Source: Squalus acanthias (Eukaryota). From it: a stretch of 64,000 bases of DNA. Position numbers and translations under genes: made by a program. The stretch lies in assembly GCA_030390025.1 (NCBI GenBank), contig CM059430.1:75702001-75766000 (forward strand), written 5' to 3'. Under the pieces are notes generated by a model, which did no database searches, had not been told where the DNA came from, and was given only the letters and a program-made list of their open reading frames with translations. The first letter of the stretch is position 1. Each line of letters begins with the position of its first letter. Below, in pieces: positions 1-64,000 of this stretch.

Positions 1-230
1 AAGAGTGGACTACAAGAATGAACTATGATCACTTATTTATGAGTTAATTGGACTGATTCTGCCAGTAGGGCACCGGATGTGTCGGCATGTTATGCTGGCC
101 GGGAGGCTGTGGGCCCATAGTGACTGAATTCGCTTCCAATAATTTAATGGATGGACTTTCGACCCGCGATTCTCGTGGCAGCTTGCATCATTCTGTGCAG
201 GAAGCACCCAAACACGGTATCTGTCCTAGC

Positions 231-805
231 ATAGAATTATAGAATCATACAGCATAGACGAAGACCTTTCAGTCCATCGCGTCTGTGCTGGATCTTTGGA
301 AAAGCTATCCAATTGTTTTCACTCACCTGCTCTTACCCCATATCCCTGCAAAATTCTCCTTTTCGAATATATTCAATTACCTTTTTAAAGATAGTATTGA
401 ATCTGCTTCCACCACCATTTCAGGAAGTGCTTTCCAGATTATAACAAATCGCTGGATTTTTGATAATTATCTTAAATCTATGTCCTCTAGTTACTGACCA
501 CAATGTCAGTGGAAACAGTTTATTCTGATCTACTCTATCAAAATCCCACATGATTATCAACACCTCTATTACATCTCCCATTAACCTCTCTGCTATAAGG
601 AGATCAATCTGACTTTCTCTCATCTCTCCACACTACTGAAGTCCCTCATCCCTGGTACCATTCTGCTGAATCTCCTCTGCACCCTCTCCAAGGCCTTGAG
701 ATCCTCCCTAAAATTTGGTGCGCAAAATTGGCCACAATACTCCAGCTGAGGCCTAATCAGTGATTCATAAATTTTCAGCATAACTTCCTTCCTTCTGTAC
801 ACTAT
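231..805 (-). mobile_element. CR1-type LINE 3' fragment (paralog 54330-54903)
   Basis: LIRPQLEYC.QF..LERVQRRFSRMVPG; (ATAGAAT)n tail. Confidence 0.85.
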
Positions 806-1508
806 GACCGGAATGATCCCGTTGCTAAGCGTGAGGGTTTGGGGGCGGATCAGCAGTTAAACTCATGGAAATTGACAGCGCGTTGGCAACCCGCCGTCAT
901 CCCGTCGACTTCTGCATTTAACTCGGGTGCGTTTGGAGATGCGCCACAGACCCTCTCGGGAGAGGCGGGCGACCTCGTTCAAGTACTTAAATGCTTGATG
1001 AGAGACCCTTAAGTGGGTTTTTAACAGCAGCTTTTGGCTTTAACTTCAGGAGCATGGGTTTCATGCACCTCGGTAACCTCGCCTGTGAAGGGGAGCTGGA
1101 AGCTCAGTGGCCTTTGTGCGAGTCCATTAATTGAGAGCCTGGAAAAATACATTGCACCTGATTACTGAACAAATGGAAACGCTCTTCCTGGCTCCATTTT
1201 GTGCAGAGATTTATCTGTCAGCAGTTTGCAGCTCATTTCTGCAATCTCGGAATTCACTCCCACCACATTGCTAGTCGCTATGGTTGAGGGATTGGCCCTT
1301 TAATCAGCACTTTACCTGCCATCTATTACATCAGCATGTGTGCCACTTATGCTGTCTCACCTTGGACCTCAGAATCGGAACAAGATGAGCCCCAGCAACG
1401 ACAACACCAGCAGCAGCAGCAGCCACAACACCAGCCGTCTCCTCACCATCCTGATGCTGCAGAGGAGGCAGTCAGCACAGGGCTGCACCACGCCGGAAAC
1501 GATGCCCC
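806..1508 (+). mobile_element. PIF/Harbinger left end, internally deleted relative to the copy at 54904
   Basis: Homologous to 54904-55736, which leads into a HARBI1-like transposase. Confidence 0.7.
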
Positions 1509-1511
1509 ATC

Positions 1512-2380
1512 GAATCATAGAATCATAGAATGGTTACAGCACAGAAGGAGGACATTCGGCCCGTTGAGCCCGTACCGGCTCTCTGCAAGAGCACTTCAGC
1601 TAATCCCACTCCCCGCCGTTTCCCCGTAGCCCTGCATTTGATTTCCTTCAGGTATTTATCCAACTCCTTTTTGAAAGCCACGATTGAATATGCCTCCACC
1701 AGGCTTCCAGGCAGTGCATTCCAGATCATAATCACTCGCTGCGTAAAAAGATTTTCCTCATGTCCCCTTTGGTTCTTCTGCCAATGAACTTAAAACTGAG
1801 TTCTCTGGTTCTCGTCCCTTTCGCCAATGGGAACAGTTTTTCTCTACTACTCTGTCTCGACCCCTCATGATTTTGAATACCTCTATCAAATCTCCTCTCA
1901 ACCTTCTCTGCTCTAAGAAGAACAACCCCAGCTTACCCAGTCTATCCAAGTAACTGAAGTCCCTCATCCCAGGAACCATTCTTGTAAATCTTTTCTGCAC
2001 CCTCTCTAAGGCCTTCACATCCTTCCTAAAGTGAGGTGCCCAGAACTGAACACAATACTCCAGTTGAGGGCGCACCAGTGTTTCATCATCACTTCCTTGC
2101 TTTTGTACTCTTTGCCTCTATTTATAAAGCCCAGGATCTCGTATGTTTTTTAACCGCTTTCTCAAACTGCCCTGCCAACTTCAAGGATTTCTGCACATAT
2201 ACCCCCAGGACTCTCTGTTTCTGCAGCCCTTTTAGAATTGTACCCTTTAGTTTATATTGCCCCTCGTGGTTCTTCCTACCAAAATGTATCACTTCGCAAT
2301 TTTCTGCGTTAAATTTAATCTGCCACGTGACCGCCCATTTCAGCAGCCTCTTGAAGTCTATCACTATACTCTCACTATTG
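1512..2380 (-). mobile_element. CR1-type LINE 3' fragment (paralog 58310-60120)
   Basis: RPQLEYCVQFWAPHFRKDVKALERVQKRFTRMVPG; WQIKFNAENCEVIHFGRKN. Confidence 0.9.
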
Positions 2381-2740
2381 TTAAGGACTCTCTTCTCCTG
2401 CAAGGATGGAAAGAATAGAACTTTGAGTGAGAGTGATGGAATGAGTGTAAGGAATGAATGGGCTACATTTGTAGGGGGTAAATATGAGGGAGTGGCATTA
2501 CATTGCCAAAGGGTGAGTGTCAGGGTGCTTGGTCAGATAGGGATGTGAGTATTTACATAGAGACAGAGGGATGGGTGGACCTGCAAGGTAGTTTGGTGTT
2601 TGGAATGATGTGCAGGAGTAGCCTTGGGAAGCCAGAGTGATGGGGATATAGTGACAGGCACATCAGGATGAAGGTGAGTGTGGCATTGAACTCACCTTTC
2701 CTGAAATCATGAGATCATTGAATTTTTCCTGCAATGGATC
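2381..2740 (-). mobile_element. Harbinger Myb/SANT-like gene remnant
   Basis: Minus strand reads IHCRKKFNDLMISGK|GTGAGT; paralog at ~60120-60490 reads IQCRKKFNGL. Confidence 0.6.
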
Positions 2741-3726
2741 GCCGCGTATGCCAGAGGCATGCAGCGAACTTCCGGTTTTTTTTCAGGTTTCTCCGCGAGC
2801 GTAAATACGGAAAAGCTGCGTGGGAAAAAACGAGGCGCAAGGCTTGTTTTTAACAAGGTAATGATGAATTAATTACAATTTAAATATTTTTTCAACAGGT
2901 TTATCTTTTTTACATACTTTAAAGAAAGATAAGTTTATTTTTAGCACCGTTAAAAAGTGTAAATAATTTTTTCAAAAATTGAAATTTTTGTTTGAAGTAG
3001 TTAATTTATGTAATTTATAGTTATTTTAAAAATGTGATGTTGTTTTTTAATTTATTTGAAGTTTTAAGTGAGGTTTTGGGGCCGATCTCTATTCATAGAT
3101 TTGACAGGTCTTCCTGTGAAAATCTATGAATGGAGATTCCCTGCTCCCATTCGCTCTCCATGGCCCACGTGATCCCAGGGGACGCTTCAAACTAATTGCG
3201 CCCCTGGGATATGCAAGCACTGAGCGCCGGCAGCTGCAGGAGGCCCAGGAGCCGAAGTCCACGCGGGCCCGAAGCACAACGGCAGGCGCGTGAGGTAAGT
3301 ACGCGCATGATCATTGCACCCGCGGGAAGCCGTAGAGCCGAATATCTGACCCGATATGTTTTAACGGAGCTAAAAATAAACTTACTTTATTGGACAGGGT
3401 TTTTAATGTATAAATGAGTGATAACATTTTATTTGTATTTTTTTTTAAACTCTGATGCTGGCAAAAGCAGACCTGATGCCTGCTTTTACCAAGCGTAAGA
3501 ATTTCACGGGCATACAGCAGGTGTAAGTTGGGCAAATATAGCAACTCTCCACCTGCGGCGGCCCATCTCCCAGGGACGCAAGGATCTGCCAAGAAGATTC
3601 TTGACAGATCGCAAGTTCCGGGTTTTTGGGCAAGCGCTTCGCATACCTAAACCCGGAACTTGTGTGGCCCCTATAGGCACGTGCACACCAGGTACGCACC
3701 TGTAGGGGGTTGCAAAATAGAGCCCA
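2741..3726. mobile_element. Two adjacent Harbinger-type MITE pieces (paralog ~60490-61480)
   Basis: GC-rich ends and AT-rich core shared with 20486-21218 and 4491-5157; TIR-like AATATCTGACCC and AAATAGAGCCC. Confidence 0.65.
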
Positions 3727-5350
3727 TTTTCTTCTTTAGTGAAGATGGATGTAAAGTAGTAATTTTGTAACTCCTCGCTATACTATATTTCCAAGTTTCG
3801 TGTCATCTGCAAACTTTGAAATTATGCGCTGTATATCCAAGTCCAGATCATTACTATATATCAAAAAGGGTAGTGGTCCGAATACCACCCCTGAGGAAAA
3901 CCACTGTATACTTCCGTCCTGTCTTAAAAACAACCTGTAACCTGCATTCTCTGCTTTCTGTCTCTTATCATTTCACATCCATACTGCGACTGTCCCTTTA
4001 ATCCCTTGAGCTTCAGTTTTGCTAACAGCTCTATTATGTAGCACTTTATCAAACGCCCTTCGAAAGGCCATATGCACAATATCAACCGTACAACCTTCAT
4101 GAACCCTCTCTGACATTTCAGCAAAGAAAGCAATCAAGTTTGTGGGACACGATTTTCCTTCAACAAATCATGGTAGCTGCCATTTATTCATCCAATTTTT
4201 TCCAGGTGACATTTTTGCTTGGATTATTGTCTCTCAAAGTTTTGCCCTCCCTGACATTAGGCTGATTACCATTTAATTACCGGTTTATTCCTCCCTCCCT
4301 TTTTGAACAGGGGGGTAACTTTGGCAATCCCTTAGCCCTCGAGCACCAATCCCATATCCAAGCAGGATTGAAATATTGTGGATATAGCCTGCAGTATTTC
4401 CATCCTTACTTGCGTCAGTAACCTGGCATGCATCCCATCCTGACGTTTTGACTTTTCCACTTTGAGCTCCTCCAGCATTTTCAATACCTCGGGCCGTATA
4501 TTTCGATCCCTACCGGTGTGTACGGGTGTGCAGGCATGCACAGCGCAAGCGCTGAAAACCGACATTTCCGATCTGTCAAGAATGCTGTTGACAGATCGGA
4601 CGCCTGCCCTAGATAAGGGCATCCATGGGCAGAGCGTTCCGCTTTCTCGAGACCCTCCGCCCACAGAAAACCCTTATAATTCTTTACCAGGCGTAAGGCC
4701 TGCTTTTATTAGGATAAGAGTTGAAAAAGTAAAAAAAAAATTCACTCATTTATCATTTAAAAATACTTTAAAAAAGTAAGTTTATTTTTAGCCCAGTCAA
4801 AAACTTTAATTATTTTTTTCAAAAAATCATGTTTTTGTTTAAAATATTTAATTTATTGTAATTCAACTAATTTTAAAAAGTGATTTTTTTAATTATTTAA
4901 AGTTTAACTGTGTTTTTGAGGTGATCTCCATTCATATATTTGACAAGTCTATCTGTCAAGAGTCCCTTCTCCTATTGGCTCCCCATGGCCCACGTGATCC
5001 CATACGCCTCTGGACACGTGGGCCCTGCGCACTTGGAATTTGGAGAGGCAAAGGATCTGAAGTATATCTCCCTCGAGAGCCCTCAGGTAAGTTCGTAGAT
5101 TTTTCCAGATCGGAGGCCTTCCGCACGCAGCAGGCCTCCGATCGGAAAATAGGACCCCTCCTCTTTATCAATTTTTACCCTATTCATTGTCTCCACTGCC
5201 TCCTCATTTACTCTGACATTGGCAGGCATCCTCTTGCTTTGTGAAGACAGATGCAAAGTATTCATTTAGTACCTCAGCCATGTACTCTGCTTCCACAAGA
5301 TGATTTATTTTTTGTTCCCTAATCGGCGCTACTGATTATTTTACTATCCT
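3727..5350 (-). mobile_element. Old CR1-type ORF2 fragment interrupted by a MITE (paralog ~61480-63125)
   Basis: Degenerate RT motifs (RKQRxxVTG, FADDT; KSPxxDGMHxRLL in the paralog). Confidence 0.75.
4491..5157. mobile_element. Harbinger-type MITE with 3-bp TSD CTC (paralog 62245-62928)
   Basis: TIR GGGCCGTATATT / AAAATAGGACCC; CTC on both flanks. Confidence 0.8.
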
Positions 5351-6794
5351 GGTAGATAAATCTGAAAGTGCTCCCGAATTTGTTACACATGGCGCTAAGA
5401 CATTGGCCCGGATTTTCCGGCGCCTGTGACGGCGTATGCACAGATTACACGAGCATAAGTGCCCCGCAAGTTCCGGGTTTCCACTAAATTAGTAAGGTTA
5501 CTATTGGCCCCTTGAAAAATGTTCAAATTTATTTTTCAAAAAGTTAGAATTTTGTTTTAAATGTTTAATTAAATTGTATTCTAATTAATTTTTACCATGC
5601 GATGATTAATTTTTATTTCAGTCTTGTGAAAATGTATTTTTAGACGATTCCTATTATGCTTTTGGGGATTCCATACATAATTGGAATCTCAATATGCATA
5701 ATGGGATGCTTGCGAACTGCCTGCTCCCAAGAAAGTAACTAAAGTAAGAACTATTTTTCGAAGAGTGGCTACAGAACCAACAACAGTTGGATTGAAAATG
5801 TGTCTGAGTGATATAATGGGAGAGCTGGGGTACAAAGATGTCATCCAATCCGATTCATCTTGTATGCTCCACCTCTCTTTTGAACTAATGATGCGTCCTT
5901 GACTTTCACCGAAGAATTTCAATTAAAAAAGCATAATTGTGAAGACAGATGATAAAGTGAGGCACTCATTATACTGGTAAATGATGATCGTTGTACATTA
6001 TCTGTAGGAGCTCGAGGACCTCAATTGAACATTTCGGTTGTGAGATCAGCAAGCTCCTCGTATCCCCTCGCGACTATCACTTCTGAAAGATGTACAGATA
6101 TTTATGAACGTAAAATGCTCAGTTCTTTGTGCACAAGTTTCAGGTGGTCACGGCTCGATAATACATTCGGTTGTATGAACAGGAAAAACTAGTTAGCATC
6201 AGACATCGTACGAACCCTGAGGAAAACTGGCGAAGCCTGCAACATAACCAGCGTGCTGCAGATAGCGCCAATAGAAATGTCTTCCCTTTAAGTGTAATCA
6301 TGATATACTCAAATAAATAGAAATAGTGTCCTTTTGGCTACAGCAGTATAAGGGTTAACGAGTGGGGGTTTGCTGCTCACGTACACAGCGTGATACGAAT
6401 TTTACCAAAACTGTGATGCGGTTTCTGTTGCACTGAAAACTGTTGCCCTACATTTGTCCCTAATATTGTTGTTTAGGAGTGTAAGGGAGGAAGCGGTTCT
6501 TACCACATCTATGGGCATCAGTACTTCAAGCACGAGGTTTATTGTAGCATAATGGAAATGCGTTATCTGGTTAACAACTAACTATTGCACAAGTTTCGAT
6601 TTAGATTTCACAACTAAGTCACACATCGGGAGGAAGCTAATTCTGCCCATCATCAAATGTGTCTATATTAATAGCTGCTACGCCTCACGTTAACCATCGA
6701 GTGAGGCAATGGTAGAGTTGGGTTCGGAGGTAGGAGATGGAATACTGAGCAGGCCTGTTGTGTTCTTTTTCACTGCAGAGTTTCTCTAAATTTC

Positions 6795-8390
6795 ACATAA
6801 TAACATAAGAAATAGGAGCTGGAGTAGGCCATTTGACTCTTCGAGCCTACAACACCATTCAACAAGATCATGGCTGATCTTCTACCTCAACTCCACCTTC
6901 CCGCACTATCCCCATATCCCTTAACTCCCTTAGTTCCCAAAAAATTATCGATCTCTGTCTTGAATATACTCAACGACTGAGCATCCACAGCTCTCTGCGG
7001 TAGAGAATTCCAAAGATTCACAACCTTTTGAGTGATGACATTTCTCCTCACCTCAGTCCTAAATGGCCGACCCTTTATTCTGAGACTGTGACCCCCTGTT
7101 CTAGATTTCCCAGCCAGGGGAAACATTTTCCCAGCATTAACCCTGTGAAGCCCCTTAAGAATTTTATATGCTTCAATTAGATCGCTCTCATTCTTCTAAG
7201 GAATATAGGCCCAGTCTACTCAATCTCTCCTCATAGGGCAATCCCCTCATCCCAGGAAGCAGTCTAGTGAACCTTCGTTGCACTCATTCTAAGGCAAGTA
7301 TGTATTTCCTTAGTTAAGGAGACCAGAACTGTACACAATACTCCAGGTGTGGCCTCACCAATACCCTATATAATTGTACTAAGACTTATTTACTCTTATA
7401 CACTAATCCTTTTGCAACAAATGCTAACATGTTAACTTTCTGTAATTCATGCACAAGGACACCCAGGTCGCTCTGAGTGCAAATGTTTCCCAATCTCTCA
7501 CCATTCAAAAAATATTCTGCTTTTTTGTTTTTCCCACAAAAGTGGATAACATCACACTTCCCCACAGTGTATTCCATTTGCCATGTTCTTGCCTACTCAG
7601 TCAACCTCTCTATATCTCTCTGCAGCCTCTTTGCATCCTCCTCACAGCTTACTTTCCCACCTACATGTGTATCATCAGCAAATTGGATAGGTTACACTCA
7701 GTCCCTTCATTTACGTCATTAATATAAATTTTAAACAGCTGAGGCCCAAGCACTGATCCTGGTGGTACCCTGTTAATTGAGCCTGACAACCTGAAAAAGT
7801 TCTGTTTATTCCTATTCTCTGTTTTCTGTCCATTAACCAATCCTCAATCCATGCTAATATATTACCCCCAATACCATGAGTCCTAATTTTGTTTAAAAAC
7901 TCTTGTGTGCCACCTTCTCGAAAGTTTTTTGAAAATCAAATACACTACATACATTGGTTCCCCTTATCCATCCTACTAGTTACATCTTAAAAATACTCTT
8001 AACAGATTTGTCAAACACGATTTCCTTTTCATAAAACCATGTTGACTCTGCCTAATCCTATTATGATTTTCTAAGTGCCCTGTTACAACGTCCCTAATAA
8101 TGGATTCCAGCATTTTGCCTACTACTGATGTCAGGCTAACTGGTCTCTAGTTCCCCTTTTTTTGTCTTCCTCCCTTCTTCAATAGCGGGGTTATATTTGC
8201 TCCCTTCCAATCCTTGGGGACTGTTCTAATAGGGAATTCCGGAAGATGAATACCAGTGCATCCACCATCTCTGCAGCTACCTCTTTTAACTCCCTAGGAT
8301 GCAGGTCGTCAGGTCCAGGTGATTTGTCGCCACTTAGTCCCATTAATTTATCCAGTGCTATGTCTTTTGTTATACTGATAGAAGCCCTGT
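6795..8390 (-). mobile_element. CR1-type LINE, 5'-truncated
   Basis: DKSPGPDDLHPR, MFPLAGKSRTGGHSLRIKG; ACATAAGAA tail. Confidence 0.9.
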
Positions 8391-8871
8391 ACATTTCAAT
8401 AAACTGTCTGTTATCGTCAAACCATAGGAGTCGTTCCTTACATGCATCTTGTGTCCTTTTTTCTGTTCACTTTCACAGTAATATGGGACTCTGAACTCTG
8501 GATGAGCGATTCCATGAGGAAGGATTTGTGACGCTGCCCCTCTGCCGTAAACACGTGGCCATGGAATCGGCAAGACAGGTGTCAGGGATTGGAAGGCAGA
8601 CTCAAATAATCCGCCGGAGTTTTCCACATTTTGCGTCGTATCTTCGACAGGCGTTCCAGTGAATGCGACGGGAAACGGCCCGGGGTTAATTTTAATCTGA
8701 TCTTCCCTGGGGAGATCTGAAAGTAATTTATCGGGGGCTCATAACATTGCAGTCAATGGAAACGCTACTCAGGTAGACTGGATAAGGGCGGCCAATCCAC
8801 GCCTGCCCGCTTTGGACTATCACCAAAGTTGAATTTTACCGCCATAACTTTTCTGCACTTTTTCCGCCAAT

Positions 8872-9490
8872 CTTCATAGAATCATCGAAACTTCCAGTAC
8901 AGAAGCGGAGCATTCGCCCGATCGTCTCTGTGCCGGCACTGTGAAAGCATTACAAGTTTGTCCCACTCTCCCCGCGGTTCCCCAGAGCCCTGCAACTTCT
9001 TTTTTTACGAGTATTTATCCAATTCGCTTTTGAAAGTTACTATATAATCTGCTTCCCCCACCTTTCAGGCATTGCATTCCAGGTCACAAGAACACGCTGT
9101 GTAAAAATAATCTCCTCATCACTCCTCTGGTTCCTTTGCCAAGTAACTTAACTCTGTGTCCTCTGGTTTGTGACCCTCCGGCCAATGAAAAGGAGTTCTC
9201 CTCATTTACTCTATCAAAACTTCTCATAATTTGTAACCTTTTAAAGGTTCATCATAACTTCTTTGCTTTTGTAACCTAAGCGTTTATTTATAATGCCCAG
9301 GAACGCGTGTGCATTTTAAACAGTCTGATCACTTTATCCTGCCACCTCCAAAGATTTCTGGATGTAAATCCGCAGGTCGCTCTATTCCTGCACCCCCTTT
9401 AAAATTGTACCATTTCGTTTATATTGCCTCTTCTCATTCTTCCTTCCAAAACGCATCATTTCACACTTCCCTGCATTCAATGTCATCTGC
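8872..9490 (-). mobile_element. Degraded CR1-type 3' fragment
   Basis: CATAGAATCAT tail; 3' end similar to 1512-2380. Confidence 0.7.
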
Positions 9491-10634
9491 TATGTGTCGA
9501 TCACTGCTGCCCTGACTTGAGCCAGCAACATCTCCACGGAGCACCAGAGAATCTGGGCGCTCTTCTTGGGACCGAGTCTCCTCCCCAAGCGCTGTTGCTT
9601 CCTCTGATATCTTGCACTCTCTGCTTCACAAAATTTAAAGCTGGAATCTCCTCCACGCGCCAATCTGAAACTGGGTGGGATAAGCACCGGAGAATGAAGG
9701 AACATTATGGCGCTGAGGAGAATCGCTTCTTGTCCTCCCGCCAGATGAAAATCGTGGTGGGGGGAGGGGGTCACTCAGGACTCAGCTCCCTTACACATTT
9801 CCCTGGCATTCTGCATTGCTCCCCAGAGCCACCATGCGCAATGTGCTGTTAACACAAGGCATGTGGCGACAACATCCTTCAGGACCCCAATGGAGGGAAA
9901 GAGGGAGAGGACCTTGTAGCGGCCTTTATTCCCTCCAATCTGATCCCATTATCCTCTAACGTAGGCTTCTTTCTCTGCTGTGGCTGCTGTCCAGCTGGTC
10001 TTTCCGGCCTCGGGGTTCTCATCATCCCCCTTAAATGCCCGACCATCTCTCCAGGTGCTGCAGTGGAGATCCACTGCTATTTAGCCTCTGGGCACAAGCG
10101 AGTTGTCTCTTCCTGGCGGAAATACCGCCGGGAACCGCAGTGCCTCTCAGATGACGTTCGACTAGATAAACATGGATCAGGATCTGGGTGGATTCGGAAG
10201 GACGGGTGGAAGTCCCGCCTTGAACGAATTCCCAAGCAAAGAGAAGAATCCACCCACTGATGTTCTCGTTACCCGGCTGCAGCCTTTAGGGATCTGCGCT
10301 AGCTCCGTTTTACCGCATTAGTAATGCAAACCGATGGAAGGAATACTGGTGGGTTAGGAACGCAGTAACTTGGACCAGATTTATCTCAAAATATCAGCTT
10401 TCTCAACGCTTTCCCACCTTCACATTGACCAAGCGACCATCCCCACAACTTCCTTTATATCTCTTCCTCCAGTTCTACTATGTCAATAAGTTTCTTCAAC
10501 GTGTTGTGATCCTGTCACTTTGATGGTATGTTATTGAGATAAAGCACATAAAGGCCGATCAGTGGGGCTTTGCTTTAACATCGGATTACAGATCCTGTTG
10601 AATTGAGATTCACATTTCGTCTATTAAAATAGTT

Positions 10635-10690
10635 TAACGGAAACAGTTTTTGACACGTGATACGACACCTGACCACATCATAAATCAAAT
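10635..10690 (+). promoter_or_regulatory. Candidate proximal promoter of gene A
   Basis: CGGAAA (ETS), CACGTG and CACCTG E-boxes, TGACCACA (RUNX) and CATAAAT, 80-130 nt upstream of the ATG. Confidence 0.35.
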
Positions 10691-10763
10691 CGGATTATCT
10701 ACAAACTAATATTTCCAAACCATCAGAGCCGCGGTTCATCGGCAGAACAATAGCCATTATACA

Positions 10764-10809
10764 ATGTTTGTGTGTCAGTACATATGGGTCTTGGGGATTA
10801 TTTACGAAG
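10764..10809 (+). CDS. Gene A leader exon (MFVCQYIWVLGIIYE)
   Basis: ACAATG start, hydrophobic peptide, 46 nt, phase-1 donor GAAG|GTATTT, 205-nt pyrimidine-rich intron before the V exon. Confidence 0.75.
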
Positions 10810-13800
10810 GTATTTTCAGTAATAATCAATCCTGCTTTCTTTTTCCTTTTGTTTAATTCAATCAATCTTCCAATCTTTCTTTTTTTCTTCCGTGCTTTCT
10901 TTCTGTCTATTTATTAATCTAACTATGTCTATCTATCTATTTAGTTATCTGTCCATGCGGGCCTATGTATATTTTGTTTCTATATTATTACTAACTTTTA
11001 AAAATATTTTACAGTTGCTCCCGCTGCAGTTTCCCAAACCCCTGAAAGCACCAGTGTGATGGCAGGTGCAGACATTACGTTCCATTGCAAGACCAGCTCT
11101 GTCCAGAATAATTCAGATGTGAATGTTTATTGGTGGAGACTTGGCGACAATCACTTTCTACAACCAGGCTCTGACGGCAGAAAGCGATTCGTTCCTTTAA
11201 AAAGCGGAGAGGCTTCATTCCAGATCCTGAGTGTCCAGTTCCCAGACTCCGGATCCTATTACTGTGGAGTGAGATACACAGGAAACCCGATGATAAAAGG
11301 AGCCGGATCGAAGCTTGATGTGCACGGTAAGTGACCTTGGGGAAAGTTGCGGCCGCTGCTATACCAAAATAACAAAACCAGGCGGAGCGGCCATGTTATG
11401 AGGTTTCTTTTAGTGGACCTTTTGCACATTTATGTTTGGATATTTACAGTGCAGATGTAATTGAAGTGCTTTAAGTATATTGAGTTATGTAGATGGTATC
11501 ATAAATTGTTTTGATTATTTAACGAAATTATCCATGACGTTAGTTTATGTCCGATGATTAGGGAACATTATTTAAAATCAGATCTGAGGTCGTATCGCGG
11601 TTATCACCCAGTATGATGTTTTATTTTCCATTCATATATGTAAGATAAGTATCCAGGACACTTTACAGAAGAGGGGTCTGAGGCCAAGAGCGCGGGTTGT
11701 GGTAGCAAACACGAGATGGGTGACTGGCCACAAGGACAGAAAACAAATGAGTTTCTACAAATACTGGTACGGCCACATCTTAATTACTGTGCACAACTAT
11801 ATCACTAAACTACAGTGAGGATACACAAGCATTGGACGCAGTGTAGAAAATGAAAACTAGCTTGAAAAACCGGAGTGGAGCCTGGGCCTGTTTACATTGG
11901 AGCGCACAAGGCGCATTGGAGATTGTATTCTAGTACTCGAGATTATTAAGATAATAGATAGCTGGAGTTTGCCCCGAAGACGGCAAACAAAGGATAGTGG
12001 CTGAAACTTCATAGAGTGAGCGGCCAGAGAGTTGAGATTGAACTACTTTTCGCAGAAAATTGTGAATATGTGAAACCGACTGTCCAGTGGACGCAGATTA
12101 CATGAAAGATGCTGAGGGGAACATTGAATCGATATTTGGCGGAGTGAACGGATGTGATGTTTTAGATTTGGGGAATGGGCAGCTGGACTGCAGAGTATTT
12201 TCCGATCCAGCATTTCAGATGAAATTATTACTGTGTATTCTAAAACGTTTGTGATAATGCCGGCGACTGTCTCTAACTTCATAGAATCATAGAATTTTAA
12301 GCACAGAAACAAACCAATCAGCCCATCGTGCCTGTGCCGGCTCTGTGAAAGAGCTCTCCAATTAGTTCCACTGCCCTGCTATTCCCATATAACCCTGCAA
12401 AGTTTTTCTTTTCAAGTAAATATTCCATTCCCTTTTGAAAGTTACGATTGAATCTGCTTCCACCGCCCTGTCAGACAGCGCATTCCAGATCACAACAAGA
12501 AATGCGAAAATTATGATTGCAAACACAGCAGAAAATAATAAATTTGATTCTCTTGTGCGAGTAGATTCTACAGCAAATGTTGCAGAAATTGAACTGGCTG
12601 AAAATTAAACAAATAAAAGAGAAGGTGGATCAAATCCTGAAACATGGGGAAATTATTATATTAATTATTTAAAAAAAAACTCTTCTCCCTTAATATTTTG
12701 GCCAATAATCTTAAATCTGCGCCTCCTGCTTGCCGACCCTGCTGCCACGAGAAACAGTCTCTCCCTCCCTAGCCTATCAAAACCCCTCATAATTTTGGAC
12801 AACTCAATTAGATTTACTGTTTAACCTTCTCTACTGTACGGACAACAATCCCAGCTTCTCCAGTCTCCCACAACACTAAAGTTCCTTATTCCTGGTATCA
12901 TTCTGGTAAATCTCTGCTACACCCTCTCAAAGGCCTGGACATCCTCCTCAAAGTGTGGCGTCCAGAATTGCACACAATGGGCCAAAATTTGCAGTGATAT
13001 GCCTCCGATCTGCAAAAATCCACGAATTTACCTGGTGGTCTGGAGAATTGCGCCCCTGGGCCTCTCCGGGTAGCTGCGGGCAGAGGCCCATGTATCCCAG
13101 GGGCGCACGTGGTTCGCAAGTGTACGCACCCGCAGGGGCCGCAAATACGGCCATTATTACTGTCAAGCGTGCCCCCATTCGTACTTGTTAAAGTTACAAT
13201 TTAAATCGAGAGTTGTGATCTGTCCTCAGTCCAGGAGAAGCGCTTGAGATTCCTTGGAGAAGGCTGGCTCATAGTTGGGTTCGACACGCATGCAGTATAA
13301 CTCCGGGATAGTACCAAATCTAGTTTTCATAAATGATCAAAGGGTCCCGAGGACCACATTGTATATTTACATGGAGTTTATTCAGGTGCTCATAGATTGT
13401 AGATCCTCCGTCTCTTTTCTCCATGTATATACAGAGCTCTACCTCGGAGAGGGGCATTGTCACTTTCATCTCCCAGTATTCAGGGACATTATTGTTACAG
13501 TTACAACTCAGTATGTACTCAATTTATCGAGTTAAAACCGATAGGAACCCGAGGAATTTAACATGCAGGTCAGTTTATATAATCACTGGTTAGGCCTCAG
13601 CTGGAGTATTGTGTTCCAAATTTACAAAACTGAATGCGAGTTGTTTGAAATAAGTTTTGCCTATTTATTTAAACCTGCCTAATAACAAAACTGAGCAAAA
13701 AGCTGCTGAGCTGAAATATAAATATAATTATTTGCGTGGACTAAGCACAAGCGGCGACACCCTGGATGTCTAGTCGCACTGAATTGTTTCTCCTGTTCCT

Positions 13801-16800
13801 GCAACACGCTTCTGCACCGTCCGCATATTAGTCCAGAAAGTTATGGGAAGAATCTTATTTCGAATTGTTAAATAACTAAAATGCGAATTGGAATCATCGT
13901 ATTTTATTCAGGAAGACGGGACGCCAAACGAGACTTAAATAGCAGAGTCTGGGCAATCAGTTTATTCTTGACCATCTTCCACGGCTTCCCCAGAACCCGT
14001 GATACTTGTCCCCAAAGTGTCCGGAACCAACCCATCTACTCTAACACTTGTGTGTGAAACGGCAGAGTTCTACCCGGAGGCGCTCAGTTTCACTTGGTAT
14101 AAAAATGACACAAACATTGTGACTGGGATCAACACCATTATAAAGCAGAATTCTGAGGGAATGTATGAAGCTTCCAGCAGAATGGAAACGACACAGCCAG
14201 CCCAGAGCGGGGCTGTCTATACCTGTGTGGTGTCTCACCTCACACTGCAGAGTCCAGCCGTGACTGTTTACTTTGATTCCAGTTCTAACGCAGGTAAGAT
14301 GCTGACATTTTTACAAATATTATCAGCCACTGACCACTTTAAATTGGCTTTATTTGCCCTCAGTCCTTTTAAAGATTGTTTACATTTGCGGATTTGTAAA
14401 GCGGATAAAAGAGGCAAACGGCTCCCATCAGAGGCAATTTGCGACACAGTCTTCTTAGACTCAAAGTTCATCATTGTCGTGTGAAGAAAATCCAAAAATT
14501 ACATTTTAATCCAATAACGTAAACAATTGACGTGCCTGATTCAGTTTAAGGGGAAGCAAGAATCAATTAAATTATATTTTACAAATAGAATTATATCAGC
14601 GTGTACACGTTAACAGTCTCACTCCTCATGCCCTGCTATGGAACCACTGAAAATATATTTCGTACAACTAACATATTGTTCAACTGCCTGATTGCAAAAC
14701 ACCGCCTACAATGAAGAGCTGGGAATTGACTATTAATATTATTAGTTTTATTATGATTCTAGAGGTTTATGGACACACATGCCTTTACCTACTGATTGTT
14801 AGATGTACAGGGAGTGCACTGATATTTCTCGCCCTCATCACCGTCCTTGGGAGCAGTTGTCAACTCAGTAACTGTAAAGGTAAGGAGCCACCTATGTAGT
14901 TTCACTGTGATAATTCTGTAATAAAGAGGGAACAAGATGACGGCGGGCAGATGAAGGAGCGTTAAGGGTCGTACAGAAATAAAATTATGCTGATATGTTC
15001 AACCATTGTATTTGGTTCCACGATCTGAAATGCAGTCAACATATCTGATAAACGAACACCGATTTTTGCATTTTTTGATGGTGTTTTGTAGTTTTGAATG
15101 AGTGATTCCCTGTGTTCCCTGAAGGCATTTAAGGAACTTTACCACTAGGTTGTTCAACCAAGGGGGCGGGAGGGGAGATTTGCGATTACATTTTCAGAAC
15201 TTTTCATGAGCTGTGATCCTGAAGGTGTTTTTGGATGAGCTTTCGTTGATTCACTCGCTGATGTCTGGTCAAAGTTTAAGTTTGTATTTCACTAGGTGCC
15301 CACGGAAACGATGAGGGGCCGCGCCATGTGGAAGAACGGGTGCGTTTCTCTCCTACCTTTTCGAAAATGTTTGAACTTAAAAAAAAATGTGATCGTAAAC
15401 TAAGCATATTTCAAATGTACGCTTTACACGATTACTCCTTATATTGTTGGTAAATGTTTGTGTTCATTTCCACGAGGGGCCACCGTAAAAAAAATCAACA
15501 AATCATCATCAGTCCCAATAGCAGGGGAAAACATTCCCAGCCAAGTACAGCACTGGGTGCACACCGGCCGAACGACGCTGTCCGATGATCCCCCCGCCCC
15601 ACGTCTGGTGCAGTAGCGCTACTTTTTTCTGCGCAAATCGCCCGAAACCATCCAAAAAACTGCAAACATTCGGGGGCTTTTCGCCACCCGTTGCCGTCAA
15701 AAAACCGTGAGGACGTCGGCAGCCGCTCTTTCGCCAGCAGGTGGTGGGGCCCGCAGCGCTGCCGGTAAGTTGCATCTCCCTCCAAATTAAAATGACGGAG
15801 CAGTGATGTCAGTCTGCATCCAACGCCGAGTTAACGTTACCACCGCGAACTTGAACAGATGCACTGAGTCCAGTGTTGGGTCCTAAGCTCTGCATGTAAA
15901 CCCAGCCTGCAAGCAGACTCACAGAGTCGCTGTCAGTACCTCTTAAAGGGATACACGCATCTTTCAGGTAAGTTTACATTTAAGCTTCTGGATGGATTTG
16001 TTGATTTTACTGTTGTAGTGGCTTGCTACAATACATGTTAAAATATTGGTTTAGCGTGTACGGAGTTCAGAAGGAAGGATGCATCCCAGACAGCCAATTT
16101 CTGACCGAGATTATCTGCTGGTAGTCCCAGTGACCACAGCCCCAATTCCCGTTTCAACATTAGTCCCACACCTTACCTTCCCTCTGTTAATGACCATCAC
16201 AGCGTCTCCTTGGGCACAATGCTGAAATAAAAGCCACCACAAAGCAAACCTTCCAATCCAACTTTATACAACTAACCATCCAATATGGCATCAACAAATC
16301 AACTCACTACCCTTATGCATTCACTTCGTGACTGCCTTGTGTGTGCCTTTGCTCTTCCTACTGATGTCACGCAGTGCTACTTCAGTGGTTGTAGCATGAC
16401 TGGTGGAAGTGAGGGACACTGCAAATGGCCTTGCTAGTCCGCCTTCAGGAGGTGGTGGCTGGCAGTGTGAAATCTAGTGAAGCTGTTTCTTCCTGTTCTT
16501 CTTCATTCTCCTCTCTCTCATCTTGGCCAACCATTGGCTGGGAAGGCTGCATTGCTTGGGTGTGTGAAATGAGGAATGCAGAAGCGTGGAGTTGTGGTGA
16601 GGGGATTGCGGGAAAGCAAGAGGTGCATGCCAGAAGGAGAGTGACGTATGAATAAAGCAGCATCTTTTATCCTATCAGCCCCACCGCTGGCCAATGGCCC
16701 CAGCCAAGAACGGCCTGCACTGTTTCCTCCAATGGGCTGAGATGAGGCTAGGAATGGGAGATGTGCCTCATGATTTGTACAGATTGTTGGTAGGTGAGTG

Positions 16801-19800
16801 ATGGGGGGGCGGGCGGATTCATGAATTGTGCAGTGTGTGAGGCTAGTGCTGCAGTTGGTAGGAGATGGCTTTTGAAGATGCATTCCCTGACCTTGGCCAG
16901 TGGTCTGTGGTGCTGAAGCTTCTTTGGGCATTTTGGACAGATGGTGGGGGCGACACTGCTGGCAGTGAACACCTCGGTGATGTGCTCCCATTTCTGGAGG
17001 GCCTCCTGGCCCCTGTGGGTAAAGGAACTCCTATGCAATGTTGACACCATGCACAAAGGTGGAGAGCTGCATATGAGACGCTAGGAGCCCCTTTCCTGGC
17101 TGGCTGAGCCACGTGTGTTAATGCTGAAGCACTTTTCCCATTTTTTCAGCTGCGGAAGGGAATTCTGCTTTAAGTGCTGAAGACTCCAATTCGGAATTTC
17201 TTTTTATTGTTCACTTTTTTTAAAAAGGCAGGATGAGCTGCAAACTGCATTTTTTCACTTCATTTTTTTTTGGTTTATAGTTTCTAGGTTCGCTGTGGTG
17301 TAGCGGGGACAGTTGGTAAACAAGGGCCCTATATCATTAATTATAGTATAATTGGTGGGATTGATTTGATATAATTAAAGTTCAATTAATTAAAGGGTAA
17401 ATCATGGCAGCACAGCTCGACGCCGTCCTATGCTCCTCCTGCGCTATGTGGGAAATCGGGGACACTTCCTGTGTCCCTGACGACCATGTGTGCGGGAAGT
17501 GTATCCAGCTGCAGCTACTGGCAGATCGCATTGCGGCGCTGGAGCTGCGAATGGATGCATTCTGGAGCATTCGCGATGCTGAGGACCTCGTGGATAGCAT
17601 GTTTAACCAGTTGGTCACACCGCAGGTAAAGGCTGCACAGGCAGAAAGAGAATGGGTGACCATCAGTCAGAGTAGTAGGCGCAGGCAGGTAGTGCAGGAG
17701 TCCCCTGTGGACATCCCCCTCTCAAACAGATATACCGCTTTGGATACTGTTGAGAGGGATGGCTTATCAGGGGAAGGCAGCAGCAGCCAACTTCCTGGCA
17801 CCAGGGGTGGTTCTGCTGCACAGGACGGGAGGAAAAAGAGGGGTAGAGCTATAGTGATAGGGGATTCTATTGTAAGGGGAATAGATAGACGTTTCTGCGG
17901 CCGCAAACGGGACTCCAGGATGGTGTGTTGCCTCCCTGGTGCAAGGGTCAAGGATGTCTCAGAGCGGCTGCAAAACATTTTGGAAGGGGAGGGTGAACAG
18001 CCAGTTGTCGTGGTGCATATAGGTACCAACGATATAGGTAAAAAACGGGATGAGGTTCTAAAAGCTGCATATAGGGAGTTAGGAGATAAATTAAAAAATA
18101 GGACCTCAAAGGTAGTAATCTCAGGATTGCTACCAGTGCCACGTGCTAGTCAGAGTTGAAATAGAAGGATATTTCAGATGAATACGTGGCTGGAGGAATT
18201 GTGCAAGGGGGAGGGATTCAAATTCCTGGGACATTGGAACCGGTTCTGCGGGAGGTGGGACCAGTACAAATCGGACGGTTTGCACCTGGGCAGGACTGGG
18301 ACCGATGTCCTTGGGGGAGTGCTGGCTACTGCTCTGGGGGAGGGTTTAAACTAAAATGGCAGTGGGTTGGGAACCTGAACAGGGAGACAGAGGAAAGGGA
18401 ACAAGGTAAGAAGCAAAAGGCAGGAAGGAAAAAAACAAAGGTGTCAATCAGAGAAATCAAGGGTTTAAATCAAACGTGGCCACAGTAAAAAAAAATTCTA
18501 AAAGTTGTAAGAGCGTTAAAAAGACAAGCCTGAAGGCTTTGTTCTGAATGCAAGGAGCATTCGTAATAAGGTGGATGAATTAGCTGCGCAAATAGAGGTA
18601 AACAAATATGATATGATTGGGATTACGGAAACATGGCTCCAGGGTGACCAAGGCTGGGAACTCAACATACAGGGGTATTCAATATTCAGGAAAGATAGGC
18701 AAAAAGGAAAAGGAGGTGGGGTAGCATTGCTGGTTAAAGAGGGGATTAACACAATTGTAAGGAAGGATATTAGCTCTGATGATGTGGAATCTGTATGGGT
18801 AGAACTGAGAAATACCAAGCGGCTGACAACGCTAGTGGGAGTGGTGTATAGACCCCTAAACAGTAATACGGAGTTTGGGGATGGCATTAAAAGGGAAATT
18901 AGAGAAGCGTGCAATAAGAGCACAGCAGTTATCATTGGCGACTTTAATCTACATATAGATTGGGCTAACCAAATTAGTAACAATACTGTGGAGGAGGAAT
19001 TCCTGGAGTGTATACGGTATGGTTTCCTGGACCAATATGACGAGGAACCAACTAGAGATCACGCAATCTTAGACTGGGTATTATGTATAGAGAAAGGATT
19101 AATTAGCAATCTTGTTGTGCGAGGCCCCTTGGGTCGGAGCGATCATAATATGATCGAATTCTTCATTAAGATGGAGAGTGAAGTAGTTGACTCAGAGACT
19201 AGGGTCCTGAATTTAAATAAAGGAAACTACGATGGTATGAGGCGTGAGTTCGGTAGGATTGATTGGGGAATGTCACTCAAAGGGTTGGCAGTGGAGAGGC
19301 AATGGCAAGCATTCAAAGATCGCATGAATGAACTACAGAGTTTGTTCATCCCTGTTTGGCATAAAAATAAAACAGAAAAGGTGACACAATCGTGGCTAAC
19401 AAAGGAAATTAGGGATAGCATAAGATCCAAGGAAAGGACATATAAATTGGCCAGAAAAAGCAGAAAACCTGAGGATTGGGAGCAGTATAGGATTCAGCAA
19501 AGAAGGAAAAAGGGATTAATTAAGAGGGGGGAAATAGAGTATGAGAGTAAGCTTGCGTGAACATAAAAACTGACTGTAAAAGCTTTTATAGATATGTGAA
19601 GATAAAAAGATTGGTGAAGTCAAGCGTAGGTTCCTTGCAGTCAGAATCAGGGCAATTTATAATGGGGAACAAAGAAATGGCGGACCAATTAAATACATAT
19701 TTTAGTTCTGTCTTCACAAAGGAGGACACAAATAACCTCCCAGAGATGTCGGGGATCATAGGGTCTAATGAGAAGGAGGAACTGAAAGCAATCAGTATTT

Positions 19801-22800
19801 GCAGAGAAATAGTGTTAGGGAAATTGATGGGATTGAAGGACGATAAATCCCCAGGGCCTGATAATCTACTTCCAGGGTAAATAAGGAAGTGGCCCTAGAA
19901 ATAGTAGATGCATTGCTGATCATCTTACTACACTCTACAGAATCTGGAACAGTACCCATGGATTGGAGGGTAGCTAATGTTACCCCACTATTCAAAAAAG
20001 TTGGTAGAGAGAAAATGGGGAATTATAGACCAGTAAGCCTGACATCGGTAGTGGGGAAAATGCTAGAGTCCATTATAAAAGATGTAATAGCAGAGCACTT
20101 GGAAAACAGTGTCAGGATCAGACAAAGTCAACATGGATTTACAAAAGGCAAATCGTGCTTGACTAATCTATTAGAATTTTTTGAGGATGTAACTGGTAAA
20201 ATGGATAAGGGAGAACCAGTGATGTGGTGTATTTGGATTTTCCGAAGGCTTTCGATAAGGTCCCGCATAAGAGATTAGCGTGTAAAGTTGAGGCACATGG
20301 GATTGGGGGCAAGGTATTGACTTGGATAGAGAAGCTGGTTGGCAGACAGAAAACAAAGAGTTGGAATAAATGGGCCTTTTTCCGATTGGCAGGCGGTGAC
20401 TAGTGGGGTACCGCAGGGATCGGTCCTAGGACCCCAGCTATTCACAATATATATTAATGATCTGGACGATGGAATTGGATGTAATGGCACAAAAATTAGG
20501 CCTAATACGGGAGAGTATGCACTGTGTACTCACCCGTATTAGGTCCCGAAGTGCCGGTTTCCTGCATGCACTGCGCATGCGCGGGCAAACCGGCACTTCC
20601 GGTATGGCGAATGGGGCGGTTCCTAGGTGAACTGCGTGCGCAATACAGGCTGGTTTTTTTCAGGTTTCAACGCAAGGGTAAGTATTGAATCTTCTGCACA
20701 TGTGAAAAGGAGGCGTAAGACCCCTTTTGAACAAGGTAAGTAGTTAATTAAGTATAATTTTTAATTTTTTTCAACAGGTTTACTTTTTTAGAGACTTTAA
20801 ACAAAGGTAAGTTTATTTTTATAATTAAAAAAAAAAGTTTGTCTAATTTAAATTTTTGTTTAAAGTGGTTAATTTATTTAACTATAGCTATTTTATTAAT
20901 GTAATGGTTTTTTTTAAATTTATTTGTGGTTTAGCTGTTCTTTTGGGGTCTCTTTCAATTCACACATTTGACATGTCTCCTGTCAAATCTATGATTGAAA
21001 GATAGTCTACTGCCATTGGCTCTCCATGGCCCACGTGATCCCAGAGGTCGCATCGCACTAACTGCGCCCCTGGGACACGCACACACTGCACGCCAGTACT
21101 AGGGAGAGGCCCAGGACCCGAAGTTCCTGTGGGCCCAAAACACAACGGCCGGCGCGGAGTGTGATATCGCGCACGATCCTTACCCCCGCGGCAAGCCTCC
21201 GAGTCAAATTTCTGGGCCAATATCTCCAGGTTTGCAGATGACACAAAGCTGGGTTAGGAGTGTGTGGCGTGAGGAGGATGCCGAGAAACTCCAGTATGAT
21301 TTGGACAGGTTGGGGTATTGGGCAGAAGCATGGCAGATGCAATCTAATGTGGATAAATGCGAGGTTATCCACTTTGGTGTCAAAAACAGGAAGGCAGATT
21401 ATTATCTGAATGGCAATAGAAGGGAGAAGGGGGAGTGCACCGAGACCTGGGTGTCCATGTGCACCAATTGCTGAAGGTAAGCATGCAGGTGCAGCAGGCA
21501 GTTAAGAAGGCAAATGGTATGTTGGCCTTCGTAGCGAAGGAGTTCGAGTACAGGAACAAGTATGTCTTGCTGCAGTTGTACAGGGCCTTGGTGAGACTAC
21601 ATCTTGAGTATTGTGTGCAGTTTTGATCGCCTTATCTGAGGAAGGATGTTCTTGTCATGGAGGCAGTGCAGCGAAGATTCACCAGGCTGATACCCGGGAT
21701 GGCAGGAATGATATATGAGGAGAGATTGGGTCGATTGGGCTTATACTCACTGGAGTTTAGAAGAATGAGAGGGGATCTCCTTGAAACTTATAAAATTCTA
21801 ACAGGACTAGGCAGACTAGATGCGGGAAGGATGTTCCCGATGTCCGGTGAGTCCAGAACCAGGAGTCACAGTCTAAGGATAAGGGGTAAGCCATTTTGGA
21901 CTGAGATGAGGAGGAATTTCTTCACCCAGAGAGTGGTGAACCTGTGGAATTTATCACCACAGAAGGCAGTAGAGGCCAATTCATTAAATATATTCAAGAA
22001 GGTGTTCGATATATTTCTTAAAACTAAAGGGATCAAGGGATATGTAGAGAAGGCAGGGACAGGGTACTGAATTTGGATGATCAGCCATGATCTCATTGAA
22101 TGGCGGAGCAGACTCGAGGGGCTAAATGGCCTACAACTACTCCTATCTTCTATGTTTCTATGTTTAATTTTCATTAGTTTATTTAATACATTGCCTTTTA
22201 AATTTCCCACAGTTCCGAGGGAACTCAGTAGCCTCACTTCCAGATGCTGTTGGCAACTGGAACGCTGCACTACCGCCACCAGGAGAGCGTTAGCCGGTAA
22301 AAACCTGTTGCCCGAAGCGTGAATTTTCCCCTGGTAGCGTTTCGTCCATTTTCAGCGGCCATTAACCCGAGTTGCCGGTCACACCGCCAACTCTCGTGGC
22401 GGCCAGGAATTTTTCCCCAAGTAATATTAAGCACACATTACGTTCGGCGCATATCTAGATTCAACCAATTTAACACTAGTTTAAAAAATTCCACACTAGA
22501 ATCTGCCCCCACCCATAAAACTGGCCATGCCCCTCCCCCCAGATCATTGCGAATTTCCTCTACTTGCGCCCATTTTATGGCCTTCGAGGAGGCTCTTAAA
22601 ATTAAGCTCTCTTTTAGGCACAGGGAGCATTTTAAAAGCTTTCAAAAATATATATATTTTAATTTACTACGAAACTGACTATTGTATACCAATGTAACTA
22701 GTAAATGGTTCTGTAAAGTTTTTAAAGTAATTTTCAGTTAATTAAAATCGGGTTAATTACATTGGGTGCGTTAGACACTCGGAATAAAAATGCTTACATT

Positions 22801-23769
22801 TTCTGGTAAACCCATTGTCAACTGTATTAATAAAGCTGCACCAGGTTATCAGTCTTAAATAAATAAATATTAATCCAATTTAAAAAAATAATTCGAAACC
22901 GCTGCCTGTTTGCACTGATACATGACAGATTTTAAGTTCGGTGATTTGCAAATTATTTTGAGCGGATACTTGAGGAAACAACCCTTCTCAAAACTAGCGC
23001 ATTTATTAGTGCATTTTGCTCCGGATCATCGATAGCGACCAAAGTGGAACCTCTAGAATGAAGATCCCTCTACACTAGCCCATCAAATATCTACGGGCTC
23101 GTGCAGTGTGGTTAGATACAGAGTAAATCTCCCTCTACACTGCCCCATCAACCACTCCTAGGTCAGAAACAGCACAGGTTAGATACAGAGAAAAGCTCCC
23201 TCTACACTGTCCCATCAAACACTCCCAGGGCAAGTACAGCACAGGATAGATACAGAGTAAAGCTCGCTCTACACTGTCCCATCAAACACTCCTAGGGCAA
23301 GTATAGCACAGGAAGGATACAGAGTAAAGCTCCCTCTACACTGTCCCATCAAACACTCCCAGGGCAGAAACAGCACGGGTTGGATACAGAGAACAGCTCC
23401 CTCTACACTGTCCCATCAAACACTCCCAGGGCAGGAACAGCACGGGTTAGATACAGAGTATAGCACAATTCAGTTGCTCACTGAGTGTAGAGGAGATTAT
23501 ACTGCTTTTCAGTATCTAGGAATTATTTGAATTCGAAGGATTGTAATGGTTTTTTATTACGCGTCTGAACAAGCAGAAAATTGTGCAATTTCAATAATGA
23601 TACACTGATAGTGAGATATTCATTATTCAACTAACATATTCGTGAATCTTCAATTTAGCTACAGCCATCGCACTCTGTTTCATCCAGCACTCTGCTGACT
23701 CATTAAGGTCATGAGCTAACCAGAAATCGCTTCGATTTTACAGACCACGGAAGGGACGGTAGAAAATAG
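10764..23769 (+). CDS. Gene A: spliced non-rearranging VJ-C1-TM IgSF receptor (NKp30/antigen-receptor-like; pipelines may call it SIRP-, B7-H6- or Ig light chain-like). join(10764..10809,11015..11326,13994..14293,14763..14879,23744..23769), ~266 aa
   Basis: All introns are GT-AG and phase 1. Exon lengths 46+312+300+117+26=801 nt give an uninterrupted frame. The last exon is the least certain. Confidence 0.8.
11015..11326 (+). CDS. Gene A V-set exon with joined J-like strand
   Basis: ttttacag| acceptor; VSQTPE..ITFHC..VYWWR..DSGSYYC..GAGSKLDVH; donor CACG|GTAAGT. Confidence 0.92.
12279..12980 (-). mobile_element. CR1-type 3' fragment in gene A intron 2, followed by a MITE end (~12980-13160)
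   Basis: CATAGAATCATAGAA tail; LINE 3' similarity. Confidence 0.7.
13994..14293 (+). CDS. Gene A C1-set exon
   Basis: LTLVCETAEFYPEALSFTWYK..YEASS..YTCVVSHLTL (C1 signature); acceptor cttccccag|, donor GCAG|GTAAGA. Confidence 0.92.
14763..14879 (+). CDS. Gene A transmembrane exon with intramembrane Arg
   Basis: attctag| EVYGHTCLYLLIVRCTGSALIFLALITVLGSSCQLSNCK; donor AAAG|GTAAGG. Confidence 0.85.
15524..17200. mobile_element. Non-autonomous PIF/Harbinger element; probably resumes at ~22170-22331 after the CR1 insertion
   Basis: GGGGAAAACATT start and AATTTTCCCC end; Myb-like remnant on minus strand (EEEQEETASLDFT); similar to 42885-44560. Confidence 0.65.
17200..22165 (+). mobile_element. 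Near full-length CR1-type LINE: ORF1 (Zn finger, coiled coil, SGNH esterase) 17404-~18350; ORF2 (APE-RT) ~18520-22070; inactivated
   Basis: CSSC..C..C, VIGDSIVRG, HIGTND; GITETW, IIGDFN, SDH; GVPQGSVLGP, FADDT; TTCTATGTTTCTATGT tail; stops and frameshifts. Confidence 0.95.
20486..21218. mobile_element. Harbinger-type MITE inserted in the CR1 RT domain, TSD AAT
   Basis: TIR GGCACAAAAATT / AATTTCTGGGCC; AAT on both flanks; removing it restores GCNISRFADDT. Confidence 0.9.
23064..23461. repeat. Minisatellite, ~6 copies of a 67-bp unit
   Basis: CCCTCTACAC recurs at ~23066, 23131, 23198, 23265, 23332, 23399. Confidence 0.92.
23744..23769 (+). CDS. Gene A putative terminal cytoplasmic exon (DHGRDGRK*)
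   Basis: Branch-like GCTAAC and ttttacag| acceptor in unique sequence after the intronic repeats; candidate poly(A) signal at 24340. Confidence 0.45.
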
Positions 23770-24339
23770 ACTGCTGCAGATGGCATAAGTTGTAATCAAA
23801 GACGGAAACCTAAAGATAACGAAAAGTCTAAGCAGAGGAACAGGCCAGCCAATAAGGAAAGAATCTTTCCTCATCTAACAGAACAAAGAGCGAAATGATG
23901 CTAATGGCGGATATAACATTTCACTGGAACGTGCTGACCTTATCAATTAGGGTTAAATATATAAAAAATACAGGACAACCCGATAGTTTTGTTAATCTTA
24001 AATTAAAACAAAATATAGTAGAAAACCACAATACGATCTGACATCACTGCTCCGATGAGGCGTTCCATCCGACCTTCCTCTTTCAGATGCTGATCTTTAT
24101 GCTGTTTATTTCTCCTTAATTGTAATGTTTCCGATGTGTTTACATCAACATTATGACGTGCTTTCATGACTCCCTGTCCCGGGAGACAACTATTAAAATG
24201 TAAAATGTAATCATAGCAAACGGTACCGAATTATTTTAGCGATCTCCATTTAATGTCAAAGTTGGTGTCTTATTCATTGTTAGCAATATTTAATTTAGTC
24301 TGTCATGAGTTAATTCATTAATATATGTATCGCTCCCAA

Positions 24340-24345
24340 AATAAA
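24340..24345 (+). terminator. Candidate poly(A) signal of gene A
   Basis: AATAAA followed by T/GT-rich sequence ~570 nt after the putative stop. Confidence 0.35.
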
Positions 24346-24578
24346 GCTTTTGTTTTTCAAGTTAAGCATATGTGTGCTGGGGAATGAAAATAATTTGTCT
24401 ATTTATGCCACCCATGTTAGATTCATGCGTTAGCGGGGCAGATATCGATGGGGGAGTCGAACCCCCTCTATTTTATCCCCAAATATGTCTCACTAAATCA
24501 CCAGGCACAAGTATGAAATTGGCATATCCAATACCGATCAACCTTGCGCCTTTTCATCGGGTCTACCAATTCAGTAAT

Positions 24579-26835
24579 GGCCTGAAATTTGCGGTCAGCG
24601 GTGAAAGAACAGCGCTCACCATTCATTACAGTTACAGTTGCGCACAGACGTTTCGTGGGCTTTTGATCGGCAATTTATGTTTGCTAGAGATCATTTTCAG
24701 CGCCGCACCCTCTACAGGGGATCTGTCGCATGTGTGAACAGGACGATTAACACCGAGTCTCTTCAACCAATCAGATTGAAGACTCACTGCAGGACGCTCC
24801 TAGCTCTGCTCAGCTGCATGCAGACGCTGAGCCTCGGGGGCCATCCAGAAAGAGAGCGATCCTGGAGGTGCAGCAAAAAGTGCAGGAGGCTTCGACAGGT
24901 TTTGCGACTGCGATGTCTGCAAATGTCCAGAGAATGGAGGAGTCCATCTCCAACATGAGCAGCACTGTGACGCAGTTGATGGTGACTGTATGCTCTTCAC
25001 TGGAAAAGATGGTCACCTGCAGGGAGCAGCTAATGTGTCACTCAGATGAGTACATAGGATCTATGGAGAATAGATGGCTATCTATGGAGAATAGATGGCA
25101 GACGCTCATAGACCTCCTCTCCCGGAGGGTTGTAAATGTAGGCCTGCGTCCCCATGGCCACAGTGATGTGCAGCAATGTGCCCTGCACTTCCTTGCTAGC
25201 AGGAAAGTGCTGGTGGCCCATGAGAGGGATGACGGTGAGAGGGGACATGGAAGTGGGGTCGCCTCTCAAAGCGCTCACACTTCTCCCCGTTTGCCTTCCC
25301 TCAGTCAGAGCCCCAAATGCCTCTTGGAATCACGATGGCCGAATCTGCCCCTGCACAGTTGCAGAAGGAGCAGACATTGGCTGGGCCATCACAGGCTCCA
25401 AGACCCAGAGGACGTCTGCCGAAAGGGTCTACGCAGTGAGGATGCTGCATGTACCTCTGCTGAAGACCCTGGGGTAGACCCTCGCAGATGCAAGCATAAG
25501 AGATAGGTGAAACACAAGTAGATGCACAAGGGCCAGCACTTGGGTGTTTTATGACACATCTTGTGGAAATGTGGCTTTCATTATATCTCTCCACAGATAC
25601 TGTACTTGGCCTCCTCAAGGTGACATGGGCTACGTCTTCAGTAGGAAGCCCTTGTCTCCAAGCAGGCAACCAGAATGTATGTTTGGAGGTGCGAAGAGCT
25701 GAGGGAGGGAGGACTGGTGCAGGACGAACGAATCACGGCAGCTGCCATGGAATTTGGCGAACACATGCATTATGATCCTCGTTTGGTTGCAGACCAGCTG
25801 CATATTGAGGGAGTGGAAGCCCTTGTGGTTGATAAAGACTCCTGTGTGGTGGTGGGGTCTCCTGATGGCCACATGTGTGAAGTCGATAACGCCCTGCACC
25901 CGTGGGAAGCCAGCCAGAGCGACAAAGGCGAACGCCTGCTCCAGTAACACTGGCTTTATCAGTGGCAACGTTGGCAGACTTGTCAAACAGAGCATCGGTG
26001 ACCTGTGCACTGCATCTGTGGGCGGCTGACTGCAAGATGCCACAAATGTCTGCTGCAGATCCCTGGAAGAAGCCTGAATTGAAGATGTTGAGGGTGCTGG
26101 TGACTTTGGCAGTCACTGGTAAGGCATGCCCACCCGCTCTTCTGGGCTGCAGGTCACTCTGCAAAAGTCTGTGATGAATGGCGCGATAGCCTGAGCCTCC
26201 TCTGTCACTGCTGCTCAGTCATGTTGAGGAAGCTCATTCTCTGACTGTAACCCCTGTGTTGGGGATTTTGCCACCGGCGTGGTGCAGCCCTGCGCTGATG
26301 CCCTCTGTCCTGTGGAGCATCAGGTGGTTGAGGAGTAGGTTTTGGTGATGTTGTTGTCAGTACAGCTGGTGTGCCAGGTGCTGCTGATGTTGGGGCTCAT
26401 TGTGGTCCGATTCTGAGACCAAGTTGAGACACTATGAATGGCACAATGCTGATGTAATAAATGGCAGGTCAAGTAGAGAAGCAATCTGCCAATTGTGTGA
26501 TAGGTTCTGCCAATGAGGAGACTGTGGATCTCGACTTTGCAGAAAACACTTGCAACCTGCAGAAAGCTAAATCTCTGATGACAATGCACTTAGCAACAGC
26601 ATCTGCCAGAGGAAAGTAACCAGGTGGGAGTATTTATTGTGCATTCCATGCTGTGCACTAATGAGTTCCTTCAATGGCCATTGAACTTCCGGCTTAGGTT
26701 CACAGACGTGGCTCCCGAGCTGCTTGGTTCATCTGGTCATCCAGTGAAATTGGAAAGGTAGGGTTAAAAAGACGCTTAAGGGTCTGCCATGTACCTAATA
26801 ATTATGTAAATTAGCTCGGCCACCTCTGCCGTTCA
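24579..26835. mobile_element. Decayed PIF/Harbinger with convergent Myb-like gene remnant (+) and HARBI1-like transposase (-)
   Basis: Minus strand: [47 protein letters not shown]; TIR-like GGCCTGAAATT. Confidence 0.85.
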
Positions 26836-26839
26836 GGTA

Positions 26840-27830
26840 CAAAAGCAAAATACTGCGGATGCTGGAAATCTGAAATAAAAACAGAAAATGTTGGAAATAC
26901 TCAGCAGGTCAGGCAGCATCTATGGAGAGAGATAAAGAGTTAACGTTTCAGGTCGAAGACCTTTCGTCAGAACTGGAAAAAGCTGGAGATGGAACAGGTT
27001 TTTAAGCTACTGAAGGAGCAGGGAAAGGGGGGAGGGGAGGAAAGAACAAAACGGAAGGTCTGTTATGGAATGGAAGGCAGGAGAGATTAGGAGACATTGA
27101 GAGAGATTAAGAGATAATGCAAGGCAAAAGGAGATGATATTGGGTCACGTTAAGAAACAAAATATGGCTCTAGATGATGTGTAAATGGCACTGGCAGAAT
27201 GAAAGACAGCTGCCATGTGGGAGAGAGAATAAAAATGGAACAAAAAGGATAAGGGCAGAGGTTATGGTCTGAAATTTTTGAACTCTATGTTGATTTCAGA
27301 AGGCTGTAAAGTGTCGAATCGAAAGATGAGGTGCTGTTCCTCGAGCGTACGTTGAGCTTCATTGGAACAGTGTAAGAGGCCGAGGACAGTGAGGTCTGAT
27401 TTGGAGTGGAGCGGAAAATTAAAGTGACAGGCAACCGGAAGCTCGGGGTCAGCCTTATGGACTGAACGAATGTGTTCTGCAAAGCGATCAGCAATCTGCA
27501 TTAGGTCTCCCCAATGTAGAGGAGACCGCATCGTGAGCAGCGAATACAATATAATAAATTGAAAGAACTACAAGTAAATCGCTGTTTCATCTGGAAGGAG
27601 TGTTTCGGGCCCTGGACAGTCAGGAAGGGAGGAGGTGAAAGGGCATGTGCTGTATCTCCTGCGCTTGCATGGGAGTATGCCGGGCGAAGGGGAAGAGGTG
27701 TTGGTGTTGGTAGATGAGTGGACCAGGGTGTCGCGGAGGGAGCGGTACCTTCAGAATGCTGAAAGGGGAGATGAGGGGAAGATGTGTTTGGTGGTCGGAT
27801 CACGCTGGAGGTGGCAGAAATGGCTGCGCT
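26840..27830 (-). mobile_element. Penelope-like element 3' end (GIY-YIG endonuclease plus pLTR)
   Basis: FTCSSFNLLYCIRCSRCGLLYIGET..RFAEHIRSV..PVACHFN..TLQPSEINIEF. Confidence 0.9.
26938..26974 (-). ncRNA. Minimal type I hammerhead ribozyme in the Penelope pLTR
   Basis: Minus strand AGTT-CTGACGA-A-AGGTC-TTC-GACCT-GAAA-CG-TT-AACT. Confidence 0.75.
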
Positions 27831-27964
27831 GGCAAACGCACCCGAGTGAAAGGCCCGTGGAGGCGGGATGTTGGCTGGTTCTCGACCCGCTCCAAATTAT
27901 TTTAACTTTCACTTCCGACCAGCCTCTATCCCAACCGCATGGACGCCGGAAAATTCCGGCCACA

Positions 27965-28490
27965 GATTCTCAACCAGGAAACATAAGCTTGAGGAGGACA
28001 TAAGTAAAACAAAGCTCAAAGTAATAAATCGAAAACAAACTGATTTTAAGAGGATGAGGATGGAACTAGGGAAAATAACTGGAAAAAGTGACTGACAATC
28101 AAAGAGTCAGAACAGCAGTGGGAAATAGTTAAAACAGAGATCAATAGAGTCCAGGGGAAATACATCAAAATAAAAAGCTAGAACAAACTAACCAGTAATG
28201 ACACACCATGGATGAATAAAGAAATAAAGGCAAAGTGAAACTAAAGAAAAAGGCAAACACTAATTACATAGAAAACAAAAGGAGAAAGATGACAACAGGG
28301 AATACGAGATGTTTAGAAAAGCAGTCAAAAAAACAATTAGGAAGGCAAAGAGAAACTACGAAATTAAATTATCAAGGAATATAAAAATAGTAAAGTATTC
28401 TACAGACACATAAATAACAACAGAAAAACCAGGATTGGGATAGGGCCACTGAGGAATACACACGATAAAGTCACAAGTAATGACAGCGAG
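27965..28490 (+). mobile_element. Degraded CR1-type ORF2 linker fragment
   Basis: A-rich; TPWMNKEI motif; FYRHINN. Confidence 0.6.
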
Positions 28491-30807
28491 ATGATTTGTA
28501 ACCAAGTGGGCATTTGGAACCATTTGCTGACGTACATTTATACTTATTTTAAAATCCAATATGTGTTATTTTTTCCGATATGCACTCCATGCGTTATTGG
28601 GTCTCTATTGAATAATTTATGTTATTTAACCTGAATTTATAGACCGAATGTCTGATAAAAATATTAAATTAGCAATACTGGATTTCTGGGTTGGCCACTA
28701 CAGACAGTTAGTTAAGGAAATGACTTCAAGACTCCCGGAACGCCCGACATGAGATTGTCGTGTCACAATGGGTATGTTGAGTTCCTCGCCCATCACAGAG
28801 AATGATAGTTTGAGCGGCATCTGACTTAATAAGGAGAGACCGTTAAGTGTTACTTGTAATAACGGTAACCGGATTTGTTATGTTAACTACTGAGAACATA
28901 AATATATTGGATAGTTATGAAAACCTAGTTAAAATAGAAATAATTAACGTAATGATGCCTTTGGAGGAGTCATTTTAATGTAATATTGGACCCCAAAATC
29001 TAGAGAGGCCTAATGTGATCCTGCTTTGCCTCCTCTATTTTATGTGCATGAAACAGGGTGCGGCAACATTAAGTTTCATTTTATATGAGTTCAACAAATA
29101 TGGTTCAGTCTTCCGCCATAGGAATATGCTGCACAATTTTACAGAAATATGAAGGGTGGTGATAATTGTAATCAATCAATTAATGATTCATGTTTGTTTC
29201 AATAGATTTGCATTTCCTATGGATAGAAATTGTTCTATTTTGGAAACCCTCTGCTGATCCAGTTATGCATTGTGCCTGAGGTGCTGTCGTTAAATGTAAC
29301 AATGTTTAAAATCGGAAATACGTTTGTGCCTTTCCTGCAGCTGTAGGTTCTTCCGCCCTCCTTCTTACAGACCATTTTATGGTCACGAGAGGCGAGTAAT
29401 CCCTTACTTCGAATCTTCACAGTCATTAAGAATTCAAGATCAAATCTTCAACTCGACTTGCAAATTGTTCACTTACTAATTATTCAAGTTCAATTACTGA
29501 GCGTAAAGGAATGTGGTCAGTTGAAATTGTTCGAATTAAATAAGAATGATTAATCAATGAAGAGAAGCAAGGAGTAATGGACACCATCGTGCGTTAGGAC
29601 CCAGGAACTTATATTTTCAAACATACCAGTAAATTTGATTCCAAGTCCTATGTTTTCATGGGTGGAATTGTTAAGGAGCTGATTGAAATTACAGAAACTC
29701 CCTGCTACGGCAACAGATTTCTGGGAGAGAAGACACAAAACCCAGACATGGTGCTGCAATAGGATGGCGCAGTAGGATGCTCGTGGTAGCTTCAGTCAGT
29801 AATGTGTGTATCATTAATTATAATAATATGAGTGGTGAGATGGCTCCGGAAGCAAGTGAAATAAATGAAGAATTTGATGGAAACTGTGAAAGAGATAATT
29901 GAGTGTGGAATCATGGGGAAAGTATTTTCCTCGAGTACCAAGTAGGGGAATGTAGGATAGTGTATAATATAATATTAACAGCTTGGAATGGATAAAGGAT
30001 ACCATGGGCTAATTAGTGTTGGAATGCATAACTACAAACAAGATTCATATACGGAGAGTGGACTAATTAGCAGTTAGTACATTATTAGTAGAGTAGTGAC
30101 ATATATCTGCAAGTCCCGAAATTCTACACAAAAAAGGAAATCCCATCGGGGCTCTCAGAGACATCCATAACTGTGCACGTGGAAAAGCCACTCTGCTGCG
30201 AACTTTTAGGCATGCAGCTTCAAGGCTCCTTGGAATAGGGGTCACAGCCCCTTAGGTGTCTCCCATATATATAGTTAGGATAAAATGCATTCATTATTAT
30301 TCATTAGCTCCCATTAACTGTCAGATCTCTTTCTGTGCCAAGAACAGAACTTTCCAGGTCTTACAGCGCTGTAGATTCGGAGTTCTATCTTACTTCTTTC
30401 GCTGGGTAAGCACGAATCATCTGTCCATCCCCCTTCCAAAAGGCCACCTATTCTCCACCCTTCCAACTTTCACTACTCTTTGCTCATCCACCTTTTAATT
30501 GGCAATTATTAATTGTTTCTGCTGCAACCTACAGCTACAGACATAGTGCCCACTTTGCATCCTGTATTTACTACAAGTGAAGTATATGTTCTCCCCTTGC
30601 GTCTCCTCCCACTATGACTATAGCGCTATTATATACTACAGTTAGCATAGAGGGCTACAGTAAAGGAGAACGGGTAGAAATCGCATTGGGTGTGATCCAG
30701 CATACCATCTGGTGAGAAGTAGTGTGTAGAGCATTAACAATATAAAAGTCAGTTTTAATGTCTGTGTATTATGAGAATGCCTTCTGTGTGATAGAGGGTT
30801 AGATACT

Positions 30808-31568
30808 GGCCCAGAAATTAAAAATGGATGTTTCCCGCGGGGGTAAGAATTCCCCGCGATATCGCACTCCGTGCCTACCTTTTTGCTCCGGGCCCACACA
30901 AACATTAGTTTCAAAGGCTCTCTCTGTTGGAACCGTGCAGTGCTTGCGTGTCCCTGAGGCGCAATTAGTTCGTGCGAGCACTGGGATCACGTGATTCAGT
31001 TAGAGCCAATGGCAGCACACCATCTTTCATTCATAGTTTTGACGGCAAGAGCTGTCAAAGCTATGAATACTACAAACCCCCAAAAGAACAGCTAAACCTC
31101 AATTAAATTTTAAAAAAGCCATCACATTAATAAAATAAGTATAGTTAAATAAATTAACCACTTTAAACAAAAAATAAAATTTTTGAAAAAATTTAAAATC
31201 TTTTAAAAGTTATAAAAATAAACTTACCTTTCTTTAAATTCTCTAAAACAGATAAACCTGATGAAAACAATTAAAAATAACACTTAATTAACTACTTACC
31301 TTGTTAAAAGGGGGTCCTACGCCTGCTTTCTTTGTGTGTAAAATCTTCACCACTTAACTGCGCGTTCAAAGCTGAAAAAAAAACTAAGTGCACTGCGTAC
31401 GCACAGCCTGTAGTGCGCACGCGGTTCACTTAGGAACCGCCCCCTTTTCAATTCACGAAGTGCTGGTTTCCCGCGCATGCGCAGTGCATGCAGGAAACGG
31501 CAATTCGGGATCTAATACGCCAGAGTACACAGTGCGTACTCTCGCGTATTAGGTTTAATTTTCGGGCC
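30808..31568. mobile_element. Harbinger-type MITE (inverted relative to 49420-50159)
   Basis: TIR GGCCCAGAAATT / AATTTTCGGGCC; close reverse-complement match to 49420-50159. Confidence 0.85.
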
Positions 31569-31574
31569 TATGTC

Positions 31575-33250
31575 TTTTTTATTCGTTCCGGGATGTGGGC
31601 GTCGCTGGCAAAGCCTACATTTATTGTCCATCCCTAATTGTCCTTGAGAAGATGGTGATGAGCCGCCTTCTTGAACCGCTACAGTCCTTGTGGTGAAGTA
31701 ACTCCCACAGTTCTGTTAGGGAGGGAGTTCCAGGATTTTGACCCAGCAATGATGAAGGAATGGCTATATATTTCCAAGTCAGGATGATGTGTAATTTTGA
31801 GGGGAACTTGGAGGTGATAGTTTTCCCAGGTGCCTGTTGCCTTTCTCCATTTAGGTGGTAGGGGTCGCGGGTTTCGGAGGTGCTGCCGAAGGAGCCTTGG
31901 CGAGTTGCTGCAGTGCATCTTGTAGATGGTACAGACTGCAGCCACGGTGCGCCGGTGGTGGAGGGAATGAATGTTTAAGGTGTTGGATGAGGTGCCAATC
32001 AAGCGGGCTGCTTTGTGCTGGATGGTGTCGAGCTTTTTGAGTGTCGTTGGAGCTGCACTCATCCAGGCAACTGGAGAGTATTCCATCACACTCCTTACTT
32101 GTGCCGTGCAGATGGTGGGAAGGCTTTGGGGATTCAGGAAGTGAGATACTCGTCGCAGAATAACCAGCTTCTGATCCGCTCTTGTAGCCACAGTATTGAT
32201 GTGCATGGTTCAGTTACGTTTCTGATCAATGGTGACCCTCAAGATGTTGATGGTGGGGGATTCGGCGATGGTAATGCCGTTGAGTGTCATGGGGAAGTGT
32301 TCAGACTCTCGTTTGTTGGAGATAGTCATCGCCTGCCACTTGTCTGGTGCAAATATTACTTACCATTGCAGCACAAGCCTGAATGTCGTCCAGATCTTGC
32401 TGCATGCGGGCATGGACTGTTTCATTTTCTGAGGAGTTGTGAATGAAACTGAACACTGCAATCATCAGAGAACATCCCCACTTCTGACCTTATGAAGGAG
32501 GGAAGGTGGTTGGGCCTAGAACACTACCTTGAGGAACTCCTGCAGCGATGTACTAAGGTTGAGATGATTGACCACCAACAACCACAACCATCTTCCGTTG
32601 TGCTAGGTATGACTCCAACCAGTGGAGACTTTTCCCCGATTCACATTGACTTCACTTTTACGAGGGCTCCTTGATGCCACACTCGGTCAAATGCTGCCTT
32701 GATATCACTCTTACCTCACCTCTGGAATTCAGCTCTTTTTTCCATGTCTGGATCAAGGCTGTAATGAGGTCTGGAATCGAGTGGTCCTGGCTGAACCTAA
32801 ACTGAGCATCGGTACGGAGGGTATTAGTGAGTAATTCTGCTTAATAGCACTGTCGACGACCCCTTCCATCAGTTTGCTGCTGAATGAGATTAGACTGATT
32901 GGGTGGTAATTGGCAGGATTAGATTTGTTCTGCTTTTTGTGGACAGGACATACCTGGGCAGTTTTCCACATTGTCGGGTAGATGCCAGTGTTGTAGCCTT
33001 ACTGGAACAAGTTTTCTACAGGCGCGGCTGGTTCTGGAGCACAAGTCTTCAGCACGACAGCCAGGATGTTGTCGTGGCCCATAGCCTTTGCTGTATCCAG
33101 TGTACTCAGCTGTTTCTTGATATCACGTGGTGTGAATCGAATTCGGCTAAAGACTGGCTTCTGTGATGGTGGGGACCTCAGGAGGAGGCCGATATGGATC
33201 ATCCACTCGGCACTTCTGGCTGAAAATGGTTGCAAACGCTTCAGCCTTGT
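31575..33250 (-). mobile_element. LINE 3' portion of a second CR1/L2-group family
   Basis: WKTAQVCPVHKK..NPANYHPISL; QVRSVMEYSPVAWMSAAPTTLKKLDTIQHKAARLI; A-rich tail. Confidence 0.85.
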
Positions 33251-33320
33251 ACGTTATGATTCAGCAGGCCAAAGCTCAGTAAGCAGGATGTGTTGTTAGT
33301 GTAACAACTTGGAGACAGCA

Positions 33321-33480
33321 GGGGTAATTTGAACAGATAGTGTTAAATGTATGATATCGCACACCCTATAAACACATCTCCCATTGAGTTCAATGAGAAT
33401 AAAATCAGGAGAGATGATTAACGGGTAGCCGAACCGATTTTTTCCTGTTTTACACTATTGTTCAAAGTCAAAATTACCCT
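33321..33480. mobile_element. Short old hairpin MITE; similar copies near 8682-8842, 38860-38985, 42552-42690
   Basis: GGGGTAATTT..AAATTACCC termini with internal self-complementarity. Confidence 0.5.
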
Positions 33481-33579
33481 CAACATTCCTGGCCTGTTGG
33501 CTTTTTCCTGGGGAAATTGTGAATCGTATCTATCTATTTAAGCCAAATAACGAGATAAGGAAATAAAATGAAGGCAGAC

Positions 33580-33808
33580 ACATCTTATGATCTGGAATGT
33601 ACTGAATGAAAGGATGGTGGAAGCATATTCATTTAGTAACTTTCAAAAGGGAAATGGATCAATACTTGAAGGGATAAAATGCAGGGCTGTGGGAAAAGAG
33701 CGGGGAGTGGGACTAATGATATAATCCTTTCAATGAGCCGGCAGAGGCACGATGGGCCGAATGGTCGGATTCTGTGCTGTATCATTCTATACTTCCATGA
33801 TTCTATGA
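33580..33808 (+). mobile_element. CR1-type 3' end fragment
   Basis: ATGATTCTATGA tail; LINE 3' UTR similarity. Confidence 0.65.
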
Positions 33809-34639
33809 TGCTGTCCACATTCCCGCCGAAATAATTTTCACATTCAAGTGAACATGAAATATATGCGGTACAACATTGCCACCTGTTGGTGCAGTATCAT
33901 ATGACACACAAGGATAACATGACAGCAGTCTTGGAGTTGATGGCGCATATGTTGACTTTGTGCAACAGCGTGAAACGGGTGATAGCAAGTCAGCAGCCCG
34001 TTTTGCATATTTCCGAAGTTTATTTCCAGATCGCATAAAGTCAAGATCTACCCCAATATGTGCGAAACAAATTAACTGATGTTTCATAGATCTGTCCATC
34101 AGATCTATAAATATCAGTGAGTTTAAGAACAAGTGGAGACTCAAAACTGCAAAGCGCTTCGAGCGGTGTCGTACTCAGTGTGTTGTCTTTAGCTACGAAT
34201 TATCAATCAGGTATATCACTGCCATGAGATTCTGTATGAATCTGTTCGTTATAATAGGGTATTCGAATAACGATAAGGAGCAGGAGTTATACTGCTAGAC
34301 CTGCACTCTTATAAAATCCACCAACAGAGGGGGGTTACGGTAGTGTAGTGAGGATGTGAGCCCAGCTGATTCACAGAGTCTGAGGTGGCTTGTTTATAGC
34401 GGAGAAAGAAAATAAAGACTGATATTTTTATAGCTCCATTCACGACCTCAGGACATCCGAAAGCGCTTTATTGCGAATGAAGTACTCTTGATGGGCAGTC
34501 ACTGCTGCAAAGTAGGAATTAGGGTGGCGAATTTCCGCACAGCTAGGTAGCACAAACAGTAATTAAATAAATGGCCAGATAATGGCCTTTTTCTGTGCTG
34601 TATCATACTATCCTACTCTGATAATCTGTTTTAGTGATG

Positions 34640-35745
34640 TTGGTTGATCTTGCTGTGTGGAACGAACAAGGGCATTGGCGGAGTGGTTGCCGATGAGAGA
34701 GGACAGCAAGTGCCTCTCCAATGTAGCCAAGTCCACTCTCCTGGAACTGTGACTGAGCATTCCTATGGATCTGTGCAAAAACTGAGTACAGGAATTTTGT
34801 GCCACTTTTGAAGGCCCTGTCAGCATTGACTCCCACAGCCAAGTTGACACCAGGTTAAGCTTCCATAGCAGCAGGAGAGCTGTCATGGGGACTATCAGAC
34901 CTGTCAACAGTAGCTTCATCATGGTGGGAGTCACTGTCGTCTTCATGGAGCTTGTCACTCAGTCCATATTAGATAGCATGGTCTCCATGCACTGCGTCAA
35001 GCCCTGGCACAAATGGAAGCTGGAATTCTCCTTGCACTAAGCCTTTCCACGCAAGCCTACTTGGAGAATGGCCAATGCACCTAGCATTTGCTGATGTTTT
35101 CCCTTCTTCGGCAGTCTGGGCACACGAATTCAGCATCTAAGCCCTCTGTTGCAGAGATAGCATGTGATCTCGCACTCCTGCTATCTGCCACCTTTGGCAT
35201 CCTATCCCCTGCCTTAGCTCCTGCACACCTATTGCCGGTGATTCAGCATGTGAAGGCTCCCTCCTCTGGGATTCTCTCTCCAGCAAGCATAGTGCCAGTT
35301 TCGGTGATGCTGCTTGCTAAAGTCAGATCGAGTGACGCTGCATCTTCATGAAGGCTTGCCTCCTCTTCCTGAAGTGGCAGAGGTGTGTTCACATTTTCAT
35401 CATCTGAAATGAAAGAGAGGGACAAGGGTTAACTTTTAGTGTGACGGGAGAGCAGAGACTGAAATGGGTAGTGAAAGCAGCTGCAGTTTGTCATGCAGAG
35501 TGTGAAGGGTGAGATAGAAGCAGGAAAGGAAAATGAGGGCAAGTTGTGAAGAAGCCCTGTGCGGCCTCTCCTCCAGCGTTACAATTCCCTCAAGAGCTGA
35601 ATCTGCCCATGCCCATGATGGCCAGCACAAGGAACTTAATGTGCAGACAAACTCGGCCACCTCCTTGTAAGATATAGTTGTTCGATTCATAGATTGGGTT
35701 TTAATTCTTAGAAATAAGACTGACAACAAACTGAAATGCAGCCAG
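34640..35745 (-). mobile_element. Harbinger Myb-like gene remnant
   Basis: EEEASLHEDAASLDLTLASS, similar to the other Harbinger second-gene remnants here. Confidence 0.5.
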
Positions 35746-35751
35746 GAATAC

Positions 35752-36342
35752 TTTTTTATTCGCTTTTATGGGATGTGGGCGTCACTGGCAAGGCCAGCAT
35801 TTATTGCCCATCCCTAATTTCCCTTGAGAAGGTGGTGGTGAGCCGCCTTCCTGAAACACTGCAAACCGTGTGGTAAAGGTACTCCCACAGTGCTGTTAGG
35901 TAGGGTGTTCCAGGATTTTGACCCAACAACGATGAAGGATCGTCGATATACTTTTCAGTCAGGATGGTGTGTGACTTGGAGGGGAACTTGGAGGTGGTGG
36001 TGTTCCCATGCGTCTGCTGCCCTTGTCACTCTAGGTGGAAGAGTTTGCGGGTTTGGGAGGTGCTGCCGAAGAAGCCTTGGCTAGTTGCTGCAGTTCATCT
36101 TGTAGATGGTACACCCTGCAGCCACGGCACTTCGGTGGTGGAGGGAGTGAATGTTTAAGGTGGTAGATGGGGTGCCAATCAAACGGGCTGCTTTGTCCTG
36201 GATGGTGTCGAGCTACTTGAGTGTTGTTGGAGCTGCACTCATCCAGGCAAGTGGAGAGTACTTCATCAGACTACTTACTTGTGCCTTGTAGATGGTAGAA
36301 AGGCTTTGGGGAGTCAGGAGATGAAACACGCGCCGCAGAATA
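35752..36342 (-). mobile_element. LINE 3' fragment, same family as 31575-33250
   Basis: Nucleotide similarity; YSPLAWMSAAPTTLK. Confidence 0.85.
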
Positions 36343-36344
36343 TA

Positions 36345-36740
36345 TGGCTGGAATGCCAGTGAGCTCGAATAACAAACGCCAAAGGACAAATGGAAGTGAT
36401 TAGGAGATCGGAAAATGCAAGACAACCAGAGGTGGTTAGAATCAATGATAGAACACATTCAGAAAACAAATACGTTCTTAGCCTAGCAGACCGGGAAAAG
36501 CCAACAACAGATAAAAAAGTACTTTGACAAAAAGGTTCAGCCTTTCGAGTATCAAGTTGGGGATATGGTTATGCTCCTGAACTACCGAAGAAGGGAACAT
36601 GCATTCGAACCCATATGGGTGGGACCCTGACCGATCATAGAACGAGCCAGCCCCGCGTTATACTTGGTCTAGATCCCGGATAAGAGGGAAGGGAAAAAGC
36701 CTAGGTGGTACCACATTAATCAGGTGTGCAGGAGCTAAGG
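36345..36740 (+). mobile_element. Gypsy/Gin-type integrase C-terminal (GPY/F module) remnant
   Basis: KKYFDKKVQPFEYQVGDMVML..FEPIWVGP*PIIE..LYLV*I..WYHINQV. Confidence 0.75.
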
Positions 36741-37559
36741 CAGGGACTGTTATAAGTTAATGGATGAATCATAGTGACAACTTCTAGCATACCTTACAAT
36801 GAACTGTATGATCGCTTGCAAGTGGTCGCACACAATCTGTACATTGAGAGACTGGAAACTTCTCCTGTCGAAAAAAATGATCTCTTGGGGGTAGAACATC
36901 ATGTCAGCCTGAGTCACAAAACCAACCCTTTGGACTTATGGATAATCACCTCGCCGAGAGTCAGAGATGACCTGGTGGTGGAAGATAGTTTCAGGTGTGG
37001 CTTCTTATGCAGAGAATCTTTCATAAGTGCAGCCTCCTCAGACAGATCTCTTGAGTGACATCTTGGAAAGAGGATTTATCTAGATCTTATCGTGCTCCTT
37101 TGATGGCAAATTAAGTTTGCTTCCCTGTAATGCACTTCCTCCTGCTCCGGTTAAGACTCTGTAGAGAAAAATCCCCTTTGGAAACCCATTAAGTGAAGCT
37201 TATGTGAGTTCGAGTGAAAATATTTTCTTCCAACCACAAAGCCATACAAAGACAGATCGAAGGTCGGCTTGCTTTCATAAATTGCCAACTTATTGGTCGC
37301 TCTTGCAGAACCAATAACGTCTTTTAAAAATTTACTTCCACCTCGATTCTCGGCTGTAGGTATCGACCCGAGCGTCAGACGGGGCAAACCTGGCATGAAT
37401 GACGGCTTTGGAATGGTTGGTGACATCCTGTTACACCTGTCATTTTCTTATCACCGTCAATCGGGGTGCCGGTCATTCTTACCACCCCTTCCACTTCTAA
37501 GAAAGCGCACAAGGGCCGGTATTTCATGACGTCCGATTCCCACCGTTTACCTCCCCCCA

Positions 37560-37650
37560 GCCCAGATTGGGCAGGTTTCGCGAATAAATTCAGAGGAAAT
37601 TCTATACCAGGTTGTCACGCTTAAGTGTGACGTCTTGCATTTCCTGCTCT
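37560..37650 (+). promoter_or_regulatory. Candidate proximal promoter of gene B
   Basis: ATTGG (CCAAT), GAGGAA and TTCCTG (ETS), TGACGTC (CRE-like), 70-150 nt upstream of the ATG. Confidence 0.3.
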
Positions 37651-37715
37651 TCAACGCTCTTACGAACCATCAGCCAGTTCACGGTCTGTCGCTCCGAGTG
37701 ATCAATTGGTTCAGA

Positions 37716-37770
37716 ATGTTGGCGACTGCTGTACTTCAATGTCTCTCTGTTCTGGTACTCATGTTCACAG
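37716..37770 (+). CDS. Gene B leader exon (MLATAVLQCLSVLVLMFT), intact
   Basis: Hydrophobic peptide, 55 nt, phase-1 donor ACAG|GTACCT, 169-nt intron. Confidence 0.8.
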
Positions 37771-37939
37771 GTACCTGTTGTTTCCATACCTTGCATTCTC
37801 GCTAAAACGTGGAGTTGCTTAACTTCCATTTGATACAACGTGTTTCATTGTCCTTTGCACACATTGCCTGACTCAATTACACTCTCGCTTTTCTGTGTAA
37901 TATTCTCAATAATTCGGTTTTGATTTTCTTTCCCGATAG

Positions 37940-38260
37940 GTTCCTGCGAAACCTCGGTCAAAGTGACTCATCTCCCTGAAAGCGCGAACATAAAGAGGGG
38001 TACAAGCGTTTCCTTTCATTGCACGCTTCCCGTCTTTCAAGACGGACCACGGGTGAAGGTATACTGGTGGAAACAGGGTGATAATAAATGTCTAAGCACA
38101 GGACCTGATGACAGAAAAGTAACTGGCTCCAAAACTAAATTCAGCGGCTTCCTTCAGATCATCAATGTGAGTGTCCAGGAGTCGGGAGTATATTACTGCA
38201 CTGTCGCCCTTCCAAACAGAATAGTTGGAAACGGAACAGGATCCAATTTAGCTGTCTGGG
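37940..38260 (+). CDS. Gene B V-set exon with joined J-like strand, intact
   Basis: cccgatag| ..VSFHC..VYWWK..ESGVYYCTVALPNRIVGNGTGSNLAVW; donor TGGG|GTAAGT. Confidence 0.92.
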
Positions 38261-39187
38261 GTAAGTATAAAAGAAGCGGCGAATGAGATCCATGTGACAG
38301 TATTATTTCATTGCAAATATATCCAGCGGATCAATCATACTTTGGAATTGTTTGCATTCTACATTGTTTCACAGTTTGCAGAATTGTTCAGTTACACTTT
38401 GAAGGATTTACTTTGGAACTCAAATTCCAATTCTTTTATATATATAAATTGTACTTATACGGAAGAATGATAGTGTTACATGTAAATGATTATTTCAATA
38501 CTTCCGTATAATTAAACAAATCGATTGTCGTTTTAATTTTGTGGATAGTGTAAAACGCGCTATATCGGAGCGACTGCTCGTTTTTCAACCTACCTATTGT
38601 CCTTTCCTTTGCAGTGAATGGAATAAAATATCGGTATAGCGATCGGCCCCGAAAGTTTAACTAGAGTTTAATATGTTAACAGATTTATTCTAAGATTTAA
38701 GAGCTCCATCTGTATTACAAACTCGTAGAGTTGAAAGTTGCAGTACATGTGAAGAATGGATCCATCCCTCAAGAAGTATCTGGGCTGCAATGATCTACTT
38801 GGGATAGGTTTTAAATTTGTGTGAGAATGTAATTCGGGTGATGGCGAATCTACAGCCCGTTTTCCATTTCTTCCGATTTTGCACTCTATTGCCACAATGG
38901 AAATAAAAATCGGTAGAGATGTAAACCGGACTGTCGACTTGCAATCACCCGTGTTACACTATCGTACAAAATCAAATCTACCCCTTGGTGCTTATCTGCC
39001 TCCATCTTCTTTTTGATGGGGTAGGTATTCAATTTGCAAATCCAGAGTAAAATTGTAGTTAGGATTGGGCCACCAGTTATAGAAACCGCCACATATCAGT
39101 GACAATGAAAATCCAGGATTTTATAAGGGCTGGCCTATAGTGGACACCAAGCCAGCAAGTTGAAAATCTCCCCCAGTTTGTCAGCCA

Positions 39188-39560
39188 TGGCACACTGGTG
39201 TCAACCTGCCTCCGATTCAGAAGGTCGTTGATTCAAGTCCCACTCCAGATACTTGAGCACTTAATCTAGGCTGACACTTCAGTGCAGTGCTGAGGGAGTG
39301 CTGCACTGTCGGAGGTGACATCTATCTGCGGAGACATTAAACCGAGACACCATCTGCCCTCTCAGGACGCAAAAGATCCTATGACACTATTCCAGAAATA
39401 GCACTGGAGTTTTGGCTGATATTTATCGCTCAGCAACATTACTGAAAAAATAATATCTGATTATTTACCTCAGAACTCTCTGTGGGGCCTTGCTGTGTGC
39501 GAATTGGCTGCTGTTGTACTGACATATCAAGAAAGACTATAAAGCAAATGTACGTCATTG
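39188..39560 (+). mobile_element. Deu-domain SINE (SacSINE1/AmnSINE-like); fragments also near 34400-34630 and 63380-63470
   Basis: tRNA-like head then TTGAGCAC..GGCTGACAC..CAGTGCAGTGCTGAGGGAGTGCTGCACTGTCGGAGGTG. Confidence 0.75.
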
Positions 39561-40324
39561 TCTGTCTTGGTTTGTGAGGGCTGACATTTACTCTTGGAAT
39601 ACAGATTGGCGGGTTTATAATATAATAATCCATATATTGAGAGTCTTGAAATCCGGGTGTAAATAACAGTTAGTTATTGTGCTCTGTCTGCGTCCTGAAC
39701 AACCAACCCCATATTTTCATAAACTTCCTAGTCTCCAGTAAGTAAGATGTTGACCAGAACTTGAGTTTTAAAGTCTCTCCCGCTTGGGAAAATCGTACTT
39801 TGTCGCCAGTTGTTATACTGCAGGCCTTAACCAGGTTTTAAATCGGCGAAAGTGTAAGACCCCCGGTTAAATGTACAGAATATAAGTTCAGCAAACTTTC
39901 CCAATTGCACAAGTCATATTATTTGCTTCATCCAAGGAGCCATATAGAGGGAGAAGCAGACTGTGTTCCTTACCCTTATGGAAAGGGCAATATTTTAATG
40001 TTGTGAATTTAAATCAGATACATTGAAGAACAATACCTCCTTGTGCTAATTGTTAAAGTTGTAAAGATGTGAAAAACCTGAAAAATTAGCACTGAGTTAT
40101 GATAGAATAAAGTAGAAAATTATATAGAGCAAATGTAATAGAACATTACAAAATTTATCCACAAATAAAGTGGGAAACATGAACATCAGGTTTAGATTTA
40201 AAAGATGCCGTTATCTGTGTCCCTAATGATAGCGCACAGAGAAAAATGTCCTGTCACAAATGCAACGATGGGTTGATAACTTTGAATGAGGTCCAAGTAA
40301 CGGCCTTTACCTCCACTTTTCTAG

Positions 40325-40632
40325 TTCCGCCAACTCCACTGAAAATTGTCTCTCTGGAACCTGAAAAGGAGTCACTTGCGTCATGACTCTACTGTGCACA
40401 TCATCTCACTTTCAGCCGTAGAATATGAGCTTCACCTGGTATAAGGATGGCACCAAAATTACAACAAGGATAAATAACATTAACCAACCCAACACCGATG
40501 GACTATATGAAGCTTCCAGCTGGTTGGAAGAGACGCAGGCTGTCCAGACCGGGACCATTTATACCTGCCTGGTGTCTCACAGTACCCCCAAAATTTCAGC
40601 CACGGCCACTCACATTGTCAGGAACCCTACAG
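40325..40632 (+). pseudogene. Gene B C1-set exon, frameshifted, with internal stop
   Basis: VPPTPLKIV.. then shifted frame MTLLCTSSHFQP*NMSFTWYK..YEASS..YTCLVSH; 308 nt long; TAG at 40419-40421. Confidence 0.88.
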
Positions 40633-40764
40633 GTAAGATTGTAGATCACAGTTATCCTGCAGACAGAATCGTTGCTGCGACTCTCCATGTTGGGCAAACT
40701 GTCCTTTCTCACTAGTTGTTCTACACCGGCTCTTTCACCAGGTTTTACATCCATAAAAGTCTAG

Positions 40765-41537
40765 GGGGTAAAAATTGAGTCGCGCCCCATTTGGGGCGCT
40801 AACCTCGCCGGGGCGCGACTTTTAGCGCCCCGAAAAAATTAGCGGCCCCGCGCCGGAACTTCAGTGGTTGCGCCCCAAGAGGGAAGCGGGGCGCCACTGG
40901 AAGCACCCCGCATCCCTCTTGGGGCGCTGCGAGGGAATATCCTGGCGCTAGGTGCCGCAGCGCCACGTGCTGCGGCACGTCGCGCCGCGGTATTGCAGGC
41001 CTTCCTCCCCTTCTTAAAGGGGAGGGACCCTGCGCAGCGCGAACCGGGGCCCAGCCGGGCCCCCAGGGATCGGGAGTGCCGGCAAAAGAGCCCGGCACTC
41101 AAGAGAAGTGCCGGGCTCTTGGAGCGCAGCCGGCACTTCACGGTGGGGGGGCTTCACGGGGGCCGGGGACAGCAACGGGGGCAGGTGCTGGCAGGCGGCC
41201 AGCAACAAAAATGGCCGCCTGCCACCTCCCCTTTAAATATCGCCGCCCCGGCCGCACGTACGCCTCCCTGAACCCGTCGGACATAGCGTCTGGCGGTAAA
41301 TCAGGGGGCGCGACTGAAGATCGCGGCTGGAGCGCGAGCGGGGTGCTGCGCACGGCGATGGCGTCATCGCCGGCGGCGCAGCGCCACAGGGCGCTACCGG
41401 CTGGCGCCGCCGCTAACCTCCCGCTGAATTTTTCGGGAGGCGTGGGCGGCGCTGCGCCCGGGCGTTAGCTGCTTTACGCCCCATTAGCGCCCTCTTAAGG
41501 CGCTAACGGGAGGCGCAAGCAGCTGAATTTTTCCCCC
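40765..41537. mobile_element. GC/CpG-rich Harbinger-type MITE with TSD TAG in gene B intron 3
   Basis: TIR GGGGTAAAAATT / AATTTTTCCCCC; TAG on both flanks. Confidence 0.85.
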
Positions 41538-42074
41538 TAGGACTCCTGGTTGCCTTTGTTCACTTTTAATCAGGTTTAATTCTGTTCAAAGAGCTCGACG
41601 ATTGCTGCTCGTGGTCTCCTGCCTTATTGGGCGGCTTCTCCTGCAGTCCTGGTGTCACGGCTCAGATGTGGCACTGACTTTTGGGGCAAGAGCGGGCGGT
41701 AACTCCGGCCGACAGGTTGTTGCAGAATCGCTGCCTCCTGCGTCCCACAAGCTGTGCTCACAATCTGCTGCAAACTGCATTTGTGTCAACAGCTATTAGA
41801 CACAGTACAAAGTTAAAAATTAGCCGTTGTCACTTTCAGTCGCAATTTTATTATCAACAAGAAACAAGGTTAAAATTAGTTTTGAGAAAATATGTTTTTC
41901 ATAACACTAGAATTTCGTGAAAAAAAATACAAAATGGCAAAAAATGTCTGTGTTTTTTCAGACCACGTGTTTGCTGAGAATAATTTTCAGACAGGAATCC
42001 ATTACTTATAGTTGTGATTGTGTGCCAATTTGGAAATATCCTTAATATTTATATAATTTACTTTAACATTTTAG

Positions 42075-42188
42075 ATCGTGCCAACAGCTCCCGTGTCTTA
42101 CTGATTTCCAGATGTGCATTGGTGGGACTGGTATTTCTAATGGTGGCTCTCAATATTGCGAAGCGATGTCAATTAAAGAAAAGTAAAG
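42075..42188 (+). pseudogene. Gene B transmembrane exon with Arg
   Basis: ttttag| DRANSSRVLLISRCALVGLVFLMVALNIAKRCQLKKSK, aligns with the gene A TM exon. Confidence 0.82.
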
Positions 42189-42884
42189 CTAATAAATATT
42201 TGCTTTTATTTTTAAAAGGTTCTGGAAAATAGTTTAAGAGAGATTACCAGCAGATTGCATGGAATTAGATAGAAATTGCAACACGAAACGGGCCTATCGG
42301 CCTAAACAGTCCTAATCCTCCAGAAATATCTAATCCCATGTGGCCACCCGCTTCATTTATCTCCATTTCCTTCAACCACCCAGCCAACCTATTCTTAAAT
42401 ATTGGCTTGGTCTCTGATTCATCTATTAACTTCGGTAGTGCATTCCACATCTTCACAACCCTCTGTGCAAAAAGGTTTCTGCTCCTCTCTTACATTCAAT
42501 CCTATATCTGCATAGGCTCGTTCTAGTCCCTTCAATCACTGGAAACAGTCTGGGGTAATTTTGGCGATGGTGTAAAATTGGCGATATTGGATCAGCCCGA
42601 TTTTGCTTCATTTGAAAGCAAAATCGGGCGAGGTGTAAAATGGGCAGCCGATCTCATCTGGTCCTTTTTAAATTATCGCCGAATTTACGTCTATCCCACC
42701 TATCCCACCATTCATAATTGTAAACATATCTAATGACCCCATAATCTTCTCTGGTCTGACGAAACAGTAGCAATTTTCAAAAGTTGGTGCAGAGGGGAGT
42801 ATATTTGGGTAACTGGACAGTTCAAGGGGCTGGTATTCTGTCAGAGGAACAGAACAGCGATGTACTTTTAGTACATTCAACTCA

Positions 42885-44560
42885 TGGGCTAAAATTTCGG
42901 GGGCTTAACATCACCCATTACCCGTAAAAGGTTGCGTAAAGTGGGCGGCTGCCGCTCTTTCGCCAGCTGGTGGCGAGTCCCGTGGCGTCCTCCATTTTCC
43001 CAGGCACGACGGTGCTGCCGCTATGATTGTACTCCCTGCAAATTAAAATTGGGGAGAGGTGACATCGCCGACTTAATGTCAGCATGGCGAATTTGGACTT
43101 TAGTGTTTAGTTCAGCGCTGGATCCTAAGCTTCGAGGTAAACCTAGTTTGCAGCAGATTGACAGTGGCGCTTTCAGCACCTCTTAAAGGGACCACTACAT
43201 CTTTCAGGTAAGTTTGCATTTAAGCTTTAAGAAGTTGATTCTTTGAATTTATTGAAGTAATGGTTTACTGCAATACATGTTAAAAGTATTTTTTTAACTG
43301 TGTCGGGAGTGCTGCTGGACGATTGCAGGACCTCTGAGATGAAAGAAAATGCTGAAAATGCTCTGCAGGTCAGGCAACATCCGCGGAGAGAGTAACAGAG
43401 TTCACGTCTCAGGTCAAGATGATGCCTGATCTGCTAAGTATTTCCAGCATTTTATGGTGTCATTTCTGATCTACAGCATCCGCTCGCCGAGGGAAGAGGA
43501 AGACGCAGGAGAGGAAGACGTAGGAGAGGAAGAAACAGCAGAGGAAGAAATCGAAGAGAAGGAAGCCGACAAGGAGGAAGCCAAAGAGAAGGAAGCAGAC
43601 GGATGGATGAATCCGAAACAGCTCCTTTCTGGCCAGGATATCCAGGATGGAATCATCTGCCTGTGGTACCAGTGACCACAACTCCAATTACCCCATCAAC
43701 ATCAGTCCCACACGTTACCTTCCATCTGTTGTTGACCATCACAGCGTCCACTTGGCCACGATGCTGAAATAAAAGCCACCACGAAGGAAACTTTCCAATC
43801 GACCTATATATACATCTATCCATTCAATGTGACATCAAGACATCGACACATCAACCTTATGTATTCCCTTAGTGACTGTCTTGTGTGTGCCTTTGCCTAT
43901 CCTACTGATGTCACGCAGTGCTACCCTAGTGGCTGCAGCATGGCTGGTGGAAGGCTGCTGAATTTCAATGAGGAACACTGCAGATGGCCTTGCTGGTCGC
44001 CCTTGAGGAGCTGGTGGCTGGGTGTGTCAAATCAAGTGACGGTGTTCCTTTTTCTTCTTCTGCTTCACTCTCCTCCCCCTCTTCTTGGCCAACCATTGGC
44101 TGGGCAAGCTGCATTTCTTTGTTGTGTGAAATGAAGAAGGCACAAGGGTAGATTTGTGGTGCTTGGAGGGCGGCTTTGCAAGAGGTGCAAGCCAGAAGAA
44201 GGATAACATATGAGGATGCCAGCACTTTGTATCCTTTCTGCCCCGCCATTGGCCAGGGCTCAGCCATGCCCCTGTTAAGAGTGGTCTGCACTGTCTCCTC
44301 TAAGGGGTGAAGTTTGGGTAGGAATGGGAGATGTGCCTCGTGATTGCTACAGATTGTTAGTAGGTGAGTGATTGGTGGGGGGGGGGGAGTTTTGCATTGA
44401 GCAGTGTGTGATGCTAGTGATGCAGTTGGTAGGAGACGGCTTTTGAAGATGCATTCACTGACCTTAACCAGTGGTCTGATGTTAGGAGCTTCTTTCGGCA
44501 CTGGTACCAGGTGGTGGGGGCGACAAAGCTGGCAGTGACGGCCTCGGTGATCTGGCTTCG
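42885..44560. mobile_element. Non-autonomous PIF/Harbinger element, same family as 15524-17200
   Basis: Colinear with 15750-16980; acidic transposase tail at 43490-43610. Confidence 0.7.
43335..43455. mobile_element. Degenerate fold-back Penelope pLTR fragment
   Basis: AAAATGCTG..AGGTCAGGCA..TGCCTGA..TTTCCAGCATTTT. Confidence 0.55.
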
Positions 44561-45332
44561 GATATAGAATTGTCGCAGGTAAACTGGTAACAAGCACACG
44601 TCTGAATCCAAACAATTCGTGAACATGTGATAGTGAACATAATTTAAAAAAATTGCATTTTGTCCTAATTAGGGGCACAATCGCGGATTAAATTATTTAT
44701 TTTAAAATATTGAACTCCATTCATTACCAGGAGCCGAGAAAAATGCGGAGACACCAGTCCCTCGTGAACAGCCGGTCTGTTTATTTCATTGATCATAACT
44801 TATGTCACATGTAAAGATGTAACGTTATTTTCAGAATCAGCTGAGAGAGTTTCGATCAATTTCATGCAAGAACATGCCCTGCCTTATTCCAAAGCTCCAA
44901 TGCGTTTGCCTCCAATACCGTGTCTGGAAAATTCTCCCAAATATGTCTGAGTCTTTCAAGGAAGTATTTTCGTTAAAGCTGTTCTCTATTTATTTCCCCT
45001 TCACATCGCCTGCTCCTCGCCAAACACTGAAGGAATAATCCGCTCTACAATATCTAAATCATTGAAAATGTTCCATATGTTACGAGATTCTGAACCACAT
45101 TATACACAGTTTGGGAAGATTCAGCGTCTCGATACTTCCTCCTATTTCACCCTATTTACATTTAGGATCAGCCTTGTCTTTTTCTTCTTACATTCCTGAA
45201 ATCATATTTATTTTTTTAGTTTTAGTGGAAAAGTAAAAGTAATATTCGAAGTGTGATCCACAAGTTAATATAAAAGCTTTCACACGACCTCCTGTATTCG
45301 AGCTGGTGGTTATATATCCCAGAATTCTATTA

Positions 45333-45549
45333 CAACAGCAAAATACTGCGGATGCTGGAAATCTGAACTAAAAACAGAAAATGCTGGAAACACTCAGCAG
45401 GTCAGGCAGCATCTGTGAGAGAGAAACAGAGTTAACGTTTCAGGTCGATGACCCTTCGATGACTCATCGACCTAAAACGTTAACAGACTTTCTCTCTCTA
45501 CAGATGCTGCCTGATCATCTGAGTATTTCCAGCATTTTCTGTCTTTATT
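45333..45549. mobile_element. Fold-back Penelope pLTR insertion
   Basis: Same pLTR as 26845-26960, then its reverse complement; flanks CCAGAATTCT(A/G)TTA. Confidence 0.8.
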
Positions 45550-46036
45550 CCAGAATTCTGTTAGTTGTTTAAGGGCCTGGAAATTGCAAGTGATCTGACT
45601 ATGGTGAGATCCAGACCCTTTCTCATCGTTCTGTGCTGATTTACTTCCATGTATTGCATAATTGGTAAACCAATGTTTGTACTATATAATAAACTTCACT
45701 TTTACTAGTATTAATCTTCTTAAACCATCTCATCGCTCGCGCTTTCTTCTGCCACAATCGCGAGTTGTAAACCTGTTTAACCTTGATTGTACTGCTCAGT
45801 GAGGAATAGGCCCGTTTTTATCCCTAACTTTCACTGTGATTGAACAGTAACGGATGGCTAATGCGATCGGGTTTCACGAATGGTTAAATCCCGTGTCACA
45901 GGAGCTTTTTTTTTGTTTGTTAATTTAAATGGCCCGAAATCAGGTCCCGCCGACCGGCGATTTCCCTGTCCGCGCTCACCCGGGAGTCCGCTCAATTGAA
46001 GCAACAATAGAAATAAATAACTATTTTGTATCTCAG

Positions 46037-46125
46037 TTGCTGCAGAGAGACGCGGATGCAAAGCCGCCTTCCGATGCAACAGCATTGACCAGTTCCAAAG
46101 AAAACCCTCAAGGGATAAATATTAA
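46037..46125 (+). pseudogene. Gene B putative terminal exon (xAAERRGCKAAFRCNSIDQFQRKPSRDKY*)
   Basis: tttgtatctcag| acceptor; only weak similarity (QRKP) to the gene A tail region. Confidence 0.3.
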
Positions 46126-48149
46126 AGGAGAGACAGCATCCGGCTGGGAATCAGAACATAGAGACACAGATCGCCCACAACTAAACAAAAAATTCCAAAA
46201 CGTTGCAACACATAGGATGAATCTGGTTTTAGTAATCGGGCAGTTTTTATAATGGACGCCCGATTCGCAACACTAGTTTTAGGCCGGGCAGCTTGTTGGA
46301 TGTCCAATCCACTGTGTGTAGTCTGGGCTGGTTATAGCAGCTCCGGGCCTTTTTATTGTTATGTTCTGTAATTCCTTTGACAGAATCTATATTCCAATGT
46401 TACCCGCTATTAACAGAAGTTGCACATGATGAAGTGTTAACATTATAAGTTGTGACTGTATACAACTTATTTTACTCATTTGTATTCAGCAAGATTAAAC
46501 TACTTGGAATAATCTTTGAACACCGTGTGCAGTCCAATCATTCCTCAAACCTGGGCGTGTTAAATTTGAAGCAAACTATCAGTTAATGTTCGAGAAATGT
46601 GCAGAACTAAATTTCAACCTCAAACATGGTTTCACAATATTGGGCTAAGAAATGTTCTGGTTCTTATGTGACTGTCGTTTCCTAAAAATACCTAACAGAA
46701 TAAATCGCGGAGAACCTGGCAACAAGACGAACTATTTTAACCTTTAACACAGTTCGCTTTCAGGGGAAAGATTTTCTATTAGCTTTACGCTATGGAATGG
46801 CTAATGGTTCTTTTCTAAAGGTGTTTACCATATTGTTACACAAAGAGCAAACAGAAAACGTATACGCAATTTTCAAATAAAAATATCCGTAAAAAACATT
46901 ATACCAGGTGTAGACATCCTGGAGACATGTATGTTGGACATCTTGGGGAGTTAAGGGTTACCAGTCAAACTTCTTTACATCTTAAAGCAACAGGCTTTCC
47001 AAGATATAAACAGGATGACTTTGAAGTGTCGTAAGGTGAAAGCGTGGCTTGTCTTCTGATATGTAGAGTGCTTGTGTAAGGAAATAAGTGTTAGTAATAA
47101 AATATAATTTTAGTTTTCGGTAGCAAAACGGGTAGTGAGTCCTTTTGCTGAAGATAACAGTAGGTAAAGGAAGTCTTGTTTAAAGGAAGTGGTTCTGAGG
47201 TAAACAATGGCAAACTGTTTGCATACATAGTCTGTTTTCAGCGGATTTGGGAAATAGATAGGTCATTTTGATATTTTCCTTTGATGTAGTCAAAATATGG
47301 TGAATAAAGGAAGATGGTTTTCAACAGTTTGTGAGAGTGTACTCGAAAGATACAGAAACCGAATATCCAATCACAGTACACAGTTAATGACCGATCACAT
47401 TTACTCTGTATCGTAATATAGGAAATATAGGAACATAGGAACAGGAGTAGGCCAGTCAGCCCCTCAAGCTGGTTCCACCATTCAATTACAACATGGCTGA
47501 GCTGGAACTTAACTTCTTCTAACCGCCTTGGTTCCATAACCCTTAATGCATTTGCCCAACAAGTATCTCAATTTTCTCCTCATAACTGTAATTTCTAATC
47601 CCTGGAATCTCGGTGGATCCATTCTGTTTGCTCTCCATATGATTCGAATGCCTGAGCAGAAGTTTCGTGCTTACTCTAAACGTGTTGTTGTGAACAAGAC
47701 GAGAAAGGAGGTTGCCTAACACCATAAAGCTTTTAGAACCAGTTGTTTAAATTGTGTAATAATGTTGTTCATAAATATTGTAATATCCTGATTGTTAAAC
47801 TGGATTTGTTGTTATTGTTTGGTTCCTTCAGCTCGTGCAACATCAACTGCACAATAAAATATTTCAGGAACTGCAGATTAAAAACCCAAGCTTTGCATTA
47901 TAAGGTTATTGTTTTCCTATTCATCTCCTTTATTTTCAAACTTGGCGCTGCCCTGCTCTCTGACCTTAACTTTCATTTGAGAACATCAGTATCTGCTGAC
48001 AACACTGCAAACTCATCTCCCTGAGAAGAGTTCGTTTTCCAAAACCTGTAAATATCAAAGATCTCAATAAAGAGAACCAGGCGGTGAGAAAATGTTCTCT
48101 CCCCACTCTCCACCCCATGTCCCACGGGGACCATAGATTTGTCTACATT

Positions 48150-51100
48150 CTGGAGTCATTTTGTTGCACCTCGCAGAACCGGGACCAATATCCTCGCAGG
48201 GGGATTTGCTAGTGCTGTTGGGAAGGAATTAAACTAGTTTGTAAAGGGGATGGGAACATAACTGTGGGCCCAGAACAGATAGAAACAAAGCTGGAAGTGC
48301 AAGTTAGAAAACAGTCAGGAAAACTAGTAGGAAGCAGAAACAAAGGCCAACTGTAAAGTAGTACAAAGTGCAGAAAAATATTGAACAGGCAATGTTGAAG
48401 ACATTTTATCTAAATGCACGTAGCATTCGCAATAAGGTGGATGAATTAATGGCACTAATAAAAGTAAATGGGTATGATGTAATTGCCATTACAGAGACAT
48501 GGTTGCAGGGTAACCAAAGCTGGGAACTGAATGTTCAAGGGTACTCAACATTTAGGAAGGACAGACAAAAAGGAAAAGGAGATGGTGTAGTGTTGTTAAT
48601 AAGGGATGAGATCGGTACGGTAGAGATAAAAGATCTTGGCTTGGCAGATCGTGATGTAGAACTGGAATCAGTTTGGGTGGAGCGAAGAAACAGCAAAGGG
48701 TGGAAAACATTGGTGGGATTTGTTTATAGGGCACCAAGCAGTAGTGGTAATGTAGGGCACAGCATCATTCAGGAGATTAGAAGTGCATGTAACAAGGCAA
48801 TACAGTAATCATGGGGAACTTTAATCTACATATTGACTGGGCAAATCAAATTACCACAAATGATGTGGAGGACGAATTCTTGGAATGCATGCGAGATGGT
48901 TTCCTCGATCAGTATGTGGAGGAACCAACCAGGGAGCAGGCTATTCTGGATATGGTAATGTGTAATGAGAAAGGGCTAATCAATAATCTTGTGGTAAAGG
49001 GGCCTTTAGGGACAAGTGGCCATAAAATTATTGAATTTTATATTAAGTTTAAGAGTGATGTAATCCAATCTAAAACTAAGGTCTTCAATTTAAACAGAGG
49101 AAACTACAAGGATATGAGGAACAAGTTGACCATGGTAGATTGGGAGACTGCACTAAAAGATATACAGGTGGACATACTATGGCTAACATTCAAGGAAATA
49201 ATGCATAATTTGCAACAAACATATATTCCTCTAGGATATAAAAACCCAAAACCCAATGTGATCCAACCATGGCTAACAAAGTAAAGTAAAGCCAGTATTA
49301 AATCCAAGGAGGAAGCTTATAAAGTTGCCAGAAAAAGCGGTCAGCCTGAAGATTGGGATCTTTTCAGAATTAGCAAAGGGGGACCAAGAAATTGATAAAG
49401 AAAGAGAAAATGAAATATGTGCCCGAAAATTAGACCTAATACGCGAGAGTACGCACTGTGTACTCTCGCGTTTTATGTCTCCAATTGCCGGTCTCCTGCA
49501 TGCACTGCGCATGCGCGGTAAACCGGCACTTCATGAATTCAAAAGGGGGCGGTTCCTAAGTGAACTGCGTGCGTGCTGCAGGCTGCGCGCACGCAGTGCA
49601 CATAGTTATTTTTGCAGCTATGAACGCGCAGGTAAGCATGGAAGATTTTACACATAAAGAAAGGAGGCGTAAGACCCGTTTTTAACAAGGTAAGTAAAAA
49701 AATTCAACAGGTTTATCTTTTTTAGAGACTTTAAAGAAAGGTAAGTTTATTTTTATAACTTTTAAAAAGATTTTAAATTTTTTCAAAAATTTTATTTTTT
49801 GTTTAAAGTGGTTAATTTATTTAACTATACTTATTTTATTAATGTGATGGCTTTTTTAATTTAATTGAGGTTTAGCTGTTCTTTTGGGTGTGTGGAGTAT
49901 TCATAGCTTTGACAGCCCTTGTTGTTAAAATTATGAATGAAAGATGGTGTGCTGCCATTGGCTCTAACTGAATCACGTGATCCCAGAGCTCGCACGAACT
50001 AATTGCGTCTCTGGGTCACGCGAGCACTGCACAGCTGCATGTGGGACTGGCCTTGAAACTAAAGTTCGTGTGGGCCCGGAGGAAAAAGGTAGGCGCGGAG
50101 TGAGATATGGCGGGGAAACCTAACCCCCGCGTGAACACTCACTGTTAAATTTCTGGGCCATTAGCACAAACTAACGAAAAATATAAAAACGGATTGTAAA
50201 ATCTTCTATCGGTATGTGAAAAGGAAAAGACTGGCGAAGGTAAATGTAGGTCATTTACAGTCAGAGACGGGAGACTTTATAATGGGGAATGAGGAAATGG
50301 CTGAGAAATCAAATACATACTTTGTTTCTGTCTTCATGGAGGAAGACACAAAAAACCTCCTAGAAATACGAGAAAACCAAGTGTGTGGCGAGAATGAGAA
50401 ACTTAAAGAAATTACTATTAGTAAAAAAACATTACTAACAAAATTAATGGGACCAAAAGTCGATAAATCCCAAGGACAGGATGACCTACATCCCAGGGTT
50501 TCAAAAGAGGTAGCCATTGGGATAGTTGACGAATTGCTTGTCATCTTCCAAAATTCAATAGATTTTGGAACGGTACCTGCAGATTGGAGGACAGCAAACG
50601 TAACCCTGTTACTTAAGAAAGGAGGGAGACAGATAAAGGGGAGCTGCAGACCTGTTAGCCTCACATCAGTAGTTGGGAAAATGCTGGAATCTATTATAAA
50701 GTATGCAATAATTGGGCACTTAGAAACTAATAGTAAGATTGGGCAGAGTCAACATTGAGTTATGAAAGGGAAATCCTGTTTGACAAACCTATTGGAGTTC
50801 TTCGAGGATGTAACTAGTAGAGTAGATGTGGTGTATCTGGATTTTCAGTAGGCCTTCGATAAGGTCCCACACAAGATTTGGTGAACAAAATTAGGGCACA
50901 TGGAATTGGGGGTAATATACTAGCATGGATTGAGAATTGGTTAACATGCAGAAAAAAGTGCAGGATAAATGGGTCTTTTTTAGGATGGGTGGCTGTCACC
51001 AATGGGGTACCGCAATGATTGGTGCTTGGGCCCCAGCTATTCACAATCTATATCAATGATTTGGATGAGGGGACTAAATGTAACATTTCCAAAATTGCTG

Positions 51101-52033
51101 ATGACACAAAGCTAGGTGGCAGTGTCAGTTGTGAAGAGGGTGTGAAGAGGCTTCAAGGAGATCTCGACAGGCTCAGTGGATGGGCGAGAACATGGCAAAT
51201 GCAATATAATGTGGATAAATGTGAAGTTATCCACTTTGATAGAAAAAACAGAAAGGCAGAGTATTTCCGAAATGGTGTAAGATTGAGGAATGCATATGCT
51301 CAAAGGGACCTGGGTGTCCTTGTACATGAGTCACTGAAAGTGAATGTGCAGGTGCAGCAAGACTTTAGGAAGGCAAATGGTATGCTGCCCTTCATTACAA
51401 GAGGATTTGAGTACCGAAGTATAGAAGTCTTACTCCAATTATATAGAGCCTTGGTGAGACCACACCTGGTGTATTGTGTACAATTTTGATCTCCTTACCT
51501 AAGGAAGGATATACTTGACATAGAGGGAGTGGAACGAAGGTTCACGAGATTGATTCATGGGATGGCGAGACTGTCGTACGAGAAGAGATTGACTAAACTA
51601 GGCCTGTATTCTCTTTAATTCAGAAGAATGAGAGGGGATCTCATTGAAGCATACAAAATGATTACAGGGCTTGATAGGGTGGATGCTGGGAGAATGTGCC
51701 CCTTGGCTGGGGAGTTTAGAACCAGAGGCCATAGACTCAGGATAAAGTGTGACCCATTCAGGACTGAGATGAGAAGAAATTTCTTCACACAGAGGGTGGT
51801 GAATCTTTTGAATTCTGTATCCCAGAGGGCTGTGGAGGCTCAGTCATTGGGTATATTCAAAACAGAAGTCGATAGAATTGTGACTAGTAAGGGCATCATG
51901 CGATATGGGGATAAGTCCGGTGAATGGAATTGAGGCAGAAGATCAACCGTGATCACATTGAATGGCGGAGCAGGCTGGAAGGGCCGAATGGCCTACTCCT
52001 GCTGCAATTGCTTATCTTCTTATGTTCGTATGT
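48150..52033 (+). mobile_element. CR1-type LINE (ORF1 3' end plus decayed ORF2)
   Basis: YLNARSIRNK, AITETW, DKSQGQDDLHPR, KIADDTKL; CTTATGTTC tail. Confidence 0.93.
49420..50159. mobile_element. Harbinger-type MITE inserted in CR1 ORF2
   Basis: TIR TGCCCGAAAATT / AATTTCTGGGCC; the CR1 sequence resumes after it. Confidence 0.85.
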
Positions 52034-52164
52034 ATCCATATACTAACTAATGCGCAGTATTGTGAGTGAGATTACCAGACTGTCACGGCTGTTTCATATA
52101 CATTGCACTACACAAACATGCAACATAAGTTAGATGGATGCGATTTGATATTCTACAAATTCTA

Positions 52165-52945
52165 GGGCATTAAGATTTCTATGGGCTGCCGCTCATTAGT
52201 CAATCCTAACTGCCAACCAGTGTTCGCCATCATTCCGCTTTGAAACTGACCGCAACTTCTGGATTTGGCAGGTGTGCAGGCGGAAATCCCGAGGTTGCGG
52301 TCAGTCATTGACAGCTCAGACACAGACTACGCTCTGTCCACCCGCTCAATAGAGCCAGCAATCCGTGTAATCAACCAAATCAGGGAAAGTGATCAAAACT
52401 TCAGTTATTCCGCAGAAAGTGCTCTGTTAAATTCCCCACTAAAATTTAAACTCAAAGGGATTAGGTGCAGCTGGGGTTTTAACAGCATTGTCAATGCTAA
52501 AAAAATGTTAAGGGTCCCGAAAACCAGTTTCCGTTTTGTGCAGTATGAAATTTGTCCATTTTAATAAAAAATGAAATTGACAAGAAAATTAAAAAAAATA
52601 TGTTTTAAAGTTTGTCCATCTTTATTTCAGGTTTTTAATTCACCATTTGAGAGCCTCAATCTATGTTTTCCTCCCTCTAACTATTTAAAAAAAATAGAAT
52701 TTTAATAGCTTACTCACTTCCTTGATCGCTGTCTGAGAATTATGTGCTTTGATTGGCTGCTCAGACAGCTAGTTGACCTCACAGCAGTTCGCACAAGGGG
52801 AACCCCACTACAGTTCATTGATTTGAATTGCACTATGGGAACCTCTAAGTTCTCGACACATTGATTGCAATATCCTTGTGTGAAGCGTACTTAGGGGCCA
52901 GCAGCGAACGCCTTCACTTCGCTGCTGAACACGAATTCCGGGAAT
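52165..52945. mobile_element. Older Harbinger-type MITE
   Basis: GC-rich ends, AT-rich core, GAATTCCGG end. Confidence 0.45.
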
Positions 52946-53399
52946 TATTTAGTATTTCTACTAAAGTAAGCACAAATTTCAAAACGGGAGCTGGAACTTC
53001 CGGTTTCATGTAGAGAGAAAGTTAGGTGATTGTAAATGAACGGGTTTTCATCCTAAATTATTTCAAATGTAAGGATATACATACGAGCATTTTAACCTAT
53101 TAAATGCCATAATTGGCCCCATTTTATCCTGTCGTTCTAAAGATACATACAGAAATAGTGCAAAGTGAGAGCAGCACTTACGCAACACACATGGAAACAT
53201 TTTTCAATATCTGTGACAGTAGGTCAGAGGCATCCGAATAACAAGTGACCTGTGGATTGTGAAACAATTTGGTGTTTAAAAGATACCATCAGCTGCAGTG
53301 AATAGTAAAAAAAAATCTGCTTTTACCTCTTGGAACCAGCGTATGTTGCGATATCATGCCAGCATAAACTATAATGTTGTACCCATTAACTGACGCTAA

Positions 53400-53725
53400 C
53401 TAAACTAAGTAACTAAATCCAGAAAACGGGAGTTGACACCCCACATCGATAATTTGAGAATGTGAATTCAGTTTAATAAAACCTGTAAACAAAAAGCTTA
53501 TATTAGCAAAAGTAACCACAAAGCTGTCGGATTGGCGTAAAACTGGTTCACGAATGTCCTTTGTGGTAGTAAACCTGCCGTCCTTACCCGGTCTGGACTA
53601 TATGTGACTCCAATCCCATACTAACTTGGTCGACTCTGAACTTCCAACTGAAGTATCCTTTTAAGTGATGGTCAATAAATGTTGGCCTTGTCAGCGAAGT
53701 CCGCGTCCTGAGAATTAATAAGAAA
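53400..53725 (+). mobile_element. SINE sharing its 3' tail with the 31575/35752 LINE family
   Basis: Tail GTGATGGTCAATAAATGTTGGCCTTGTCAGCGA matches the reverse complement of the LINE 3' ends. Confidence 0.55.
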
Positions 53726-55430
53726 CATGACAGAATTCAAAGACTAGCCGTGCCAGTGTGCGCCACTCACAGATACCTTTTTTTATTATGCAGCAGTTGA
53801 ACACGCAAATTGGCGGGAAATCGGCGTACCCTTCAGTTCCCTCATTTACCCATCATAGCATCCAACTGAACTTGGACAACCCCAATGTCTTGCCCTCCAA
53901 CTCCTTGGTCAGAATATGCCACTTCGCCGCAGCAGCCGGACGACCGAGCAACCATGGAGAAGCTTATTGGAAAATTGTAGGTTATAATGCTCAATTTCAC
54001 AAAGAACCCAAATGGTTTTGTCACTTTTTGCTGCAGCAAAAGTTTAACTTTAAGTATATAAACCTTGCCAGTTGCACGTTATTACCCCAGACTAGTCCTA
54101 CCAGTGGACTACAAGAATGAACTATGATCACTTATTTTTTAGTTAATTGGACTGCTTCTGCCAGTTGGGCACTGAAGGTTTTGGCATTTTATGGCGGCCG
54201 GGAGGCTGTGGGATCATAGTGACTGAATTTGTTTCCAATAATTTAATGGATGGACTTTCGACCGGAGATTCTCGTGCCATCTTGCATTGTTCTGTGCAGG
54301 AAGCACCCAAACACGGTATCTGTCCTAGCATAGAATTATAGAATTATACAGCATAGACGGAGACCTTTCAGTCCATTGCGTCTGTGCTGGATCTTTGGAA
54401 AAGCTATCCAATTGCTTCCACTCACCTGCTCTTCCCCATATCGCTGCAAATGTCTCCTTTTCGAATATATCCAATTACCTTTTTAAAGATAGTATTGAAT
54501 CTGCTTCCACCACCATTTCAGGAAATGCATTCCAGATTATAACAAATCGCTGGATTTTTGATAAGTATCTTAACTCTATGTCCTCTAGTTACTGACCCCA
54601 ATGTCAGTGGAAACAGTTTATTCTGATCTACACTATCAAAACCCCACATGATTATCAACACCTCTATTACATCTCCCATTAACCTTTTCTGCTGTAAGGA
54701 GAACAATCTGATTTTCTCTCCTCTCTCCACATAACTGAAGTCCCTCAACCCTGGTACCATTCTGGTGAATCACCTCTGCACCCTCTCCAATGCCTTGACA
54801 TCCTCCCTAAAGTGTTGGGTCAAAATTGGCCACAATACTCCAGCTGAGGCCTAACCAGTGATTCATGAAGGTTCAGCATCACTTCCTTCCTTCTGTACTC
54901 TATGGCCGGAATGATCCCATTGCTGAGCGTGAGGGTTTGGGGGCGGATCAGCGGTTAAACTCACGGAAATTGACAGCGTGTTGGCAACCCGCCGTCATCC
55001 CGTCGATTTCTTCATTTAACTCGGGTGCGTTTGGAGGTGCGCCACAGACCCGCTCGGGAGAGGAGGGCGACCTCATTCAAGTACTTAAATGCTTGATGAG
55101 AGACCCTTAAGTGTTTTTTTAACAGCAGCTTTTGGCTTTAACTTCAGGAGCTTGGGTTTCATGCACCTCGGTAACCTCGCCTGTGAGGGCAGGTGGAAGC
55201 TCAGTGGCCTTTGTGCGAGTCCATTAATTGAGAGGCTGGAAAAACACATTGCACCTGATTACTTGGCTAATGGAAACGCTCTTCCTGACTCCATTTTGTG
55301 CAGAGCTTTAGCTGTTAGCAGTTTGCAGCTCATTTCTGCAATCTCGGAATTCACTCCTACCACATTGCTAGTCGCTATGATTGAGGGATTGGCCCTTTGA
55401 TCTCCACTTTACCTGCCATCTATTACATCA

Positions 55431-55526
55431 TTGAGAGGTCGCACAACACCAGGTTATAGTCCAACAGTTTTATTTGAAATCACAAGCTTTCGGAGCTATC
55501 GATTGCTCCTTCCTCAGGTGAAGTAA
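55431..55526 (-). ncRNA. 96-bp Penelope-type pLTR insertion containing a minimal hammerhead ribozyme
   Basis: Minus strand TCAC-CTGAGGA-A-GGAGC-AATCGATA-GCTCC-GAAA-GC-TT-GTGA; absent from the paralog; ATTA(C/G)ATCA duplication. Confidence 0.75.
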
Positions 55527-58500
55527 ATTAGATCAGCATGGGTGCCACTTATGCTGTCTCACCTTGGACCTCAGAATCGGAACAAGATGAGCCCCAGCAC
55601 CAACAGCACCAGCAGCAGCAGCAACCACAACACCAGCAGCAGCAGCAGCAACCACAACACCAGCCTTCTCCTCGCCATCCTGATGCTGCACAGGAGGCGG
55701 TCAGCACAGGGCTGCACCACGCCGGAGTCGATGCCCCCAACACAGGGTATAGATGCAGAGTATGAGCTTCCTGGACATGACTGAGCAGCAGTGCTTCAGA
55801 AGGCTCAGGCTATCATGCTAGGTCATCGCAGACTTCTGTAGCTTGCTGGAACAAAACCTGCTGCCCAGAGGACGTGGTGGACGTGCCTTACCAGTGGCTG
55901 TCAAAGTCACCACCGCCCTCAACTTCTTCGCCTCAGGCTCCTTCCAGGGATGTGCAGCAGACATTTGGAGGATCTCGCAGTCGGCAGCCCACAGATGCTT
56001 CACCCAGGTGAATGATGGCCTGTTTGACAAGTCAACCAATTATATCAACTTTGCCACTGATGAAGCTAGTGTTACTGAGCGGGTGCTCGGCTTTGCGGCA
56101 CTGGCTGGCTTCCCACAGGTGCAGGGCATCATGGATTGCACACATGTTGCCTTCAGGGCACCACATCATCACCTAGGAGTCTTTGTCAACCGCAAGGGCT
56201 TCGAGTCCCTCATTGTGCGGCTCGTCTACAAACGTAAAAAGATCATCATGCATGTGTGCACCAGATTCCCTGGCAGCTGTCATGATTCTTTTTTGCTACA
56301 CCAGTCCACCCTCCCTCAGCTCTTCGCACATCCAAAAAGACTTACTGGCTGGCTGCTTGGAGACAAGGGCTATCCACTGAAGACGTGGGCCATGACACCC
56401 TTGAGGAGGCCAAATACTGAGGCAGTGTTATAATGAGAGCCACATGTCCACAAGATGTGTCATAGAGCAAGCAATAGTCTTGCGAAAGATGAACTTCAGT
56501 TACCTTGACTGATGTGGAGGAGCCCTTCAGTACACAGCAGCCAGGGTCTCCAGAATCATCGTTGGTTGCTGTCTGCTGCACCACATAGCACAGCAGCGAG
56601 GACTGGAGCTGCAGAAGGAGCAAGGCACAGAGCGCACAGCATCTTCAGAGGAGGAGGAGCAGGTGGAAGACGAGGAGAAGGAGGTGGAGGAACTTGAGGA
56701 GGAGATGGCACCAGCAGCGGCGCAAATTGCTGCCCGGGAGGCCTGGGATGGTCTCATCATGATCAGATTTAATTAGATTGCTCCAATGTACCAATGTGGC
56801 TGCTACATGCTGTACTAATTCCCCCCATCAACAACACCATATAGCATCCCTACAAAGAACTACCCATTCCTGTCACCCAAACCCCCATTGCTCGAGGTTA
56901 ACTAATGTCTCACCATTCACTCCAAGTGACAAAGCCACTTCACAGGTAGCAGGCAAAAATGGACAAGACCGGAAAGTGGTGCAAAAAACACGTTTGTGCA
57001 TTAAAAAAAATAAAACTTAGCACTAAAATTTTTTCATACACCCATGTGCATACCGTTTGCATCCAGGATTGTGTGTTTATACTTTTCCGAGTGCTTCTAT
57101 GAGGTGCAACCCCTGTGGCTTCAGCAGAGGTAGAGGCAGGCTGCTCACTTCCCTGCTGCGACAGGTTAGACACATTTGGCGGACGTCCTCTGGGTCTTGG
57201 AGCCAGTGAGGTCCCCGCCATACACTGCTCCTCCTGCACCTGGCAGGGGCAGGATCGGCCATCGGAATCCGAGGCAGCATGTGGGGCCCAGAGTGAGGGG
57301 GAGGCAACGGGGAGAAGTGGGAGCGCTTTGAGGAGAGCTCTCACTTCCATGTCCCCTCTCACCAACATCCCTCTCATGGGCCACCCACACTTCCCTACTA
57401 GCAAGGAGCTGGAGAGCATTGTGCTGCACAGCAGTGGGACGATGAACGCTCAAGTCAATGTTTATATCCCTCCTATGGATGAGTCTTATGAGCACCTGCC
57501 CTCTGTTGCCCATAGCGAGCACGTGCTCGTGTGACTGGAACATTTGCTGTGCCGTGCAGGTGGCCTCCCTTTCCATGGAACAGCACATCAGCGCAATCGC
57601 CTGAAACATGGAGGTGCTCATGGTGGAGATGGACTCCTCCATTCTATGCACATTTGCATACACCGCGGCTGCAAAAGCTGCCAGAGCCGCATGCAATTGT
57701 TGCTGCCCCTCCGAGATCACCCTCTTTCTCGATGGCCCCCGAGGTTCAGCATCTGCATCCAGCTCAGCAGAGTTTGGAGCATCCTGCGCCCACCGGCGAG
57801 GAGTCTCCACTGCTGTCCCTGTCAACACCACCTGCACTTGCTCAATTGTGAATCGTGAGACACCAGCTGACAACACTACTCTATCTCGCACAGGACTCAC
57901 CAGGGTTTGTATATCTGCGCTGGTGCTAGCTACGCTTGGGTCTGCTGACGGTGCACCCTCAGATGCTGGAGCTTCCTCTGAGGGGTCATTTTCCTCCTCC
58001 GGTTGTACAGTGGGAGACCTGTGGGAGAGTAAAGAGTGATTAAAGGAGTTATGATAAGAATGGGTAAAGTTGCCATTATGCATATGATGATAATTCACTG
58101 GCTACTGACATCAGTCACCATATGAATGACTGCTGTATGCCATGTGGCTGTATTGGATGTAATTCTGTCACTGGATTGCTGGGATGTCTCCCTCTCTCCA
58201 TCTCACACCGCCAGCATCTCTTCAACTCGAGAGATCTCCAGGAACGACTCATCTGCTGGAGTCAATTGATTGAATATTGGAGGGCCACTCCGATTCTCTG
58301 CCTCATCAAATCATAGAATCATAGAATGGTTACAGCACAGAAGGAGGACATTCGGCCCGTTGAGCCCGTGCCGGCTCTCTGCAAGAGCACTTCAGCTAGT
58401 CCCACTCACCGCCCTTTCCCCGTAACCCATGCATTTTTTTTTCCTTCAGGTATTTATCCAACTCCCTTTTGAAAGCCACGATTGAATTTGCCTCCACCAG

Positions 58501-58720
58501 CCTTCCAGGCAGTGCATTCCAGATCATAACTACTCGCTGTGTAAAAAGTTTTTCCTCATGTCCCCTTTGGTTCTTCTGCCAATCAACTTATAACTGTGTC
58601 CTCTGGTTCTCGTCCCTTTACGCCAATGGGAACAGTTTTTCTCTACTACTCTATCTTGACCCCTCATGATTTTGAATACCTCTTTCAAATCTCCTCTCAA
58701 CCTTCTCTGCTCTAAGAAGA

Positions 58721-59657
58721 TGACACTAAATTGGGAGGCAGTGTGAACAATGAGGAGGATGCTAGGAGGCTACATAGTGACTTGGACAGGTTGGGTGAAT
58801 GGGCAAATGTATGGCAGATGAAGTATAATGTGGGTAAATGTGAGGTTATCCACTTTGGTGGTAAAAATAGAGAGGCGGACTATTACCTGAATGGTGGCAC
58901 ATTAGGGAAAGGGGAGGTGCAACGAGACCTGGGCGTCAATGGTACATCATTCACTGAAGGTGGGAATGCAAGTGCAGCAGGCAGTCAAGAAAGCAAACGG
59001 AATGATGGCCTTCATAGCAAGGGGATTTGAGTACAGGAGTAGGGAGGTGATGCTGCAGTTGTACAGGCCCTTGGTGAGGCCACACCTGGAGTATTGTGCG
59101 CAGTTTTGGTCTCCTAATTTGAGGAAGGACATTCTTGCTATTGAGGGAGTGCAGCGAAGGTTCACTAGATTGATTCCTGGGATGGCCGGACTGACATATC
59201 AAGAAAGATTGGGTCAACTGAACTTGTATCCTCTGGAGTTCAGAAGAATGAGGGGGGATCTTATAGAGAGATTTAAAATCCTGACTGGTTTAGACAAATT
59301 AGATGCGGGCAGAATGTTCCCAATGTTAGGGAACACTAGAACCAGGGGTCACAGTCTAAGGATTAAGGGGAAGCCATTTAAGACTGAGCTGAGGAGGAAC
59401 TTCTTCACCCAGAGAGTGGTGAATCTATGGAATTCTCTTCCACAGAAGGTTGCTGAGGCCAGTTCGCTAAATATATTCAAAAGGGAGTTAGATATAACAC
59501 TCAAAACTAGAGGGATCAAGGGGTATGGCGAGAAAGCAGGAATGGGGTACTGAGGTAGCATGTTCAGCCATGAACGCATTGAATGGCGGTGCAGGCTCGA
59601 AGGACCGAATGGTCTACTCCTGTACTTATTTTCTATGTTTCTATGTCTATGTTTCTA
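58721..59657 (+). mobile_element. Young 5'-truncated CR1 insertion specific to duplication copy 2
   Basis: Empty site at ~1921; nearly open ORF2 end; TTTCTATG tail. Confidence 0.92.
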
Positions 59658-62600
59658 ACAACCCCAGCTTCCCCAGTCTATCCAAATAACTGAAGTCCCT
59701 CATCACTGGAACCATTCTTGTAAATCTTTTCTGCACCCTCTCTAAGGCCTTCACATCCTTCCTAAAGTGAGGTGCCCAGAACTGAACACAATACTCCAGT
59801 TGAGGGCGAACCAGTGTTTCATCATCACTTCCTTGCTTTTGTTCTCTTTGCCTCTATTTATAAAGCCCAGGATCTCGTAAGTTTTTTAACCGCTTTCTCA
59901 ACCTGCCCTGTCACCATCAAAGATTTGTGCACATAAACCCCCAGGACTCTCTGTTCCTGCTGCCCTTTTAGAATTATACCCTTTAGTTTATATTTCCTCT
60001 CCTGGTTCTTCCTACCAAAATGTGTTACTTTGCAATTTTCTGCGTTAAATTTCAACTGCCACGTGTCCGCCCATTACACCAGCCTGTCTATGTCCTCTTG
60101 AAGTCTATCACTGTACTCTCACTATTGTTAAGGAGTCTCTTCTCCTGCAAGGAGGGAAATAATATAACTTTGAGTGAGAAAAATGCAATGAGTGTAAGGA
60201 ATGAATGGGCTACATCTGTAGGGGGTATCTGTGAGGGAGTGGCTTGACATTGCCAAAGGGTGAGTGTCCGGGTGGTTAGTCAGATAGGGATGTGAGTATG
60301 TACATAGAGAGAGAGGAATGGGTGGACCTGCAAGGTAGTATGGCGTGAGGAATGATGTGCAGGAGTAGCCTTGGGAAGCCAGAGTGATGGGGATATGGTG
60401 ACAGGCACATCAGGATGAAGGTGAGTGTGGCATTGAACTCACCCTTCCTGAACTCATGAGACCATTGAATTTTTCCTGCACTGGATCCACACGTATGCCA
60501 GAGAGGCAGCGCGCATGCAGCGTACTTCCGGGTTTTTTCAGGTTTCTCCATTAGGGTAAATACGGAGAAGCTGCGCGGGAACAATGGAGGGCAAGGCCTG
60601 CTTTTCACAAGGTATGTAGCGAATTAATTACAATTTAAACATTTTTTTCAACAGGTTTATCTTTTTTACATACAGTAAAGAAAGGTAAGTTTATTTTTAG
60701 TACTGTTAAAAAGTGTAATTAATTTTTTCAAAAATTAAAATTTTTGTTTGAAGTAGTTAATTTATATAATTTATAGTTATTTTAAAAATGTGATGCTGTT
60801 TTTTTAATTTATTTGAAGTTTTAAGTGAGGTTTTGGGGCCGATCTCTATTCATAGATTTGACATGTCATCCTGTCAAAATCTATGAATGGAGATTCCCTG
60901 CTCCCATTGGCTCTCCATGGCCCAAGTGATGCCAGGGGCCGCTTCGAACTAACTGCGCACCTCTTATATGCAAGCACTGCGCGCCGCCAGCTGCAGGAGG
61001 CCCAGGAGCCGAAGTCCATGCGGGCCCGAAGCACAACGGCAGGAGCGCTAGGTAAGTATGCGCGTGATCCTTGCACCCGCGGGAAGCCGGAGAGCCGAAT
61101 ATCTGGCCCGATATGTTTTAACGGAACTAAAAATAAACTTACTTTATTGGTCAGGGTTTTTAATGTATAAATGAGTGGTAAAATTTTATTTTATTTTTTA
61201 AAACTCTTATGCTGCTAATTGCAGGCCTTATGCCTGCTTTTAGCAAGCATAAGAATTTCACGGTCATTCAGCGGGCGGAAGTTCGGCAAAAAGCGCAACT
61301 CTCCACCTGCGTAGGCCCATCTCCCAGGGACGCAAGGATCTGTCAAGAAGTTTCTTGACATATCGCCAGTTCCGGGTTTTTGCGCAAGCGCTTCGCATAC
61401 TTAAACCCGGAACTTGTGCGTCCTCTATAGGCATGTACACACCACATACGCACCCATAGGGGGTCGCAAAATAGGGCCCATTTTCTTCTTTAGTGAAGAC
61501 GGATGTAAAGTAGTAATTTAGTACCTCTTCACTCTACTATATTTCCAAGTTTCGTGTCATCTGCAAACTTTGAAATTATGATCTGTATATCCAAGTCCAG
61601 ATCATTACTATATATCAAAAAGGGAAGTGGTCTTAATACCACCCCTGAGGAATATCACTGTATAGTTCAGTCCTATCTTAAAAACAACCGGTAACCTGCA
61701 CTCTCTGCTTTCTGTCGCTTATCATTTCACATCCAAACGGCCACTGTCCCTTTAATCCCATGAGCTTCAGTTTTGCTAACAGCTCTATTATGTGGCACTT
61801 TATCAAACGCCCTTTGAAAGGCCATATGCACAACATCAGGCGCACAACCTTCATGAACCCTCTCTGATATTTCAGTAAAGAAAGCAATCAAGTTTGTGGG
61901 ACACGATTTTCCTTCAACAAATCATGGTAGCTGCTATTTATTCATCCAATTTTTTGCCAGGTGACCATTTTGCCAGGATTATTGTCTCTAAAAGTTTTCC
62001 GCTCCCTGACATTAGGCTGATTGCCATGTAATTACCGGTTTATTCCCCCTCCCTTTTTGAACAGGGGAGTAAATTTTGCAATCCCTAAGCCCTCGAGCAC
62101 CAATCCCATATCCAAGAAAGATTGAAACATTGTGGATATAGCCTCCGCTATTTCCATCCTTACCTGCCTCAGTAACCTGGAATGCATCCCATCCCGACGT
62201 GGTGACTTTTCCGCTTTGAGCTCCTCCAGCATTTTCAATACCTCGGGCCGTATATTTCGATCCCTACGGGTGTGTACGGGTGTTCAGGCATGCACAGCGC
62301 AAGCGCTGAAAACCAGCATTTCCGATCTGTCAAGAATGCACTTGACAGATCGGACGCCTGCCCTGGAGAAGGGCCTCCACAGGCAGAGAGTTCCACTTTC
62401 TGGAGACCCTCCGCCCACAGAAAACCCTTACAATTCTTACGCCTGGCAAAAGCAGGCATGAGGCCTGCTTTTATCAGGATAAGAGTTGAAAAAAGTTTGA
62501 AAACATTTTCACTCATTTATCATTTAAATATACTTTAAAAAAGGTAAGTTTATTTTTAGCCCTGTCAAAAACTTTAATTATTTTTTTAAATCACATATTT

Positions 62601-64000
62601 GTTTAAAATATTTAATTTAGTGTAATTCCAACTAATTTTAAAAGGTGATTTTTAAAAAAAATATTTAATGTTTAACTATGTTTTTGAGGTGATCTCCATT
62701 CATATATTTAACAGGTCTACCTGTCAAGATTCCCTTCTCCTATAGGCTCTCCATGGCCCACGTGATCCCAGGGACGCTTGCGAGCCCCATGCGACTCTGG
62801 GAAACGTGGGCCCTGTGCACTTGGAATTTGGAGTGGCCCAGGATCTGAAGTACAGCTCCCTCGGGAGCCCTCAGGTAAGTTCGTAGATACTCCGCACGCA
62901 GCAGGCCTCCGATCGGAAAATAGGACCCCTCCTCTTTATCTATTTTTACCCTATTCATTGTCTCTACTGCCTCCTCATTTATTCTGACATTGGCAGGCAT
63001 CCTCTTGCTTTGTGAAGACAGATGCAAAGTATTCATTTAGTACCTCAGCCATGTACTCTGCCTCCACAAGATGATTTCATTTTTGTTCCCTAATCGGCCC
63101 CATTGATTATTTTACTATCCTGGTAGATAAATCCGAAATCAGAACGCCATGATCGCTTAGTAGTTTGAGTCATTTGGAAACTAATAGAAATGTGGATATT
63201 ATCTTTGTGGGTAATAAATTCATCTTGGGCGGTAGTGCACAATGAGCAATATCGAATAGGTTGCCTGTTTTGCACTTGAATTTCCTTTCCATTGAAGTCT
63301 TGCCACAGGGATTGTGTTGGGTGGAAGGAGTCGAGCAAAGGATGTTTCAGGTCCACATGAGAGGGCTAACCTGGATTTCAATTAACGTCTCATCCGCAAG
63401 ACGGCACCTCCAACAGTGCAGCACTCCTTCAGTACTGCACGGAAGTGTCAGCCGGGAGTATAAACTCAAATCTTTGGTTAGGTTACTATTGGCCACTTGA
63501 AAAATTTTCGAATTTATTTTTCAAAAAGTTAGATTTTTGTTTTAAATATTTAATTAAATTGTATTTTAATTAATTTTTACCATGTGATGATTTATTTTTA
63601 TTTCAGTCTTGTGAAAATGCATTTGTAGACGATTCCTATTATGCTTATGGGGAATCCATACATAATTGGAATCTCAATATGCATAATGGGAATTCCCCTT
63701 TGGGATTGGTTGGGCTGGCCCACGTCATCATAGGGATGCTTGCGAACTGTCTGCTTCCCAGAAAGTAACTAAAGTAAGAACTATTTTTCGAAGAGTGGCT
63801 ACAGAAGCAACACCAGTTGGATTGCAAATGTGTCTGAGTGATATAATGGGAGAGCTGGGGTACTAAGATGTCATCCAATCGGATTCATCTCGTATTCTCC
63901 ACCTCTGTTTTGAAACAATGATGCGTCCTTGACTTTCACCAAAGAGTTTCAATTAAAAAAGCATAATCGTGAAGACAGATGATAAAGTGAGGCACTCATT

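Follow-up and report, generated by a model that had tools for sequence, protein, structure and literature searches.

The locus considered here raises the question of what kind of receptor genes lie in tandem on the + strand of this 64-kb window, by which we mean the whole stretch of Squalus acanthias DNA that was analysed. C1-set domains are nearly confined to antigen-recognition molecules, and non-rearranging genes that join a VJ exon to a C1 domain are therefore raw material for ideas on the origin of Ig and TCR. Transposons aside, the window contains only two such genes, gene 1 and gene 2. Taking the evidence as a whole we favour, with some reservation, the explanation that they are two tandem members of a large germline-encoded IgSF surface-receptor family that we find only in cartilaginous fish.

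Gene 1 is the intact member of the pair. It spans positions 10764–23788 of the + strand in six exons (287 codons, CDS of 864 nt) and is composed of a split leader, a VJ exon, a single C1-set exon, a transmembrane exon, and two short tail exons.

10764..10809, + strand: gene 1 leader exon (split leader), ATG at 10764, GT donor after 10809, phase-1 donor
11015..11326, + strand: gene 1 VJ exon, 312 nt, AG/GT, open; V-set domain with GAGSKLDV as its J-like last strand
13994..14293, + strand: gene 1 C1-set exon, 300 nt, AG/GT
14763..14879, + strand: gene 1 connecting-peptide and transmembrane exon, with Arg-Cys (LLIVRC) within the most hydrophobic 19 residues
15296..15339, + strand: putative gene 1 cytoplasmic exon 1, 44 nt, AG/GT, in a compatible frame and weakly similar to the P0003 tail
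23744..23788, + strand: putative last coding exon of gene 1, AG acceptor, ending in TAA

The splice sites are AG/GT throughout, and no exon has its expected reading frame interrupted. The introns joining the leader, VJ, C1, and transmembrane exons are in phase 1, as the initial annotation had stated. The leader is identical at 14 of 15 residues to the start of P0003, the Heptranchias orthologue, and the V domain (Pfam V-set, 8e-11) is 73% identical to that of the same protein. The C1 exon (Pfam C1-set, 1.2e-12) shows 78% identity with the C1 domain of P0001, and the transmembrane exon aligns with those of P0003, P0004, P0001, and P0170. Every Ig hallmark residue is retained, and the motifs GAGSKLDV, FYP, and YTCVVSH were all found. 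The tail exons were located by their likeness to the tail of P0003; the last of them reads TTEGTVENRLLQMA-stop against the P0003 C-terminus RTMKETVENRLL, with 8 of 12 residues identical (tblastn E 0.45). We place the end of gene 1 at 23788 because these two exons were added. The resulting tail would comprise ∼30 residues and no tyrosine. The last intron also hosts a LINE (17404..22070, + strand) that lies outside the gene product, and its ORFs contain GDSL-esterase-like, endonuclease, and reverse-transcriptase domains.

Gene 2 has a similar layout with a disabled C1 exon.

37716..37770, + strand: gene 2 leader exon, ATG, GT donor, open
37940..38260, + strand: gene 2 VJ exon, 321 nt, AG/GT, open and intact; J-like strand GTGSNLAV
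40325..40632, + strand: gene 2 C1 exon, disabled; its length of 308 nt is not divisible by three, and it has a frameshift near 40381-40385 and an in-frame TAG at 40419-40421
42075..42182, + strand: gene 2 transmembrane exon, 108 nt, AG/GT, open, with Arg-Cys (LLISRC)

The leader of gene 2 is 47% identical to the start of the catshark protein P0063, and its V domain (Pfam V-set, 2.2e-9) is 63% identical to that of P0063. The transmembrane exon aligns with the corresponding segments of the stingray protein P0070, which also reads LLISRC, and of P0135. In its entry frame the C1 exon reads VPPTPLKIVSLEPEKESLAS-stop, and the B strand resumes in another frame as MTLLCTSSHFQP-TAG-NMSFTWY, where the stop is that at 40419-40421. 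In accordance with this, the orthologue alignment follows frame 1 to 40380 and frame 3 from 40383, crossing a stop. The distal portion of the exon is still recognised as C1-set by Pfam (4.5e-7). Because of the frameshift and the in-frame TAG, gene 2 is a pseudogene or could at best yield a V-only product if its C1 exon were skipped in frame, as happens in one predicted Heterodontus isoform. A tblastn search with 88 family tails against positions 42183-48300 identified no convincing tail exons for gene 2.

The leader/VJ/C1/transmembrane structure first proposed for both genes is thus complete in gene 1 and holds in gene 2 for the leader, VJ, and transmembrane exons, whereas its C1 exon is broken. 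The diagnostic motifs divide in the same way: all are present in gene 1, and gene 2 has GTGSNLAV and, in its C1 exon, only YTCLVSH, with FQP-stop in place of FYP. The estimate of ∼35% identity between the two V domains was close to the 37% (36/98) that we measured. Nothing coding was found at 46125, to which the locus had been extended. We scanned the whole window for RSS, keeping the CAC of the heptamer fixed and allowing at most one heptamer mismatch, at most two nonamer mismatches, and spacers of 12 or 23 ± 1. This returned four weak matches, two of which, at 16198 and 43740, belong to a repeat, and none adjoining either V exon.

The two genes have numerous relatives. The named ones are pipeline-predicted proteins of cartilaginous fish (30/30, 10/10, and 26/27 in separate listings), and the apparent restriction of the family to sharks, rays, and chimaeras is judged from 30 named among 150 listed representatives and from word-limited searches. 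Their annotations are inconsistent, including SIRP-like, Ig lambda-like, NCR3LG1-like, and tapasin-related, so that shark annotations currently give one family at least five unrelated names. Full-text literature searches retrieved no paper on this family. These observations agree with the initial annotation, which had proposed a poorly characterised multigene family of non-rearranging VJ-C1-TM genes.

Orthologues of gene 1 (257–305 aa) were identified in Heptranchias, Heterodontus, Scyliorhinus, Mustelus, and Pristis and are 59–70% identical among themselves over their full length. Phylogenies were calculated separately for the V and C1 domains, excluding proteins longer than 520 aa, the cluster co-members P0160-P0168 and P0171-P0185, V matches with fewer than 85 aligned residues or 55 bits, and C1 matches with fewer than 70 aligned residues. 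Gene 1 fell in the same 8-row clade in the V and C1 trees (SH-aLRT 96 and 95), and both trees joined gene 2 to proteins from catshark, stingray, and skate (96 and 96). The V tree splits the family into halves of 38 and 36 rows (support 97), with the gene 1 clade in one and the gene 2 clade in the other. On these trees, each gene represents an old lineage of its own that has orthologues among sharks as well as rays, and the gene 1 lineage is, judged by sequence, conserved across sharks and a sawfish. The white-shark relative P0014 is located on a 193.5-Mb record; in the shark MHC paper, the white-shark MHC is assigned to chromosome 19.

A transmembrane segment was predicted for 50 of the 68 family proteins examined, and a single C1 domain was present in each of 40 aligned relatives, matching the one C1 exon of each window gene. 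The transmembrane-bearing members divide by tail and membrane segment. Tails of at least 50 aa with ITIM-like motifs were found in 23 of these 50, and an embedded transmembrane arginine with a tail of at most 41 aa in 5 by a strict rule and in about 12 by eye. A cysteine at the membrane edge is kept in about two thirds of members with a transmembrane segment. Both window genes carry an arginine inside the most hydrophobic 19-residue stretch; it is only 5–6 residues into that stretch and may be positioned at the edge of the membrane. In other species, the gene 1 orthologues have neither ITIMs nor a basic transmembrane residue, except for a lysine in P0170 from Mustelus, and for this reason the ancestral role of the gene 1 lineage may not have been signalling at all.

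A typical member is built from a split leader, a V exon that already holds the J-like strand, a C1-set domain, a transmembrane segment in which a membrane-edge cysteine is conserved, and a tail that varies. Following the paired-receptor logic of SIRP, long-tailed members with ITIM-like motifs would be inhibitory, and others, which combine a short tail with a basic residue towards the outer end of the membrane segment, would be activating by way of an adaptor whose own transmembrane segment has an acidic residue. Gene 1 would then encode a receptor that is adaptor-coupled or in some other way non-autonomous. The V-domain loops of gene 1 are well conserved among its orthologues, which suggests a conserved and probably host-encoded ligand. 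Gene 2 shares the membrane design (LLISRC) and would yield, if anything, a V-TM product through skipping of its C1 exon.

The kinship of these domains to known families was judged from PDB sequence and fold rankings. Ig light-chain V domains head the best 60 of 3714 PDB matches to the gene 1 V domain. NKp30, to which the V domains had been likened in the initial annotation, was absent from these 60 and from all 49 PDB sequences matching the gene 2 V domain at E ≤ 0.001, whereas V domains of Ig light chains, TCR, and SIRP scored better, and we do not retain that comparison. With the family profile, the best V-C1 units were those of Ig lambda (76.2 bits), Ig kappa (75.5), and SIRP alpha d1-d2 (70.4). 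For the C1 exon of gene 1, the best summed match was UrIg2 (7.9e-19), the best single-domain score of which (27.3 bits) was no better than that of an Ig C domain (26.3 bits). The predicted model of P0003 (pLDDT 87.5) has an extended V-C1 unit. Fitted in one piece, this unit matches SIRP alpha best (TM 0.56, rmsd 4.2 Å) and lacks the bend of a light chain (TM 0.30–0.35). ESM Atlas neighbours were generic V-C1 proteins only. P0027, a three-stretch match first considered as a possible SIRP, was dropped because it looks to be of the polymeric-Ig-receptor type.

The fold search bears on the foremost alternative, that the genes are shark homologues of B7H6 (NCR3LG1) and thus encode target-cell ligands for NKp30-family receptors rather than receptors. 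B7-H6 (4zso_E) ranked first in VIA-align (Z 16.2, rmsd 4.7, 192 aligned) and has the same V-C1-TM layout, several members including the gene 1 orthologues P0003 and P0002 bear the NCBI name “natural cytotoxicity triggering receptor 3 ligand 1-like”, and the short tails of the gene 1 orthologues lack a signalling motif. However, PD-L2, Rst, Neph1, and butyrophilins have Z scores within 1 of that of B7-H6, in effect a tie. B7-H6 was also missing from the best 60 PDB sequences for the gene 1 V exon, its C1 exon, or the family profile, and from all 49 for the gene 2 V domain, and the paired ITIM and transmembrane-arginine forms within the family are typical of receptors. We therefore regard a ligand identity as unlikely and retain membership in a receptor family as the working interpretation.

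It is also doubtful, to a somewhat greater degree, that neither gene functions here, gene 2 being a plain pseudogene and gene 1 a young duplicate that is decaying and still open. Besides the two lesions of gene 2, this interpretation can draw on two of three sites at which gene 1 differs from six of six orthologues: the J-strand NGT sequon, otherwise invariant, is lost, and the C1 acceptor used by the orthologues, 9 nt upstream, reads GG. At the third site, the transmembrane glycine of the lineage is an arginine in S. acanthias. These departures could equally well reflect relaxed constraint. Candidate transcript evidence comes from run X2, in which one contig covers 11013-11180 and leaves the window at the gene 1 V acceptor, and another covers 14155-14294 and leaves it at the gene 1 C1 donor. 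Both lie on exons only; none of the runs is registered as RNA, and there was no report of a splice joint. The contigs are only ∼96% alike to the window (7 differences in 168 letters and 6 in 140), so that they may derive from a paralogue or another individual. The evidence for expression is thin. Against decay stand the 287 open codons of gene 1 in six exons with AG/GT at every boundary, its complete set of Ig hallmark residues, and the replacement C1 acceptor, the next AG, which is in frame and preceded by a pyrimidine tract.

A more far-reaching scenario, which we consider improbable, is that the family is the cartilaginous-fish survivor of a pre-RAG VJ-C1-TM lineage ancestral to SIRPs and antigen-receptor chains, with members that would still form disulphide-linked pairs and couple through the transmembrane arginine to an adaptor of the CD3/FcR gamma type, the A and B lineages of the window being remnants of the ancestral two chains. 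Very improbable, finally, is a TCR-like disulphide-linked heterodimer with one chain from each of the tandem genes, a surviving non-rearranging precursor of antigen receptors with VL/VH-like V pairing, since the C1 exon of gene 2 is dead, many members have ITIM tails of their own, and the modelled V-C1 unit resembles SIRP alpha over a light chain, even though the VJ-C1-TM topology, the frequent membrane-edge cysteine, a transmembrane arginine as in TCR chains, the light-chain sequence matches, and the drawing of neighbouring genes from two old lineages would all suit such a pair.

If the receptor-family interpretation is correct, SIRP-type paired recognition with antigen-receptor-like chains would already have been elaborate in the earliest jawed vertebrates, and the family would supply concrete genes for tests of ligands, adaptors, and chain pairing.

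Several known systems share part of this design. Rearranging Ig and TCR genes have RSS-flanked V segments and separate J (D) segments, whereas here V and the J-like strand occupy one exon with no RSS adjoining. Germline-joined Ig light chains are secreted and have no transmembrane segment, in contrast to the transmembrane exons of both window genes and most of their relatives. NKp30 has a non-rearranging VJ-type V domain, and a V-TM product of gene 2 would match its topology; mammalian NKp30 also has a transmembrane arginine. However, NKp30 consists of a single V domain on a stalk and membrane segment without C1, whereas gene 1 has a C1 exon and gene 2 a broken one. Shark NCR3 was reportedly found to be MHC-linked by Kinlein in 2021. 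UrIg and UrIg2 share a split leader and a non-rearranging single-exon VJ followed by C1-type domains; according to PMC12227049, UrIg of elasmobranchs is MHC-linked, and UrIg2, with its 9–11 C domains, is encoded by just one gene within the antigen-receptor complex, in contrast to one C1 domain and many genes here. B7-H6 shares the V-C1-TM ectodomain, is the source of some automatic names, and is the top, although tied, fold match; it shows no special sequence likeness, and the present family has receptor-type signalling variants. Shark B7H6 itself is said to have been defined in a 2012 paper.

PRARP, reportedly described by Fu and colleagues in J Immunol in 2019, is a bony-vertebrate gene pair with a non-rearranging VJ, V-C1 organisation, a transmembrane segment, and an ITIM. 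By description, it resembles the 23 of our relatives with a VJ-C1-TM layout and ITIM-like tails, and differs as a gene pair from a large multigene family of cartilaginous fish that has activating-type forms and in which the gene 1 tail lacks tyrosine. The PRARP work is cited in PMC10751288. SIRPs likewise combine an N-terminal V domain ending in a J-like strand with C1-set domains and a membrane segment, and occur in ITIM-tailed and in short-tailed, basic-TM forms; PMC2785349 treats their C1-set domains as a link to antigen receptors. They differ in having two membrane-proximal C1 domains (three Ig domains) instead of one, and the SIRP family is placed under Tetrapoda in PMC13262535, whereas the present family was seen only in cartilaginous fish. 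The resemblance extends to the J-like strand itself, where NGTGSxLxV of the family profile aligns with SGAGTELSV of SIRP alpha.

The pair of tandem V-C1-TM receptor-like genes reported in the initial annotation is real, with corrections to the extent of gene 1, to the C1 exon of gene 2 and to the likeness ascribed to the V domains. A tblastn search with 16 relatives identified exactly two exons of each type, V and C1, in the window, all on the forward strand, within vertebrate DNA that carries many LINE and Harbinger-type transposon remains.

Exons of gene 1 and gene 2
10764-10809, +, gene 1 leader exon (AG/GT-bounded model)
11015-11326, +, gene 1 VJ exon (V-set 8e-11), ending in the J-like strand GAGSKLDV
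13994-14293, +, gene 1 C1 exon (C1-set 1.2e-12)
14763-14879, +, gene 1 TM exon (AG/GT-bounded model)
15296-15339 and 23744-23788, +, two short tail exons of gene 1 (AG/GT-bounded model)
37716-37770, +, gene 2 leader (open, AG/GT sites)
37940-38260, +, gene 2 VJ exon (open, AG/GT sites)
40325-40632, +, gene 2 C1 exon, broken (308 nt)
42075-42182, +, gene 2 TM exon (open, AG/GT sites)

Gene 1 is composed of six exons with AG and GT at all exon boundaries, and its coding length of 864 nt corresponds to 287 codons and a stop. Introns 1-4 are in phase 1 and the gene ends at 23788, which corrects its earlier extent. At the C1 acceptor position that would produce the orthologues' ASPEP linker, gene 1 has GG; the next AG, 9 nt downstream and preceded by a pyrimidine run, takes its place, keeping the frame and leaving the linker three residues shorter. 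Compared with all six orthologues, gene 1 is changed at three otherwise fixed sites: the NGT sequon of the J-like strand to KGA (11290-11326), the ancestral C1 acceptor AG to GG (13985-13994) and a TM glycine to arginine (14800-14805).

Gene 2 starts 27 kb downstream of gene 1. Within its C1 exon, the alignment with the orthologues changes frame, the first frame ending at 40380 and the second beginning at 40383, and a TAG at 40419-40421 occupies the codon after the FYP motif (here FQP). As assembled, this exon is unable to encode a C1 domain, and the description of two genes each with a C1 exon is not supported for gene 2. Because both exons flanking the gene 2 C1 exon are in phase 1, skipping of the latter would yield an in-frame leader-V-TM product. 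An NCBI-predicted Heterodontus isoform, P0113, corresponds to P0130 minus the C1 exon; the two are isoforms of one Heterodontus francisci gene, with identical V and TM/tail sequence. Based on these predicted isoforms, members of the family may regularly yield V-only forms.

The initial annotation had described both genes as lacking recombination signals and their V domains as ~35% identical. Our RSS scan likewise found no recombination signal adjoining either V exon, and the measured V identity was 37%. Near the genes, RSS-like strings occur only in a paired repeat downstream of them. The repeats at 16110-16981 and 43652-44551, and those at 15867-16066 and 43109-43310, are 78-79% alike and lie downstream of each gene's TM exon. 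Because their similarity greatly exceeds that of the coding exons, they probably represent a transposon family. The following transposons were identified around the genes:

Transposon copies in the window
17404-22070, +, LINE copy of ~4.7 kb in the last intron of gene 1 (esterase-like ORF1, endonuclease, reverse transcriptase)
24868-26164, opposite orientation, decayed Harbinger/PIF-type copy between gene 1 and gene 2
48368-51933, +, second LINE copy (esterase-like ORF1, endonuclease, reverse transcriptase)
55843-58098, Harbinger/PIF-type element (DDE_Tnp_4 transposase remnant, 8.1e-16; 310-aa partner ORF on the opposite strand)

None of the runs on record as RNA contained the gene 1 stretch. 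We compared this 4.3-kb stretch with three contig sets labelled as Squalus acanthias, for which an RNA origin is only a guess, and its unique parts were bare except for two contigs of one set, run X2. The first of these, over 11013-11180, continues for 34 letters at odds with the intron sequence and differs from the window at 7 of 168 letters; the second, over 14155-14294, extends 22 letters beyond the donor and differs at 6 of 140. No splice joint was reported for either contig. Both are consistent with spliced transcripts from a close copy or an allele and are not proof of gene 1 expression. Contig coverage of the gene 1 intronic repeats (12284-12571, 12716-13147 and 13580-13723) was in the tens of thousands in each of the three runs, likely from abundant repeat-derived sequence.

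A search with the gene 1 C1 frame retrieved ten protein matches, all from cartilaginous fish; among them, Heptranchias, Heterodontus and Pristis contribute full-length V-C1-TM proteins (259-286 aa). The gene 1 V exon, scanned with HMMER against all 1.84 billion representatives, matched 316 proteins at E <= 0.001; all 30 that were looked up, drawn from the best 150 of the 316, belong to sharks, rays or elephant shark, and those of any one species lie on a single record of chromosome size. Their automatic names conflict (SIRP alpha-like, SIRP beta-like, Ig lambda-like, NCR3 ligand 1-like, tapasin-related, CD276 homologue, MHC class II beta-like, uncharacterised). A 40-member family profile matched 27 proteins, 26 of them named and from cartilaginous fish and the last unnamed (36 bits), in a word-limited search that says little on distant kin. 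The literature searched on UrIg, PRARP, shark B7H6/NKp30, nonrearranging VJ-C1, shark NCR3, SIRP of cartilaginous fish and paired ITIM receptors of sharks yielded no description of this family, which may appear elsewhere under another name.

The V tree (74 rows) and the C1 tree (62 rows) were concordant. Gene 1 falls in a clade of eight rows with Heptranchias, Heterodontus, Scyliorhinus, Mustelus and Pristis (support V 96, C1 95), gene 2 groups with catshark, stingray and skate proteins (V 96, C1 96), and the V tree divides the family into two halves (support 97), each holding one of the two clades. This placement indicates that the tandem pair is not a recent copy and arose by an old duplication, predating the shark-ray divergence.

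A TM segment was predicted by alignment and a simple scan in 50 of 68 relatives. Tails of at least 50 residues with one to four ITIM-like motifs were present in 23 relatives, and an embedded arginine in the outer TM portion together with a tail of at most 41 residues in five under a strict rule, or about 12 as judged from printed contexts. One relative combines the embedded arginine with an ITIM-bearing long tail, and the remaining TM-bearing relatives have neither feature. Such a split is typical of paired immune receptors. About two thirds of TM-bearing members carry a membrane-edge cysteine (LISGC or LISRC), and cysteines immediately inside the membrane, one or two per protein, are frequent too. 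Six relatives (P0014, P0017, P0100, P0109, P0127 and P0192) have a TM arginine near the outer end, Asp/Glu-His at the inner end (Asp-Tyr in P0192) and short tails; two charges in one TM are unusual.

In both genes of the window, the 19-residue stretch of highest hydrophobicity contains an arginine (LLIVRC in gene 1, LLISRC in gene 2). Five species have glycine at the equivalent position of their gene 1 orthologues and Mustelus has lysine; the gene 1 tail has ~30 residues and no tyrosine. We infer that gene 1 would be an adaptor-coupled member of the family, its adaptor coupling, ligand and cell type all being putative. Its V-domain loops are well conserved among orthologues: an alignment of seven sequences shows no variation at 36 of 103 columns, and these take in most of loops one and three. 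This pattern fits a conserved ligand over a rapidly changing one.

The NKp30-like V domain proposed initially is not supported. NKp30 and B7-H6 were not among the listed PDB matches of gene 1 V, gene 1 C1 or the family profile, and neither occurs in all 49 matches of gene 2 V at E <= 0.001. The top PDB sequence matches of the gene 1 V exon were Ig light-chain V domains; by summed score, the C1 exon best matched shark UrIg2, followed by Ig constant domains, SIRP gamma and alpha, and MHC class II beta. In a VIA-align comparison of the AlphaFold model of P0003, the Heptranchias orthologue of gene 1 (pLDDT 87.5), with 48,161 representative chains, B7-H6 ranked first (Z 16.2), in a tie with PD-L2, Rst, Neph1 and butyrophilins, whose scores lie within one unit. 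A likeness specific to NKp30 or B7H6 is not shown for the family. Among single V-C1 units, Ig lambda (76.2 bits) and Ig kappa (75.5) gave the strongest scores with the family profile, followed closely by SIRP alpha d1-d2 (70.4) and then UrIg2 (62.3). Light chains also came first by E-value when the P0003 model was searched with Foldseek, but their whole-unit superposition was poor (TM 0.30-0.35); SIRP alpha superposed well over the whole V-C1 fold (TM 0.56, rmsd 4.2 A). Based on these sequence and fold rankings, the family is a distinct V-C1 type, at roughly the same distance from light chains as from SIRP.
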